Shown here: positions 1-64,000 of the stretch, one piece after another
How the letters are laid out: each line of letters opens with the position of its first letter
Numbering within the stretch: the first letter of the stretch is position 1
Origin: a virus
Lineage: Duplodnaviria; Heunggongvirae; Uroviricota; Caudoviricetes
Length of the DNA stretch: 64,000 bases
Virus record (IMG/VR): IMGVR_UViG_3300031133_000383
Span: 58,635 to 122,634 of that record
Strand: one strand, 5' to 3'
Position numbers and translations under genes: made by a program
The notes under the pieces: model-generated
What the model was told of the DNA's origin: nothing
Databases searched by the model: none
The model's input: the letters and a program-made list of their open reading frames with translations, nothing else

Positions 1-239
1 CAACTAGACTTTACATTCACTAAAAAAGAACACTATTGTTTGATTGATAGTTCAGGTAACAATAAATTAAAGTTGAATTTGATAATCCTCAAATAGCTAC
101 CAGCATTATTGATGATCTATATTATACTGTTTATTATGGATTGATGTTCAAAATGTGCAACATAGAATTTATACCAAAACAAGAATTTCTAAAACATAAA
201 GAACACTACAATACTATTTTAGACATCTTTAAACAATAG
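1..239 (+). pseudogene. 3' part of a frameshifted (or indel-error) hypothetical CDS ending ...HYNTILDIFKQ
   Basis: Frame 1 is open 1-96 and frame 3 is open 66-239; one extra A near 63-70 would join them. The C-terminus resembles the shared orphan motif. Confidence 0.45.
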
Positions 240-243
240 ATAG

Positions 244-272
244 TTGACTTTTGCGATTAAGTGGTATATCAT
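244..272 (+). promoter_or_regulatory. sigma70-type promoter of nadE
   Basis: TTGACT-17 nt-TATCAT; AAGGAG RBS before ATG 325. Confidence 0.7.
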
Positions 273-324
273 GCTTATAAATAGAAAATATTGCAGTTAA
301 TAATATTAATTAAGGAGATATAAC

Positions 325-1191
325 ATGAGTAAACTAATTTATGGTTCCGCAGAATATGAAGCACTGAAGAAAGAAAGTCTAGCAGAGTTTGGTGTAGTAC
401 CCACTGAAAAATTTGATGTTGAAGCAGCGATTCGAGACCGTATTGATTATCTTAAATCTTTTCTGAAAAGTACAGGTTTGAAAGGGTTTGTGTTGGGTAT
501 TAGTGGTGGTGTTGATAGTTCAACTGTTGGCCGTCTGTGTCAGATTGCGTGTGAAGAACTAAGAACAGAAGGTTATCAGGCACAATTTATAGCCATGAGG
601 CTTCCAGCAGGTATTCAAGCAGACGAAGATGATGCTCAGGAAGCTATTAAATTTATCAAAGCCGACAAAATGATGACTATTAATGTGGGTGAAGCAGCCG
701 CCAATCTCAGTATTCAAGGCGTAGAGCAATTTAAATCAGTAGAAGGTGTTTCGCCCACTGATTTTCAAATTGACTTTAATAAAGGCAATATTAAAGCACG
801 TCTTCGTATGGTTGCACAGTATCAGGTGGGTGCCATGTATTCTGCTGCCGTTATTGGTACTGATCATAATACAGAAGGTGTTTGCGGTTTTTGGACCAAA
901 TGGGGAGATGGTGCTTGCGATCTCATTGTACTCAATGGTTTGAATAAAACACAAGTACGCCTCGTCGCCAAAGCTTTAGGTGCTCCTGAATTTTTATGGA
1001 GTAAAGTTGCCACGGCTGACCTTGAAGAACTTGCACCACAAAAAACTGATGAATCTGCATTGGGTGTTGATTATAATGTTTTAGATAAATATCTTGAAGG
1101 TTATGATATTGATAAAGAAGTTGAATTTAAAATTGTTCGTCAATATCAAATCACACAGCATAAAAGAAAGCCTATTGTAAGTTTTCAATAA
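325..1191 (+). CDS. nadE: NH3-dependent NAD+ synthetase
   Basis: LGISGGVDS PP-loop, GNIKARLRM, GTDHxxE, GFWTKWGDG, TADLE, DESALG, HKR motifs. Confidence 0.95.
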   Translation: MSKLIYGSAEYEALKKESLAEFGVVPTEKFDVEAAIRDRIDYLKSFLKSTGLKGFVLGISGGVDSSTVGRLCQIACEELRTEGYQAQFIAMRLPAGIQADEDDAQEAIKFIKADKMMTINVGEAAANLSIQGVEQFKSVEGVSPTDFQIDFNKGNIKARLRMVAQYQVGAMYSAAVIGTDHNTEGVCGFWTKWGDGACDLIVLNGLNKTQVRLVAKALGAPEFLWSKVATADLEELAPQKTDESALGVDYNVLDKYLEGYDIDKEVEFKIVRQYQITQHKRKPIVSFQ

Positions 1192-1192
1192 T

Positions 1193-1213
1193 AAAGCTCC
1201 GAAAGGAGTTTTT
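1193..1213 (+). terminator. intrinsic terminator
   Basis: aaagctcc-GAAA-ggagtttt followed by a T-run. Confidence 0.8.
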
Positions 1214-1332
1214 ATTTTTTTAAAGAAAAATCTCATTTAATTATTTTAAAAACGAAAAACATCGATTTTATTGGTTTTTTTTGATTTCTTATATTTTTAT
1301 GCTAGAATGTAACAAAACCATGATAATATAAA

Positions 1333-1584
1333 ATGTCAAAATTCGCAAAAATATTAGAAACAAAGGATATTTTCGCATTAAATCTTGATGACTTTTCAGG
1401 TTTGGATGACTTTGAAATATCAAAAGGTCTTATATGGAACTTTAAGTATTATTTAGTTCACAATACCATTAATATCAATGAGTTGTTCAAAATTTCAGAA
1501 AATCAAGTCAATGTATTGATTGATGTTGACAATAATACAGAATTTACTCGAATTATTGATATAATTTCAAAATCAATAAAATAG
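1333..1584 (+). CDS. hypothetical protein
   Basis: 83 aa ORF with upstream TTGATT...TGcTAGAAT promoter. Confidence 0.6.
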   Translation: MSKFAKILETKDIFALNLDDFSGLDDFEISKGLIWNFKYYLVHNTININELFKISENQVNVLIDVDNNTEFTRIIDIISKSIK

Positions 1585-1689
1585 TATTAAACCTTATTTA
1601 TATTGTTTATCGTCAAAAAAACCTTTTGTAGTATATCGCTTGATTAAAAAAAAATATAAGTATATGATAACTATAACCACAGGTGACCT

Positions 1690-2292
1690 ATGAATAAAGA
1701 AGATTATGAATATTTAATGTCTGAACGTTATTCCATATTGCTTCACGCTGATATAGAGCGTTTTGGAATGGTTTCATTTATAACTACTCATTTCCACATT
1801 CACTACATATATGAAAGCTTGACATTTATCATTACAGATGATGGCACCAATAAAATTATTAAAAAATTTAACAAAAATAATCTTGACTATAAATCCAGTC
1901 TTTATGGTTTGCCTGCTCAAATCACCTATAATAACGCTGGATTACCCATGTTAATACTGTACAGGCATACTGATACTAAAGGAATTCCCAATAAAACAGT
2001 TAAAAATTATGCCGTTAACAATGTGTTACTGGATACCAAATATTATTGGTATGATGAAAATGAAGTTTTATTAAATGAACGATTAACCACTTTCTTTAAT
2101 CATTTTTTTATGGAAAAAATGTTTGATATTACCATAGATTATGATAATAGCCGTATCATGACTATCATCATTCAGGCCATTTTGGAGGGTAAATCAGCAG
2201 AGATTGTTGAAGCTTTTAAAGTACTTAATATTAAAAGCCTCGATCATCTTGACCAAGCAGATTCTGTATTGGTTGAAATGCTTCAGTTATAA
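1690..2292 (+). CDS. hypothetical protein, shared C-terminal motif family (...VLVEMLQL)
   Basis: ORF with AGGTG RBS and own promoter; C-terminal motif. Confidence 0.8.
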   Translation: MNKEDYEYLMSERYSILLHADIERFGMVSFITTHFHIHYIYESLTFIITDDGTNKIIKKFNKNNLDYKSSLYGLPAQITYNNAGLPMLILYRHTDTKGIPNKTVKNYAVNNVLLDTKYYWYDENEVLLNERLTTFFNHFFMEKMFDITIDYDNSRIMTIIIQAILEGKSAEIVEAFKVLNIKSLDHLDQADSVLVEMLQL

Positions 2293-2296
2293 AACA

Positions 2297-2710
2297 TTAA
2301 TTTTTTAAACATTTAGCAATATAGTCTTGTTGCTCTTGACTCATCTGGCTAGTGTTTAATGTTTTTATGAATGTTTTCAATTCATCAGCTTCTTTTTTAT
2401 ATTTTCTAATGACTTGTTCAGTATGTACAGATTGAGATTGTTTGATACTTTCTTTAATGGCATTAACATCCTCTCGTGTTAGTACTGTTAAGTCATTTTC
2501 AGGATAAATAATAAATTTTTTACTATCCCAATCAAATCCAAAATGTGCTGATTGTACTTCTTCTAATTCCTTCAAATCTACTGATTTTACATTTGTTACG
2601 GGGGTTCCCCCAAGACTGCCGGGTCTAAATATCGCAATACCTACACGAATTTTTTTATCTATAGGTAACTTATAATTATTAATGATCTCAATCAATTCGC
2701 CAATTTCCAT
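2297..2710 (-). CDS. hypothetical protein (GGTP...GFDWD motif)
   Basis: 137 aa ORF with GGGGGA RBS. Confidence 0.8.
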   Translation of the reverse strand: MEIGELIEIINNYKLPIDKKIRVGIAIFRPGSLGGTPVTNVKSVDLKELEEVQSAHFGFDWDSKKFIIYPENDLTVLTREDVNAIKESIKQSQSVHTEQVIRKYKKEADELKTFIKTLNTSQMSQEQQDYIAKCLKN

Positions 2711-2871
2711 TCTGTCCCCCTTATTTTGGACATTATTATATCAAAAAATTACATTATTGGCAAGCATCAATATCTCTTAAAAATCAATATTAACTTTTTT
2801 TATTGAATTGACTTATACTATTTAATTGATATATTATAATAACTTAACGGATAGTAATATGGGGAAACAAT

Positions 2872-3054
2872 ATGCCAAAAATTATACTAAAACCACAGGA
2901 AAAAATTGAGTTTGCTCTTCGTCGTTTTAAAAAAGCTTGTGATAAAGCTAAGATTATTCAAGATTATAGAAAACATGAATTTTATATTCCAGAAACTGAA
3001 CTCAAAGTGCTTAGAAAAAAAGAAGCCATAAAAAGAGAAAAGAAAAAACGATAA
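2872..3054 (+). CDS. rpsU: 30S ribosomal protein bS21
   Basis: MPKI...E.ALRRFKK.C.K...DYRKHEFY..E...RKK.A.KR matches the bS21 pattern. Confidence 0.92.
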   Translation: MPKIILKPQEKIEFALRRFKKACDKAKIIQDYRKHEFYIPETELKVLRKKEAIKREKKKR

Positions 3055-3128
3055 TAACATGTCTTTTCAATAATATTCAGTTATCATAACAGTGTCTTCT
3101 TAATACTCTATATAACTGGTTATAATAG

Positions 3129-3160
3129 TTGACATCCTCCCCCACCTGAAGGGAGATGTC
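3129..3160. other. GC-rich hairpin resembling an IS200/IS605-family end remnant
   Basis: ttGACATCcTCCC-ccacctgaa-GGGAGATGTC; no transposase nearby. Confidence 0.3.
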
Positions 3161-3360
3161 TTCTTTCACCAAAAGCATTATAAAATTTATAACCCAAATG
3201 ACAATAACTATAAATACTTAATATAGTGTATTTATTTATAGTTAGCATAGGCCAAAATGATTTAAATTTACTTTTTGATAATTGATTTTTGGATGTTTTT
3301 CTGCTATAGTACAAAAACGATAGGCAATCTATCTAGTTCACTTAATATTTGGAGGAATTT

Positions 3361-3681
3361 ATGAATAAAGCTATCCATTCTACTACTTTTGATGTCACAG
3401 ATGCACTACATGAACATATCAATACCAATATCTCGAAAATTGAACAGCACAACGATAAAACAACACACATTGATGTTTTTCTGAAAAAAGACAATCTTAA
3501 ATTTATTGCAGAATTTAAACTTTTGGTTCCTCACACCAATGGGGTTCTGGTTAGCTCTTCGAGTGAGGATATGTATCATGCCATTACAGAAGCAACCAAC
3601 AAAGTACTCATTAAGTTAAAGAAACTTAAAGAAAAATCAAAAAGTAAGCTACATCAAAAAATTTTGGTAGCAGAAGAGTAA
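3361..3681 (+). CDS. hpf: ribosome hibernation factor HPF/RaiA (S30AE family)
   Basis: FDVTDALHEHI, SEDMYHAI motifs; GGAGG RBS supports start 3361. Confidence 0.88.
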   Translation: MNKAIHSTTFDVTDALHEHINTNISKIEQHNDKTTHIDVFLKKDNLKFIAEFKLLVPHTNGVLVSSSSEDMYHAITEATNKVLIKLKKLKEKSKSKLHQKILVAEE

Positions 3682-3694
3682 AAGAAGAGTAAAC

Positions 3695-3717
3695 AAAGAC
3701 CAGCAAAGCTGGTCTTT
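3695..3717 (+). terminator. hairpin terminator (AAAGAC...GTCTTT type)
   Basis: aaagaccagc-aaa-gctggtcttt. Confidence 0.65.
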
Positions 3718-3736
3718 AACAATAGGATGGAAATGA

Positions 3737-4393
3737 TTGAAACAAAGTAAACGAGATAGAATCAATTTCAGTTTGAATGAAATTCATAACGATGTAATGG
3801 AATTGTTCAAAATAGATCAAGATGTTCGAGAATGTTATATTGATATTCTGGATACTTTTGAATCTGATTATTCCTATTATGAAGATTATGCTTATCCTTA
3901 TTTCATGAAAGAAAATATAGCCATGGTTAATGATTTTAATCAGCAATATAAAATTACCAATCAAGTATTGGATAAGAATTATATTGAAGACCATAATAAT
4001 GCTTACTTTATGATAAATTTTGAGGATATACGTTCTGATTGTACACATCCTTTGGTTATTTTGTTACTAGAACATTACTCGGGTCTAGCTGATTGTCATT
4101 CCTTTAATATATTCTTGGCTTATCATCAGCCTAAATGGAATTATAGGACAGAAATAATATTAAAAGTTTTTATTAATGATCTCGACTGTAAGTGGCCTAG
4201 TCGCAATGTCAATGAATTGAATTATATCAATAATCAAGTCTATCCATCTTTTGTAGAAACGGGTTTCCATAAAGTTATCTATAATGACTTAAAATTGAGA
4301 CCTTATTTTTACAAGAGATTGGACATGAATGAAGACTATATTGTGACTCATTTTGATGACGTTAAATGGTTATTGGAAGCTATTGATTATTGA
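3737..4393 (+). CDS. hypothetical protein, shared C-terminal motif family (...WLLEAIDY)
   Basis: 218 aa ORF; C-terminal motif. Confidence 0.75.
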   Translation: MKQSKRDRINFSLNEIHNDVMELFKIDQDVRECYIDILDTFESDYSYYEDYAYPYFMKENIAMVNDFNQQYKITNQVLDKNYIEDHNNAYFMINFEDIRSDCTHPLVILLLEHYSGLADCHSFNIFLAYHQPKWNYRTEIILKVFINDLDCKWPSRNVNELNYINNQVYPSFVETGFHKVIYNDLKLRPYFYKRLDMNEDYIVTHFDDVKWLLEAIDY

Positions 4394-4445
4394 GTTATTG
4401 ATTAAAATAGGGTATAATAGTGCTCTCTTAACAAGGAATACTAAC

Positions 4446-5618
4446 ATGATTGAATCAATGGTCAAAAATTTTATTCAACAACATCCTCGTAAAAAATACA
4501 TTATTGCATACAGTGGCGGTGTTGATAGTCAAGTACTGCTGCATGCCTTTGCAAAGGTTGTTCCTAATCAAGTAGTTGCCTTTCATATTAATCATGGTAT
4601 TTCTGAGCAAGCCGATGCTTGGACAGACTTTTGTTTTCTGAACGCTTGCCTTTTGGGCGTAAAATTTGAAGTCAAAAAGTTTTCACTTAAAGGAATCAGT
4701 AACCTTGAAGATGTTGCTCGACAAGCTCGTTATGGAGAATTTCTTAAAGTAATGAATAATGATACAGCATTGGTGACAGGCCATCATATGGATGATCAGG
4801 TAGAAACTTTTATGCTCAACTTGATGCGTGGAGCAGGTCTTGACGGGCTTGCTGCAATGCCAGAAAGTAAATCATTTGGTGAGGGGGTTCATCTACGTCC
4901 ATTTCTTGCTATCGGCAAACAGGATCTAACCGATTATGCGGTCAAAAACAATTTGAAATGGGTAGAAGATGAAAGTAATAAAGACAGCGTTTATGACCGA
5001 AACTTTATTCGTAATGAGATCATGCCATTGATCAAGACTCGATGGGAGAATGCAAGTTCTGCTGTATGTCAAAGTATTAATCACATTCAAAATGCAAAAA
5101 ACTATATCGATGAAAAAAATGATGTAATGGATATCAATAAAGACACCCTTTCTATTACTGAACTGTTGTCCTTCAATGCTTATGAACAGACACATATTGT
5201 CCGAAAATGGGTATCAAAAAAGTTGGGTAAATCAGCATCACAAAACATGTTGAACACTATTTTTAATGAGATTATTCCTGCACGAGAAGACGCGAAAATG
5301 AAATGGGAGCAAAAAAACTATTTTATCACTCGTTATGAAGATTCATTGTACTTTGTTAAAAAAGAAAAAAAATCATATGATATTGCAGCATTACTTAAAT
5401 CAGCTAATATTGATCTATCTGTTGATGATGTAACTGTCAATGAAAGAGTGAACGGGGCAGTCATTAAAATGGGCGAGCATCATAAAAAAGTTAAAAAACT
5501 ATTTAATGAAATGCATATTCCTACATGGGAACGTGAGAACATTCCTTTTATTTATCATGGTGATGTTTTGGTTTCAGTAGGTGGTATCATCAATAACACA
5601 GATTATATCAAGAAATAA
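4446..5618 (+). CDS. tilS: tRNA(Ile2) lysidine synthetase
   Basis: AYSGGVDS, HINHG, ARQARY, GHHMDDQVET, LRP, DESN, RNFIR, TilS_C (KKLF...IP.WER). Start moved to 4446 because TTGAGT-17-TATAAT (4390-4418) and an AAGGA RBS lie inside the track ORF. Confidence 0.93.
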   Translation: MIESMVKNFIQQHPRKKYIIAYSGGVDSQVLLHAFAKVVPNQVVAFHINHGISEQADAWTDFCFLNACLLGVKFEVKKFSLKGISNLEDVARQARYGEFLKVMNNDTALVTGHHMDDQVETFMLNLMRGAGLDGLAAMPESKSFGEGVHLRPFLAIGKQDLTDYAVKNNLKWVEDESNKDSVYDRNFIRNEIMPLIKTRWENASSAVCQSINHIQNAKNYIDEKNDVMDINKDTLSITELLSFNAYEQTHIVRKWVSKKLGKSASQNMLNTIFNEIIPAREDAKMKWEQKNYFITRYEDSLYFVKKEKKSYDIAALLKSANIDLSVDDVTVNERVNGAVIKMGEHHKKVKKLFNEMHIPTWERENIPFIYHGDVLVSVGGIINNTDYIKK

Positions 5619-5642
5619 AAAAAGACCTTAAAGGTCTTTTTT
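5617..5642. terminator. bidirectional terminator
   Basis: aaaaaaagacct-taa-aggtctttttt between convergent genes. Confidence 0.8.
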
Positions 5643-6167
5643 ATCTTTTCGCGATAACTTATAATTGATTTCAACTTTCATTAGTTCTCTAATAACTTTT
5701 TTGTTGATGCCATCAGTAAATATAACATACAACCCATTTTCTTTGTATTTATATTTTCTTACCACTCTGGAAATGTCTTCTAAAAATTCAGGGTCAGAAG
5801 TTTCTTTTTTCATTTTTGTAATGACATTGTTGATATCTTCCTCTTTTACTGCAACATACTGTTTAAAGTTTTCGCCATATATCTTACCATAACACATGAT
5901 GGTTATTTCTCGAATAATTATTGCCATTGAAATAATAAAGAAGGAAAAGCCAAATACAATTTTACAAAAGTCTATGAAACCTATATCTGATTTATAATCA
6001 GTCATTGATAACATATAACAACCAAGAATTACAAATACGGCGGTTCCTACTAGTGTATAGCGGCAGACGATTTCTATTGCATTATAGAACTTATTAAAAA
6101 ATTTATACTCAAATAAATGACGTAGATGATTATCAAGTTCTGCAAGTACTACACTTTTTGTATTCAT
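5628..6167 (-). CDS. membrane protein (2 predicted TM helices)
   Basis: Two hydrophobic segments; GAGG RBS before MNTKSV. Confidence 0.75.
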   Translation of the reverse strand: MNTKSVVLAELDNHLRHLFEYKFFNKFYNAIEIVCRYTLVGTAVFVILGCYMLSMTDYKSDIGFIDFCKIVFGFSFFIISMAIIIREITIMCYGKIYGENFKQYVAVKEEDINNVITKMKKETSDPEFLEDISRVVRKYKYKENGLYVIFTDGINKKVIRELMKVEINYKLSRKDKKDL

Positions 6168-6252
6168 AGTTGCCTCTTTTTTATTTTTTTTTCTAATGTC
6201 CACAATTATATTATGTTTTTTAGAAAATACAAGTATTTATTTTTACACTTTA

Positions 6253-6726
6253 TTATAAGCCGATTCTTGGAAAAAGACTTTTCTCTTTTATTCTCTGGTT
6301 TACAGCCTCAATTTCAGCATCAATAATAATTTTATTTTGTTCACGAACTTCTTGTGTTTTAACATTTATATTGTCAAAAGCCAATTTCATTTTTTCATTT
6401 AGGGCGATTTCCAATTGATTAATCTTTTCTACGCTTTCTGGCTTATTGGCAAATTTTGTTCTCAATTCTTGGAATCTTTTTGCATTGTTAATGTTTTGAC
6501 TTTTCATATAAATTCTATTATGAGTCAGTGTGTAATAATAAACATAATCAATTTTTTCTTTTGAATTTTTCAATTCTTCTTTATAATTTCTTAAATCTTC
6601 CAGTGTTTGAGGTTTGATTGCAACAGCTTCGATACTTATTGTTTCAATTTTTTGACAACAGTTTTCGTCAGCAAATGAATTGACTGAAATTAGCATAATT
6701 GATGCGGCGATTATATGTTTAAGCAT
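6253..6726 (-). CDS. exported helical/coiled-coil protein
   Basis: Sec signal peptide ending SFA. Confidence 0.8.
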   Translation of the reverse strand: MLKHIIAASIMLISVNSFADENCCQKIETISIEAVAIKPQTLEDLRNYKEELKNSKEKIDYVYYYTLTHNRIYMKSQNINNAKRFQELRTKFANKPESVEKINQLEIALNEKMKLAFDNINVKTQEVREQNKIIIDAEIEAVNQRIKEKSLFPRIGL

Positions 6727-6838
6727 ACCTTACCTAAAATTATTGGTTAATGATACATTATCATAGAATATGAATTTTTCAATACTTTGACTTGTTAATC
6801 GTCGCATGATACGATAAGAAAAAACAATAGGTAAACAG

Positions 6839-7081
6839 ATGTGGGATATTTTGGATGGGTACAAATATAGGCACCTAGCTGTAGCAGGCGTTTTTAAGCC
6901 TTCCAGTGAATATTCCACAGTCAATAAATCTGTTGCTCTTTATAAAAGAATTTCGGGCACTGTTGATCATGTTGAACAATCAAGGCTTGATCCTGATTAT
7001 TATAAATTAGTAACACCAGTTGCAAATACATTCAATGTTAATAATGAAAGAGTAGGAACTTTAATCAATACTTTCATTTAA
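6839..7081 (+). pseudogene. possible decayed ORF fragment
   Basis: 80 aa ORF; in-frame stops just upstream; weak RBS. Confidence 0.25.
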
Positions 7082-7231
7082 ATTGACACATTATTATAGG
7101 ATGCCTAGAACATAGGTAAGTCCTTATTTTTGCTATTATTTTATATCTTTTTATATTATATTTTTTTATTTTTTTTATTGACTAATCATAAAGAAAGATT
7201 AGAATAATTATAGAGATAAGGAGATATAAGT

Positions 7232-7786
7232 GTGAGTGCCATAATTACATACAGTCATATAGACAATAAAAAAAATATAAAAATTTCAACCTATGCAATT
7301 GGTAGTATAGATGAATTCTTAAAATTCGTATTAGCCAATAAAGAGTATATTATTTGGGCCAATCTAACTGACATGGTTAATGGCACCGTTGTTGAACAAT
7401 ATGTCAATATAAAAAACTATCAGAACAGCGGAATCGATAATGCTCAGTTGTCTTTGAAAGGCAAGAATGCCTATATTTATAAACGTGTTTATTTGATTCA
7501 TAAACTTGAGTTTCAAAATATAATAGATTTTATCAAATATACAAATGAAGCTTTTTATAAAAAATTGATTGAAAAGCAGGCGTTTAAACTGATGCCATTG
7601 AATAAATTCTTTCAAAGTAAAGTTTCAGATCAGTTTTATTTGTTTCCAGCAGACATTTATGACATTACAATGGGTGAATTTACACTTAATCTGGATATTT
7701 CTCAGTTAGCTGATTTCCAAGAAATTATTCCTGTAGCTAAAGAGATCTTTATGGATGTAGAAGATACAACAGAAATAACAGCTTGA
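7232..7786 (+). CDS. hypothetical protein
   Basis: GTG start with AAGGAG RBS; TTGACT...TAGAAT promoter. Confidence 0.8.
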   Translation: MSAIITYSHIDNKKNIKISTYAIGSIDEFLKFVLANKEYIIWANLTDMVNGTVVEQYVNIKNYQNSGIDNAQLSLKGKNAYIYKRVYLIHKLEFQNIIDFIKYTNEAFYKKLIEKQAFKLMPLNKFFQSKVSDQFYLFPADIYDITMGEFTLNLDISQLADFQEIIPVAKEIFMDVEDTTEITA

Positions 7787-7834
7787 AGTAACTACCTTTA
7801 TTTGTTATAATAGCCTCTTTTTAAAGGAGGTTTT

Positions 7835-8089
7835 ATGTCAAGTTTCTGGATAGATTATATTTCAAATGATTCACACATACAAATGAAAGCGAAAATACAC
7901 GAAATGATTAAAATTGGAATGGAAGCTGTGATGGAATATGTATTGGATAATGGCAAGATACATGTTACTAGAAAAGTTAGGGTTGTTGGTGAGGATGAAC
8001 TTTTTTATTATGTGGACACAGGGTATCTTAAAAATAATCCATTGTCCAAGGAATCAATTGTAAGTTTTGAACCATTGAATAGAAGTTGA
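7835..8089 (+). CDS. hypothetical protein
   Basis: AAGGAGG RBS; TGtTATAAT promoter. Confidence 0.8.
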   Translation: MSSFWIDYISNDSHIQMKAKIHEMIKIGMEAVMEYVLDNGKIHVTRKVRVVGEDELFYYVDTGYLKNNPLSKESIVSFEPLNRS

Positions 8090-8144
8090 ATTGATGGTTT
8101 GATATTTTTGTGCTATACTCTAAGAAAGTAAAAGAGTATATTAT

Positions 8145-8570
8145 ATGACAAAAAAAATTACAGTATTAATTGGTTTGCCGGGGTCGGGTAAATCACATTA
8201 TATCAAACAACATTTCAATTCAGAAGATTATACAATCTTGGATGACCCACGTTCTCCTAAAGATTTCCCTGATTCATTTGATAATCATTTAATTATTGCT
8301 GATTGTCATTTATGCAGGCCCGGTGTACTTGATTCTTTTTATGTATTTGCTAAAAAACGTTACCCTGATTCGCAAGTTAATCTTGTCTATTTTGAAAACA
8401 ATCCAACACAATGCCTCAAAAATGTGGATTACCGAAATGATGGTCGCTTGGTAGAGCCTACCATTAAACATATGACAAAATCTTATACCATTCCAGAAGG
8501 AATAGAATCTGTTCCAGTATTTGACACGTCTACTATAAAAAACAAGAAAAAATCAAAACCTAAATTTTGA
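8145..8570 (+). CDS. P-loop kinase-like (AAA_33/PNK-like) protein with Lys-rich C-tail
   Basis: LIGLPGSGKS Walker A, IIAD, C.KN..YR lid; ends KKKSKPKF. Confidence 0.75.
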   Translation: MTKKITVLIGLPGSGKSHYIKQHFNSEDYTILDDPRSPKDFPDSFDNHLIIADCHLCRPGVLDSFYVFAKKRYPDSQVNLVYFENNPTQCLKNVDYRNDGRLVEPTIKHMTKSYTIPEGIESVPVFDTSTIKNKKKSKPKF

Positions 8571-8621
8571 CATTGATTATAATAGCTGCTATTATTTTTA
8601 AATGTCTTTTTAGGAGCTATT

Positions 8622-9134
8622 GTGAAAAAAATTATTCGTAAAATGTCTGTATTGGTTCTATTTATAGCAATGGGATTTATTTTGTATTTCTCTCCTTATA
8701 TTGCACTTCACAACTTATTTTCAGCACTTGAAAACAATAACACTGCAACCGTCAATAAATTCATCAATTATAAAACTGTTGAAGAAAATATCTTTATTCG
8801 ATATCAAAAAAATATGTTTGGAGATTTAAAAACATCAGATTTGCCAGAAGATAAGGCCGTCAAGAAAAAAATTATGGAAGATGCTATACGTTACGGTATT
8901 GATGTTTTAATTGAACCTGATAATGTTATTGTCTTGCTGAATGCACTTCGCCTTGAAAAAACACCTTCTGGTTTAAACATCGTACCCATTTATGAATACA
9001 AAGATTTCAATACGTTTTCAGTAAAATTATCATTTGATGGAAAAGAGCAAGAACTGATATTTAAAAGAACTAGCTTTATTATTTGGCAAATAAATGACAT
9101 TATTTTCCCAACGGACTTTAATGCCATTGAATGA
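8622..9134 (+). CDS. membrane-anchored DUF2939-like protein
   Basis: N-terminal TM then SPYIAL..L..A..N.....V..FINY; C-terminal FKR....WQI. Confidence 0.6.
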   Translation: MKKIIRKMSVLVLFIAMGFILYFSPYIALHNLFSALENNNTATVNKFINYKTVEENIFIRYQKNMFGDLKTSDLPEDKAVKKKIMEDAIRYGIDVLIEPDNVIVLLNALRLEKTPSGLNIVPIYEYKDFNTFSVKLSFDGKEQELIFKRTSFIIWQINDIIFPTDFNAIE

Positions 9135-9152
9135 TTAATAAAAAATGGATGG

Positions 9153-9695
9153 TCAAGCATCCATTCTGTTAATAGCAGACAATAAAGAATCAACTGCAGA
9201 ACGTAAAGCATTTGAACTCTCACCAACTCCCCAATAAATGATATTACTGTTATTATCACGAATACCAATTAAAGTCAGTACTTTTGCTTCTGATGTAGCA
9301 GCATTATCGAATCCAGAATCAATGCCTGTAATGGCAGATGAACCATAGTGATAGATTTCAATCTCTTTATTCAATTCTGTCTTGATGGCTTTAAATAAAG
9401 AATCAATTGCCCCTAATCCCATATAATCGTCAAATTTTCGTTCAATTCCGTTAGAATAAAGAGACTGTTCAGGATTAACAATTAATAGGCTACCTTTAAA
9501 TTTAACGCCGCCATAATTATCAATTAATTGATAGTCATTCAGAATGTATCTGGAAACACGTTTAAGGTAATTGGCCTTAATTACTTTTACTGTGCTTTTA
9601 ATATCCGTTGCACCTAGTTTCTCAAGTTCTGATACAAATCCTTGTGGCAGATAAATTTGATAATGATCTTGTAAGGCTTCTTTCAATTTAGACAT
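9153..9695 (-). CDS. stand-alone 2-isopropylmalate synthase C-terminal regulatory (LeuA_dimer) domain
   Basis: G.GAIDSLFKAI, Y.SSAITG, SEA, WGVG.S.N.LRSAVDSLLSAINR; no TIM-barrel catalytic domain. Confidence 0.75.
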   Translation of the reverse strand: MSKLKEALQDHYQIYLPQGFVSELEKLGATDIKSTVKVIKANYLKRVSRYILNDYQLIDNYGGVKFKGSLLIVNPEQSLYSNGIERKFDDYMGLGAIDSLFKAIKTELNKEIEIYHYGSSAITGIDSGFDNAATSEAKVLTLIGIRDNNSNIIYWGVGESSNALRSAVDSLLSAINRMDA

Positions 9696-9870
9696 AATAG
9701 GCTCCTGTGTTTGATTTGATTATGATCTAGTGCGTTTATAAATGCAAGTATAATTAATAACTTTTCATTTTATTATCACTATTATTTTTTTAATGTTACT
9801 GCTTGATAGATGTTGCGATAGTTGGAGGTTTATGCTATGATGCTCATTCATACAAACAAGAGGAAGTACT

Positions 9871-10602
9871 ATGATTAAATACCTGATGGCCCTTTGCGTT
9901 GCTTGCATTCTACCTTTGAATTCTTATGCTCGTGATGACGGATCAATTGATAGTTTTAATGAAGCAAAAAGGGTTCTCTACACTAAGGTTTATAAAGCAA
10001 ACGAATCTCATAAAACTTTTTATTGTGGTTGTGAGATTAAGCGTCAAGGTAAGAAGATGGTCCCCGATTTAGAAAGTTGTGGTTATCAAAATCGTAAGGA
10101 AAGTAACCTTTATCGTGCAGAACGTATTGAAGCTGAACATATTGTACCAGCAGCCCATATTGGATATCAGAATAAATGCATGATTGAAAACAAATCACGC
10201 AAGGATAAAAGAGCTTACTGTGAAAAAAGTGATCCTACTTTCCGTCAAGCCTATATCGACCTTCACAATCTTGTTCCAGCCGTTGGTGAAGTCAACCTTG
10301 ATCGTAGTAATTTCAGATTTGCAGCACTCACCAAAACAGATTTTGTCTATGGTCAATGTGATATGAAAATTGATTTCAAAGCAAAAGCTGTGGAGCCACC
10401 TGCCAATGTTCGTGGTGATGTAGCACGTACTTATATGTATATGTCAGATCGGTATGATATACGCATCAGTGATGCACAGCGTAAATTGTTTGAAGTGTGG
10501 AACAAACAAGACCCAGTAGATGAATGGGAACGTGTCAAAAACAAGCGTATTAAAGATCTGCAAGGCAACAGTAACAAATATATCGAAGACCTAGATAAAT
10601 GA
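9871..10602 (+). CDS. endA: periplasmic endonuclease I (EndA/Dns/Vvn family)
   Basis: Signal peptide; TFYCGC, RIEAEHIVPA, DLHNLVPAVGEVN.DRSNFRF, RGDVARTYMYM..RY, W...DPV..WE. Confidence 0.92.
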   Translation: MIKYLMALCVACILPLNSYARDDGSIDSFNEAKRVLYTKVYKANESHKTFYCGCEIKRQGKKMVPDLESCGYQNRKESNLYRAERIEAEHIVPAAHIGYQNKCMIENKSRKDKRAYCEKSDPTFRQAYIDLHNLVPAVGEVNLDRSNFRFAALTKTDFVYGQCDMKIDFKAKAVEPPANVRGDVARTYMYMSDRYDIRISDAQRKLFEVWNKQDPVDEWERVKNKRIKDLQGNSNKYIEDLDK

Positions 10603-10613
10603 TAGGCTATGAC

Positions 10614-10637
10614 AAAAAGCTCTTTCGAGAGCTTTTT
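10614..10637 (+). terminator. intrinsic terminator
   Basis: aaaaagctct-TTCG-agagcttttt. Confidence 0.8.
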
Positions 10638-10716
10638 TCTTTTATGGGCAGTAATTATTGACAACGGTCATAAGTAAATGATACAATCAAATTAAATTAT
10701 AGAGCAGATTTTAACT

Positions 10717-11637
10717 ATGGACTTTTCAGCATTCTCATTTGCCAGTATTCGAATGTCAATCCTTTCTGGTGCTCATTCTGTTGATGATCATCACAAATTG
10801 AAATTGGAATTAAACCCACCTAACATTATTGATTCTCTAGGAGTAAATACTTTTTGCTTTTATATCAATAAGTCTTTTGGCATCTTGAAAAATGATTACA
10901 TGAAAATTGTAAAAGCACTCAAAAAGAAAAAATTAAATTTTGATGTCAATATGGATGCATTAAAAGAGCTACCCGAATTCCATATTATGAAATTTATTGG
11001 TGGTATAGAATTGATTGAATACTTCCAGAACATAAGTATGAACAATACAACAGGACGACCCCGAATCTCAGATAATCAATTATTACGAGAATGCACTATT
11101 TCTAAACTCTCTGCTTGTAAATCCTATTATGCACAGCATCAACCCAAAATTTTCTGTTTGGATATTGAAATTCAGACCAATAATGAAAAAGCATTTGAAC
11201 CTACTGAATTTGGATTTGTGTATCATGCAGACGGGCAGGATTTTTATGAGCATTATTTGATTGAAGAATTTTATCAGCTAAAGGTTGATAGTTCTTTACA
11301 GAAAAAATTTAAATTTGGTAAAACAAAACTTATTTCTTATGATGGATTTGTGAATATGATGTCTGATTATCTTGATAAATCTGATATGTTTCTAGCTCAT
11401 TCCGTTAATTCTGAAAATTACTATTTGAGTCGTACTGGTATTTCATTGCCTTATTGTGTTGATGCCGTAGTTGATACTCAGTTTTTATACAAAGACTATG
11501 ACAAAACGCATATAAAACCTGTTTCATTAATTGATATGTTAACTTATTTAAAGATTCCTTTTAAAGACCTTCATAATAGCGGTAACGATGCTGCCTATAC
11601 TTGGGCCGCTTTCAAAAAAATAATGGACCTTAACTAG
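10717..11637 (+). CDS. DEDDh 3'-5' exonuclease-domain protein (Gfd2/YDR514C-like C-terminus)
   Basis: CLDIE, FLAH, VDTQ, LHNSGNDA.YT motifs. Confidence 0.8.
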   Translation: MDFSAFSFASIRMSILSGAHSVDDHHKLKLELNPPNIIDSLGVNTFCFYINKSFGILKNDYMKIVKALKKKKLNFDVNMDALKELPEFHIMKFIGGIELIEYFQNISMNNTTGRPRISDNQLLRECTISKLSACKSYYAQHQPKIFCLDIEIQTNNEKAFEPTEFGFVYHADGQDFYEHYLIEEFYQLKVDSSLQKKFKFGKTKLISYDGFVNMMSDYLDKSDMFLAHSVNSENYYLSRTGISLPYCVDAVVDTQFLYKDYDKTHIKPVSLIDMLTYLKIPFKDLHNSGNDAAYTWAAFKKIMDLN

Positions 11638-13279
11638 GCCCATTTTTTTTAGTGTGTTTTTTACTTGCTTTTTCAAATTTCTTTCTATATTTTTCGACAT
11701 TTTCATAAATATTATAAGTTTCTTCTTTTGAAAACTTTCTCAGGTCATCCATTTTAACAGCTTGACCATATTCTTTTTTAAAACTTAAGCAATAATTCAA
11801 TATTTGATGTTGACTATCATTATCCTTATCAAAAAATAAAATATTCTGACCTTCATCCTCTATAAAATTTTGAAAATTATCGAATGCTTTTGTATTAATA
11901 ACAAGATCGTTATAAAGAATAATGCACTGGTTATCAATTACATATTCGGCTAGCTTTCTAAAACCTTCATTAATGATTTCGTCATTAAAGAATTCATGAT
12001 TGTAAGCATTTTTTAATTCTAGTGTTTTCAAGCCATAGTATTCATGCTCTTCAAAGACATAATGATAATTTACATCCAGTAAGTTTTCTCCTTTTAAAAT
12101 AATAGCTTTATTATGACTTAAATAACTTTCTTGATAAAATAACTCATTATTAATACTAAATTGATTCAGATTCATATTCACATAGTTGCTGACTAAACCA
12201 AATTTATGCAGTCCATTCACATAATCATTGTAACGATTATGAGCGGTATCGTAATTTGTTGAGAATACATCTGTCTCAAACGACATTGTATGTGTTTCTA
12301 TAGGTTTTAATAATACTTCTGGAAATTGTTCTTTTACCTCATCGATAAATTCTTTCATGGGGTATTTTGAAATCAATTCTTCTTTTGATTTCAACATTAT
12401 CAAATTTTCCAAGGTATCTAAAAATACTTCTCTAATATCATCGTAATAGAAATCAACAATTTTCATCATTTTTTCATAAGGTAAATGATTGGATATCACA
12501 ATACCCGTGACGGTATTGTTTTGAACATAATCTGTGTTTAAAATCCTCTTCATCTTTTTTTCTTCTATTTCAAAGAAACCTTCTAATCTTGTTAATAAAG
12601 TTGATCGATAATCAGCCATTACATCATCAAAATTTAATGGTAATAAACCCACTATTTGTTCATATCGATTAGTTTTATCAATAGAATGATAAGGCAGTGT
12701 ACGTTGCAGACATGAAATAAAATCACTGTACATTGATAAATCTGTAGGAGAGAGATCCTTTATTTGTTTATCACTATTTTCTAAATCATAAAGGTTAGCT
12801 AAAAATTCAAATTTTTCAGTATCAGGATGCAAATGTATAAGGCTATTTAATAAAGGTCCATTATTGTCATAATTGTATTTTTCGAAAAAGGTTTCTGTGT
12901 AGTTTTTATAAAATGATTGAAAATCAGGTGATGTATCAAATAATGTGTACACATCTTTCATAACATTTTTTTCATTTTCTGAATACACTTTATGTGACTT
13001 ATTCAAATTGTTACTTTCGATGATTGTTTCAAATTCTTCATTGTTATTATCATAGCGATAGTTGACTTTATTTCTTCTAGCAATAACAAATCCAAAATTA
13101 TTATCCTTTGTTCTTTTTAAATTGTTTTTACGATTAAAAGTGTCATTGTCATAATCATGAAATAATGGAAGCGAAAATAGTTCATTAAGAGCTAATATTT
13201 CAAAATTTTTATCTTGTATATTATGCTTTACTTTCAAATCTTTTATTATTTTTTCAATATCTGTTATATGTACTTTCAT
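11630..13279 (-). CDS. hypothetical protein with Lys-rich C-tail
   Basis: 549 aa ORF; ends KKHTKKNGPS. Confidence 0.85.
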   Translation of the reverse strand: MKVHITDIEKIIKDLKVKHNIQDKNFEILALNELFSLPLFHDYDNDTFNRKNNLKRTKDNNFGFVIARRNKVNYRYDNNNEEFETIIESNNLNKSHKVYSENEKNVMKDVYTLFDTSPDFQSFYKNYTETFFEKYNYDNNGPLLNSLIHLHPDTEKFEFLANLYDLENSDKQIKDLSPTDLSMYSDFISCLQRTLPYHSIDKTNRYEQIVGLLPLNFDDVMADYRSTLLTRLEGFFEIEEKKMKRILNTDYVQNNTVTGIVISNHLPYEKMMKIVDFYYDDIREVFLDTLENLIMLKSKEELISKYPMKEFIDEVKEQFPEVLLKPIETHTMSFETDVFSTNYDTAHNRYNDYVNGLHKFGLVSNYVNMNLNQFSINNELFYQESYLSHNKAIILKGENLLDVNYHYVFEEHEYYGLKTLELKNAYNHEFFNDEIINEGFRKLAEYVIDNQCIILYNDLVINTKAFDNFQNFIEDEGQNILFFDKDNDSQHQILNYCLSFKKEYGQAVKMDDLRKFSKEETYNIYENVEKYRKKFEKASKKHTKKNGPS

Positions 13280-13281
13280 TA

Positions 13282-15153
13282 TTAACCCATTTTTATTTTA
13301 TTTGGTTTTGCATCGAATTTATCTATTTCAGGATAAAGTTTTTCTTTTAAATTTATATCTAAATTTTCTTTTTGTATTATTGCCTTGGTTGTTGAAAGAT
13401 AAATTTCATACATCAGTGTATTTTCTGAAAATGTAACATAATCATCATTTTTTAAATGTTGTGTTTTTAATACACCTTGCTCATTGATGGTAAAACCAAT
13501 GACAGATTCATTATGCATGCTATCTTTGTTGAAATCATAAATAATAAGTTGTTTGCTGTGATCACTTGTGTAATAATCAAAATAAGATTCCTGTCGATGT
13601 ATACACCAAGAAGGACTTCCAAAGTCTTTACATTGAGTATAGTTTTCTATTTCAAAAGCAATTACATTCTCTTTATTATATAATGGTTCAATAGTGTGCT
13701 TATTTAATTTAATGTTGACTGCATCAAAAGTAAAACCATCTAGTTTATTAAAGACTTCTTTTAATAATTGAGTGAAATCATCAGGAGATTTTAAAGCTGC
13801 AAGTTTTTTACCAATGTAGTTTTGTAAATCTTTTTCAGTTAAATTCTTTTCATATAGATCTTTTAAATAAGGGTCTGATTCTTCTGTATGTAAAAATTTA
13901 TATTTTGAACTCAAAATACTATTAGTAAATTGATTTATTTTATAAATTTTGATTTGTTCATTTAAATAGTCGTCTATTTGTTCAAATCCTTTATTGGTAA
14001 TGTCTAGTAAATTTATTTTCATATTTTTGAGAATGTGTTCATTTTCAGCATAGGTATTGATTGTATTCATACCTGCATTGAATATAGACAGTGTGAAACC
14101 ATCTTCTAAAAATTTATTATGAAAGTGATTAACCAACTTAGGCTTGTTTTTTAAAGGAATACTCATTAATTCTTTGGTAATAGTTTCCATTAACTTCACA
14201 TATTCTTTTGAATGAATAATTGTTTTAAAATCGTTATTTTTATTTCTTATTATGATACTTCCATCATTTAATCTGTGTACATATTGAATATGCTGATTAT
14301 TTAATTGAACGGATGCATCAGTATCGTCAGCTAGCAGTTTATCAAACAAAAAGTTAGAAACTTCGGTACTCATTGTTTTTTTGTGAATTAAATCATCTGC
14401 TAAACTAACATATTGAGATTTTATGTTTTCGGATTTGCCTATCTTGATTAATTCGTAGGTTACTTCTTTTATTTCATCTCTGCTTTTAATGAAATCACTT
14501 TTTTTATTTTGTATATCTTTATGTAGAGATTCTTTCAATATACTACTGTTTTCTAATAACAATCTATTCAATTTTTTGTTTAGAAGCATACATTCATCAA
14601 TATCAAGTGATCCTTCATGCAACTTATAAAATTTATCAAAATCTCTTAATTTTCCCAATGTTTTTAATACATTTTGAAAATACTTTTTTTGATTATCGAT
14701 ATTGTCTAATTCTACTTGTACTCTAGCAACAAGATGGCTGGCAATATCTTTATCTTTAATGTCTTCTTTTAAAACATTAACAATATTATGTCCAGTAACT
14801 TGAACTTGTTTTATTTCATTTTTGATTGTTAGTAAAACATCCATATTGCCATAAATTGAAGACTCCATGATAGTGTTCATATATTCTTTGACATCATGAT
14901 TTCTTAGTCCATCTGGTGTTGTATTAATGAAATCAATTATTTCTGAGTTAATATTTAGTGTTCCAATATCAGAACTTTTTATAATAGCTATTTTTGAATC
15001 AAAATTATCTAAAGTATTAAAGTCTAAATTTAAATATTTATTAGGGTTAAAATTTAAATTAGATCCTTCCAATCTATTCTCGGCCTTAATCGGAATACTC
15101 GATTGTTCATTTAAGGCATAAAAAAAAGATTCAATATCATCTTGTGTGTTCAT
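13282..15153 (-). CDS. large protein with C-terminal PcfJ-like 'G...WC' module and Lys-rich tail
   Basis: CKDFGSPSWCI....YF..Y motif; ends KPNKIKMG; exact start uncertain. Confidence 0.65.
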   Translation of the reverse strand: MNTQDDIESFFYALNEQSSIPIKAENRLEGSNLNFNPNKYLNLDFNTLDNFDSKIAIIKSSDIGTLNINSEIIDFINTTPDGLRNHDVKEYMNTIMESSIYGNMDVLLTIKNEIKQVQVTGHNIVNVLKEDIKDKDIASHLVARVQVELDNIDNQKKYFQNVLKTLGKLRDFDKFYKLHEGSLDIDECMLLNKKLNRLLLENSSILKESLHKDIQNKKSDFIKSRDEIKEVTYELIKIGKSENIKSQYVSLADDLIHKKTMSTEVSNFLFDKLLADDTDASVQLNNQHIQYVHRLNDGSIIIRNKNNDFKTIIHSKEYVKLMETITKELMSIPLKNKPKLVNHFHNKFLEDGFTLSIFNAGMNTINTYAENEHILKNMKINLLDITNKGFEQIDDYLNEQIKIYKINQFTNSILSSKYKFLHTEESDPYLKDLYEKNLTEKDLQNYIGKKLAALKSPDDFTQLLKEVFNKLDGFTFDAVNIKLNKHTIEPLYNKENVIAFEIENYTQCKDFGSPSWCIHRQESYFDYYTSDHSKQLIIYDFNKDSMHNESVIGFTINEQGVLKTQHLKNDDYVTFSENTLMYEIYLSTTKAIIQKENLDINLKEKLYPEIDKFDAKPNKIKMG

Positions 15154-15285
15154 TTATTTAATTTTGTTGGTTTCTTTTATTATATCATATATTTTATACT
15201 TTTCATTATTGTACAAAAAAAAACTATTATTGCTTCATTTTTATTGTTTTTATGCTATAATGATAAAAAACTAGGAGACACTTTC

Positions 15286-16128
15286 ATGAAACCGATTAAA
15301 GATGAAGAATTAAAGGCCCTGATGACTGAAACTCAAGAAGCTTTTGGCGAGTATGAGAAAGTAAAGTTTGTGGCCCGTGTAAATGGTAAACCTACTGAAC
15401 TAAGTGGCATTCGCGTCATGGATGCTAAAGATACAGAGCATTTTATTGTAAAAACCAAAAATCAAGGTCACTTTTCTTTTGGTACAGACGAAGTAGCCAC
15501 CTTTCAACGTATATCAGTAGAAACATATACACCTGAAGTAGAAAATCCTATTTCGAAATTACAACAAACAATCGCAGATAAAATTCAGCGTGAAAAAGAC
15601 AAAACAACAGAAGACAGTGAGCGTATTGCAGATGAACTTATTGCTCAGGTTGGTTATTTTCCGTTGTTGAATTCTGCAACTGCTGCTGGTCTCACAGTCG
15701 ATTTTCTTGATAAAAACAAAGAACTATTAGATACCATTCATTTTCCTTTTATCAAAGGAGAAGCCTACGAGGTTTTTTCTCATGAAGATGATAGAGAAAT
15801 TGAAATTAATTCACTGGTTATTGATGTCAGTTTAGCCACTGATTTGGAGGGAGATGAATTAGCTCCTGAAACTTATGCTAAGTATTATGAAACGTATAAA
15901 ACACTTCAAGATTTTGAGTTTATTCAAGATAATGATTTCACCAAAGAAATTTTCACTCTCTATAAACTAGACGAAAAATATGCAAAAGTAACAGGAGATC
16001 TTCATAAACATGATCTTTTAGCTTTGGTACAAGAAAATTCAAAAGATGAAGCCATTCAAGAAGCTGCAAGAGATTTACGTCTCAAAAGTACAGCAAACAA
16101 AAAAGAAACAGTTAAATTCAAACCATAA
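15286..16128 (+). CDS. acidic hypothetical protein with Lys-rich C-tail
   Basis: AGGAG RBS and TGcTATAAT promoter support start MKPIKD; ends KKETVKFKP. Confidence 0.85.
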   Translation: MKPIKDEELKALMTETQEAFGEYEKVKFVARVNGKPTELSGIRVMDAKDTEHFIVKTKNQGHFSFGTDEVATFQRISVETYTPEVENPISKLQQTIADKIQREKDKTTEDSERIADELIAQVGYFPLLNSATAAGLTVDFLDKNKELLDTIHFPFIKGEAYEVFSHEDDREIEINSLVIDVSLATDLEGDELAPETYAKYYETYKTLQDFEFIQDNDFTKEIFTLYKLDEKYAKVTGDLHKHDLLALVQENSKDEAIQEAARDLRLKSTANKKETVKFKP

Positions 16129-16144
16129 CAGTTTATACTTGATG

Positions 16145-16171
16145 AAAAAGACCTTTTGCTAGGTCTTTTTT
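16145..16171. terminator. bidirectional terminator
   Basis: aaaaagacct-tttgct-aggtcttttt. Confidence 0.75.
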
Positions 16172-16809
16172 ATTTCTATAAGTTTTGCTTCCAATGTTTT
16201 TGAATACTTCAAAATTTCTTTCATCTGCTTACTTTCATCTGTTAAGAGATCATGTAATACAGAGAAAATAGGAAGCTCATTTTTAGGCAGTTCAAATGAA
16301 ACACTATCAAAACTAAAATATCTTATATCTATTGTTATGTCATCTTCATAATCCTGTCCATTTTCTCTGGCTTCATTTGCTTTTTCATCTAGCAATTCAT
16401 GTAAATCTTCTATGAAGTCGTCATCTACAATTTGATCTTTATAAGTGGCAAAATCTTTATAATAGGCTTTGTTTGAGATATGCTCATCATGAGGAATGAT
16501 AAGTGTAAACTCCTTATCATAATTATAAAAAGGATATTGTTTGTTGTTGTTTGGGTTTAATATTTTTTCACCATATACACTAGCCACAATTTTAAAAAAA
16601 TTATGCAAAAAGTAGCTTTCTGGCTGATTTAAACTTCTGAAACTTACATAGATTCCATTATCATAGGCTACCGAATACCCATGCTCGTTGTTGTTGTTGG
16701 AAATATGTACAGACTTATTATTTTTCAAAAAAACAGTATCTTTTAAAATAGTTAAAATTTCATCTATTGGAGCATCTTTTGTTAGACTTAGTGACATTGA
16801 ATATCCCAT
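16159..16809 (-). CDS. hypothetical protein
   Basis: GAGGTG RBS; 216 aa. Confidence 0.85.
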   Translation of the reverse strand: MGYSMSLSLTKDAPIDEILTILKDTVFLKNNKSVHISNNNNEHGYSVAYDNGIYVSFRSLNQPESYFLHNFFKIVASVYGEKILNPNNNKQYPFYNYDKEFTLIIPHDEHISNKAYYKDFATYKDQIVDDDFIEDLHELLDEKANEARENGQDYEDDITIDIRYFSFDSVSFELPKNELPIFSVLHDLLTDESKQMKEILKYSKTLEAKLIEIKKT

Positions 16810-17027
16810 AATACACCTCTTGTTTCAACCGATTTTATCATTAAAATAAGAAAAATGCAATAAAATATAGACAAATATAGTTTTTATTATGTGTCATATT
16901 ATAATAATAAACATTCATGACCAAAATTCATCTATTTTCTAGACGTTGGCATTCCATCGAAGTTTTTAATAAATGATTGATATTTGAATACGTTTAGTGT
17001 ATATTTTTATCAATAATGGAGATATAT

Positions 17028-17651
17028 ATGACTAAAAATACAGCTACTCTATCTTCCATCCTCAATGATGATGAACATACATTATCTATAACAGTCACAG
17101 AACTTGAAAGACTTGGATTTAAAGATAATGGTATGTTTTTTGATTTGTATGAATTTTTTTATGAAAACAAAAAAATACTGATAAAACTCACTTCAAACAT
17201 TATAACCAGTAAAATTTTTTATATCAAAAACGATGCTGGTAAATATGTCATACATAGAGATGATGATTTGCCTGCATCGTTTAGCTATCGATACGATATT
17301 GAATCAAATGATTATATATGTTTTGAAAAAGATTGGAGACTTTACGATAAACTAGTAAGAATTGATAAAGATCTTCCTATTAGTCATTTCATTTATCCTG
17401 ATAAGAGCCATGTGTTCTATTTTTATATTGATAAGACAGATGATTATAAACACAGATTACAATTATATGAATATTTTAATCAAAATGGTCATATAAAATA
17501 TGAATTCTTTTTTTTGAATCAAAGAATCATGATGAAAAACATACAGGGATTTTTCACAGATATAGATGATACATCATATGAATCACTGATAAATTTTGCT
17601 AATGGTCTGTCTAGTGAAACGTTAAAACTATTTGAAATGTACATTCAGTAA
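17028..17651 (+). CDS. hypothetical protein with HR.D.LPA-type repeats; shared C-terminal motif (...KLFEMYIQ)
   Basis: IHRDDDLPA and LVRIDKDLPI repeats; GGAG RBS. Confidence 0.75.
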   Translation: MTKNTATLSSILNDDEHTLSITVTELERLGFKDNGMFFDLYEFFYENKKILIKLTSNIITSKIFYIKNDAGKYVIHRDDDLPASFSYRYDIESNDYICFEKDWRLYDKLVRIDKDLPISHFIYPDKSHVFYFYIDKTDDYKHRLQLYEYFNQNGHIKYEFFFLNQRIMMKNIQGFFTDIDDTSYESLINFANGLSSETLKLFEMYIQ

Positions 17652-17669
17652 AACCAGATGAATCTGGTT

Positions 17670-18218
17670 TTAATCTTTGTCGAATGGTGAAGGAGGTTTT
17701 AATAAATCAAAAGGATCAGGATTGATAAAAAATGGATTGTTAGTGTTTTTTCGCTTTTCATGCAATGATGAACTAGATTTAATCTCTGATATTTCATTTA
17801 GTTGATCCAAAGAGTCCTGATCTATATCTAGATCATTTCCAAAAACTTTTCTACCAATATTACTGTTCATTGATTGATTAATGTTGGTCAATTTATCAGT
17901 ATAATCATAATCATCTATCATGGTCATTGCTCTTTGAATAAAAGCTTCAACTTTGGGACCTCTAAATCCCATTTGCTGTATCATGGATCTAAATGATTCT
18001 TCTAACTCAGCACCAGATGGTGGGCTGTCATTACCATCATCCTGAGCATAGTGTATAGCTACAAATTTATAGATGAGTTCAGGAGATATTAAACTTTCAA
18101 GTGCAGCTTCACATTGTGCAGAAGATAAGTTATTATCCTTAGTATTGTAAATGCCAACCTCTGGTTTATTTTCTAATTTGTTTTTCATGAAATGCTCAGG
18201 TTGTTTTAATATTATCAT
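17670..18218 (-). CDS. hypothetical protein with Pro/Phe-rich C-tail
   Basis: ends NPFFINPDPFDLLKPPSPFDKD. Confidence 0.8.
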   Translation of the reverse strand: MIILKQPEHFMKNKLENKPEVGIYNTKDNNLSSAQCEAALESLISPELIYKFVAIHYAQDDGNDSPPSGAELEESFRSMIQQMGFRGPKVEAFIQRAMTMIDDYDYTDKLTNINQSMNSNIGRKVFGNDLDIDQDSLDQLNEISEIKSSSSLHEKRKNTNNPFFINPDPFDLLKPPSPFDKD

Positions 18219-18260
18219 ATCATAATTATTTATTTTTTAAAGGCATAAAAAAACCATCTA

Positions 18261-19247
18261 TCAAGATGGTTTAATGGTTCTCGTTGATTTCTTATCATCT
18301 GTTTTCATTAATTCACTATATGAACGTCTGCTTTCTTCCAATAGTTGCTGTCCTTTGCTAATGGTCGCTGGCGTTAAATCACCTTTTAGACCAGCCGCCT
18401 GAAGGTTCTCAGTATTTAATTTATGTTCAATAAATTTTCTAGGCGTATCGTTGTCACCTGTTTTTGCTTTTGGTTTATAGTCACCTTTGGATTTATAACC
18501 ATTATTTTTATAATTATTATTGTTTTTTGGTTTTTCAAATAATTCTTTTAAATCCATTAACTGAAGATCAGGATATTTTTCAGATAACAGTGTTAATTGT
18601 TGAACATTAAAAGAAAGAGCCATTGCATATTTCTTAACTCTATTTTCTTCTCTTGTATATAACATAACACCTTGCTGTTTGCCCATCATTGTAATTAGCT
18701 TGTCAACGCCTGCTGGCGAAATTTTTATCGATTTTGCAATGTCTTCCACGGTCATCATTGGTTTACTTTCTTTCAAGACTTTCATCATTTCTTTAAATTT
18801 AGGGTTATTGTAAGCATATTGATTAACTAATGGTGGCGGTGTACCTGATTCATTCGTATTGCTGACATTAGTAGTACTATTGTTAATAGACTGGGAACGT
18901 GTGTTAGTGTTAGTATTTTTAAGTTCATTTTTACTCCACAGTCTTTCTCTTAGGTCATCAATAGCTTGTTCAACAACTCTTACAGCTTTGTCTAATTCAA
19001 TTCTGAAAAACTCTCTACTTTCACTGATACGATGTCTTGTTAATCTATTATGTACCAGTTCTTCACATAAAGGTGCATCTTCAACAAAAAAGAATTTCTC
19101 AACAACAAATTCAGTAGGAACACCTGTTGTGTATAAATCAGCCGAACGATCATATGGACAATTTTGTGTATATCCTATTTTCAAGCCTTTCAACGATTCG
19201 TTGCTCAAAATATATACATAGCCGGGATTTTCAAATTTAAGAGTCAT
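18261..19247 (-). CDS. T5orf172/MUG113 (GIY-YIG superfamily) domain protein with putative wHTH and basic tail
   Basis: GYVYIL.N....LKIGYT....R...L.TTGVPTEF...EELVH..L...R....REFF. Confidence 0.85.
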   Translation of the reverse strand: MTLKFENPGYVYILSNESLKGLKIGYTQNCPYDRSADLYTTGVPTEFVVEKFFFVEDAPLCEELVHNRLTRHRISESREFFRIELDKAVRVVEQAIDDLRERLWSKNELKNTNTNTRSQSINNSTTNVSNTNESGTPPPLVNQYAYNNPKFKEMMKVLKESKPMMTVEDIAKSIKISPAGVDKLITMMGKQQGVMLYTREENRVKKYAMALSFNVQQLTLLSEKYPDLQLMDLKELFEKPKNNNNYKNNGYKSKGDYKPKAKTGDNDTPRKFIEHKLNTENLQAAGLKGDLTPATISKGQQLLEESRRSYSELMKTDDKKSTRTIKPS

Positions 19248-19369
19248 GAATTACAATTTATATTTTCTTATTATCATTATAGCACAATAAAATATAAATA
19301 AAAATCATCCTTATTTTTTTTATTTCTTTTTTATGTTATAATGGGATATATCAACAAAAGAATAAAATA

Positions 19370-20137
19370 ATGGATCAATCAATCAAAAACACCATAGATT
19401 CTTATCTGAACGAACTCAATACGCTGCATTTACCTTACAGTAGTGAAGTCTTGGAAAGAAAATCACTTATTGGGTTTGGTTATGAGGGACTATCATCTTA
19501 TGATCAGATGCCTAATGTTAAAGAATTAATCCTATTACGCAGTCAGGAACATCCAGAAACACTTTCCGAGTTTAAATTTTTAGTAATAGAAGTTTATGAT
19601 AAACCAACACCGGAAGGCCATCAATATGGCGTGCCGTCATTTTCTTTTATAAGAGACGTTTCGAATGATTGTGATGTGGCATGCTATATGTTGGATGATG
19701 AGACGGTACAAACATTTAAAAGTCCTGTTGATGCTATTCTAAATGCTGTTCAAAAATTTGAATTAGATAATTACCAAAGAAGTATGTCGATTGATTTGAT
19801 AGAATATAATCTTTCTGATTTTGATGCAGATGCTGATAAAGAGATTGCATCTTTAGTGATGGCAAATTCATTAATCAATTCATTTAACAAATTTGGTCGT
19901 GATTTGTTTAAATGCGATATTGATATTGATACACCTAAATTATTTGTTGCTTGCCCTAAATATGATAACTGGACTGATATTATTGATACTGGTGAAAAAG
20001 GAAACATTCATCAACAAGTTATTGCCATTACTAATGAGAATTATGCTCGTTATATTGAAGAAACTATTGATTTGGCTAAAGTCTATTGTGAAGAAGATTT
20101 GAAAAGTGCAAAAAAACATAAAATAAAGCCTTCTTAA
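19370..20137 (+). CDS. acidic hypothetical protein with Lys-rich C-tail
   Basis: 255 aa; ends AKKHKIKPS; own TGtTATAAT promoter. Confidence 0.85.
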   Translation: MDQSIKNTIDSYLNELNTLHLPYSSEVLERKSLIGFGYEGLSSYDQMPNVKELILLRSQEHPETLSEFKFLVIEVYDKPTPEGHQYGVPSFSFIRDVSNDCDVACYMLDDETVQTFKSPVDAILNAVQKFELDNYQRSMSIDLIEYNLSDFDADADKEIASLVMANSLINSFNKFGRDLFKCDIDIDTPKLFVACPKYDNWTDIIDTGEKGNIHQQVIAITNENYARYIEETIDLAKVYCEEDLKSAKKHKIKPS

Positions 20138-20207
20138 AGGCTTTTTATTTGTCCAAAATTGCAAAAATATTTTATTTATGATACAATCTCCAAACGGAGA
20201 AACCATC

Positions 20208-20906
20208 ATGTCTTTAGAATTAATAGATTCCAAACATAGTTTACATTATCATAACAGTTTTTGTTATTATTTAAATTTGTTAGAAGAAAAATTATGTTCT
20301 GATACAACATCTCTTTCTTTGCGATTTGATGAAAATACTGAATATCCTATATCCATCGATATGAATGAAAAAGTAAGATATCATTTATTCAGTTATGATG
20401 ACAAAGAAAAGTGCTATCACTTTATTTCAGCAGAATCCATTTTTTTTCATTGTGCCAAAAAGAAAAAAGACTCACAGAAACACTACTCAAAAGCTGCCGA
20501 TTTAGCTTATATTGAATCTATATATGATTTTCTTAAAAAAACCTTTATTTGTTCCATGATTTTTGATAACAGTATGAAGGTTAACTATCGTGTACAACTA
20601 GTAGATAATTTAGGAGAGTTATCAGTTTTGCATGTCTTTACTGGATTGCTGGGCTATTCGATTGTATTCAATGACTCTCTCGAATTATTAGATGTTTCAT
20701 TTAAATCAACAACATTATCAGAGGGGATTCTCAATAACCGTACAGATTTAACGTTGAATGAAAAAATCTGTGGGTTTGATTTCTATGTTTCTTATTATTA
20801 CAATCATGATTTTAAACAGTTTATTGATGCTCAGGTTGATATACAAGAAGTTACACTGGACTCTGCCGCACGTTTTTTAAATCTTTATCAAATGCTCAAT
20901 ATCTGA
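20208..20906 (+). CDS. hypothetical protein, shared C-terminal motif family (...NLYQMLNI)
   Basis: GGAG RBS supports start MSLELI. Confidence 0.8.
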   Translation: MSLELIDSKHSLHYHNSFCYYLNLLEEKLCSDTTSLSLRFDENTEYPISIDMNEKVRYHLFSYDDKEKCYHFISAESIFFHCAKKKKDSQKHYSKAADLAYIESIYDFLKKTFICSMIFDNSMKVNYRVQLVDNLGELSVLHVFTGLLGYSIVFNDSLELLDVSFKSTTLSEGILNNRTDLTLNEKICGFDFYVSYYYNHDFKQFIDAQVDIQEVTLDSAARFLNLYQMLNI

Positions 20907-20962
20907 TTATTGTTCTTATGATGGTTTTGTGATATAATCAACCATGACTAAATGAGGTTATT

Positions 20963-21649
20963 ATGGATAAATTAGCTGCATCACACCTTTTCAAAGAATA
21001 CCTGATGTCTTTTGAAAAAGAAACCGACACAGATCTCAATTTCTATCTTTATGCTTATATTAATGAGAAAGATCATTGTATACATTTTGATCCAGAAGCA
21101 AGAAAATTCATGAATTCATCACTGTTTTCATCAGTTGATTATGATAATTTCAATTCTTTCAATTTTATTTCACAAGGCAGTAATTATTTGCTGTCAGCTT
21201 TTGAAAATCCAGACAAAAATTTCCAAGGTTTCATGTGGATGACCTTTTTTCAAAAATTGTGTAATAATGTAAAGGTATCTTTTCAAGAATTGTTTCCAAT
21301 TTTATCTACAAGTCGAATGGACCTATACAATGTTAAGTTTAATGAAAATGTTGATTTGATCACACATGAATTTAGTATCTCTGTTTATTGTTATGAATAT
21401 TCAGCTATCTATGTTCATTTTATATTGGATAGTCAATTAAACCTTATTGACGTATCTATTGGGGATCGGTATGTATGCTCGGTTCTTGATAAAGCTAAGA
21501 ACATTCAGGAAAGAGTTAACTATTTGAAAGTGTTTATGGCCTATTTTTTAGACGAATCATTTAGAAAACATCTATTATGTGATTATAAGGAAATTGATCA
21601 ACATAATATTGAAAGCTATCTTACTGTCTATCATCTTCACAAGGTATAA
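20963..21649 (+). CDS. hypothetical protein, shared C-terminal motif family (...TVYHLHKV); probable paralog of upstream gene
   Basis: F.LDSQLNLIDVS vs VFNDSLELLDVS similarity; GAGG RBS. Confidence 0.8.
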   Translation: MDKLAASHLFKEYLMSFEKETDTDLNFYLYAYINEKDHCIHFDPEARKFMNSSLFSSVDYDNFNSFNFISQGSNYLLSAFENPDKNFQGFMWMTFFQKLCNNVKVSFQELFPILSTSRMDLYNVKFNENVDLITHEFSISVYCYEYSAIYVHFILDSQLNLIDVSIGDRYVCSVLDKAKNIQERVNYLKVFMAYFLDESFRKHLLCDYKEIDQHNIESYLTVYHLHKV

Positions 21650-21675
21650 AAATTAGATATTAATTAAATTGATCA

Positions 21676-21704
21676 TTGACATAGTGAAAGTCTAGTTATA
21701 TAAT
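21676..21704 (+). promoter_or_regulatory. perfect-consensus sigma70 promoter for tRNA-fMet
   Basis: TTGACA-17 nt-TATAAT. Confidence 0.9.
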
Positions 21705-21744
21705 GGTAAATAAATGAGAAATAATCATTCTCAGCATACTTAGT

Positions 21745-21819
21745 CGCAGGGTGGAGAAGTGGTATCTCGTTAGGCTCATAACCTGAAGATCGTGGGTTCG
21801 ATTCCCACCCCTGCAACCA
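21745..21819 (+). tRNA. initiator tRNA-fMet (CAT)
   Basis: Cloverleaf, C1xA72 mismatch, A11-U24, loop CTCATAA, GTTCGATTC, encoded CCA. Confidence 0.93.
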
Positions 21820-21934
21820 GATTCTACTAGCCGTTTAGGCAAGATTTAGACTACTTGCTTAGTTTTTGCAAATGGGAGATTCGCTACATGAAATGTAAAA
21901 TTTAAAAAAGAGTTAGCCGAAAGGCACTTCTAAG

Positions 21935-21960
21935 AAACTTTCGAAAGAAGGTTTTTTTTT
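21935..21960 (+). terminator. terminator of tRNA-fMet transcript
   Basis: aaactttcgaaagaagg hairpin followed by T9. Confidence 0.65.
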
Positions 21961-22027
21961 CGTCTTTATTTTTTTGTTGCTTTATTATTGTTTAGTGATA
22001 TAATCTCTTCTTTTTAGGAGATTTAAT

Positions 22028-22933
22028 ATGAGAACACATTTGATTGATAATGATATTATCTTATTCTTGAATAATAGTCCTGAGCACTTTTCTAATTTAA
22101 TCAAAAAAAGAAATAAAACATGGAGAACTGCTTTAAGTGATCGAGGGCCTTTTGAGCAAGGGTTTAATTTTCTCGATATGATTTTATTCCAAGTGTCACA
22201 TTCAACAACACAAGAATATTCATGGTCAGAGATATTTGAAAAATTAGAATCATTGGACTTTAAGTTTGAACCATTTCATTATTTCCCAAATATAGATTTA
22301 TTGACAAACTACAATCCCACCATAGCGTTAAACTATAAAGAATTAGTAACTCAATTAAAGAAAAGAGACGTTTCCTTTAACCAAGACTCTTTTGAACAAT
22401 TTATAAAAAAACAAACGGCACCGATGGAAGATTCTGTGGCTGATCTTTTAAGAACTATGTCTCCTATTATAGATGACATATTATTATCATTAAAAGTAGA
22501 TAATGCTATTAAAAGTTTAATTGATGACGCTTATGAAATTCATTTAATCAATAATCCTTCAAAAGGAACAAAGATAGAAGCTACAATGATGGCTTCAATA
22601 ATAAATACTAGTGTGAATTTTGGTGGTGAATCAATGGATGACAATATTAAAAAATATCAATTAGAACAATCGAAAAAAGTTAAATTTATTTTAAACTATT
22701 TAGATAATCAAAATATTAGTGTTGAAAGATCTATAGAGATGTTATATCTTTTTAAACCGTGTGGAGCTATCATGATTGATTTTAATAGATACTCTCTTAA
22801 TCATAGTGTTCATAACTATTTTGAAGCAGTTAGAAATGGTCAACTTTTACCTAGAAAGTATTTTACAAGGCTTCAACTTGAATTAATAGATATTATTGAA
22901 AGTAGGTTTGATGTCAAGGTCTTTGATAATTAA
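22028..22933 (+). CDS. hypothetical protein
   Basis: AGGAG RBS; TGaTATAAT promoter; 301 aa. Confidence 0.85.
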   Translation: MRTHLIDNDIILFLNNSPEHFSNLIKKRNKTWRTALSDRGPFEQGFNFLDMILFQVSHSTTQEYSWSEIFEKLESLDFKFEPFHYFPNIDLLTNYNPTIALNYKELVTQLKKRDVSFNQDSFEQFIKKQTAPMEDSVADLLRTMSPIIDDILLSLKVDNAIKSLIDDAYEIHLINNPSKGTKIEATMMASIINTSVNFGGESMDDNIKKYQLEQSKKVKFILNYLDNQNISVERSIEMLYLFKPCGAIMIDFNRYSLNHSVHNYFEAVRNGQLLPRKYFTRLQLELIDIIESRFDVKVFDN

Positions 22934-23025
22934 GGAAATTATTTAATATTTGGTGAAACCTACTCTTTACTTTTTAGTTATATTGGATATTATATGGATA
23001 CTATTTAACAATATAGGAGATTAAA

Positions 23026-23607
23026 ATGGAATATGTATTAATTATTATTGCTGTCTTAGCTGTCATCTGGTTTATTATGGGTTACAACAAATTTATCAGA
23101 CTTATTGAGGCTGTTAAAAATTCTCAGAAAGAAATTGGTGTACAACTGGACCGTAGAGGAAAGGTTTTTGATAGCTTGATTGCGGCTGTTACTAAATTCA
23201 TGAGTCATGAAGACAGTGTGCTTACAAAAGTTACTCAGTTAAGAGAACAAACAATTGATCCTACGCTTTCACCAGAGCAAGTAAAAGGTGCTCAAGATGA
23301 ATTATCTAAAATGGTCAATGATGGCAGCCTGAATCGTTCTATACAATTGAAAGTAGAAGCTTATCCAGAACTCACCTCTGGTAATAATATGCTTCAACTT
23401 CAAGAAGAAATTGTATCAACAGAAAACAAATTGACGTTTGCAAAAAAAGGCTACAATAATAATGTTGAAGCATATTATGTTGCAAAGAAAAGTTTTCCTA
23501 ATCTTGTTTTGCCATCAATTTTTTCAGGTCTTAACCAAGAATTTGAATATTGGACTATCTCCGATGAACAGATTAAAGTTGAGGAAGCCAGAAGAGTTAA
23601 TTTCTAA
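23026..23607 (+). CDS. lemA: LemA family protein
   Basis: N-terminal TM, YN...., I.VQL.RR, EAYPEL, LQEEI..TENKL...K..YN. Confidence 0.92.
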   Translation: MEYVLIIIAVLAVIWFIMGYNKFIRLIEAVKNSQKEIGVQLDRRGKVFDSLIAAVTKFMSHEDSVLTKVTQLREQTIDPTLSPEQVKGAQDELSKMVNDGSLNRSIQLKVEAYPELTSGNNMLQLQEEIVSTENKLTFAKKGYNNNVEAYYVAKKSFPNLVLPSIFSGLNQEFEYWTISDEQIKVEEARRVNF

Positions 23608-23621
23608 TAGAGGACAGCCTT

Positions 23622-24584
23622 ATGGATTTTAGAGAAACAATTCGTAAAAATAATATAAGAACCAAGTTGGTTATTGGTACTTATATTGCTATTATGCTAT
23701 TAGTAGGCTTATTGGCTGACGTTGCAATACGACCTATTTACGCAGGTAGTTTATCAGCCAGCTTGATAGGGTATATTCAATTTGTAAAATTTCCTTATAT
23801 CACCATTATTATTTTAGCCATGACTGTTATTGGCATTTATGTCATATCAAAATTTGGACATAAAATGATGTTGTCTGGCACTGAATACAAATTACTCAGT
23901 CCTGATTCTACACAACAACTCAGTCTGCAAGAAAAACAAGTGTTTAATATGATTGAAGAAATGTCTATTAGTGCAGGATTGAACTATGTACCCAAAGCTT
24001 ATATCATGGAAACTAATGATCTGAATGCTTTTGCTGCAGGCTGGAATAGTGATAATGCTCTTATAGCGGTTACTCGTGGATTAATGAATTCTTTAAATCG
24101 CAGTGAAGTGCAGGCTGTTATTGCTCATGAAGTTGGTCATATTATTCATGGTGACTCAAAACTAACATTATATGTGGGTATATTGGCAAATGTTATTTTA
24201 ACGTTTACTAATATATTTGCTAATATTGCCATTTTTTTTACAGGTGGTCGTAATAGTGAAGCATCTAACAAAGCAAGATTGTTATTGGTTGTTTTGAATT
24301 TGATTTTACCCTTCATCACACAGGTCCTTTATTTCTACCTGTCAAGAACCCGTGAGTACATGGCCGATGCAGCGGCTGTAAAATTAACAGGTGACAATCA
24401 GGCAATGATTTCTGCTTTGCGTAAAATATCAGGTCATCATGAGATTTATGATGACGAAGAGAATAGTGTTAAAAAAATAGGAGAACATTATAGAAGTGCT
24501 GCTTATATTTTCAATAAAGGTGATTCATTTTTTTCTACACATCCTTCTATTGAGAATCGAATAAAACAATTAGGTGGAGAATAA
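23622..24584 (+). CDS. htpX: HtpX-type M48 zinc metalloprotease
   Basis: NAFAAG, AVTRGL, AVIAHEVGH, SRTREYMADA, STHP..E.RI; follows lemA. Confidence 0.92.
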   Translation: MDFRETIRKNNIRTKLVIGTYIAIMLLVGLLADVAIRPIYAGSLSASLIGYIQFVKFPYITIIILAMTVIGIYVISKFGHKMMLSGTEYKLLSPDSTQQLSLQEKQVFNMIEEMSISAGLNYVPKAYIMETNDLNAFAAGWNSDNALIAVTRGLMNSLNRSEVQAVIAHEVGHIIHGDSKLTLYVGILANVILTFTNIFANIAIFFTGGRNSEASNKARLLLVVLNLILPFITQVLYFYLSRTREYMADAAAVKLTGDNQAMISALRKISGHHEIYDDEENSVKKIGEHYRSAAYIFNKGDSFFSTHPSIENRIKQLGGE

Positions 24585-24612
24585 AAAAAGACTCTTAGGA
24601 GTCTTTTTTTTT
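24583..24612. terminator. bidirectional terminator (same core as 51015-51039)
   Basis: aaaaaaagactc-tta-ggagtcttttttt. Confidence 0.8.
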
Positions 24613-24623
24613 GATACAACTAT

Positions 24624-26015
24624 TTATTGATAATTAACGATTACATCAGTGTATTTTCCTGTTGATACATTGTCTTTTAGTAAAGGTGTCACATAACTTG
24701 AGATGGAGGCTGGTGGATTTGTGTATGTGTAGAAAACTGGATGTTTTACATCTTTACCTATATCAACCATATTGATAGTATATTTTACATTTTCATTTTT
24801 CCCTACTTTTAATGGTGTAGTAAAGGAGAAAAGATGCATTAAATTATCTTTCATGGTTAATGTATTGTAAGTTGGAGATGTCACACAGTTAGAGCCTGCA
24901 CAGGCAGTCATGGTCATATCATAATTTAGTGTATTTTTATAGTTGGCAACAGCAAAACCTATTGCACTGACACTACCCTCACCCGGATTAATAACTGTAG
25001 ATGAAAAAGTAAATGGACCATTGCTTGTGTATTGATCCGTTGAACCTGTATTTATCACTTTTGACAATTGAAAATCTTTAGGAACAACTTCTATTTGAAC
25101 TGTTTTTTCAGCTTTTCTTGTGACTCCGTTAAGTGTTTTACTACCTGTCAATGTTACTGTTTTCACTCCAATTTCTGGTGGGGTATAATTATAAGGACTA
25201 CTTGAAATAGGGTTTGATCCGTTATTGATAAAATATGTTATTCCTTCCGATCCTTCAAACGTTAATTGTGTTGAAGTTCCAATTCTAAAACGTACTGGAT
25301 TTGCGATTAGATTTTCAATTACTGGATCTTTTTCTACAACTATGGCCAAGGTTTTTTCAGCTTCTTCTTTATCAAGGTTTGTTGCTTTCAAACTATAATT
25401 GTAAGTGCCTTCTTTAGTTGGAACAACTGTTTGAGATGTTGTGTTTGTTGGGTTATAACTAGTAGAAACTCCTGAATTGGCTATATCACTTTTTATTTCT
25501 ATCTTTTCAAAATTAGTTACATCCCAACTCAATATCAATGGATTATTCATAAAAACTGTTGTAGCTTGTGCATCAAAAGAAGCAATAATGGGTGCCGGAT
25601 AGTTATAAGGTGTAACAGTTATATTTAGCGTTTTTTCAATACTTATATTATCGGAACTGATCACCTTTAGGGTGTATTGATAGTTGCCATCAATAGAGGG
25701 AGTTATAGTTAATGTATCTCCTGCAACTTCCCTATATTCATCACTAAGACCAGATCTATCATTACTACCCTTTATATAAACATGTAAGGCATTTGTTACT
25801 GCCCATGATAATAAAAACGAGTCATTGAGTTCCAATGTGTTTTCACTGCTGTCAAAGGAATCAATTTTGGGTGTCGTTTTTTCAATAGGCACAGTTTCAC
25901 TATCATTTTGTACAAGATTTATATCATGAAGTCTATAACGTATTTGATAGTCAGCATGACTTATCAAACAAGAACCAGCCAAAAAACCAGCCAATAATAT
26001 TTTATTTTTATTCAT
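24624..26015 (-). CDS. exported protein with about 3 Ig-like beta-sandwich repeats
   Basis: Signal peptide ending SHA-DY; repeats P.I.SF...L.W.VTN...G.Y.Y.L...EKT..I.V. Confidence 0.8.
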   Translation of the reverse strand: MNKNKILLAGFLAGSCLISHADYQIRYRLHDINLVQNDSETVPIEKTTPKIDSFDSSENTLELNDSFLLSWAVTNALHVYIKGSNDRSGLSDEYREVAGDTLTITPSIDGNYQYTLKVISSDNISIEKTLNITVTPYNYPAPIIASFDAQATTVFMNNPLILSWDVTNFEKIEIKSDIANSGVSTSYNPTNTTSQTVVPTKEGTYNYSLKATNLDKEEAEKTLAIVVEKDPVIENLIANPVRFRIGTSTQLTFEGSEGITYFINNGSNPISSSPYNYTPPEIGVKTVTLTGSKTLNGVTRKAEKTVQIEVVPKDFQLSKVINTGSTDQYTSNGPFTFSSTVINPGEGSVSAIGFAVANYKNTLNYDMTMTACAGSNCVTSPTYNTLTMKDNLMHLFSFTTPLKVGKNENVKYTINMVDIGKDVKHPVFYTYTNPPASISSYVTPLLKDNVSTGKYTDVIVNYQ

Positions 26016-26130
26016 TGTCCTTATTAAAGTTATTTTAACTATTATAATGTTTACATCAATTTATTCAAGCTGTATCTTTTAAAAAATATTGTTATAATGT
26101 TATAATATCAATAATAACTTTTATAATTTA

Positions 26131-26688
26131 ATGACACCTATTGCACTTTCTTATCAAGATCTACTTTTACTTGCTGACTTATCAAGTGTTTATATCAAAA
26201 CCAAGCCACTCTTAATATCTAAAGAACACTTTAACAATTTAGCTTATACCAAACATGATAACATACGTATTTTTGATGAAAAAAATCAAAAATTTCATGA
26301 AATAATTATTTGTTCTGATAATTCTATATATTATCTTATTCAGTTGACAGAACCTTTAATTTTTATTGAAGGATCAATAACTCATCAATTCCATCCTTAT
26401 GACATAATTTTACTTTCGGCAGGAAACAATACCAACTTCAAGCACTGGCATTTTGAAAAAGTATCTGACATTCTTGAACTTGATACTGATTTTATACAAA
26501 TGACTGAACTTAGCTATGAAAATGAACAGAAAGAAATAGATAATATAAAATATTTAAAGACTAAAAGGTTGAAAGAAATTATGGAAAATTCTTATGCTAT
26601 TGATCATGAGATCGCTAAAAAAGACACCTTTAAGAAAAAATTATCAATACTATTTAAAGTATTTTTCTTTAAAAAAATTGGCAAATAA
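26131..26688 (+). CDS. hypothetical protein
   Basis: 185 aa ORF. Confidence 0.7.
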   Translation: MTPIALSYQDLLLLADLSSVYIKTKPLLISKEHFNNLAYTKHDNIRIFDEKNQKFHEIIICSDNSIYYLIQLTEPLIFIEGSITHQFHPYDIILLSAGNNTNFKHWHFEKVSDILELDTDFIQMTELSYENEQKEIDNIKYLKTKRLKEIMENSYAIDHEIAKKDTFKKKLSILFKVFFFKKIGK

Positions 26689-26791
26689 TATCAACAATGT
26701 CAACTATATATAATTTAATTTAACTTAAGCATTTTTTTGTTGACTTTAGCTATAATTCTGGCAATATAATATCACTTTTTGAGGTGATAAA

Positions 26792-28450
26792 ATGACATGG
26801 TATAACAATTTAAGCATTAAACTAAAAATCAGACTGGCCGTTATGCTGGTCTGTGTTATGATTATTAGTATATTTGGGTATTTTTCGTATACAAAAATTA
26901 TGTCACAAGAAATTGCTGTGGTTGATGCCAAACTGCAAGCAGGAGAAAATTACTATCCTACATTGGTCACTGATGCTTTTACCGATGATGTCATTAATAA
27001 TGTATCTAAACCAGATGATTTGGCAAGATCTAGAGAAATAGCAACCAAGTTGACAGAATTTAGCAATGTAATTGAATTAGCCTATGTTTATTCAATGTTT
27101 GTAGACAAAGACGGTAAAGTACTTTATATTGTTTCCAGCTTGAATCCAAAAGAGTTGTCAGACGGGACAACAACTTATCGTCGAGAGCCTAACAAAGAGG
27201 CAAATACTTATGGAATCATCAAAAAAGTATTAGAAACTAATCAGCCTGATCATTTAGAATATACTTCTTCTTATGGTAAATTCAGAACGCTATATTTTCC
27301 TGAAACTACTGCTAGTGGTAATAGGTATGTAGTAGCAGTGGATGTTGAACTTGACGAAGTTTCTGCTGTAAAACAAAAGGTACTGATTGAAATTTCAATT
27401 ATTGTTGGCATTTCTTTGTTGGTGGCATTTATCATTTCTCTTATTGTTGGTAATATTATTTCAAAACCTATGCTGCAATTGGTTAAAACATTTGAACAAT
27501 TAGGTTCAGGCCATGCTGACTTGACTTATAAAATGGATGAAAAATATAAAGACGAATCTGGACAAATGGCTCGGCACTTTAATGTTTTCGTCAATAATTT
27601 AAGGACGATGGTCGAATCTATCAAGAAACAATCTTCTGACATGCAAAAAGGCTTGGTTGACATTAATCATTTAATGAGCCAATTGATGGCGGATTCTCAA
27701 CGTCAGGCAGATAGAGCTTCTTCATCTGCTGCCACTATCGAAGAAATTACTGCAACAATGAATAATATTTCTGATAGCACTGACACCACTTCAAAATCAG
27801 TAGAAAATGTAAACCATTTAACAAAAACCAGTACTGATTCAGTCAAGATGCTGAGTCGCGAAGTCAGTCAAATTACAACATCAGCAAAGGACTTATCTAA
27901 TGTTATTAATCTTCTCGAAACAAAATCAGCTAACATTTCTAAAATTGTTAATGTTATTAAAAGTATTGCTGATCAAACAAACTTGCTGGCATTGAATGCT
28001 GCAATTGAAGCCGCAAGAGCAGGTGAGCATGGACGTGGTTTTGCAGTAGTGGCAGAAGAAGTACGCAATCTTGCAAACAAGACATCTGACGAAACCCTCA
28101 ATATTTCAAAAACCATTACCGATATAAGTGTAGAAATCGGAAAAGCTACTGCAAAAATGAATGAAACAAATGAAAATGTATTAAATGGTACAAAACTGGC
28201 AAGTAATGTATTAAATGAAATAAATGATATTCAGCAAAATATGGATGAAGTATTCAATAATGTTCAGGTAATTACATTGGCTACAAAAGAACAATCCGTT
28301 GCGGCTCAGGATATGGCACGATCAGCCGAGGAAATCAGTCATAGTTCAATTTTGAGTCGGGATATTGTTGAGAAGACTGAAAATACAGTTGCTCATTTGG
28401 AACAGCTATCACATAAATTGAATGAAATGGTTGCTCAATTCAAGACTTAA
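26792..28450 (+). CDS. methyl-accepting chemotaxis protein
   Basis: 2 TM, periplasmic sensor, [41 protein letters not shown]. Confidence 0.96.
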
Positions 28451-28523
28451 AGCGTTATTGATACATGAATCTGTAATTTTAAAGGATAGATGCATTATCC
28501 TTTTTATTTTATTTTATTTTATT

Positions 28524-28937
28524 TTATTTTGATTTTATTTCTTTTATCATGTTTTGAATATCGTCAACTCTGTCTTGATTGAAATCAAATAAACAGTTTT
28601 TTTGTCGGATGTAGAGTTCTTCGTTAGTATCGTGACCTCCAACAGCTTTAAATAATTCACAAGATGCTTTGACATAAAGACCATAAGCCAATTTCTCTTG
28701 TTGATAGTGATTCTTTACATTGTTTTTGACCGTTGTACTCTCATTCCATAAAGATAATATAGAATACAGTTCAGATTCGGCTGTTTTGATATTTATTTCG
28801 CTTCTTTCAATGTTTATATCAAGGCAAGTCGTATAAATCATCAAGCTATTATTATCACAATCCTGATAATCTGCAGCCATTGACTGATTTATTGAAAAAA
28901 ATGTTAACGTTGCTGCAATAATTATTTTAATATCCAT
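28524..28937 (-). CDS. exported LprI-like four-Cys helical protein
   Basis: Signal peptide; C-x10-C and C...C spacing, helical. Confidence 0.55.
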   Translation of the reverse strand: MDIKIIIAATLTFFSINQSMAADYQDCDNNSLMIYTTCLDINIERSEINIKTAESELYSILSLWNESTTVKNNVKNHYQQEKLAYGLYVKASCELFKAVGGHDTNEELYIRQKNCLFDFNQDRVDDIQNMIKEIKSK

Positions 28938-29019
28938 TTTATCCCTATATATTTATATTGTTTTTAGCTTTATCTTATGCTACTCTACTACATTATTTTA
29001 AAATTAAAAGAGGTCATTT

Positions 29020-29910
29020 ATGAGTGATAACATACCACATTTTGAATACGATAGACCTTACGTTCATGTTTCGTATGCATGCCAAGAGTATTTAAGAGAA
29101 TTTTTCAATCATTATGGAAGCTCTTATAAAGTATCTGAAAATGAATATTATATTTATTATAAGATGCCTTTATCCAGTAATAATAATTACATACAATATT
29201 ATGAACACTTAAAGCCTTTTGAAAATTTTGGAAAATTTAAAAAAGATCCTTTAGCTGATGAGTTGATGACTCTGTATTCGTTTGTTAGAGATTATGAAAT
29301 TAGTGCTGTCAATTTGCGTTACGGGCATTACACAGAAGACTATTTTCAAGCGTTTAAATCATTGGGATTCATTCATGAATCACACATCATGCAACAGCTA
29401 ACAAAGCAATGTATTTTAAATTACGAAGGTAATTCTACCTGTGCTAATTGTTGTGACTCTTATTTGAAATTTGCATTGGAAAATGCCAAAAAAAATCAAC
29501 AATCGAAACAGTTGTTAGATGGTCAGTATATTGCAAAACAAGCATTGAAATATTATGGTGATTGCGATATTTATGCTTATTATGTAGCCGACAATATTTT
29601 AAATATCTGTGATTATGCTAGTGCTACTTTGTATAGTTGTGTTTTAGATGGCAAAGGCGGCTACAAGTTATATGGGCAACACAATACTTATGGTTTTGAA
29701 AAAGAATTATTTGTTGATCCTCATTTTGATAGTGACGAAGAAGAAAGTCATGATCGTTTATTTTTGAAACATGCGTTAGTTGATAATTGCTTGATTATGG
29801 AAAAAACAGTATCAGATGAGGTATATGTATATAGTTCAATGGCTCTTGTACTAAAAACAATTCTGGAATGTATCTATATGACTGAACAAGAAAATGTTTT
29901 GAAGTCATAA
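29020..29910 (+). CDS. hypothetical protein
   Basis: GAGG RBS; 296 aa. Confidence 0.85.
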   Translation: MSDNIPHFEYDRPYVHVSYACQEYLREFFNHYGSSYKVSENEYYIYYKMPLSSNNNYIQYYEHLKPFENFGKFKKDPLADELMTLYSFVRDYEISAVNLRYGHYTEDYFQAFKSLGFIHESHIMQQLTKQCILNYEGNSTCANCCDSYLKFALENAKKNQQSKQLLDGQYIAKQALKYYGDCDIYAYYVADNILNICDYASATLYSCVLDGKGGYKLYGQHNTYGFEKELFVDPHFDSDEEESHDRLFLKHALVDNCLIMEKTVSDEVYVYSSMALVLKTILECIYMTEQENVLKS

Positions 29911-29965
29911 AACAGATAGGTTTAATACTAAGTTCAAGAGATGATATAAAAAACAAAAATATAGC

Positions 29966-29994
29966 TTGACTTAGTGAAAATAAAAACATAAAAT
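29966..29994 (+). promoter_or_regulatory. sigma70 promoter of the tRNA-Thr/ncRNA/tRNA-Gly operon
   Basis: TTGACT-17 nt-TAAAAT. Confidence 0.8.
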
Positions 29995-30018
29995 AAAGAC
30001 TATTAAGCAACACATTAA

Positions 30019-30093
30019 GCCGAAATAGCACAGTGGCAGTGCAACCGCCTTGTAAGCGGTAGGTCGTCAGTTCAAATCTGACTTTCGGCACCA
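30019..30093 (+). tRNA. tRNA-Thr (TGT)
   Basis: GCCGAAA/TTTCGGC acceptor, ACCGC-CTTGTAA-GCGGT, GTTCAAATC, CCA. Confidence 0.95.
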
Positions 30094-30154
30094 GTTTTAT
30101 GTTCTTGGAAAACACATGGTGCAATTAGAGCAGAAGTGTCTTTTTCAAGTCAAT

Positions 30155-30276
30155 GTCTGTATCAGGCGAATAAGCAGTGATCAAGGTTTCTGACAATACT
30201 AGTTAAGTCAGATAAGGTAACCGGAACTGATGACCGAAATCATTAATTATCTGTGGTTCAAGTCCACTTGCAGGCA
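30155..30276 (+). ncRNA. tRNA-mimic RNA with expanded central domain
   Basis: Acceptor-like GTCTGTA/TGCAGGC, T-arm GTGG-TTCAAGT-CCAC, about 90 nt nested interior, no canonical anticodon arm or CCA. Confidence 0.55.
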
Positions 30277-30295
30277 GACCGAATTTTATAGTCAA

Positions 30296-30369
30296 GCGGA
30301 ATTGGTCTAGTGGTTGGGCCGTAGCCTTCCAAGCTACAGAGACGAGTTCGATCCTCGTATTCCGCTCCA
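30296..30369 (+). tRNA. tRNA-Gly (TCC)
   Basis: GCGGAAT/ATTCCGC acceptor, U73, GTAGC-CTTCCAA-GCTAC, GTTCGATC, CCA. Confidence 0.95.
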
Positions 30370-30402
30370 ATTTTGAAAGCTGTTGAAAAGCAGTTTCAAA
30401 TT

Positions 30403-30598
30403 AGGTGATACGCTACCTTGAGTGCGAACTTGAAAATATGTCATTCAAATGATATAAAAGGTGTTCAGACCTCAGAGTCGGTAATTATGTCCGCTGGCTC
30501 TTTAAATCAATTCTGAGATTCAAATTAGGACCCGCGATAGCACTGAAACTGGTCAGTTTATAATGAACATATAAGTTAATGTTAGGCAGCGGCTAACA
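30403..30598 (+). ncRNA. candidate multi-stem structured RNA
   Basis: No ORF in the track, elevated GC, nested complementary stems, upstream of the operon terminator. Confidence 0.4.
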
Positions 30599-30601
30599 AA
30601 C

Positions 30602-30625
30602 AACCGATACTATTATCGGTTTTTT
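30602..30625 (+). terminator. terminator of the tRNA operon
   Basis: aaccgata-ctat-tatcggtt followed by a T-run. Confidence 0.8.
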
Positions 30626-30655
30626 ATTTTTGGTAGTCTTTAATTGGAGATTGAT

Positions 30656-31045
30656 ATGAAGCATATAATTATTTCAGTACTGCAAATGGTGATTGGAAAA
30701 AATGGTTCTATTAAACTTGGGAAGAAAGCCATTAAGACAGAGCGGGATCTTTTATCTTTGTCTGATAAGCAATTAATATCTCTTTATAATAAACAAATGA
30801 TGTATGAAAATCGTAGTCAGTTCGAGGATTTAATCAATTCTTTGGGTTGTAGCGTTACAAAAGATTATTTTAGAGAATACATGATTGATAAGTTGTTGCT
30901 TCAAGCTGATAATGATGTTGTTTATTGTCCTGAAATTGAAGATGAACTTTATCTGGATGATGGATTTTTTGAAGAAAATGATGCTTGTATCTTGACAATT
31001 TATAATCATAATATGTTTGATCACGAATATATAAAAATAATCTAA
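30656..31045 (+). CDS. hypothetical protein
   Basis: GGAG RBS supports start MKHII. Confidence 0.7.
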   Translation: MKHIIISVLQMVIGKNGSIKLGKKAIKTERDLLSLSDKQLISLYNKQMMYENRSQFEDLINSLGCSVTKDYFREYMIDKLLLQADNDVVYCPEIEDELYLDDGFFEENDACILTIYNHNMFDHEYIKII

Positions 31046-31181
31046 ATGTTAACTATGTTTAAAAATTTATTATTCAATATTATTATACTTTGAGAGATAT
31101 AAATTTTCTCAATTTAAATAAAAATGTTGCCTTATGTCAAAAAATTTGATATACTCTTTGAAAATTCAGGAGAGCCAAATA

Positions 31182-32684
31182 ATGACAACTATTAAACGTG
31201 TACAATATCCAGCGTCATGTGTTGAATCGGCAAAAGTCATTGCCAATAACTATTTTGTGAATCACAAAAACAACTTGGACTTTCTCAGTAAAGGATTTAA
31301 AGCTATTCCCAATCTTTTTTCTTTTTCATTTCCTAAAGAAATTGTTGATAAAGCTATGAAACATTTCAACAAAGTGAATGAAAACATTAGTGAAATTTTG
31401 ACAACCTATAACACTCATTTCAATGCTGGAACACTTCACACTGACTCTTCTATTATTGAAAAATTTGGTTCTGTTGAAAATTTTCTTGAAGTTGTAGAAG
31501 CTGCAAAACTTGATGAAAAAACTTATCTTGATGCTGTAAATCCTTCTTTATCTAGCACCTTTATGATTCCATTTTTGTTGTCATTTGGTGGCGAAGAAAT
31601 CTATAAAAAAGACAATAAAGTGTTACTGAACCCATTTACTTTGAACACTGGTATTGTATCCGATGATGGTCTTGTTTACTACTTCACTGGAACTTATCAA
31701 GATTTCTTTGAAAAAGCTTCAGAAATCGGTTTCGTTTATGATCATGAAAATTGTGCATTGTCTGAATTTTTCACTGATTTGGATATTAAATTAGTAGATC
31801 CTGATGAATCTGTATTGTCTGATATGTTGGTTCGCGATGAACTGGCTGAGTTTATTCGTGTTGATGATGATTTCGCTATGCAGGAATTTATTGATCGTAA
31901 TAACATTGATACTCAGCAACTATTCGTGGATGAAAGTTTACTGAGCTATTGTGTAGAAATGGATAAACCCAATTGCTTTGTTCATCTGTTGTTTTCGTCT
32001 CCGAGTGTGATAGTGAATGTTAACGGTCAACTAGACAGTGCCATTAAACGTTGCATGTTCTCAGTTTTGTATCGTGAGCAAGCTTTCAAAAAATACCTTG
32101 GCAAATTCTTGCAAGTAGCTAAATTTGATGGTCTTAGTCAAGAAGTGGTGGACAAATTTGTGAAAGAAAGTTTTCATGATTTTCGCCGTGAAGAGTCATT
32201 AGATGTATTTAACCTCTATAAAGACAAGATTGATCATAAAATGTTATCTTTGGCATTGGTTAAGCATAACAATGTTTATCGTATGGAGCTTCCAGAAATG
32301 GCAGAATTTATTCAGCAAGCTTTCAAAACATATCCAGATGATATTTTGAAAACGGAAAACATTGTGTCACACCTTGAATACTACAAAGAAACCAATAATA
32401 TGATTACATTGTTACGCAATGTTCCCACTATTAAAATAGCTGGCAAGAATATCTTGTTTTTCTTGGATGCTATTAAAAATGAATTGGAAGAAAAATTGGA
32501 ATCAGTAAAATCAGAACCAGAATCAATCGACTTGATTAATGGTAAGTTGGCAACAAAAGTTGAACATGTTCAAGATGCTTTGGATGTTACAAACGCTGAT
32601 ATTGAGTTCTTTTCTCAATATGTCGAAAGACCTGTTGAAGAAGAGTATTCAGATGAAACACAAGATGATGTATTGACTGCTTGA
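31182..32684 (+). CDS. large acidic hypothetical protein
   Basis: AGGAG RBS supports start MTTIKR. Confidence 0.85.
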   Translation: MTTIKRVQYPASCVESAKVIANNYFVNHKNNLDFLSKGFKAIPNLFSFSFPKEIVDKAMKHFNKVNENISEILTTYNTHFNAGTLHTDSSIIEKFGSVENFLEVVEAAKLDEKTYLDAVNPSLSSTFMIPFLLSFGGEEIYKKDNKVLLNPFTLNTGIVSDDGLVYYFTGTYQDFFEKASEIGFVYDHENCALSEFFTDLDIKLVDPDESVLSDMLVRDELAEFIRVDDDFAMQEFIDRNNIDTQQLFVDESLLSYCVEMDKPNCFVHLLFSSPSVIVNVNGQLDSAIKRCMFSVLYREQAFKKYLGKFLQVAKFDGLSQEVVDKFVKESFHDFRREESLDVFNLYKDKIDHKMLSLALVKHNNVYRMELPEMAEFIQQAFKTYPDDILKTENIVSHLEYYKETNNMITLLRNVPTIKIAGKNILFFLDAIKNELEEKLESVKSEPESIDLINGKLATKVEHVQDALDVTNADIEFFSQYVERPVEEEYSDETQDDVLTA

Positions 32685-32756
32685 TAAATTGAGACGAGTG
32701 ACGTATTGATTTCTATCAATGATTAACTTATAATAAATTCAATAAAGGACGCTATC

Positions 32757-32795
32757 ATGAACAGAAAAATTATCTCCAAAACACGAAACGTCTAG
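32757..32795 (+). CDS. putative leader peptide MNRKIISKTRNV
   Basis: AAAGGA RBS; promoter TTGATT-17-TATAAT at 32706-32734; TAG lies inside a hairpin. Confidence 0.5.
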   Translation: MNRKIISKTRNV

Positions 32796-32843
32796 GCTGT
32801 TACTTTCGAGGTACATCCTTGACGTAAAAATTAGGAGAATAGT

Positions 32844-33101
32844 ATGATTAAAAATAAAAACAGGGCATTAAGACGTTTTATTGATGCTAAAGTAATCAAA
32901 AAACAAATCAATATTTTGAAACAGTATAATTCTTACAGTGACAAGTTAATTGTGGGTAAGTTAATCAAGCATCATGCTTTGAACTGTGGTATATCTGGTT
33001 GCTTTTGTTGCAGCAACCCACGTAGGATTTATGGATATAAGACACTTAAAGAAAAAGTTTCCGTGCAAGATTTTAAACAACAGATGAAAGATTTAGAATG
33101 A
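32844..33101 (+). CDS. small basic Cys-rich (C-x4-C-x-C-C-SNPRR) protein
   Basis: AGGAG RBS; putative Zn-binding motif. Confidence 0.8.
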   Translation: MIKNKNRALRRFIDAKVIKKQINILKQYNSYSDKLIVGKLIKHHALNCGISGCFCCSNPRRIYGYKTLKEKVSVQDFKQQMKDLE

Positions 33102-33172
33102 GCCTAAGCTCATTTTTTTTATATACTTTTTAATGCAAATCTGTTATAATTATATCTTTATAGGAATTTTAT

Positions 33173-33886
33173 ATGGTTCATTCAATGTCAAACACTTTTA
33201 CAGAAGAACAATTGTCCGATGAAGCAGAATCTTTTGCAAGAGAGTTTTATACGAGGTATTCAGGTGCCTTTATAGGAAAATCTTTCAATAAATCCATGGG
33301 AACTTTTCAGCATACCCAAGCATCTGATGGCTTGGGAAATTTTCGTTACGATACCTATATTGTCAATCCAATGAATCTAAATAAAACTCTTTTGTCTGTA
33401 TTCATGATTTATAAAAATAAAAAAATATCCAAACAAATTGTATTGTCTGCTGATTTTGAGCAGCTAACTAAATTTACACTTTCTACAATCAACTGGCACG
33501 AATGTTATTCAAAAGCGTTTGAGTTTACAGGTCGTTTTTTTCAAACACAATACGATTACGAGAAGTATCCTCTGATCAAAATTGAAGTGGATCATGATTT
33601 TAATATTAACAAAGTTTTGGCTTCTTTTGATTTATGTACCCAACATACATATACCGTATCAAGTGGTGATTTCTTTCTTTATTCTAAGCCTACAATTGAC
33701 TACTGTGTGAATCACGATCTACCCTTTGTGAATCAACAAGAATTTTATGAATTTATATTTCTTAAGTCTTATTTGAATATGGATAGTTTATTTAATATCG
33801 AAAATTTGACAGAAATAGAGAAGTTTTTATATTATATTGACAACAAGGAAGAATTTCATAACTTGTTGAAAATGACCATTATATAA
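33173..33886 (+). CDS. hypothetical protein, shared C-terminal motif family (...NLLKMTII)
   Basis: Own TGtTATAAT promoter; C-terminal motif. Confidence 0.8.
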   Translation: MVHSMSNTFTEEQLSDEAESFAREFYTRYSGAFIGKSFNKSMGTFQHTQASDGLGNFRYDTYIVNPMNLNKTLLSVFMIYKNKKISKQIVLSADFEQLTKFTLSTINWHECYSKAFEFTGRFFQTQYDYEKYPLIKIEVDHDFNINKVLASFDLCTQHTYTVSSGDFFLYSKPTIDYCVNHDLPFVNQQEFYEFIFLKSYLNMDSLFNIENLTEIEKFLYYIDNKEEFHNLLKMTII

Positions 33887-33968
33887 ATTTAATTTTTCAT
33901 AGAATAAAAAACATTGATTTTTTTACTATATGGGTATATAATTTTAAAAATTCTATTAAAGGTGAAAT

Positions 33969-34724
33969 ATGATTATAATTGATAAACAGGGTTTATTACA
34001 TATTTTTGATGAAGTTTCTTTTGAAACTTATCAGATTGAAGATAAAGAAGTTTTAAGTTTTCTGCGTAACAGCATTACCGATATTAACGAGAATTTTGGT
34101 GTACGTGATTTTATAAAAATGTTCAATCACTATCCTTCTTTATTGATGATAGTACCAGAGTTTGAAGAAGTCACTCTTTTGACCGACCAATATGACAACT
34201 ATAATACCGTAGAAGTTGATTGTCTTTGGATGAGCATTGGTGCAGAAATAATTTCAAAACCTGAACATGAATACTCCACAATGTTTTTCAATCTCAATGG
34301 TATCACAAAACTCCAAGAAAATTTCTCTTTGAATATTCCCGCTTACTCACTTTCATTAAAAAATGTCATCAATTCAAAAATTAAAATCATGGACAGACTA
34401 AATTTATCTTTCGAAATCAGTGAAGAACAGTCTTTTAAAGGTCAAATACCGTTTGCTATTCAAAACTTCACTTTGTTTGATTTTATTGCTATCGTTTCAA
34501 GTACGCTTCTAAAAACCTCTGAAAACGATGGTTCCGAAGATAGCTTTGATGACATTAAAAAGAAAATGCATAGTCTAAAAGGCAAAATAGCTGAGGAACT
34601 GGGTATTGATCCTTCTCAATTGGATGAAAAAGAGCCTGTGGATGAAGAAACGATTGAAGAAAACACCAACTCAGTATTGAAACAGCTTGATGAACTGATG
34701 AACCCTAATAAAGATAAGGAATAA
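33969..34724 (+). CDS. hypothetical protein, tandem paralog 1 of 3
   Basis: MI.I...G start; F.....F.M...YP motif. Confidence 0.85.
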   Translation: MIIIDKQGLLHIFDEVSFETYQIEDKEVLSFLRNSITDINENFGVRDFIKMFNHYPSLLMIVPEFEEVTLLTDQYDNYNTVEVDCLWMSIGAEIISKPEHEYSTMFFNLNGITKLQENFSLNIPAYSLSLKNVINSKIKIMDRLNLSFEISEEQSFKGQIPFAIQNFTLFDFIAIVSSTLLKTSENDGSEDSFDDIKKKMHSLKGKIAEELGIDPSQLDEKEPVDEETIEENTNSVLKQLDELMNPNKDKE

Positions 34725-34726
34725 AT

Positions 34727-35440
34727 ATGTTAAAAATTACAACAAATGGCGATATTGTGACATTCTCAAAAGTAGATAATAATTTGGTATTGCTGGACAA
34801 TGCTGATTTACAAAATACTCTATTTCAAGCATTTGACCTTGATCATGAGTTTACCTTTTCGTCATTTTTTTCTATGTTAAAAAAATACCCTGTCTTTTCG
34901 AATTTTTTTCAAACTGCAATTTCTTATATTAAAGAATATGAAACATTGAATATTGAAATGAATAGCTCAACATCAGGAAAAGTGGCAGTTATTACACCAA
35001 ATACCATCCTGAATAATGGTGTCATTTCTAATAGGCATACGCTTGAAGTGTATAAATACAAAGAACTTTCAGATAATAATATAGATGAAATTAATATTAA
35101 TGAATCTAGTACAACGGATGATGTGAGTTCAATGTATCTTAAAGATTACGCAAATTATAGAATTGCGTTGAATTCATTAGCTCGTCTTGATCAAATTGAT
35201 GAAGAGGGCATTATCACAACTCTTTATTTGGAATGTTATTCAGAAAATGAATTCAACCTATTAAGCTTTGTCCATTTTGTATTGTCTAATATTTCGCTAC
35301 ATGGTTTTGTGGAAGAAAGAAATCATGTTATTAAAGAAATCGAAGTCGAACAAAAAGAACATCAAGAAGCCTTGGAGGCTGAGTCCATTGAAATTACCAA
35401 TAGTATTTTGGAGCGGATTAAATATGGTGAAAAAAGATGA
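34727..35440 (+). CDS. hypothetical protein, tandem paralog 2 of 3
   Basis: MLKITTNG; FTFSSFFSMLKKYP. Confidence 0.85.
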   Translation: MLKITTNGDIVTFSKVDNNLVLLDNADLQNTLFQAFDLDHEFTFSSFFSMLKKYPVFSNFFQTAISYIKEYETLNIEMNSSTSGKVAVITPNTILNNGVISNRHTLEVYKYKELSDNNIDEININESSTTDDVSSMYLKDYANYRIALNSLARLDQIDEEGIITTLYLECYSENEFNLLSFVHFVLSNISLHGFVEERNHVIKEIEVEQKEHQEALEAESIEITNSILERIKYGEKR

Positions 35441-36102
35441 TTACAATTACAAAAAATGGCTACATCCATTTTAAAGATAAATGTATTGGTAATAATGTTA
35501 TATTGACTATGTTGGGGGAAAAGGTCGAGCTAGAAGAAGGATTTACTTTGCAATCTTTATTCAAAATGTTCAACCTTTATCCTAATCTTGTAAAATTAGA
35601 AGCCTATTTGCCTATGTATTTGAATCTCTATAATACAACAGTTGATGAATATCATTCAGAAGAACCCGACAACTACAAGACGATTTTGTTTAATACTTAT
35701 CTTTTAGAAAAAAAAGAAGTTGCTCTTGATAAAAAGCATAATTTAGCTATCAAATTCAAATCAGGACATGTTTCAAATATCAATAATTATCAAATATTTG
35801 ATATGATCAATTTTCCAATAAAAATCAGTGACAAGATTATTACATTGACATTGGAACCCAACCCCGATTATAGTGATAAATCAAATGAGCCTAAAAATAT
35901 TTATGTTCGACAGCCTGTTTTGAACATTGCAAAATATACATGCGATCTCTTTTATTTTATTATGTTTATGTGTGGATCTCTTTTTAAGGGGATGGACCCA
36001 AGCAGACGTAGGCAACAAGTTGAAATGAACGAACTTTCCTACAGTATTATGGCTGATGATATTGTGAAAGAAATCGACAAGATACTGATGTTTACTCCCT
36101 AA
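35437..36102 (+). CDS. hypothetical protein, tandem paralog 3 of 3
   Basis: MITITKNG; FTLQSLFKMFNLYP; ATGA overlap. Confidence 0.85.
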   Translation: MITITKNGYIHFKDKCIGNNVILTMLGEKVELEEGFTLQSLFKMFNLYPNLVKLEAYLPMYLNLYNTTVDEYHSEEPDNYKTILFNTYLLEKKEVALDKKHNLAIKFKSGHVSNINNYQIFDMINFPIKISDKIITLTLEPNPDYSDKSNEPKNIYVRQPVLNIAKYTCDLFYFIMFMCGSLFKGMDPSRRRQQVEMNELSYSIMADDIVKEIDKILMFTP

Positions 36103-36187
36103 ATTAGCTCTTGCTTATTAATGTAAGGTTTGTTATAATGCTCTAATGTTCTATTAGGGCAATAACCTATCATTAAAGGAGAGTAAC

Positions 36188-36727
36188 ATGAAAGATACGC
36201 AGAAGTCTTTAACACCACAAGAAAAAGCTACTTTTATTGCAAATGCTGATATTAGCTATAGCGATTCTGTCAAAGCATTGCGTAAAAAAATGATCCAAGA
36301 AAACTATTTGACCTCTGCCACTCAAATACAGATGTTGGATAAACTTTTGTGGGGTGTAAAAGAAGCTGAAAACAGTACAATCAGCAAAGCTTTATTTGAC
36401 AACCTTGTTAAAAGTAAGCAAATCACTTTCATTTATAATTTAATAGAATTGTTTAAAGAAGGCTGGCTAATGTCCAAAGCATTTCGTTTTTACACAGGTA
36501 ATGGACCTGTAAAAGAATTGAACACTTGGAAATTAAGAAAAATCATTGAAGTGATTGAAAAGAAAGATCGTACAGATTTTGCTAAATTTGAAGCAGATTT
36601 AGATAAGAAAAAAATTCCGGCACCTAAAAAGCCGTTTAAGAAAAAAACACCAGCAGTCAATGAAAAATCTGTTCCTGTGGTCACCACAAAGCCCGCTTAT
36701 AAAGAGATTCCAGTAAGCAAGAAGTAA
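36188..36727 (+). CDS. basic hypothetical protein
   Basis: AAGGAG RBS, own promoter; Lys/Pro-rich C-terminal region. Confidence 0.85.
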   Translation: MKDTQKSLTPQEKATFIANADISYSDSVKALRKKMIQENYLTSATQIQMLDKLLWGVKEAENSTISKALFDNLVKSKQITFIYNLIELFKEGWLMSKAFRFYTGNGPVKELNTWKLRKIIEVIEKKDRTDFAKFEADLDKKKIPAPKKPFKKKTPAVNEKSVPVVTTKPAYKEIPVSKK

Positions 36728-36742
36728 GTAGCCCAGTAATAT

Positions 36743-36767
36743 AAAAAGCCCTCGAAAGGGCTTTTTT
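36743..36767. terminator. bidirectional terminator
   Basis: aaaaagccct-CGAA-agggctttttt. Confidence 0.85.
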
Positions 36768-36786
36768 ATTGGATTTTATTTCGTTA

Positions 36787-37155
36787 TTAAAGGTTATGAC
36801 ATCCTAGTTTCACATCAAATAGACTTTCAATCATGGGATCTTTATACCATTCATAGCATTTTCCCAATTCTAACACTTGATTCGCTTTTTTTACAATTAC
36901 ATGTTTGAAACAAGTAAAATAAAATGGGCCAGAACACCATGGATCAAATTGTAGGACTTCTTCATAGTATTCTTCGGCATTGACTTCTGGCATACTAGGT
37001 TCAACCCAAAATTTCAAACCCTGTAAATAATCATCGGAAAATGCTAGTTGTTGAATATTTATAATTTCTTGACGTATAATCTTGTGTTCTTTTAATAGTT
37101 TTTCTTGGAATAACTGTGCTCTGTATGTTAAGCCAATGATTTTATCTTCTCTCAT
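36787..37155 (-). CDS. hypothetical protein
   Basis: GGAG RBS; FDPWCSGP motif. Confidence 0.8.
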   Translation of the reverse strand: MREDKIIGLTYRAQLFQEKLLKEHKIIRQEIINIQQLAFSDDYLQGLKFWVEPSMPEVNAEEYYEEVLQFDPWCSGPFYFTCFKHVIVKKANQVLELGKCYEWYKDPMIESLFDVKLGCHNL

Positions 37156-37203
37156 AAGTAATCTCCAAAGTTATTGTAGTATAATTTTTTTTCAATAGCT
37201 TAG

Positions 37204-37503
37204 TCATAGCAAGCCATACAAAATATCAGAAGGTTCAAAATTATTTTTTAATGAAGCTTCTTTTGCAACACTTAAAGCTTCATCCCATCCTTTTATTTTA
37301 CTAGACCAAATATAGGTCAATCTCAAAATAACACATAAATGTTGTGGATTAACTTCATTAACTTTAAAACCTGTAAAATCAATGTCTTCTATTCGATGTG
37401 TACCCAAGTAGTCTAAAAGAGAAGACGCAGTTTCTGTTAAAGCATCTACTGAATCATCAGCATTCTTATCCACTACAAATATTTTATATTTTTCAATGCT
37501 CAT
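37204..37503 (-). CDS. hypothetical protein
   Basis: AAGGA RBS; 99 aa. Confidence 0.75.
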   Translation of the reverse strand: MSIEKYKIFVVDKNADDSVDALTETASSLLDYLGTHRIEDIDFTGFKVNEVNPQHLCVILRLTYIWSSKIKGWDEALSVAKEASLKNNFEPSDILYGLL

Positions 37504-37511
37504 ACTAATCC

Positions 37512-38345
37512 TTATCGAGTGGTTGAATACAAACAGAATGAAGCATTTCTTCTGTATATTTTTATAAATGTTCTATAAATTTCAGGTGTCAGTCGGCCCA
37601 CTATCTTCAAATTAAGAGCAAAGTATCCATATTCCATCATTGTAAGTTCAGATAAGTTATTGGCTTCATAAGGATAAAGTTTATAGGGAAACATTAGATA
37701 AGTTTCATTATCTTTTATTACTTTGGGATACATAGATACGGCAGTAGCATTATTAGAGATTAATTTTTCTTCTAGATTTATAAATTTAATTTTACTATTT
37801 TGACGAACATAATCTATAACTGCTTTTGCTGATGGTATATGCGTTATGACAATATTTGGATTGCTAAAGAACTGTAAAAAATCTTGATGAGCACTTACAT
37901 CGCTGATTCTCAAGTTTCGTTTGAAAGGTGATATTGCGTTCAAATCAAAAAGTCTACTCTCAATACCTGTACATCTGTAGGTAGTATAAGATGTATTAAT
38001 ATCAATATCCGCAACATTATTTTTAAATTGATTAACGATTATTTTGTAATCTTTAACTTGGTTTTCAATATCAATTCTTTCTTTTGCATTGATCAAAGCC
38101 GATTTTGTCATCATGTTTAATACATTTTCTCTATTGGCAGAACTTACGATTGCAGCATGACGCAAAGCCTCTTTGATAATTAAAACTTGATTCTGATGAT
38201 CTTTTAGGTACGTGCCCAATTGCATGGCATAAGCATCATTGCCCAAATTTTTTTTGATATCCAATAAGACACTTTCTACATTGTTAGAATCTGCATACAC
38301 AGTGGATGATATTAATAAAACAATTGCAATCAATAATCTTTTCAT
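37512..38345 (-). CDS. exported hypothetical protein
   Basis: Signal peptide ending VYA. Confidence 0.85.
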   Translation of the reverse strand: MKRLLIAIVLLISSTVYADSNNVESVLLDIKKNLGNDAYAMQLGTYLKDHQNQVLIIKEALRHAAIVSSANRENVLNMMTKSALINAKERIDIENQVKDYKIIVNQFKNNVADIDINTSYTTYRCTGIESRLFDLNAISPFKRNLRISDVSAHQDFLQFFSNPNIVITHIPSAKAVIDYVRQNSKIKFINLEEKLISNNATAVSMYPKVIKDNETYLMFPYKLYPYEANNLSELTMMEYGYFALNLKIVGRLTPEIYRTFIKIYRRNASFCLYSTTR

Positions 38346-38459
38346 ATTTTACCTCATTAAAAATTACTACTATTTTATGGTTTTTTTTATTTAAGTCAAT
38401 ATTTATTTAATTTTTATCAAATTAAAAATAAAAAGACTTAACGGGTGTCAAGTCTTATA

Positions 38460-39143
38460 TTAACTGCCGGTTTTTAGATTGAGAGGTATAATATTAGAAA
38501 GGTATTCAGGAACTTTAGGTGGTAATAACATTTCTTCTAACCATGCCTGATTGGCACTAATCATTCTGTTACCTATTATAACGCTGATAATCCTGTTTTT
38601 TACTTCATAAGGTGAATCATTATATAATGCATCTGTTCTATTCTTATCACCTTCAAACAGCAAAGGAAAAGCCCATATTTTTTCTTGAATATCAAGCTTC
38701 ATCGTGATTTGGCTAAAAACTCTTTTAGAACCTGATTCTTCATTAATTTCTTTTTTGAAATGGCCCATTATGATAGTAAGATTACCAGCCAGCCAGTCAT
38801 CTAATAAATTATTCTCATACAAAAATGTATCCCAACTTTCAACTGGTTCGTAAGAGCCACCTTTTATTTTTAACCATGTAAACAGTTCTGTGAGGTTTGA
38901 GACCCTTTCTGCAATGATTATAGATTTTTCTTCTATGATTTTTGTTAATGCATTGTATAAAGACAAATCATCATCAGCTTTTATCTCTATGACTTTTTCC
39001 GTCATCGAGAAATCCATATCTGTCAATGATTCATTTTGACCTTTTAGATATTCTTTAAAGAAAACTTCATCGGTTGATAAGAAAGCAAATTTCTGATTCA
39101 TTACCTTACAAAATGATATATTTAATATAATACTGGCTTGCAT
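38460..39143 (-). CDS. hypothetical protein
   Basis: GGGAG RBS; 227 aa. Confidence 0.8.
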   Translation of the reverse strand: MQASIILNISFCKVMNQKFAFLSTDEVFFKEYLKGQNESLTDMDFSMTEKVIEIKADDDLSLYNALTKIIEEKSIIIAERVSNLTELFTWLKIKGGSYEPVESWDTFLYENNLLDDWLAGNLTIIMGHFKKEINEESGSKRVFSQITMKLDIQEKIWAFPLLFEGDKNRTDALYNDSPYEVKNRIISVIIGNRMISANQAWLEEMLLPPKVPEYLSNIIPLNLKTGS

Positions 39144-39309
39144 TAAAAACTCCCTGCTTTATCGAAGTGCCTCTTTTTAAAGGACTTTTCAGCTTTAATT
39201 TTGATTGTCATCATAACATTGTATTGAAAAAGTGTCAATTAAGAGTAACCAAGTTTTAATTGCTTTTCAGACGAAATGCTGATAGACTAGTCAAAATAGG
39301 AAAAATACT

Positions 39310-39834
39310 ATGAAAAACGTTGAAGAAGCAGCATTTTTTGGAGATGAAGTTGTTTATTTGTTTTTTTTGAATGCAGAAGAATATTTAAAACTAAGTAAAC
39401 CTATCATAAGTTCTGTCCATTGTTTTCCTATCCAGAATGAAGAAGTATTGTTTACAGTTAATCAACGAGGACTGGATATTATTGGAGGGCATATAGAACA
39501 GGGCGAAACACCAGAACAAGCGTTGATCAGAGAAGCAATGGAAGAAGCCTCTATTGCTATTAAAGAATATACGTTACTGGGTGCTATTCGAGTAGATAAC
39601 AGAGAAAATACTGCAGCAAAAAATCTAGGTTATCCCGAGATAGGTTATCAATTATTTTATGCAGTCACTGATTTTCATGCATATCCTTTCAAAGCTGATT
39701 TTGAATCAATAGAGCGTAGATATGTTAAGTTTAGTGAAATTTCATTACTTCATCATCATTGGTTAAATACTCATGATCAGATACTGTCGGAAATAAAGTA
39801 TTTATCAAAGACCAATAATAAAATGAAATTTTAA
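39310..39834 (+). CDS. NUDIX hydrolase with basic C-tail
   Basis: GGHIEQGETPEQALIREAMEEA Nudix box; ends KTNNKMKF. Confidence 0.9.
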   Translation: MKNVEEAAFFGDEVVYLFFLNAEEYLKLSKPIISSVHCFPIQNEEVLFTVNQRGLDIIGGHIEQGETPEQALIREAMEEASIAIKEYTLLGAIRVDNRENTAAKNLGYPEIGYQLFYAVTDFHAYPFKADFESIERRYVKFSEISLLHHHWLNTHDQILSEIKYLSKTNNKMKF

Positions 39835-39856
39835 AGGGTTTCTAACGGTATTAATT

Positions 39857-40198
39857 TTAAACTCCAATTAAATATACATAACCTGTAATTATCAGTAGTA
39901 TCATCAAAATAATTGCAGTCAATTTTATATTAATTTTCTTACATTTGCTAGAAATCTTTTCAATACCTTTATGATTTGTCTTTTTCCTAGCATAAACTAA
40001 AAGCCCTTCTTTTTCTTCTTTAAAAGAAAAATTAACTCGACTTTTATTATTTTTTATTTTATGTATGATCTGAGCTTTAAGCTTTTTCTTGTCTTGTACT
40101 TCATATCCTTCAAGAATAAGAATAGTGGCTATTTCTTCTATTGTGTATTTTTCAGTCGGATTTCTGTCCAAAACCTTTTCTACTGTGTCTAATAACAT
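39857..40198 (-). CDS. small protein, putative N-terminal wHTH with C-terminal TM anchor
   Basis: GAGGTG RBS; hydrophobic C-terminus. Confidence 0.7.
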   Translation of the reverse strand: MLLDTVEKVLDRNPTEKYTIEEIATILILEGYEVQDKKKLKAQIIHKIKNNKSRVNFSFKEEKEGLLVYARKKTNHKGIEKISSKCKKINIKLTAIILMILLIITGYVYLIGV

Positions 40199-40278
40199 AA
40201 AAACACCTCGCTTTTTTTAAATTATAGATCTAAAAAAAATAAATAATATAGTAGATTCGATATATTTTTAATCTATGT

Positions 40279-40494
40279 TTAAACAGCTACCGTTGTTAAA
40301 TGTGATTGGTTCTTTTTATTTTTTTTCTTTTCTATATTTTTCCACACCTTATCATGAAAATAAAAAACAACTGTATTAATGGCTGGTTCAATCAACGCCA
40401 TGGCACCACCAATCAAAATACTGCCTGTCAATATATACGCGACAGAAAAGGCTACACTAAAATGTAATATTGCAAATGAGAATGTTTTTTTCAT
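40279..40494 (-). CDS. DUF2061 family membrane protein
   Basis: MKKTFSFAILHFSVAF.VAY.LTGS...GG..ALIEP..NTV.FYFH.K.W; AAGGA RBS. Confidence 0.85.
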   Translation of the reverse strand: MKKTFSFAILHFSVAFSVAYILTGSILIGGAMALIEPAINTVVFYFHDKVWKNIEKKKNKKNQSHLTTVAV

Positions 40495-40549
40495 TTTTTT
40501 ATCCTTTAATTTGTAATTTATATATATCATGTAATCTTCAATTACTGAA

Positions 40550-40586
40550 ATTGATAATAAAAATATACTTGATAGTTTAATACTAT
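40550..40586. promoter_or_regulatory. OxyR/LysR-like operator upstream of the DUF2061 gene
   Basis: ATTG-N7-AAAT-N7-ATAG-N7-CTAT (13/16 match to the ATAG-N7-CTAT tandem consensus). Confidence 0.4.
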
Positions 40587-40788
40587 TTAAAAAAATTATA
40601 TAATATTTAATATTAGAAAATTTATTGTTAGAAGCTACCAATTAGAGACTTTGGTTGGGTATAAATTTTAAAATTAATTATAAATTTGGCTTTTTCGAAG
40701 CCCACATATAAAGAAAATTTGGTAATTAACATTGTTTTATATAAATAAAATTGTATAATATAATTATAACAATAATTCGAGAGCAATT

Positions 40789-41535
40789 ATGAAAAAGATT
40801 ATGTTTACTATCTCATTTTGTACAATCATACCATTTAGTCTATCTCAAGCTGATTATTTTGTTAAAATGCCATTGGAAAAAATTGCCGGTGGTCATCTTC
40901 AAGATGGTTCTATACAATTTGTTTCCAATGAGCCTGTGTTTGATGTTCCAGATCCATTACCAACAGATCCGGGTGTGACCTGCAAATTCAATTTAGATTA
41001 TGCTAATCCACCATTATCTGCATATGTAACTGGTTATAATTCTCAAGGATATCCTTACTCAGAAGTTATTTTTGAAAATCAGTATGTCATTAATGGTTTT
41101 AAGGGTAAGCTTATGCCCATCACTGATCCTAATGCAACTTACTATGAAACTTGTATATCAGGTGAGCCTCTTTATAATAATCAAGATGACAATGCCCCTG
41201 ATCAGGAATGGGATCAAGATAATTGCAGATATAATTATAACACTGATAGTGTTGGGCAAGCCTACTACTGGAAAGAATTTGCTAGACCAGAAGGCGTAAA
41301 AGTTTTTACAGATGCAAAATTGGGTAGTTTTGGTACTGTTACTTACAACAGTACGGATGTCAAATTTCCTGCTGGAACGATTAACAATACTTCTGGTGTA
41401 ATCTTTCCTAGTTACGATTCAAGAATTATTAAAGGCAACACTGCTTTCTATAAGGGTAATTTAGGCCAAAGTCTTCATTTGCCAAATGGTGATATTGTGG
41501 ATATATTTGCTGTCTGTAAAAAAACAGCAAAATAA
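40789..41535 (+). CDS. exported protein with ADY N-terminal motif and two Cys-bracketed repeats
   Basis: Signal peptide ending SQA-DY; C.[FY]N...KG.L...[YF]..C twice. Confidence 0.8.
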   Translation: MKKIMFTISFCTIIPFSLSQADYFVKMPLEKIAGGHLQDGSIQFVSNEPVFDVPDPLPTDPGVTCKFNLDYANPPLSAYVTGYNSQGYPYSEVIFENQYVINGFKGKLMPITDPNATYYETCISGEPLYNNQDDNAPDQEWDQDNCRYNYNTDSVGQAYYWKEFARPEGVKVFTDAKLGSFGTVTYNSTDVKFPAGTINNTSGVIFPSYDSRIIKGNTAFYKGNLGQSLHLPNGDIVDIFAVCKKTAK

Positions 41536-41540
41536 ATGCT

Positions 41541-41570
41541 AAAAAAAAGACTTTTAAGAAGTCTTTTTTT
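41541..41570. terminator. bidirectional terminator
   Basis: aaaaaaagactt-ttaag-aagtcttttttt. Confidence 0.8.
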
Positions 41571-42243
41571 ATTTCACTAAATCCCTCATATTCATTACTG
41601 TTAAATTTAAAGATTTGAAAGCACCTGTATCAATATAAAATACATTGCCCAACTTTACAGGTTTAGGTAATATCGTATGACCAACAAAGACATAATCAAT
41701 ATCTCTTACATTTCTGTCATTCTGTACTTTTATTTTTGTTCTCGACCATAAGGCATCACTGACTATTTCGTTATCGGTATCTTTCATGTTTTCAAGTTCG
41801 TCTTTGAAAAAGCTCCAATCATGATCAGGCACTTCTGCATGAACTATACCTACTTTTTTACCATTAATAGGAATTTCAATAGCGACAGGTATTGCTTCTA
41901 GTCGTTCTACTATGGCTTCTTTGTCATAGTGATTGAGATTAAGAAACCATTCACCGCCATATTCAGAAAGATGAAAAGGATATCGACCGTATCTAAAGTT
42001 TTCAATTACAATCAATTCATGATTTCCAATAACAGGGAAAAACCATTTTTCTTTAATAAGGCCCAACACTTTCAAAGATTGATCACCTTTATTGACCAAA
42101 TCACCTACAGAAAATAAACGATCCTTTTCAAAATCAAATTTTATTTCTTTTAATTTAGCCATCAAAAGATCATAGCAACCATGGATGTCTCCTATAACAT
42201 AATCATTGCCTATTGTATTTTCAGTAACTTTTTTAAATTTCAT
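41569..42243 (-). CDS. Ser/Thr metallophosphoesterase (PphA/lambda NinI type)
   Basis: GDIHG, VGDLV.KG, GNHE, VHA, GHT, IDTG. Confidence 0.92.
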   Translation of the reverse strand: MKFKKVTENTIGNDYVIGDIHGCYDLLMAKLKEIKFDFEKDRLFSVGDLVNKGDQSLKVLGLIKEKWFFPVIGNHELIVIENFRYGRYPFHLSEYGGEWFLNLNHYDKEAIVERLEAIPVAIEIPINGKKVGIVHAEVPDHDWSFFKDELENMKDTDNEIVSDALWSRTKIKVQNDRNVRDIDYVFVGHTILPKPVKLGNVFYIDTGAFKSLNLTVMNMRDLVK

Positions 42244-42252
42244 TTTTCTTCC

Positions 42253-42924
42253 TCAATATAAATATGCTTTTAAGATTTCTAATTCTTTTGTATTTAGCTT
42301 ATTAAAATCTTTCCCAAATAATTTTTGTGTCAATGCCTTATCAAGTTCTTGACTAATTCCATGTGAAAAATCATTTCTTTTACTGTTTGTTAAGTAAAAT
42401 TTTTCTTTTGAATTTATGTTCATATTCAAGTACAAATTGTATTTTTCTATATATTCAATATTTATAGTATTTTGGCTTTTATTTATAATAAAAAGACATT
42501 TTTTTTCAATAGTGTATCCATATAATTTAAAATATTCCATCATGTCTTTAACGTTATATAAATATTTTAGCTTTTCAATAAATTTCATATTGCCAGAAGT
42601 TACATACATATTTTTATCGCTAAACGTATTGTATATGTTTCTTCTGATCAGATATTTTGGTATCTGTATATGAATATCCTTTCCATACTTAGTAATAGGA
42701 CAAGTAATTTCATATTGAACATTTTTTATTTTACTATAAAAATTAACTAGCAGACTTTTATCATTATTGTTGTAAAAACCAATTTCAAACAAATGACCAG
42801 TATTGAGTAAATCATCTATTTGAGTATGTTCACTCATTAATTCAGCATCTTTTGCAGATAATGAACTCAAATCTGTAATGAGATATTTGGATTTCAAAGT
42901 TAACAATGCTTCATCTACATTCAT
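42253..42924 (-). CDS. hypothetical protein, shared C-terminal motif family (...EILKAYLY)
   Basis: C-terminal K.F..L...EL helix plus motif. Confidence 0.8.
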   Translation of the reverse strand: MNVDEALLTLKSKYLITDLSSLSAKDAELMSEHTQIDDLLNTGHLFEIGFYNNNDKSLLVNFYSKIKNVQYEITCPITKYGKDIHIQIPKYLIRRNIYNTFSDKNMYVTSGNMKFIEKLKYLYNVKDMMEYFKLYGYTIEKKCLFIINKSQNTINIEYIEKYNLYLNMNINSKEKFYLTNSKRNDFSHGISQELDKALTQKLFGKDFNKLNTKELEILKAYLY

Positions 42925-42944
42925 TTTATACCTTACTTATATTT

Positions 42945-43490
42945 TTATTCATGATACATTTTGACTGTCATTAGCTCATCTTTTGTCAAATCACTAAATG
43001 ATTTATTGTAGATTTCTTCAACTAATGGATTTAGCATCTTATTTAATTCAGACAAAAATATGAACTCATCTGTACTAATATAAAAGGGATCTTTTAGACC
43101 TGACACCTTTGATGGATAGCAAATTATCTCATACTTTTCTCTGTAATACAATGTATTATTTTTGATATTTAAATGGCAAAAAGATTCATTGATTAAGTGA
43201 CTATAATCATTTGCAACATATAGTTGAAATGGCTTACATTCCAAAAAAGATTCTAACTTTCTAATCAATTTTATGTTCTGATAATAATGATTGGGGACTT
43301 CATGACTAATCAGTCTATACTTCTTTCTGATCAGGTGAGATGGCACATTACCAATCTCTATAATCTTGTTTTCAATATGAAAGGAAGGCTTGAAGCCAAC
43401 CTTTGAATCCATATTCAAGACATCTCTATAATCTATCTCAGGTATAAATAAATCTGTTAATTTTTCATATTGCTTATCAGAAAGTAGCAT
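42945..43490 (-). CDS. hypothetical protein, shared C-terminal motif family (...MTVKMYHE)
   Basis: Coupled to the M3 peptidase stop (TAATG); C-terminal motif. Confidence 0.8.
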   Translation of the reverse strand: MLLSDKQYEKLTDLFIPEIDYRDVLNMDSKVGFKPSFHIENKIIEIGNVPSHLIRKKYRLISHEVPNHYYQNIKLIRKLESFLECKPFQLYVANDYSHLINESFCHLNIKNNTLYYREKYEIICYPSKVSGLKDPFYISTDEFIFLSELNKMLNPLVEEIYNKSFSDLTKDELMTVKMYHE

Positions 43491-45406
43491 TACGCCACTC
43501 CATAATATTTCATGAAATTATCCAAACTTACTTCCTGACCACGAAAGTTATTGTAAAGGTTTAGAGGCTCAATACTACTACCTTTTTCCAGAAACTCAGT
43601 TTTAAATTTTTTAGCATTATTTTCTTGATTTTCCAACACATGCATGAATGCATCAATAGAATAAATATCTGCCCACAGATAGCCATAATAACCAGCACTG
43701 TAACCACCTGCAAAAATATGGCTAAACGTATTGGTGAAATTTGTATCATCGTTTACTTTGCTAGGCAGTATATCATTTGCAATCTTCTTGTAAAATTCTG
43801 CAATGTCACCTTCAAAATCATGATATAGATTGATGTCAAATTTTGCAAAAACCAATTGACGTGCATAATGACTGCCGATACTATAATTTTTAGAAGCAAT
43901 GATAGAATTTAACATTTCATCTGGAATGGTACTATCGTTTTCAACATGACCTGAAATTTCACATAAAAACTTTTTATCATATGCAAACTGTTCCAGCATC
44001 TGACTAGGAATCTCAACCGCGTCTCTAGCCATTCCATTCGTTCCTGACATATTTGAGTATTTTACTTTTGAGCTAAAGTGATGTACAGCATGACCCATCT
44101 CATGTAGAAATGTATTAATTTCATCAATATCCATACCAATGTCTTTTTTGTTGACATTGCAGCAGAGCACTACCAAGCCTACATCATTCAATGTAACGCT
44201 GGACAAGCCTTGTACCCAAGCTCCTGAATTTTTTAGTTCTCTTTCAAACATATCAATAATTAAATATGACTTTAATACATTGCCTTCGTAAACACGATAA
44301 CATTCAGTATCTGCATAAGGCAGGACAAAAGCATCTTCGTCTTTTACGAAAGTAAATCCAAAAAGTTTTTCTACCAAGGAGAATACGCCTTTAAATACCT
44401 TTTCATGTTTGAAATAAGGACGTTCCATATTGAATTCATATTTCAATAATTCTTCTCGCTTGATGTTGGCATAATAGCCACGATTCCATTTTGGAATATC
44501 CTTTACACCAAATTTGTTTTCAACAAATTTATTAAGTTGATTGTATTCAATCAAAGCCAGTGGTTTCATTTTTTCTTCAATACGACTCAGAAAACTGGTA
44601 ATGGTATAATAACTTTCAGCCATGCGATCTTCCAATGCCAATGCAGTATAGTTAGAATATCCCAATATTTTGGCAATGGATTGTTTTAAAGTGTGAATTC
44701 TTTTAGTGACCAGTGTGTTATCAAAACTTGATTTAGGTGACCCCGGATAATCAGAGGCAGTATAGACAATTTGTTTTAAGGCATCTGATTCGGATTTTGT
44801 CATGATATCACCCATATCATTTTGATTGAATTTCAACACAAGTTGATTATCAATAGATTTGAAATAGGCAAGATCCTTTTCTGATAAGGTCGATTTTACA
44901 TCATCGGTTAATACATACGACCATTCTTTTTTAGAATCAATTAGATTTTTAGAAAAGGTCATACTGAGTGTTGAAAGTTCTTGACGCAGTTCATTGAGTT
45001 TCAATTGATCTTCTTTTGATAGGTTAATACCGCTATGTTCAAAACCTTTCAGGTAACGTTCTTTTAACCGTTCATCAATCACTGATTCCGTCTTTAATGA
45101 TTTAATGAATTCATAATAAAGCGGATCTTGGTTGAAGGGATTAGAGAAATTTTGATATTCAGCAATCAAGAATTCATAAGTTTCATTAACAGCCTCAGTT
45201 TTTTGAACACTGCTCAGAAAATTATAACGTGTAAAAATTTCTTCAATCGTTTTTTCCTGTGTATCTGAATCTTGTAAGTATTGCGAAATGGTTATACCTT
45301 TATTTTCTTCAATATATTTATAAACCCAATTTTTGTAGTTTTCCATAGTATTGACAAAATCTATTTTATCAGAGGCTTTAACAACGAATATATCTTTATT
45401 GAACAT
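43490..45406 (-). CDS. prlC: M3A oligopeptidase A / Dcp-like metallopeptidase
   Basis: LALEDRMA, K.SGAW, FLHEMGHAVH, DAVEIPSQMLE, FSHIFAGGYSAGYYGYLWA. Confidence 0.9.
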   Translation of the reverse strand: MFNKDIFVVKASDKIDFVNTMENYKNWVYKYIEENKGITISQYLQDSDTQEKTIEEIFTRYNFLSSVQKTEAVNETYEFLIAEYQNFSNPFNQDPLYYEFIKSLKTESVIDERLKERYLKGFEHSGINLSKEDQLKLNELRQELSTLSMTFSKNLIDSKKEWSYVLTDDVKSTLSEKDLAYFKSIDNQLVLKFNQNDMGDIMTKSESDALKQIVYTASDYPGSPKSSFDNTLVTKRIHTLKQSIAKILGYSNYTALALEDRMAESYYTITSFLSRIEEKMKPLALIEYNQLNKFVENKFGVKDIPKWNRGYYANIKREELLKYEFNMERPYFKHEKVFKGVFSLVEKLFGFTFVKDEDAFVLPYADTECYRVYEGNVLKSYLIIDMFERELKNSGAWVQGLSSVTLNDVGLVVLCCNVNKKDIGMDIDEINTFLHEMGHAVHHFSSKVKYSNMSGTNGMARDAVEIPSQMLEQFAYDKKFLCEISGHVENDSTIPDEMLNSIIASKNYSIGSHYARQLVFAKFDINLYHDFEGDIAEFYKKIANDILPSKVNDDTNFTNTFSHIFAGGYSAGYYGYLWADIYSIDAFMHVLENQENNAKKFKTEFLEKGSSIEPLNLYNNFRGQEVSLDNFMKYYGVA

Positions 45407-45525
45407 GTATAACTCCTTAATTTACGAAGATTGTAACGTAATTTTAAAAAAAAATCAATTGCATTTTTTTCATTATACTTATATAAAAAATCTATTGAAT
45501 TAATCAAGTATCAGTTTTAATAAGT

Positions 45526-46074
45526 TTAACCATTGAGAATAATATCTGTTAATAATTCGGTAGGATCAAGTAAATAATGAGGCTTTTGTTGATTAAGCGA
45601 CCACTCTTTAATAGGCTCTAAGGTTTCTTTTGTATACATTTCAAGATGAAGCATTGCCATTGGACGACCTTTATCTTTCAAAAGCACTGTTTTAATGTGT
45701 CCAATAATTTGACCAGCTTTTATTTGCGAACCTATCACCAACGTTTCAATAGGAATAAGTTCTCCGTAGTTCAGTGTATAGTTTTTGTGCTGTACCATAA
45801 TGGAATAAGTGTCATTCCACCAAGGAGAATTTGCGATTGAACCAGTGAAGGCAACCAAATTTACTATGACTCCATCTTCAATAGCAATGACTTCATCTCC
45901 ATCATTGGCATAAAGATCTACGCCCTCGTGAATATGATTTTTTCTAACATATCCAAATGATCCCGGATGAGGTGCAACAGGTATTTCTGTTGTATGCTTG
46001 TAGGACAATAAAAATGAAGTATTACTATCATTGATAGTGATATTATGCTTTTTTAGTGGAAAGTATCTCAACAT
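45526..46074 (-). CDS. M23 family peptidase
   Basis: FG..R....HEGVDL, AIEDG.I, LHLE, DP. Confidence 0.85.
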   Translation of the reverse strand: MLRYFPLKKHNITINDSNTSFLLSYKHTTEIPVAPHPGSFGYVRKNHIHEGVDLYANDGDEVIAIEDGVIVNLVAFTGSIANSPWWNDTYSIMVQHKNYTLNYGELIPIETLVIGSQIKAGQIIGHIKTVLLKDKGRPMAMLHLEMYTKETLEPIKEWSLNQQKPHYLLDPTELLTDIILNG

Positions 46075-46113
46075 TCAGGTAATCCTCAGCAGTTATTAGA
46101 GCAAATATAATTT

Positions 46114-46136
46114 AAAGACCTAATTAGGTCTTTTTT
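46114..46136. terminator. hairpin terminator
   Basis: aaagacct-aatt-aggtctttttt. Confidence 0.7.
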
Positions 46137-46137
46137 A

Positions 46138-46911
46138 TTATAATCTTAATTTACCAACATTTTTTGGTTTTTCAGGATGCATATGAATTGGCTTTACTAT
46201 TTTATCTATATGACTACCAATTAATACATCATTTCTTACATCCGTCATAAATTTAAAAGCTTCTTCTGCTGATAGAATATTTGATATCTTGACATTGCCT
46301 TTGAAATTATTTTTTAGAGATTCAACTGTTATTTTATCTTGAATATCGACTAATTTGTCTTGGTTATCAGCATAAACTGACACATAAAAATTACCTCGTT
46401 CTTTATTACTATTTTCAAAATAATTTTTAGAAACGTATACACCTTCTTTTTCCAAGATTTTATTGATTGTATCAACTTTGTCTATTTTTAGACCCAATAT
46501 TTGTATCTGTAAAATTTTAGTTAGATATCCTGTATTTTCAGGAGCTTCGTCAAATGAGCGTTGTAGATTATTTAGTTTTTGTTTTAGTCTATGATCAAGT
46601 TCTTCTATTTTTTCATAGATGACTTGTGAATTTAATTTTTCATAAGCACTGGTTAATAAATTATCTACCTTTTCAGAATCTTTTGAATCAATTAAACCAG
46701 CTTTTGACATGTCAGACAACCACTTGACAATTTCATCTTTAACTCCTTCAAAACCAACCTCTTCGGATATATGATCAATATTGGTTAAATTACCGGTTTC
46801 GTAAGCGTATTTATTACGCTCTCCTAATTTTGTTTGATATTCTCTAAAAAATCCAACCATATTATTACGATTGTACTCTGTTTTAATCGTAGGTGTCGAA
46901 TATTCTTTCAT
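46138..46911 (-). CDS. hypothetical protein with basic C-tail
   Basis: AAGGAG RBS; ends KPKNVGKLRL. Confidence 0.85.
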   Translation of the reverse strand: MKEYSTPTIKTEYNRNNMVGFFREYQTKLGERNKYAYETGNLTNIDHISEEVGFEGVKDEIVKWLSDMSKAGLIDSKDSEKVDNLLTSAYEKLNSQVIYEKIEELDHRLKQKLNNLQRSFDEAPENTGYLTKILQIQILGLKIDKVDTINKILEKEGVYVSKNYFENSNKERGNFYVSVYADNQDKLVDIQDKITVESLKNNFKGNVKISNILSAEEAFKFMTDVRNDVLIGSHIDKIVKPIHMHPEKPKNVGKLRL

Positions 46912-47052
46912 AAAAAATCTCCTTTTTTGCTTTGTGATATTTTAATTATACATTATTTTTTATAAACTAACAACAGTCTTGAAAGTATTTTAGAAATCAA
47001 AAACCTTGCTTTTGTTTATTTTCTATATATAATTAAACCAAGAGGTGTCATA

Positions 47053-47673
47053 ATGAAAAAAAAGCTTATTATATTCGATTGCTATGGTACACTGCTGACA
47101 TCAACCATCAGTAACCCGCATGGAAATTTTTTGAATGCTTTTGGAATTGATCCAAGAGACTTTCGAAAAAAACTGATGTCTGAAAAAAATATTGATTGGT
47201 TGGCATTGTTATCTTGTTCATTTGAACGAGATTTTGTCGTAAAATGTATTGAACGTTTGCAATTGGAGATTAAAATTGAACTAAGTACAATCAAACCTTA
47301 TTTGAATGACATAGGTCATAAGCTTGAAAATTTGAGAAAAGAGTATACTGTTGTACTGTTATCGAATCTTGCAAAAGAGTATGCTGAGCCTGTTGAAACA
47401 TACTTAGCAAATCATGTTGATTATTGTTTTTATTCTTTCGAAATAGGAAAAGTCAAACCTGATCAGGATGCATTTAATCATGTTATTGATTGGTACAAAA
47501 AAAATAAAGGAGAAATCTTAAACTCAGAAGTTATATTGGTGGATGACAATGCCAAAAATATTAAATTTGCACAAACAATAGGCATTCAAGGTGTATTAGT
47601 TGATAACTCGGAAACTGAGTCAATTCTTTCGACAAAATCTTTTCTGAGTGGATTTCTCAATTTGGATTTTTGA
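47053..47673 (+). CDS. HAD-superfamily hydrolase
   Basis: IFDCYGTL, LLSN, KP, LVDD...N. Confidence 0.9.
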   Translation: MKKKLIIFDCYGTLLTSTISNPHGNFLNAFGIDPRDFRKKLMSEKNIDWLALLSCSFERDFVVKCIERLQLEIKIELSTIKPYLNDIGHKLENLRKEYTVVLLSNLAKEYAEPVETYLANHVDYCFYSFEIGKVKPDQDAFNHVIDWYKKNKGEILNSEVILVDDNAKNIKFAQTIGIQGVLVDNSETESILSTKSFLSGFLNLDF

Positions 47674-47866
47674 TTTTATCATATGCTTGCATAGCAGCCA
47701 GTTTATTCAATCTTGATTGTTGATAATTGCTGTATCTCGACTCACAAACAGAACATTCAAGTGTTCTGAATAAGAAATTGACTTTGCAGCCATCAATCAT
47801 GACTGTATCGTATTTTATTTTTTCATACACGGCATTTGCTTGACAAATAACACAGATTTCAGACAT
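47657..47866 (-). CDS. stand-alone YgiT/MqsA-type zinc-ribbon protein
   Basis: MSEICVIC...C.VC....SNYQQSRLN; GAGG RBS; no HTH. Confidence 0.65.
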   Translation of the reverse strand: MSEICVICQANAVYEKIKYDTVMIDGCKVNFLFRTLECSVCESRYSNYQQSRLNKLAAMQAYDKIKNPN

Positions 47867-47879
47867 AACAAAAAATCCT

Positions 47880-48047
47880 CTATTGAAATAATATTGACAG
47901 CAGAATCCAATACAGTATGGCAAACATAAAATACATGGTGCCAACACCTTTTTGCTCTTGTTTCATGGTTGACTCAATTCTTTTTTCTACAATCTTTGTG
48001 TTAGTGTTATTTTGTGTTTCGGTTGTCTCAAATTTCCTACTATTCAT
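47880..48047 (-). CDS. small C-terminally anchored membrane protein (55 aa, not in the ORF track)
   Basis: MNSRKFET...YFMFAILYWILLSILFQ; AAGG RBS. Confidence 0.55.
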   Translation of the reverse strand: MNSRKFETTETQNNTNTKIVEKRIESTMKQEQKGVGTMYFMFAILYWILLSILFQ

Positions 48048-48119
48048 TTTATCTTAACCTTTTTTATTGTATCTAGTATTAAAATATGATAAGATTCACT
48101 CATCTAAAGAGGGTTCGCG

Positions 48120-48851
48120 ATGTCTAGTTCTGAGAAAAGATTTATTTATCATTCAACTTCAAGTAAATTTTTTAACGATTATCAATATCGGAAGATGATT
48201 AAAAAACTAAAAATCAGGACAGAACCAGATGAAATTAGAAGCCTTGATCATAAATTACTAGATTTATTAGAGCAAAGCAAGCTTTTATTTACAAGATATG
48301 GTATTTATGAAATTTGTACATTTAGAGACTATGAACAGGTTGAATGTATTTCTTTGACTATCAAATACAAATCTTATTTTAGTTCTTATTGGGCAAATAT
48401 TATGACTCTGGAATATATGCCGAAATCGACTCCACCTTTTAAAAGTATTTATTCTGCTTATGATATATGGATTGACGTAGGGCATCTGTTTGATGACAAG
48501 TATGCTTATACAGGAAAGACAAAGTGTTCAATTGAACCTTTTCGAAATCTTTACTATCATAATCAGGATTATAATATTCAGTTAATTAATCATATCTTAT
48601 TCAATGCTTCTATCAGTGTAGATTCAGATGATAAGTTCACATGGACAATTTCTATGAAAATAAAGAAACATGGAAAGATGCACAGTATTTCTGGTATTGA
48701 ATATTCGTTTGAGGACTTGATAGATACATTAATGAATCGACCTCTCGAATTTGTTTATAAAATTTATTTTCCCAATAAAGAAGTAGATATTGAAATGTTT
48801 CGAAAAGATCCCAAAAATGCATTTAATCTTTTGTCCATGATTGAAATTTAA
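48120..48851 (+). CDS. hypothetical protein, shared C-terminal motif family (...NLLSMIEI)
   Basis: GAGGG RBS; C-terminal motif. Confidence 0.8.
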   Translation: MSSSEKRFIYHSTSSKFFNDYQYRKMIKKLKIRTEPDEIRSLDHKLLDLLEQSKLLFTRYGIYEICTFRDYEQVECISLTIKYKSYFSSYWANIMTLEYMPKSTPPFKSIYSAYDIWIDVGHLFDDKYAYTGKTKCSIEPFRNLYYHNQDYNIQLINHILFNASISVDSDDKFTWTISMKIKKHGKMHSISGIEYSFEDLIDTLMNRPLEFVYKIYFPNKEVDIEMFRKDPKNAFNLLSMIEI

Positions 48852-48862
48852 TAGGAGCTACT

Positions 48863-50050
48863 ATGCTTTTTGAATATACAAAATTAAAAAAAGAAGACTT
48901 TAAAGAATTCTTACAATCCAAAAATTTCAATACCATAGACATACCTATTGTTGGTGATCATGCTGCACAAAAAAAAGAATATACAATATCAGTACAATCT
49001 TCAATTGATAACTTAATAGATTTAGTTTTCCACCCATTGAAAAAAGATGATACCTACAATATTTATAATCATTTTAATTATTTAGATTCATTGATAGAAA
49101 CAGAGACTCCGTTTAAAGAAAGAAATCAAAATACCACCTTGTTTTTTATTTTTAAAAGCGATACAGTTAGTATTCTTATTAAAGATTTTTTTCATATATC
49201 ATTAAATGAAACGGATGATATAGATTTTTCACTGATGTCCGTTTGTTTTGATTTTAAAAAATCATCAAGCTTAGAGCAATTCCTATTAATTTTGGTACAA
49301 AAGACAAAGGAATATTTTAAAAATACTTACAATCTTGATTATACAGTTGACAATTTGGCTCACATACGAACGATAATTCATACGAAATACAATCTTAATG
49401 CTCCGCATTATAAATCATCAATCAATAAAAAATACAATCAAGGTATCATGGCTCAATATATGGACAAAAATTATGATAAAGTCATGATTTCGTCTATTAT
49501 TAATAGGGCTAAAACGCTAAGTTCTATGGTAAAAAAACCGGTGGTTGATTTGTCAATAAAAGCTCAACATCCTAATAATAGTTATGGCAATGAAAGACTT
49601 CTATTTCCGGTAGCTTTCATAAGGCATATCGAGCCACTTTTAAACCATATCTTTCTTAATGATTGGTCTAAAAAAACAATCCAATTGATTAATGCATTGA
49701 TTCTCTATCAATCTGCTATTAACGGATTGACAATAAATCATTTTTCTATAATTATGCCATCATTAGAAATTAATAAAAAGAGTCTTGAAAATTTTGAATT
49801 ATTTAAGATAGTTTCAGAATCTGAATTCTTTTTTTATAATGAACAAAATTTCAAAATAATATTTGGATTGAATATTAAAATTCAGGTGAAAAATGGTCCT
49901 AATATTATATATGATCATGATTTTGAAAATCTAGACCAAGCTTATATTCATTTTATTGATTATTTCAGCACAGTCATTATAAACCGCATACCTTCCACCA
50001 CTATTATTAATAATGATACTTTTAAAATATTAAAAATGATGAATATTTAA
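48863..50050 (+). CDS. hypothetical protein, shared C-terminal motif family (...KILKMMNI)
   Basis: AGGAG RBS; C-terminal motif. Confidence 0.85.
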   Translation: MLFEYTKLKKEDFKEFLQSKNFNTIDIPIVGDHAAQKKEYTISVQSSIDNLIDLVFHPLKKDDTYNIYNHFNYLDSLIETETPFKERNQNTTLFFIFKSDTVSILIKDFFHISLNETDDIDFSLMSVCFDFKKSSSLEQFLLILVQKTKEYFKNTYNLDYTVDNLAHIRTIIHTKYNLNAPHYKSSINKKYNQGIMAQYMDKNYDKVMISSIINRAKTLSSMVKKPVVDLSIKAQHPNNSYGNERLLFPVAFIRHIEPLLNHIFLNDWSKKTIQLINALILYQSAINGLTINHFSIIMPSLEINKKSLENFELFKIVSESEFFFYNEQNFKIIFGLNIKIQVKNGPNIIYDHDFENLDQAYIHFIDYFSTVIINRIPSTTIINNDTFKILKMMNI

Positions 50051-50133
50051 AAATAACAATAATATTTTTATTGACATAATAGTAGCTCGAATGTTATTCT
50101 ATAATAGACAACTTTTATAAATAGGAGGAAGCT

Positions 50134-50157
50134 ATGTCACAGCTAAACGCAATTTAA
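50134..50157 (+). CDS. putative leader ORF MSQLNAI
   Basis: Strong AGGAGG RBS; stop overlaps the AlaRS-like frame (TAATT). Confidence 0.5.
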   Translation: MSQLNAI

Positions 50158-51029
50158 TTATTGATATTTACCAAAAACATTCATCTTTATATGATTTGGA
50201 CTTCCATATAAATTCTTCTGTTCTTAGTCCTGACGATACCACTCTTTTTACTACTTCCGGTATGCAACATTTCAAACACCGCTATTCTGATTTATCATAC
50301 TTTGATACTTTTTCTAATATTCAACAATGTTTAAGAGTCAATGACCTTGAAGAAATAGGCGATGGAACACATTTTTTAACATTCGAAATGATTGGTTTAT
50401 TTTCATTCAGACAATGGAGCTTACAGCAATCTATTGATTTCATGTATTCTTTTATGAATAAACTAGGCATCATTCCAGATTATGTAACTATACATCCTGA
50501 TAAGTATGAAGAATGGCGATATCTTTATGATAAATATTTGGTAGACATTAAACTTGATGATGAGTGTATTTGGTCAGATGGCAGTATTGGTGGATATTGC
50601 ACTGAGTTTTACAAGAATGACATTGAGATAGGTAACATTGTTAATACGCTTGGCGACTGTATAGATATAGGCTTTGGATTAGAACGTCTTTTAGAAGTAA
50701 CTAATAGCTTAGTTTCAAAAACAAGACTTCAAATTTTAGAAGAAACTTCGGTTGTGCTATTGAATCAGCATGTTCAAGTCGGCAACAACAAACAAGGTTA
50801 TATTTTGAAAAAGCTTATTACAGAATCTATATTTTCTGGTAGTCTATTACAGTTGAATGAATTCAAAAAGATCAGAAGCAATCATGAAAAAGCTTATTCT
50901 ACTTATCTTCGTAAAAAAAGCCATCATAGGTTTAAAGATAAAGACGATTTGTTTTGGGCTGATACATTTGGATTTCAAGTTCATAGACTACAAAGTTATC
51001 AGCAATGGTTTAACAAAAAAGACTCTTAG
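50157..51029 (+). CDS. truncated alanyl-tRNA synthetase catalytic-domain paralog
   Basis: TLFTTSGMQHFK, QQCLRVNDLEEIGDGTH..TFEMIGLFSF, EIGNIV, IDIGFGLERL, QGYILKKLI; lacks editing and C-Ala domains; start uncertain (ATT 50157/50160 or TTG 50196). Confidence 0.85.
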   Translation: MIDIYQKHSSLYDLDFHINSSVLSPDDTTLFTTSGMQHFKHRYSDLSYFDTFSNIQQCLRVNDLEEIGDGTHFLTFEMIGLFSFRQWSLQQSIDFMYSFMNKLGIIPDYVTIHPDKYEEWRYLYDKYLVDIKLDDECIWSDGSIGGYCTEFYKNDIEIGNIVNTLGDCIDIGFGLERLLEVTNSLVSKTRLQILEETSVVLLNQHVQVGNNKQGYILKKLITESIFSGSLLQLNEFKKIRSNHEKAYSTYLRKKSHHRFKDKDDLFWADTFGFQVHRLQSYQQWFNKKDS

Positions 51030-51039
51030 GAGTCTTTTT
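51015..51039. terminator. bidirectional terminator
   Basis: aaaaaagactc-tta-ggagtcttttt. Confidence 0.75.
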
Positions 51040-51087
51040 ATACAATCATTTCCATGTTTAAAAATTTCAAATCCATGCTAAAAGCAT

Positions 51088-51282
51088 TTATGACACTTCA
51101 ACAGGTCCAACATAGGTTGCCTTGATATAATAATCAGGCGTTGATGATGTAGAACAATATTTTTCGTTTGTTTCAGTAGTCGCTTTCAAGGCTTCTTGTT
51201 CAGTTGCATATTCAGTAGTCCAACTGTCATTTCCCCAGCCGCGTTCACTTTCGTAATAGTCTACTCTATATTTGATAGTCAT
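51088..51282 (-). CDS. small hypothetical protein (ESERGWG motif)
   Basis: GGGAG RBS; 64 aa. Confidence 0.75.
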   Translation of the reverse strand: MTIKYRVDYYESERGWGNDSWTTEYATEQEALKATTETNEKYCSTSSTPDYYIKATYVGPVEVS

Positions 51283-51314
51283 CGTTGATCTCCCAATGGT
51301 TGAATGTATCTATA

Positions 51315-51527
51315 TCATATTTTATTGAATCTTGTCAATCCACTTTTTCGAGCATTTAATCTAAACACTCTAAAACCTTGTGATACATGAAAATTCAAAT
51401 ATTTCATGGGTACAAAATGATTGCCTTCAGAAGGCGGATGGGATTCTTCGCCATATAAATTTTCCCATAACTTTCTATTTCTGAATGTTACTTTGGGTTG
51501 TAAAAATTTATTCATCATTTTATTCAT
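51315..51527 (-). CDS. small hypothetical protein
   Basis: GAGGG RBS; directly follows the PcfJ-like gene. Confidence 0.65.
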   Translation of the reverse strand: MNKMMNKFLQPKVTFRNRKLWENLYGEESHPPSEGNHFVPMKYLNFHVSQGFRVFRLNARKSGLTRFNKI

Positions 51528-51529
51528 AA

Positions 51530-52657
51530 TTACCCTCTATATCCATAAAAATTGTTTACTTTGCACCACTCAATGATAATTGAATTTTCTTCACCTGTTG
51601 CCATTCTGTTGGCATATCCTCTTACTTGAGCAATCGAACCATTGTTTCTTAACTCTATCGTTACTTTTCTTTTTCCATTCATTTTCAAACTCCAAATGGA
51701 AATATTACCGTTGATGCAATTATTTTTATAACTGGCTACACAATGGTGTTGTGCATTACCTTCTTCCATTAGTAATTTTGCTGATTTAATCTGATTGATT
51801 GTCCATTTTTCTTCATTTAATTTATCTTCGTTACGCATAAGTAAAAAATCATCAATATCATGACCTTCCCATTCAATGTTGCCCATTGCTTTCATTCTTC
51901 GCAAAGCATAATGCCAGTCGATCATTCTTTTCTTTAGTGAATCTAATGTTAGTCCATTGCCAAAAACAGAAAAATGACGGTTCGCTGCTTTTTCTGCAAC
52001 AATGAAGTCTACCAAATCATTAATTGCATTTATTGATTCGGGTGTTTTACCTTCTTGGGCAAAAAACTTTATGACATTTTTCCAGAACTCATCTTTAATA
52101 TTTTTTTCATTCAATTTTGATTTAGCAATACGAAGAGCATTTCCAACATTGGAATTCTCACATACAGCAATAGAGTAGACTAAAGCTTGTTCAACACTGA
52201 GATCAGTGTAAGGACACATTAAAAAAGTATGCCCTTCTTTTTTAGTCAAAAAACCTTTGAAAAATTCTTTATGTATCGAACCACCTGTGCCGACACAAAC
52301 AAACCATTTTTTGTATTCAAGAAAAGACTTATTGATTGTACCGCTACGCTGCATGGTTTTATATTTTGAGTCCCATACCTGTTCCAAAATCTTAGGTGCT
52401 TTATATTTAGAGAAAAGATGTTTGGCCAGTAACGTGACTTTTTTTGTACGGTTACTTGTTTTAAGATTACATTTGAATGTATCTACTGAGTTTACAGCGT
52501 TTTGTAGTAGTTCGGAGTCAATATCATCCAGCAGAGGTTTTTCTGTTTGAGAAGCAAGAGCCAGTTTTTTATTTTTTGAATGATGCCCGAAGACATTTTT
52601 GAATTGGTTTTCAAAAGCTTCTTCTTTTTCATTTTTTATTCTAGTTTGACGACCCAT
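51530..52657 (-). CDS. PcfJ-like domain protein
   Basis: L..EG..QHHCVASY...C..G..SIWSL....VTIEL....I.QVRG.AN. Confidence 0.85.
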   Translation of the reverse strand: MGRQTRIKNEKEEAFENQFKNVFGHHSKNKKLALASQTEKPLLDDIDSELLQNAVNSVDTFKCNLKTSNRTKKVTLLAKHLFSKYKAPKILEQVWDSKYKTMQRSGTINKSFLEYKKWFVCVGTGGSIHKEFFKGFLTKKEGHTFLMCPYTDLSVEQALVYSIAVCENSNVGNALRIAKSKLNEKNIKDEFWKNVIKFFAQEGKTPESINAINDLVDFIVAEKAANRHFSVFGNGLTLDSLKKRMIDWHYALRRMKAMGNIEWEGHDIDDFLLMRNEDKLNEEKWTINQIKSAKLLMEEGNAQHHCVASYKNNCINGNISIWSLKMNGKRKVTIELRNNGSIAQVRGYANRMATGEENSIIIEWCKVNNFYGYRG

Positions 52658-52785
52658 TTATCTATCCTCTACTTATTGAGTAATTGTATCATAATATACA
52701 TAAATGGATCAACTATTTTTATAATATATTTGCGTTGTATTTAGCTGTGATTTTTGATATACTACTATCACTAAGAGGGTCTTGT

Positions 52786-53484
52786 ATGCATCGTAGAACA
52801 ATCAACAAAATTTTGAGACAGTATCCGTCTTGTAAAAATCTTGATAAATCTATTTCCTTGTGGATGAAAGACGATGACTTGATTAAATCTTTTTTTAATA
52901 AAGATGCAGTACCTATCATGGCTTGTTGTTCATTAAATAGTATTTACTGTATGATGGAAGATAATTTTCCTTATTTTTATGATCATGGGGCTTGTCACGC
53001 TGTTTTAAATAAAGTTTCTTTTTTCTTTAATATCTATAAATCAGAACATCTACTACTTTGCGACCCTTACAATTCTATTGAAGAAATTAAAAAAGTTTTT
53101 AGTAAATTTATCAAGCATGAAACTTATTTGAATATATTAAATGATATGTTAATCAATCTTAATTTTCAACAAAGTGCTTATTTTAGTTATAGGTTTGATA
53201 TAGAAACAGAAGTAAATTTAATAGAATACCTAATAGGTAGTGGTTCTTATAGTTTTTGTATCAAATTAAGATTTACCGATCAATCTGTTATTGTTGATTT
53301 TATTACAACTGTTGATGGATGTCATGCAGAAGCTAATTTTTTTGGAAATTTTGATAGTTTTTCTGCTGTTTGTGATAGAGGATTTAGATTGAGTGGTCTT
53401 GATTTTATGACATTTGAAAATTTATGTGATATCAATACTGATTTTGTTTCAATGGCTAAAATTCAAAAAATATATAATTATTAA
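52786..53484 (+). CDS. hypothetical protein, shared C-terminal motif family (...KIQKIYNY)
   Basis: GAGGG RBS and TGaTATACT support start MHRRT. Confidence 0.75.
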   Translation: MHRRTINKILRQYPSCKNLDKSISLWMKDDDLIKSFFNKDAVPIMACCSLNSIYCMMEDNFPYFYDHGACHAVLNKVSFFFNIYKSEHLLLCDPYNSIEEIKKVFSKFIKHETYLNILNDMLINLNFQQSAYFSYRFDIETEVNLIEYLIGSGSYSFCIKLRFTDQSVIVDFITTVDGCHAEANFFGNFDSFSAVCDRGFRLSGLDFMTFENLCDINTDFVSMAKIQKIYNY

Positions 53485-53537
53485 GCAATATTTTTGTACA
53501 AAGTTTTATTATACTATTAAATATGTGGAGTGTATTT

Positions 53538-54332
53538 ATGTCTAGTTGTGAGATGCCTATTATTGAAGATCCCTATTTTGGAGTCATTCAGCCTATCAAA
53601 TATGAAAACTCTTTGATTACTCAACGAGCCAGCCATTTTTTTGAATGTCCTGTTGACATCATCTATACTAATCATATAGCTTATGAGGGAGACGATGTGG
53701 CTTTAAAAAAAACGGCACTACTTGATGAAGGATTTTTTAATATCAATGGTTTGCTGGTTCCCTTTGTTTTTGAATCGCTTGTTCATGCACAAAAACCTAT
53801 AGTCAAGCTTGATATTAATCTATATCTTACTGTTATTTACGGTCATGATCAAAATAAATACCAAATAAATAATAATATCAAAACTGTATTTCTAGAAAAA
53901 ACAGATGAGTATTTGAACAAAATTTTAGGTGCATTGCCTCTTTATTTATCAAATGAATTAAAAAATGTACTAGAGTATTTATATTTTTATCCTTATGTTG
54001 ATTCTATTAATGGGAAAAGCTTGAATATTGGATATGACATCATTACAAAATCTTCCTATTTCTTTATCACGCATTATCAGAAAGAAAGCACCTGTTACAA
54101 TAATAGGATGCCGTTTAGTTATGATGGTAGAAATTTTTCAATGTTGATGAATGGCTATAAGAACATTATAGTAAATTCAGAAAATTTAGACAAGGCGTGG
54201 GGTCTTTTGTTTTCTTCCATCTTGAATCATAAGCTATATGAAGAATCCCTTATAGGTCCATTTACTGATATGACAACTGTTCTTCAACATGTTGAGAAAA
54301 TATCATCTATTGTTGAAATGGTACAATATTAA
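53538..54332 (+). CDS. hypothetical protein, shared C-terminal motif family (...SIVEMVQY)
   Basis: GGAG RBS supports start MSSCE. Confidence 0.8.
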   Translation: MSSCEMPIIEDPYFGVIQPIKYENSLITQRASHFFECPVDIIYTNHIAYEGDDVALKKTALLDEGFFNINGLLVPFVFESLVHAQKPIVKLDINLYLTVIYGHDQNKYQINNNIKTVFLEKTDEYLNKILGALPLYLSNELKNVLEYLYFYPYVDSINGKSLNIGYDIITKSSYFFITHYQKESTCYNNRMPFSYDGRNFSMLMNGYKNIIVNSENLDKAWGLLFSSILNHKLYEESLIGPFTDMTTVLQHVEKISSIVEMVQY

Positions 54333-54405
54333 AACTACTTTTCCGATAAGCATTAATGAAAAATAAGATTAAAAAAGATCAATAAAAAAGCCGCCTTAGC
54401 GACCT

Positions 54406-55920
54406 TTAATGACCTCCACCTTCTATGTGATGTGTGGGTCGCTTTGCCAACAATACAAAAGGTATCAATACCAGCATGATAATACCACTCAACAACATGA
54501 TATCATTAAGTCCCATCACTGCAGCCTGACCGTTGATGATGTTATTTATATATGACATTTGAGTAATATTGTCTTGCATAGGCAACATTTTTATATAATT
54601 TTCATAATTTGGATTGGCTTGATTAATGCTGGCAGCTAGGTATTCATGATGTATTGCCATTCTATGATCCCAATACGCAATAACCAAAGATGTGCCAAAG
54701 CTATTTCCCATATTTCTCATAAAACTAGAAATACCAGAAGCACTTGCCATATCTTTAGGTGCTATATTAGAAAATGTTATACTGGTTAATGGTATGAAAA
54801 AACAGGCAAGTCCGATACCTAGAAATAAACGATTGAATGCAATATGTCCTGCTGTCACTTCATTATTCATTGTTGCTCCCCACCATGATACGATAAAGAA
54901 CCAAATAAATCCAAAAACAACAATCTTTCTAGGATCAACCTTAGATAATGCCGCACCTAATATTGGAGCTAAGAAGATAACAAAAACACTGGTTGTGGAT
55001 GTTGCCAGTCCACTATTGAATGCAGTATATCCCATGTAGTTTTGTAACCATTGAGGAAATACAACAACTGTCGAAAAGAAAGCGGTAGATCCAATACATA
55101 AAACCATCACTCCAATCAAAAAATTTCTATTTAAAAATAATCTAACATCAACAATGGGATCTTTAGCATAATATTCCCATATAATTAAACTGGACATAAA
55201 GATAAATGATATAATACCTAATGTAACAATATAGTTATCACTAAACCAGTCAAGTTCGTTACCTTTATCCAGCAAGAGTTGAAGTGATCCTACACCAACG
55301 GCCAAAAATATTAAACCCATATAATCCATTGGCGATTTTATTTTGACTTCATTTGTTCTTTGAACTTTAAATATTTTATAAACAATATAAGAAGAAATGA
55401 TACCAAAAGGAATATTGATATAAAAACTCCATCTCCAATGCCAGTTATCAGTGATCCATCCACCTAAAATAGGACCTGCCACAGGAGCGATAACAATCGT
55501 CATTGACCAAATACCCATTGCCAATCCTTTCTTGTTGGCTGGATAAATACTCATTAATAGTGTTTGTGATAAAGGTATCATACAAGCACCTACAACCCCT
55601 TGCAGTATTCTGGCAAATAGTAAAATTTCAAAACTTGGACTTATTCCACATAATACACTGGCAATCGTAAATAATATTGTACCCCATATATAGAGGTTGA
55701 CTTGTCCAAATCTTTTACTCAACCAGCCTGTTAAAGGTAACAAGATAGCTTCTGAAACCGCATATGATGTGATTACCCATGTACCTTGTGTTGATGACAC
55801 CCCAAAGTCACCTGCTATATGTGATAATGAAACATTGACAATAGTTGAATCCAATATATTCATAAAAGATCCAATTGATAAAGCAAAGGTTGCTAGTAAT
55901 AACGCTATTGGTATTTGCAT
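54406..55920 (-). CDS. emrB: DHA2 MFS multidrug efflux permease
   Basis: FMNILDSTIVNVSL.HIAG, GTWVITSY, GPILGGWITD, WRW.FYINIP, ends GGGH. Confidence 0.95.
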   Translation of the reverse strand: MQIPIALLLATFALSIGSFMNILDSTIVNVSLSHIAGDFGVSSTQGTWVITSYAVSEAILLPLTGWLSKRFGQVNLYIWGTILFTIASVLCGISPSFEILLFARILQGVVGACMIPLSQTLLMSIYPANKKGLAMGIWSMTIVIAPVAGPILGGWITDNWHWRWSFYINIPFGIISSYIVYKIFKVQRTNEVKIKSPMDYMGLIFLAVGVGSLQLLLDKGNELDWFSDNYIVTLGIISFIFMSSLIIWEYYAKDPIVDVRLFLNRNFLIGVMVLCIGSTAFFSTVVVFPQWLQNYMGYTAFNSGLATSTTSVFVIFLAPILGAALSKVDPRKIVVFGFIWFFIVSWWGATMNNEVTAGHIAFNRLFLGIGLACFFIPLTSITFSNIAPKDMASASGISSFMRNMGNSFGTSLVIAYWDHRMAIHHEYLAASINQANPNYENYIKMLPMQDNITQMSYINNIINGQAAVMGLNDIMLLSGIIMLVLIPFVLLAKRPTHHIEGGGH

Positions 55921-55929
55921 TATACACCT

Positions 55930-57087
55930 TTATTGACTTAATTTAGCAATAGTGGTTTTTACAATAGTATCAACATCCTTGTCAATTATTGTATAATTCG
56001 CATCAAATATATTGGTAGATTCAGGGACTAAAGTTTTAACTGATTTTAATATTTGCTCAGTATGTGTATTAATATCCACAACTACAGAACTACCGATAGG
56101 TAAATACCCATGTTCTTTAATGCTATCTTTGTTTATTTCTATTTTTACAGGCACTCGTTGAACAACTTTAATCCAGTTGCCTGTTGCATTTTGAGCGGGT
56201 AACAATGAAAATGCACTACCACTACCGGCTGAAACACCTTTGACAATACCTTCATAATGCTGTTTATTCACATCACTGACAATTTCAACTTCTTGACCTA
56301 TTTTAAGATTTTTTAATTGATTTTCTTTCAAGTTGGCATCGATCCATGCATTATTTAAATCAATAATGGTAAATAGATTTTGATTCTCATTGATCTTTTG
56401 ACCAAGAGAGACCGCTCTTTTGGCAATAGTACCATCAAACGTCGCATAAATATTGGTTCTTGCCAGATTAATAGCCGCTTTTTGATAATTAAGAATACTT
56501 TTAGCAACATCAGGATGTTGTTTAATGCTTTCAGAGGCTAATTGAACTTTATCATTTTTAAAATTATTTTGAGCAATAGCGTATTGAATTTTACTTTGAT
56601 TATAATTATTTTTAACAACATCATAATTTTCCTGACTAATCAATCCCTTTTTGAATAATAAAGTGTCTCTTTTGTAATCAACCTCATTTTTTTGAAAATC
56701 TACTTTTTTCGCATTGACTGTTTCAGAAGATACGCTGACATTATTATTTAAAGAATAATATTTTCGAATAGACTGTTCTAATTCAACTTTAGCCGACTCC
56801 AGTGTCAGTAAGTAATCAGTATCATCAATTTTAGCAATCAAATCGCCTCTTTTAACTGTCTGTGTATCATCTACTAATACTTTGACAATATTTCCTGATA
56901 ATTGTGATGTAACCATATTTTGGTGACTATTAACATAAGCGTCTTCGGTTTCTTCATGCCATTTAAAGTTGGTATTCCATAAGTAAGCATAAAAACCACC
57001 AATAATAGCTACCACCAATAATAATATAATAATTTTTTTAATGGCTTTACTACTGTTTCCTTTTACTTTTTCTTCCTGTTGTTGCAT
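55930..57087 (-). CDS. emrA: EmrA membrane fusion protein
   Basis: EETEDAYV, GSAFSLLPAQNATGNWIKVVQRVPVKI. Confidence 0.95.
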   Translation of the reverse strand: MQQQEEKVKGNSSKAIKKIIILLLVVAIIGGFYAYLWNTNFKWHEETEDAYVNSHQNMVTSQLSGNIVKVLVDDTQTVKRGDLIAKIDDTDYLLTLESAKVELEQSIRKYYSLNNNVSVSSETVNAKKVDFQKNEVDYKRDTLLFKKGLISQENYDVVKNNYNQSKIQYAIAQNNFKNDKVQLASESIKQHPDVAKSILNYQKAAINLARTNIYATFDGTIAKRAVSLGQKINENQNLFTIIDLNNAWIDANLKENQLKNLKIGQEVEIVSDVNKQHYEGIVKGVSAGSGSAFSLLPAQNATGNWIKVVQRVPVKIEINKDSIKEHGYLPIGSSVVVDINTHTEQILKSVKTLVPESTNIFDANYTIIDKDVDTIVKTTIAKLSQ

Positions 57088-57088
57088 T

Positions 57089-58498
57089 TCAAGCTCCTGC
57101 TTTTTGGTTGATTATATTAATTCCACCTAATGCATTAATTAGGTCAATTTGTTGATTGAATCTACTTAATAATTGCTTATTATTATTTCGTTCTTCACTC
57201 AGTAGTTGATCACGTTCTTGTACAAATTCATAACGTGAGATAGTTCCATACTTGTATCTGGTGCTCATGTTATTAAATATTGTTTTTTTATTTTCATATT
57301 TTGAAAAACTGTTTTCAAGCGAATTCTTTTCTTTTCTTAACTTGTAAACATTGTCATTAATATCTTTTAATGCAGTCGAAATCGTTTTATTATAATTTTC
57401 AATAAATGTATTTAAATCAAATCCTGCCAATCTATAATTAGATTTAATACGTCCAGAGTCAAATATGGGTAGTTTTAATGTAGGCGAAATTGTTGCAAAC
57501 AATGATGACTTAGATAGTAATAAATTCGGAGTTATTGACTCAAAACCTGCAGTCCCTGTGATGGTGATATTAGGATAGAAATCGGCTTTCAATGCTTCAA
57601 GTTGTTCTTCTTGTGCATCAATATTGTATAAATAATATTTAACGTCTGGACGTTCAGTAATGACTTCCGCCGTATAATATTCTGGCAACTTTAATTCTGT
57701 TTTATATAAATCAACAGTATTAACAGCTAATATTTTGTTTATTTTATCATTGTTATTACCCAATAACATCAATGAATTTTTAGTAAGTTGCAATGATGTC
57801 GTATTGTCAACAATCAAAGTATTCATATCTTTGATATTATTTTTAAGTTTTAAAACTTCATCATCAATGCTTGTACCAATGGATACTTTATATTGTTCCA
57901 ATTCCAAGAGTTCTTGATAAATTTCTTTTTGTTCGATTAATAAACGAGATTGATTATTGTAAAAAGTGAAATCTGCATACAATTTAACAACCTGATTTGA
58001 AATATTTAACTCAGACCATTGTTTATTCAGCTTTTCTGCTGCTTGTAAGCTCATGTACTGATTGCCAAAATGTTGTATTTTTTTGAATAAATCGACATCA
58101 TAATTTGCATTTAATGACAAACTATCATTATCTATTATACGGTTTGAATATTCAGCAGGATTGAAACTGTTACCACTCAATCTCTGTTTGTTTGCTGTAG
58201 CTTCAAGATCTATACCAATTTTTTTATTGGCATTGTTTAATTGATATTGTTCCTGTATTTTAGCAATTTTAATATCAAGCAGTTTTAAATCTTTGTTATT
58301 ATCTAAAATAACGATCATGAGTTGATTAAGTTGCTTGTTATTTAATTCAGTCCACCACTTTTCTCTTTTTATTGTATAACTTTGATTGTTGAGTGATGTT
58401 ATTGTTTGACCTTCTATTGCGGGTGATTCAATATTGGGAATAGCTACACATCCTGTGATTACCATACTGATAATTAATGGTAATGTTTTTTTAATCAT
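57089..58498 (-). CDS. outer-membrane efflux lipoprotein (NodT/TolC family)
   Basis: Lipobox ITGC, WW, RPDV, A.FYP.I, LPIFDSGR, L..ALGG. Confidence 0.9.
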   Translation of the reverse strand: MIKKTLPLIISMVITGCVAIPNIESPAIEGQTITSLNNQSYTIKREKWWTELNNKQLNQLMIVILDNNKDLKLLDIKIAKIQEQYQLNNANKKIGIDLEATANKQRLSGNSFNPAEYSNRIIDNDSLSLNANYDVDLFKKIQHFGNQYMSLQAAEKLNKQWSELNISNQVVKLYADFTFYNNQSRLLIEQKEIYQELLELEQYKVSIGTSIDDEVLKLKNNIKDMNTLIVDNTTSLQLTKNSLMLLGNNNDKINKILAVNTVDLYKTELKLPEYYTAEVITERPDVKYYLYNIDAQEEQLEALKADFYPNITITGTAGFESITPNLLLSKSSLFATISPTLKLPIFDSGRIKSNYRLAGFDLNTFIENYNKTISTALKDINDNVYKLRKEKNSLENSFSKYENKKTIFNNMSTRYKYGTISRYEFVQERDQLLSEERNNNKQLLSRFNQQIDLINALGGINIINQKAGA

Positions 58499-58988
58499 AT
58501 TTTTCCTCCATATTATCTAATGCTTTGCCTAATTCTTTGATAACAGATTCGACATTGCAATTTTCCCATATATTTTTTAATATTTCATCGTGAGCACCCA
58601 TATTATCCATAATGAATTTTTTTCCCTCTTGTGTAATACTGATGAATATTTTTCTACGATCCTTTTTATCATGTTCTCTTTCCAAATACCCCCTTTGAAT
58701 CAATTCATCCACTACACGAGTCATTGTAGGTTTTGGCTGTCTTAACATTGAGGCCAATTCTGATGGTAATATTTTACTATCCTCTGTATCATATGTAACC
58801 ATTAATACTCCCCATGAAGTACAGGTAAGACCACCACATTCTTGCATTCTTTTATCCATAATGCGTTCAAATTGTTTTGTGGTTTTAAACAATAACCGAG
58901 TTAATAATACTTCATTTAGTGAAAAGTTTTCACTGGTGTCTTTTAGCTTAGCTAATCTATTTTGAATTTCTTTTATCTTATTGGACAT
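58491..58988 (-). CDS. emrR: MarR-family repressor (EmrR/MprA-like)
   Basis: PSELA......TMTRVVDEL...G.LER....DRR...I.IT..G. Confidence 0.85.
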   Translation of the reverse strand: MSNKIKEIQNRLAKLKDTSENFSLNEVLLTRLLFKTTKQFERIMDKRMQECGGLTCTSWGVLMVTYDTEDSKILPSELASMLRQPKPTMTRVVDELIQRGYLEREHDKKDRRKIFISITQEGKKFIMDNMGAHDEILKNIWENCNVESVIKELGKALDNMEEKYD

Positions 58989-59007
58989 AACGACCTCTTT
59001 ATAATAT

Positions 59008-59025
59008 TAGTTCCATATGAAACTA
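59008..59025. promoter_or_regulatory. putative MarR operator
   Basis: Near-perfect palindrome TAGTTcCATATGaAACTA abutting the -10 (TAAAAT) of the emr promoter. Confidence 0.6.
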
Positions 59026-59167
59026 TTTTACACGAAATTATTTTATAATCAATAATTAGCTGGCAAATTATTTTATTTTCTTGTATTTTTACTGTTTTTA
59101 CAATATAAAATATTTACTATTTTTTAATAGTGTGGTATGATTCGGATACATTTTGGAGATTCAAACT

Positions 59168-59989
59168 ATGATTTCTAGTCTTATTGGCAATCGAAAACTT
59201 CAGTCAAGCGATCAATTTTTCAATGATGAATTTATTAAACAATCCATGTCTCTTATGTTGCCAAAATTCAATCAGGTTGATAAAAAAGATATTTATATCC
59301 TTCAATACATCTCTTTTCGTGGAAAAAGAAGTTGTGATTTTATTTTCAAGTATAAAGATATTTATATTCCTTTAAGCATCAATTTTAATGAATTTTTTGA
59401 ATTGAAGTATTCAGTACGTATTTGTTTTGATAAGGGTGCTTTAAGTAGTAATTTTTTTGAAGTTGATAAAATAGATAATTATAATATTGATCAATTCAAC
59501 GATTTTTTTGAAAATAGTCAATGGCCCAACGTCTGGACTCCTTTTCAAAAGATGCTGGCTGATTTCTATCATAGTAACGGTCAATCTATTATTCATAAAC
59601 AAGTTGTTTCACTTAAATACAATCAAATGAATGAGGCGGATAAAATACAACTTCCATTGCCTCATGTTTTATTTGATAGTTACTCTCGCTATGAAGCTAA
59701 CGGTAATAGTGTTTTTATGAACATTCATGGAGAAAGTTTGGATGACGATCATTATGTTACATTAAAGACAACACAAGGTGAAACATCTATTAAAATTCCT
59801 ACTGATTATATGCTTGAAAAAAGCTATTCTATGGACCCTTTATCTATTTTTAAGTCGTGTGTACTTAAACTACATACTATAATAGATGATAACGTAATGG
59901 CTGATTTCAATAATTACTTTGATGCAGTCAAATATTATCATACTCATCAGGATTTTTTTAAAAAATTGGGCGAAATGATTAAAATTTGA
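59168..59989 (+). CDS. hypothetical protein, shared C-terminal motif family (...KLGEMIKI)
   Basis: GGAG RBS supports start MISSL. Confidence 0.8.
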   Translation: MISSLIGNRKLQSSDQFFNDEFIKQSMSLMLPKFNQVDKKDIYILQYISFRGKRSCDFIFKYKDIYIPLSINFNEFFELKYSVRICFDKGALSSNFFEVDKIDNYNIDQFNDFFENSQWPNVWTPFQKMLADFYHSNGQSIIHKQVVSLKYNQMNEADKIQLPLPHVLFDSYSRYEANGNSVFMNIHGESLDDDHYVTLKTTQGETSIKIPTDYMLEKSYSMDPLSIFKSCVLKLHTIIDDNVMADFNNYFDAVKYYHTHQDFFKKLGEMIKI

Positions 59990-59998
59990 AATTATTAT

Positions 59999-60766
59999 AT
60001 GAACAGTCATTTTAAAAATTTTTTTGAATTCTATTTTGATTATCCTTTTGAACAATTGGAATTCTTTCTGATGAATCAGATCGACATTGATATTGCCAAA
60101 ACTTATCAATTGGATGTTAATGATATTGAAACTTTTTTCATCCATAAAAAAAATTCAAAAAATTCTACAGTTAATTATTATGGGTTTTTCAGATTGAAAC
60201 ACTCTGACTTTTATATTCCTGTTGATATAATTTGTATTAAAGATTATTATGATCCCATAATTGATCTGAAATTTAATTTAACTACAAGAAACTCTATATT
60301 TGATTTCAAATGTATACCTTTAAAATATGATAAGACATTTGACTATATTAACGAATTAATGAAAGCATTGCCAGAATCTATTTCAGAATTTGTTTCAGGC
60401 ATTGAAAAAGATTTTACGTTTTTGAATACTTCTTTTATGGATAATTTTTCTCTTTATTTTGATTTAAAATCAAGTTTTCTACAAATTAAATCTCGTTCAA
60501 ATCTACATTATAACGAATTAACCATTGCTGGTTTTTACGATGATCAAAAGAGACGGCTTGATTACAGTCTTAATGTAAAAGGAGATAATGAATTATTAAC
60601 CATGTTCTTGTCTTGTATAAATATAGATGAATTCAATTGTCATCATTTATTGTCTCAAAGCTTTAACAATTATGATTCGCTGATGACCGTGGATAGTACA
60701 AATTTTATCAAGATGAGAAATCAGTTGATTCAGTATAGAAAAATGAATTTAATCTACACATATTGA
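59999..60766 (+). CDS. hypothetical protein, shared C-terminal motif family (...KMNLIYTY); probable paralog of upstream gene
   Basis: DFYIPV vs DIYIPL similarity; weaker motif match. Confidence 0.75.
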   Translation: MNSHFKNFFEFYFDYPFEQLEFFLMNQIDIDIAKTYQLDVNDIETFFIHKKNSKNSTVNYYGFFRLKHSDFYIPVDIICIKDYYDPIIDLKFNLTTRNSIFDFKCIPLKYDKTFDYINELMKALPESISEFVSGIEKDFTFLNTSFMDNFSLYFDLKSSFLQIKSRSNLHYNELTIAGFYDDQKRRLDYSLNVKGDNELLTMFLSCINIDEFNCHHLLSQSFNNYDSLMTVDSTNFIKMRNQLIQYRKMNLIYTY

Positions 60767-60825
60767 TAGCAATCATGGTAAATTTTTGGTATAATTATCC
60801 GGTCTTGACCAAAAGGAGAAATACT

Positions 60826-61674
60826 ATGGTAGACCAATCACTTGTTGTAATGAAAGATCTTCCGCTTGGCACTCGAATGAAGTGTTACGAGGCGGTAGAA
60901 ACAAAACGTCGTTTTGAGCGTAATAAACCAATTTATGCTCGTATTGATGGCCGTGGTTTCAGTAAGTTTACAAAAGGCATGAAAAGACCGTATGAAGAAG
61001 AAATGTCCAAAGCGATGATTGAAGTTACTAAATATCTTGTTAAAGAAACAGGGGCGGTTGTTGGGTATACTCAATCGGACGAAATCAGCCTTGCATGGTT
61101 TGGAGATGACACTAAAACAGCATTCTTTTTTGATGGCAAAATTCAAAAGATGGTTAGTAACGTGGCGGCATTGGCAACTGCTAAGTTCATGACTTATGCG
61201 GCAGTAAAATGGCCAGAAGCTTGTGAACAAAAATTGCCTACGTTTGATAGCCGAATTATTAGTATGCCCAGTTTTGAAGAAGTTGCCAATATGTTTCTGT
61301 GGAGAGTTATGGATGCTCGAAAAAACTCGATCAGTATGGCAGCACGAGCTTTTTTCTCACATAAATCGATTTTGAACAAAAACGGGGCTGACAAGATTGA
61401 AATGCTTAAGGAAGCTGGGATTGACTTTGAAGCCTATCCTGAATTTTTCAAGCATGGTACTTTTGTTCGTAACGAGAAATTTTTTGTCAGTATCGAGGAT
61501 TCCAGTATTCCACTGCAATATAGAGAAGGTAAAGAAGGTGTTTATCGTAACAAGATTGTTGAAGTTCCTGTGACTTCCTTTATGAGCGTGGAAAACAAAG
61601 TGCCATTCATGTTTTATGGTGAACAGCCTAAATTGATTGAAAAACCAATTTTTCTTGATACTGAGCAAGATTGA
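60826..61674 (+). CDS. tRNA(His) guanylyltransferase Thg1/TLP family
   Basis: RMK.YE, ARIDGRGFSKFT, GYTQSDEISL, FFDGKIQK, FDSR, WR..DA.KNS; AAGGAG RBS. Confidence 0.93.
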   Translation: MVDQSLVVMKDLPLGTRMKCYEAVETKRRFERNKPIYARIDGRGFSKFTKGMKRPYEEEMSKAMIEVTKYLVKETGAVVGYTQSDEISLAWFGDDTKTAFFFDGKIQKMVSNVAALATAKFMTYAAVKWPEACEQKLPTFDSRIISMPSFEEVANMFLWRVMDARKNSISMAARAFFSHKSILNKNGADKIEMLKEAGIDFEAYPEFFKHGTFVRNEKFFVSIEDSSIPLQYREGKEGVYRNKIVEVPVTSFMSVENKVPFMFYGEQPKLIEKPIFLDTEQD

Positions 61675-61793
61675 TTTTAAAAGTCTATAGACAGCACTGC
61701 GGTGTTGTCTATTTTCTTCAGATATATGGTTTATTTTTTCCTTGATTTGATGTACTTTTATGATAAGATTCTTCTATTCAAGAGGATAATATA

Positions 61794-62240
61794 ATGAAAC
61801 TTCACGGAAAATACTATTTTATGATTTTTACTGTCTTTATGATGACTTTATTCAATTATGTTTTTTTTACAGAAATAAAGAAAAGTAATGATCACTTAAT
61901 CTCACAATATATTATTCCACAATCCTCAGTAGCCAATAAAGAACGGTTACAAGCTCTTATGTCTCAGCCTTATTATCTCAAATCCCAAATAGATGATGTA
62001 AATGATTTAGCTTTTCACACTTATAAAGACATTTTAATGAAAAAAGATTTAGTTTCGTTAAAGTTAAAAAATATAATGTTATTAAACATGAAAATTATTT
62101 TTGTAGATAACTTATCATTTTATTTTAGAATTAATTATTTAATTAACTTATGCTTGTTGGCTTCTTTTTTGTTTGCTATTATGTATAAAGAAACCAATAT
62201 GAATGATGAGAACAAGCATGAGCCAATATTTAACGTTTGA
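61794..62240 (+). CDS. membrane protein (2 TM)
   Basis: GAGGA RBS; N- and C-terminal hydrophobic segments. Confidence 0.75.
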   Translation: MKLHGKYYFMIFTVFMMTLFNYVFFTEIKKSNDHLISQYIIPQSSVANKERLQALMSQPYYLKSQIDDVNDLAFHTYKDILMKKDLVSLKLKNIMLLNMKIIFVDNLSFYFRINYLINLCLLASFLFAIMYKETNMNDENKHEPIFNV

Positions 62241-62769
62241 AAATAAATTTTTAGATTTATCATTTTCTCAAAAAGTAAGAATGAGTTATGGTGATTGGTG
62301 TAAAAAACTTTTTTTAATAAATTTTGACAAAAAGTTTTATAAAGAAGTTTACACAGACCTCTCTTATATGTATCATTACTTTACATTTAAACAGCTTTTT
62401 TCTACCTTTTTATTATTCATGATATGGCTAACTAATTTTTTTGCTTTTCCCCTCTACGCAGTCTTTATGAGCCACTATTGGGAATCTCGCTATAAAAAAA
62501 TATTGAGTATTGGAAAAGACCCACTCCACGCAATGATTGTTTATTCACTGGACTTACCTCATTTAAATGGTTTGAAAGTGGTTAAGATTTTATCTGACAT
62601 TATCAATTCTGGTATTCATCATTACAGAGTTGTTTTAGAAAATAAAGATATTGTTGAAGTTAACGAGACTCAGTTATTGTCAAAAAACACACTGATAGTA
62701 AGAAAGAGCATTCTAGAGAAGGAATTAAAGAATATTAATTATAAATTAGATTATTTTAAAGATAAATAA
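62203..62769 (+). CDS. membrane hypothetical protein
   Basis: 188 aa ORF with a central TM segment; start uncertain. Confidence 0.7.
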   Translation: MMRTSMSQYLTFENKFLDLSFSQKVRMSYGDWCKKLFLINFDKKFYKEVYTDLSYMYHYFTFKQLFSTFLLFMIWLTNFFAFPLYAVFMSHYWESRYKKILSIGKDPLHAMIVYSLDLPHLNGLKVVKILSDIINSGIHHYRVVLENKDIVEVNETQLLSKNTLIVRKSILEKELKNINYKLDYFKDK

Positions 62770-62793
62770 TTGATCGTATCTATCAATCAATTT

Positions 62794-63222
62794 CTAAAAT
62801 TCATAATAGCTATAAGTTTCTTTTAATACTAAGTTGGTTTGAATTTCGTCTATTACATCTTTTATAATGACATATTTGGGTATTCCCAATTTTAAGAAGA
62901 AAATCACTCCTTTCCAGTTTTTTATAGCTCCATCATTATCCATGAAATCATATTTCTTTGTTTTACTCAATACATCCTGCATTTGATCAATTGTCATATT
63001 CTTAAATATTTTTTGAATTTTTTGTTTATACATTTTTGTTCGATAAAATAATAACATAGCTAATAAGACAGGCGTGATGCCTAATAAGAATAATGAACCA
63101 GATGTAAATAAAATAAAATTGTTATCAATCATTTTATGCGAAACCAGTGCAGTATGTATGAAAAATAAAAGAGATCCTATTAACCAAAATACACCTGTCA
63201 CAGAAGTAAGTAGCCTAATCAT
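62794..63222 (-). CDS. membrane protein (2 TM)
   Basis: AGGAG RBS. Confidence 0.8.
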   Translation of the reverse strand: MIRLLTSVTGVFWLIGSLLFFIHTALVSHKMIDNNFILFTSGSLFLLGITPVLLAMLLFYRTKMYKQKIQKIFKNMTIDQMQDVLSKTKKYDFMDNDGAIKNWKGVIFFLKLGIPKYVIIKDVIDEIQTNLVLKETYSYYEF

Positions 63223-63416
63223 AGATTTTCTCCTGAAATGATAGTTAACTTTACAACTTTTAAAAATTTTGTCAAATACCAGTAGTCAATTTTTTGAAAT
63301 GATCTAGTGCAGGTGTTTTATCTATTTGTTTTATATGGTTTTTTATTTATTGTAAAAAAATAGTTTCTGATTTCTTTTTATGTTATAATAAATTTAAATC
63401 ATGGGAGTCATGTGCA

Positions 63417-63962
63417 ATGATAAATTATTTCAAACGATGGGACATTGTTGATAATATCAGACGGATGTTAAAAATTCTTGATGGCTCTGATAAATACCCT
63501 AGGTTGGTTTTTGAATATTCATTAAAAGATGATATTTTAAAACTTGTTTTTCCATCTAAAGAAAAATATATGTTTTCATTTCTTGCAGAAGATTTGACTA
63601 TTGAATATCACAAAAAAACAGGTAATTTACTGATCCAGCCTGATCGATATAATTTGACCTCTCATTTTTCTGGAAAACGTCTTGCTTTTACTTTGAAAAA
63701 CTATATTAAAAAATTTGAGCAAAGAGAGGCATTTATTAACATGATAGTGCAAGAACGAAAAAGAATGTCAGCTTTTATTGATCCACGCCATCGTTATTCA
63801 AGTGAATGGGTTGATCATCGTTCAGGATCTTCCAATAAATCTTATAATGATGATAACTGTAGTGTTTATAGAGATATTGTCTATTCCGCATCAGATTCTT
63901 GTAGCCATAGTGATAGTTCTAATAGTAATCATAGCCATAATGGTAACAACAGTGACAATTAG
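63417..63962 (+). CDS. hypothetical protein with Ser/Asp/Asn/His low-complexity tail
   Basis: GGGAG RBS; TGtTATAAT promoter. Confidence 0.8.
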   Translation: MINYFKRWDIVDNIRRMLKILDGSDKYPRLVFEYSLKDDILKLVFPSKEKYMFSFLAEDLTIEYHKKTGNLLIQPDRYNLTSHFSGKRLAFTLKNYIKKFEQREAFINMIVQERKRMSAFIDPRHRYSSEWVDHRSGSSNKSYNDDNCSVYRDIVYSASDSCSHSDSSNSNHSHNGNNSDN

Positions 63963-64000
63963 GATATTATACAGTTTCCATAAATAATCTATATTTAAAA

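Follow-up and report, generated by a model that had tools for sequence, protein, structure and literature searches.

The 64,000-nucleotide stretch analysed here (the window) contains fourteen open reading frames (ORFs) whose products share a common C-terminal ending, and it lies within a 437-kb contig from a giant, AT-rich, phage-like element in which about one-fifth of the proteins bear this tail. The endings had been listed in an earlier note on this DNA, and all fourteen are found in the window translations as quoted. The position that identifies each of these carriers marks the low end of its ORF, which is the start for genes on the plus strand and the stop for the two on the minus strand. 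Residues are numbered back from the chain end (-1), and carriers were scored with a leave-one-out PSSM spanning 15 residues.

Carrier genes in the window

The first carrier, at 1690..2292 (+, 200 aa), ends in ...SVLVEMLQL, with Met at -4 and Leu at -7, and yields no Pfam family above cut-off and no PHROG match. The second, 3737..4393 (+; ...WLLEAIDY; 7.6 bits), has Ala at -4, opens with TTG at 3737 ahead of a first ATG at 3797, and likewise has no match in Pfam or PHROG searches. The product of 17016..17651 (+, 211 aa; ...KLFEMYIQ; PSSM 11.0) contains HRDDDLPA-type repeats and has one paralog elsewhere in the contig; a search beyond its own genome returned no homologs, and its resemblance to MORN_2 (PF07661; E 0.058, 14.1 bits) falls below the Pfam cut-off of 29.6. 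A tandem pair follows, opened by 20178..20906 (+, 242 aa; ...LNLYQMLNI; PSSM 6.9), which matches only itself among 1.84 billion representatives. Its neighbor, 20963..21649 (+, 228 aa; ...LTVYHLHKV), is a weak variant with Leu at -4 and a marginal score of 4.3 bits. The gene at 33173..33886 (+, 237 aa) ends in ...NLLKMTII (PSSM 9.8).

Both minus-strand carriers lie downstream of a gene for an M3 peptidase (43490-45406, -), the stop of which shares one base with the start of the carrier at 42945..43490 (-, 181 aa; ...LMTVKMYHE; PSSM 15.7); 42253..42924 (-, 223 aa; ...LEILKAYLY; PSSM 7.5), with Ala at -4, is the second in line. Two high-scoring plus-strand genes stand in tandem at 48120..48851 (243 aa; ...NLLSMIEI; PSSM 14.7) and 48863..50050 (395 aa; ...FKILKMMNI; PSSM 16.6). 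The variant at 52786..53484 (+; ...AKIQKIYNY; PSSM 8.7) has Ile at -4 and begins with ATG at 52786 in an ORF that opens with TTG at 52684, and it is followed by 53523..54332 (+, 269 aa; ...SSIVEMVQY; PSSM 9.5). The tail core of 59153..59989 (+; TTG at 59153, ATG at 59168; ...KKLGEMIKI) fits the motif even though its 15-residue score is low; the low scores of this gene and of 1690 are due solely to the pseudocount penalty on unseen residues. The weakest variant, 59999..60766 (+, 255 aa; ...RKMNLIYTY; Ile at -4), is marginal at 3.0 bits and has no homolog other than itself among 5.8 billion clusters.

Met thus occupies -4 in about 9–10 of the 14 window carriers, close to the number first reported, and the exceptions are Ala, Ile, and Leu as given above. 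The five tandem pairs and the occurrence of carriers on both strands stand as originally described. The edge fragment ending in ILDIFKQ, previously added to the set, is not counted as a gene: it is a short frame amid stop-rich frames, open for ~60 codons since the previous stop and for only ~31 when counted from the first Met.

A motif in register with the stop codon

The prevalence of the tail was assessed with an independent ORF call on the whole contig, which gave 520 ORFs of at least 80 aa. Met is found at -4 in 102 of these, as compared with 8–16 at each other position from -1 to -15 and a background Met frequency of 2.6%. The pattern [LIVFM]xxMxx[LIVFMYC] forms the exact C-terminus of 69 ORFs, where 1.7 would be expected from its internal rate, and is displaced from the stop by one to five residues in merely 1–4. 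At a PSSM threshold of at least 6 bits, 81 C-termini are recovered against expectations of 0.3 (internal windows) and 0.8 (shuffled tails). In three other huge phages (142 kb, GC 33–50%), neither Met at -4 nor the full tail pattern occurs in any of 139 ORFs. The shared C-terminal motif is therefore confirmed as genuine and far above chance, its enrichment surviving both shuffled tails and the C-termini of other AT-rich phages; what the earlier note underestimated is its extent, which comes to ~100 carriers in the contig, not 14.

The constraint on the tail operates at the protein level. Information in the tail-coding DNA resides in codon positions 1 and 2 only, with none at third positions, and the DNA downstream of carrier stop codons shows zero conservation. 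One carrier family (F1) could be aligned across 31 genes from at least five genomes, including relatives in other metagenomes. Within it, Met at -4 is invariant, and Leu at -13, Leu at -7, and Val at -6 are constant, though four codons are used for each. At an overall identity of 35–45%, the last 15 residues of F1 rank 11th in conservation among 289 windows, and a truncated paralog lacking the stretch right before the end has retained ...DMINY. An origin in AT-rich composition, in a DNA or RNA signal at gene ends, or in mis-called ORFs is accordingly given next to no credence: it is ruled out by the uninformative third codon positions and unconserved post-stop DNA, by the 81 high-scoring tails where fewer than one was expected, by the 0/139 count in other huge phages, and by relatives that hold the residues despite synonymous changes.

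The terminal helix and possible kinship among carriers

The tail follows the consensus [ST]-x-[DE]-[DE]-hydrophobic-x-[LIV]-[LIV]-[EK]-M-[ILY]-x-[IY]-COOH, with Met at -4 kept in 91 of 101 carriers. Pro and Gly are nearly absent from -14 to -1, an S/T/D/N cap with acidic residues occupies -15 to -11, and the hydrophobic positions (-13, -9, -7, -6, -4, -3, and -1) describe a broad face, with polar residues forming a narrow stripe at -8, -5, and -2. The helix proposed earlier to precede the core is borne out by this sequence pattern and by two AlphaFold models, both of which end in a helix. The F1 model (pLDDT 88.5) has a two-lobed α+β body, and that of a second family, F2 (pLDDT 61), a β meander plus a helical bundle. 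Both run from an N-terminal helix through β strands to C-terminal helices, whereas strand number and arrangement differ, and their fold matches are weak and different (MotA-type double wing, Z 5.6; DUF3836, Z 5.1). The F2 prediction packs its terminal helix inside the helical bundle (pLDDT 78–93), so that this helix may not be free for docking.

Carriers span 100–410 aa (median 242 aa), are mostly soluble, and are enriched in Phe (1.42x), Tyr (1.26x), and Cys (1.27x) and depleted in Gly (0.66x) and Ala (0.56x). A single Pfam domain, a deaminase that is probably a chance match, is found among the 101 (E ≤ 0.001), compared with 74 families for 127 size-matched non-carriers, which sets the carriers apart as a class and is in keeping with the claim that recognizable enzymes lack the tail. 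The bodies are as dissimilar as originally described: 84 of 101 are BLAST singletons and 77 remain so in jackhmmer, HHalign probabilities between seven carrier families stay below 7%, and the C-terminal 80 aa connect at most 18 carriers. BLASTP, jackhmmer, and HHalign thus group carriers into small families only and fail to merge them into one; the full-length homology that would have reduced the set to one ordinary paralog family was looked for by these methods and none was found.

Within each family, the tag is all-or-none, and it is absent from proteins with known domains. This distribution fits common descent and is unlike that of portable signals such as peroxisomal PTS1; the carriers may be one anciently expanded, hyper-divergent class instead of unrelated proteins that each gained a tag. 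In the strongest form of this explanation, which we consider unlikely, the carriers are one ancient paralog superfamily, the terminal helix is no more than the most strongly conserved structural part of a fold they all share, acting as a core or dimerization helix bound to the stop because the fold ends there, and no separate reader exists. Similar size and composition, the lack of known domains, uniform tag status per family, and an excess of adjacent carrier pairs (30 observed, 19.6 expected) are all consistent with such descent, as are the modeled packing of the F2 helix at high pLDDT and the secondary structure order predicted for both families. The cross-family signal is, however, nil, both profile against profile and over the last 80 residues, and the two models diverge in their strands and fold matches. 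A purely structural helix should also co-vary with family-specific packing, yet Met at -4 persists in nearly all carriers, and the register lock (69 versus 1–4) is tighter than is normal for domain ends.

The helices might instead bind one another, so that carriers form mixed oligomers, a lattice, or a condensate through their tails. The breadth of the hydrophobic face, which covers a, d, e, and g positions, and the frequency of tandem carrier pairs are compatible with self-association, and both models place the helix after another helix, in the manner of hairpins that pair into four-helix bundles. A 14-residue helix is nevertheless short for a stable coiled coil, and self-association does not explain why the tail is so strictly fixed at the chain end; this alternative is regarded as quite improbable.

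Docking readings and known C-terminal signals

The reading favored here, to which we assign roughly equal chances of being right or wrong, is that the tail serves as a docking helix, kept constant while the many proteins that bear it vary and evolve rapidly. The last ~14 residues would fold as a short, N-terminally capped helix, the hydrophobic face of which would be gripped by a single common partner that also senses the chain end, a property that would explain the near-unbroken register to the stop. The variable bodies would then be either delivered cargo or recognition parts. The helix is held constant across ~100 fast-evolving, domain-less proteins in many mutually unrelatable families, and its retention while adjoining helices vary argues for a shared, external constraint. 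We infer on these grounds that a reader of the tail exists. The same even balance applies to a docking or address tag of any kind; among its specific forms, packaging of cargo into a particle or some other compartment built by the element is a doubtful proposition. Attachment of the carriers, as adaptors or substrates, to a hub formed by a protease, unfoldase, or chaperone is doubtful to a similar degree, and some other reader, such as a C-terminus-modifying enzyme, is less probable still.

Searches of the 437 kb for readers of the kinds proposed in the earlier note detected no candidates. For the particle or compartment form, there were no matches to an HK97 or T4 capsid (T4 Gp23), terminase, sheath, or encapsulin (Linocin_M18, PF04454) in this contig, which may be a fragment. 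Encapsulin cargo-loading peptides are short C-terminal peptides that dock unrelated proteins inside an HK97-fold shell, with the body as cargo, and HK97-type phages carry C-terminal capsid-targeting tails on the maturation protease and C-terminal helices on the scaffolding protein. The likeness lies in a short C-terminal peptide shared by otherwise unrelated proteins. The encapsulin peptide, though, has a Gly/Ser/Leu-rich (GSL-type) core after a flexible linker, in contrast to the almost Gly/Pro-free hydrophobic-hydrophobic-[EK]-M found here, and such systems have a handful of carriers, as opposed to ~100 in strict chain-end register with no shell gene in 437 kb; the tail was rejected as an encapsulin signal for want of the Gly/Ser-rich core and the PF04454 shell. 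The T-even capsid targeting sequence is an N-terminal peptide of ~10 residues that the prohead protease removes after (L/I)-x-E. It was also rejected: although L/I/V-x-E does occur at -7 to -5, the tail is C-terminal, Glu occupies -5 in just 40 of 101 carriers (Lys in 25), and T4 Gp23 was not found in 437 kb.

Giant phages of the SPN3US/phiKZ group devote a sizable portion of their genes, commonly tandem paralogs with no recognized domain, to proteins that are packaged in the head and ejected into the host (PMC7411985, PMC10052503). The SPN3US head holds ~50 different proteins, with >40 MDa of ejection proteins, and the ejection proteins of the group are cut by the prohead protease at head maturation (PMC7411985, PMC10052503). 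The shared helix of the carriers, by contrast, looks uncleaved, no sequence relationship between carriers and these ejection proteins was found, and no head genes were seen in 437 kb. If the full genome is ~1.85 Mb, carriers could reach several hundred, a number that strains the virion-cargo reading.

For the hub form, a parallel is offered by ssrA-type degrons and SspB, the C-terminal peptides of which are recognized by a hub protease or unfoldase. In SspB, an adaptor for varying cargo, the C-terminal ClpX-binding (XB) tail used for docking stays the same, and the earlier note proposed logic of this kind. The endings share no sequence similarity: ssrA terminates in LAA-COOH and SspB in LRVVK-COOH, whereas the tail is acidic, predicted to be helical, and closes with EM-hydrophobic-x-hydrophobic-COOH. 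A C-terminal degron through which a host or element protease gives the carriers a short, timed life is rather improbable, at about the level of self-association. Stop-anchored hydrophobic endings are likewise read in ssrA-type tags, and the carriers end hydrophobic-x-hydrophobic-COOH (I/Y/L/V/F at -1 in 82/101; hydrophobic at -3 in 79/101); the contig also encodes one S49 and one M3 peptidase, the latter overlapping the start of carrier 42945..43490. About one-third of genes would, however, adjoin a carrier by chance, M3 oligopeptidases cut short free peptides and not folded proteins, and no Clp-type ATPase (AAA_2) was matched in 437 kb, a role in which a host enzyme could substitute. The capped helix with conserved acidic residues also differs from the small, non-polar, unstructured end of an ssrA-type degron tail, which was rejected as a description of these termini.

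It is considered very unlikely that the tail directs secretion or transfer, whether as a type I-like signal (extreme C-terminal, acidic and then hydrophobic) or as a type IV-like one. Type I protease and lipase substrates do need an extreme C-terminal motif at the terminus, and a TolC-like OEP and an HlyD-family protein are encoded in the window. This pair accompanies an MFS pump and a MarR regulator, however, and is of the MFS-driven, drug-efflux type; neither an ABC exporter (ABC_tran) nor VirB4 (PF03135) was found in 437 kb, and carriers are Cys-enriched and free of RTX or other Pfam repeats. The type I signal was rejected because a dedicated exporter is missing from the 437 kb.

The register lock finds its best analogy in PTS1, the -SKL-COOH tripeptide on well-known eukaryotic enzymes that the Pex5 TPR domain reads together with the free carboxylate. 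Both would be stop-anchored signals on dissimilar proteins, but here the carriers are orphan proteins encoded by a bacterial element and the signal is a ~14-residue helix. Extended to the proteome, the docking reading would suggest, somewhat improbably, a giant phage-like clade with a "postcode" by which a dedicated receptor routes a large, fast-evolving orphan arsenal to one destination. About one protein in five would be tagged, the destination being a particle, a processing machine, or a compartment that the element builds, and the element's enzymes would be marked for a different destination by Lys-rich tails, a second class that excludes the first. If true, a bacterial virus or mobile element would be running its own organelle-like sorting of proteins, with a receptor so far undescribed.

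The comparison once drawn with poxvirus PRANC/F-box adaptors holds for its logic, in that a large, fast-evolving viral set may similarly combine a variable body with a constant C-terminal element, but not for the domain itself. PRANC is a Pfam-recognized domain of ~40–50 residues, its partner in poxviruses is a eukaryotic SCF ligase, and neither PRANC nor F-box was matched in the 101 carriers (E ≤ 0.001) or the 14 window proteins (E ≤ 0.1). Among PDZ models, PDZ_2 (PF13180), the sole one used, had no match in 437 kb; the tail itself conforms to the class II PDZ ligand pattern, hydrophobic-x-hydrophobic at a free C-terminus.

A terminal motif locked to the chain end

All 14 of the window C-termini quoted in the earlier note were found in the sequence, the coordinate quoted for each being the low coordinate of its ORF, and the five tandem pairs and two minus-strand members described there are correct as first stated. 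The "edge fragment" listed beside them closes a short open frame, which measures about 31 codons when its first Met is taken as the start, and is not counted as a gene. Counting back from the last residue as -1, position -4 of these window proteins is Met in about ten, Ala in two, Ile in two, and Leu in one. The contig, i.e., the whole of record IMGVR_UViG_3300031133_000383, of which the window spans bases 58,635-122,634, is entered in IMG/VR as a linear virus record of 437,043 bp and 30.9% GC with a CheckV completeness estimate of 98%, and was represented by 520 non-overlapping ORFs of at least 80 aa. Met occupies -4 in 102 of these ORFs, compared with 8-16 for any other position from -1 to -15 and an overall Met frequency of 2.6%. 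The pattern [LIVFM]xxMxx[LIVFMYC] stands at the exact C-terminus of 69 ORFs, against 1.7 predicted from its internal rate; shifted by 1, 2, 3, 4, or 5 residues from the end, it occurs in 4, 3, 2, 1, and 3 ORFs, respectively. The shared stop-anchored motif originally claimed is borne out by a leave-one-out 15-residue PSSM, which at 6 bits or more recovers 81 C-termini, where 0.3 are predicted from internal windows and 0.8 from shuffled tails. A control set of 139 ORFs, drawn from 142 kb of three other huge phages (GC 33-50%), contains no case of Met at -4. Given these counts and the external phage control, the motif is real, locked to the chain end, and a property of the whole replicon, with about 90-110 carriers in the contig and some in every 20-kb bin. 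The shuffled and internal PSSM controls, together with the other huge phages, rule out a composition artefact, and an artefactual origin of any kind is scarcely credible.

A stop-anchored profile of 101 carriers (class A) shows L/F/I at -13, D/E/N at -11, L/I/F at -9, L/I/V at -7 (91 of 101) and again at -6, E (40) or K (25) at -5, Met at -4 (91 of 101), I/L/Y at -3, and I/Y at -1. Pro and Gly are nearly missing from -14 to -1 and slightly elevated from -15 to -18, cap-type S/T/D/N and acidic residues are concentrated at -15 to -11, polar residues recur at -8, -5, and -2, and the mean net charge is -1. These features describe a helix of about 14 residues that is capped, presents a wide hydrophobic surface, and confines its polar residues to a narrow stripe. 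The 101 tails are informative at codon positions 1 and 2 and nearly uninformative at position 3, except in ATG, and a search for conservation 3' of their stop codons found none; a motif at the DNA or RNA level, such as a promoter, a terminator, or an RNA element at gene ends, is therefore excluded. Synonymous variation is likewise plentiful around constant residues in F1, a carrier family represented by 31 genes from at least five genomes, in which Met -4 is invariant while Leu -13 is written TTA, TTG, CTA, or CTG, Leu -7 as CTT, TTA, TTG, and others, and Val -6 with all four codons.

Excellent tails (...SEHFELLKMIQI and ...KKTNLYKMIKI) also close two intergenic stop-to-stop frames of about 41 codons, at contig 164115-164240 (+) and 424229-424357 (+), and the frames may be left over from broken carriers or may encode very small proteins consisting of the tail alone. 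Lys-rich C-terminal tails, often of the form K-x-K-P(-S), make up a second class, present on some 31-45 ORFs contig-wide (...KNGPS, ...KFKP, ...TIKPS, ...KIKPS), among them window ORFs 11630-13279 (-), 15142-16128 (+), 18261-19247 (-), and 19370-20137 (+). At least four K/R in the last 10 residues are found in no class A carrier, compared with 45 other proteins, and Lys-rich tails occur on proteins with recognizable domains, such as T5orf172 (window) and RNase_T (relatives).

The carrier bodies and their models

The carriers (median 242 aa, range 99-408) are enriched in Phe, Tyr, Cys, His, Ile, and Asn and depleted in Gly, Ala, and Trp, and about 10% have a hydrophobic stretch of membrane-helix length, compared with 19% of other proteins. 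At E<=0.001, Pfam matched just one of the 101, a dCMP deaminase of 147 aa that probably ends in a matching tail by chance, compared with 74 families matched by 127 size-matched non-carriers (including NAPRTase, TyrRS, adenylate kinase, RNA ligase, Thg1, NAD kinase, S49 peptidase, and R2K ATP-grasp). PHROGs gave essentially no match for any of the 101, and the two libraries together yielded the deaminase and otherwise marginal matches. For window carriers 59999, 20178, and 17016, searches of 5.8 billion clusters or 1.84 billion representatives returned no relative beyond their own genome, and the ESM Atlas model of carrier 59999 is too poor in quality for use. Extended -10 promoter sites are equally common before carriers and other genes (27% vs. 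25%), and a carrier-specific promoter class was sought and not found; k-mers are enriched upstream of carriers, an enrichment probably confounded at least in part by the tails of neighboring carriers. Against this shared general motif, the depletion of TTGACA-type promoters before carriers (2% vs. 10%) hints that few carriers are immediate-early genes.

The earlier description of the 14 window bodies as mutually dissimilar holds in pairwise BLAST, with nothing below E 0.1. Contig-wide, once the last 25 residues are trimmed off, BLASTP leaves 84 of 101 bodies as singletons, and 77 remain so after five rounds of jackhmmer; the groups that form are small (6, 6, 4, 3, 2, 2, and 2 members), with the tag consistent within each. 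Neither HHalign between seven carrier families (probabilities <7%) nor iterated jackhmmer on the last 80 residues (at most 18 carriers linked) joins the set, and a single family defined by sequence is accordingly rejected.

AlphaFold models were obtained for F1 and for F2, a family of six paralogs. The F1 model (44-sequence alignment; pLDDT 88.5, pTM 0.85) is two-lobed α+β and runs from a helix at 8-18 through four strands, two helices, and about seven strands to a long helix at 253-276, a short helix, and the tail helix at 288-302, where pLDDT lies below that of the body, at 76 falling to 61. The F2 model (pLDDT 61) comprises N-terminal helices, a six-strand meander, and a C-terminal helical bundle (pLDDT 73-93) of which the tail helix forms the end. 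Fold searches with both models (Foldseek against PDB and BFVD, VIA-align wide, and ESM Atlas) gave no match above background; within that background, the best for F1 was the T4 MotA C-terminal "double wing" (Z 5.6, 86 aligned, rmsd 3.5) and the best for F2 was DUF3836 (Z 5.1), and the best E in a PDB profile search was 0.36. Because sequence searches leave the carriers unconnected and no fold match convinces, the one-family explanation finds no support, yet common descent would be possible for proteins evolving this fast. A single hyper-divergent superfamily, with the tail as its structural terminal helix, is consistent with the tag never being seen on a known domain, with families being consistently tagged or untagged, and with F1 and F2 models that both run helix, strands, helices; weighed against the silence of sequence and fold searches, this origin appears doubtful.

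Readings of the tail and candidate partners

The tail is fixed across dozens of families while potential packing helices are not conserved, which argues for an external, shared constraint, and its near-absolute register to the stop codon argues that the chain end itself would be recognized. Together these considerations favor, at roughly even confidence, a docking helix that would be read by one common partner, much as the earlier note proposed in placing variable bodies on a constant helix that binds one hub. Mutual assembly of the carriers through their tails is an improbable alternative account of the same helix. Docking would also be compatible with the superfamily if an expanded family had kept a constant docking helix, for which the poxvirus ankyrin-PRANC proteins, an expanded family that keeps a constant docking element, offer a model.

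Short C-terminal signals at the chain end are one of the few general ways of addressing proteins, as in PTS1, encapsulin cargo peptides, and ssrA; to our knowledge, no such signal governs a fifth of the proteome of a virus or mobile element. Within the docking reading, tethering to a protease or chaperone hub is a minority possibility, and loading into a particle or compartment carries the same limited weight. A degron is less probable than either, and a secretion signal decidedly remote. Particle loading would have a parallel in giant phages, whose heads contain some 50 different proteins, paralog families of ejection proteins among them (PMC7411985). Whatever its destination, the tag offers a handle on about 100 "dark" proteins together, and it is a ready experimental tool as a reporter fusion for following destination and binding. 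Identification of the one reader would give all carriers a common fate and explain the many orphan genes of a giant element.

Profiles for candidate readers of the tail found no match in the 437 kb, whether for Terminase_6N, Terminase_6C, TerL_ATPase, Gp23, Phage_capsid, and Phage_sheath_1 or for Linocin_M18 (encapsulin), AAA_2 (Clp-type), PDZ_2, ABC_tran, and VirB4. In an apparent operon at window 41569-45406, an M3 oligopeptidase gene (43490-45406, -) is followed by a carrier (42945-43490, -) whose start overlaps the M3 stop by one base, a second carrier (42253-42924, -), and, on a reading of its sequence, a probable metallophosphatase (41569-42243, -); Pfam Metallophos matched three of the 127 scanned non-carriers, a set within which this last ORF falls. 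An S49 peptidase is encoded at contig 237242-238132, inside a carrier-rich block, and S49 and M3 enzymes work as a pair in E. coli to break down freed signal peptides.

Pfam matches among non-carriers also include R2K_2, R2K_3, and ADP_ribosyl_GH, and R2K-clade ATP-grasp genes in the contig adjoin the ADP-ribosylglycohydrolase family. By analogy with RimK and tubulin-tyrosine ligase, R2K-clade proteins are conceivable readers or modifiers of protein ends. Contig 152768-153619 and 279419-280249 (+) encode two paralogs, the second 32% identical to the XacN1 DUF4343 gene, which belongs to the R2K.2 ATP-grasp family; R2K proteins have been predicted to act as protein-directed peptide ligases in phage-host conflict (PMC4431377). 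Since a fifth of genes are carriers, adjacency to them is not significant alone, and the M3-carrier overlap and the R2K neighborhood are leads and no more.

Relatives and identity of the replicon

F1 homologs form 40 metagenome clusters at 33-50% identity, with no relatives in IMG/VR, INPHARED phages, or GTDB species genomes; the window DNA likewise has no relatives among phages (INPHARED) or plasmids (PLSDB). In the loci fetched, F1 stands in tandem arrays of 5-8 copies, each ending ...ELKEYFxLVEM[VIL]K[IV], and the non-F1 genes adjoining the arrays also bear tails. The contigs that bear these loci measure 604 kb, 520 kb, and 1,843,594, 1,851,360, and 1,859,102 bp, the longest including Ga0308423_1259934 (1.85 Mb; locus L026) and Ga0308158_10000001 (1.86 Mb; locus L029). 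Because relatives sit on contigs of 1.84-1.86 Mb, the 437-kb record is probably a fragment of something much larger. It may be part of a phage-like element considerably larger than any published phage genome, the largest being 841 kb (preprint 10.1101/2025.01.14.633092), or the long contigs, all three of which were assembled independently, may be chimeric or concatemeric.

Off the contig end, the walk enters a repeated TnpB element, of which the contig has three paralogs, and then the same contig again. At L033, a locus from another sample, the last gene of the contig (436-437 kb) is followed by TnpB (IS605 OrfB) and then by genes of contig 323-330 kb, a junction that reflects repeat-mediated rearrangement or assembly ambiguity at the contig end.

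Translation is bacterial, with Shine-Dalgarno motifs before 52-61% of genes, compared with 5-7% in a control window. The contig has 26 tRNA genes, and those at 80379, 335136, 376028, 385467, 388897, and 375947 comprise five with anticodon CAT and one with the amber-reading anticodon CTA; of the three stop codons, TAG is used least (57 of 520 ORFs). The CAT tRNAs, some of which may be tRNA-Ile2, occur with a gene for TilS (lysidine synthetase) at window 4353-5618 (+).

A full-length DnaK is encoded at contig 182807-184708 (+). Its best match in the phage collection, from a record named Pseudomonas phage Y6, shows 73% identity, and the DnaK genes of other huge uncultured phages show 52-54%; LigA and the M3 and S49 enzymes are also encoded. 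A 778-aa protein has homologs of 45% identity in the Xanthomonas jumbo phages XacN1 and Xoo-sp13, and five genes are common to the contig and one 42-kb stretch of XacN1. Terminase, capsid, sheath, and VirB4 were not detected in the 437 kb, and the replicon is described here broadly as a phage-like giant element. The window additionally contains a HAMP-MCP chemoreceptor gene at 26792-28450 (+) and, at 54406-58988 (-), a complete-looking MarR/outer-membrane OEP/HlyD-family/MFS efflux operon with overlapping gene ends.
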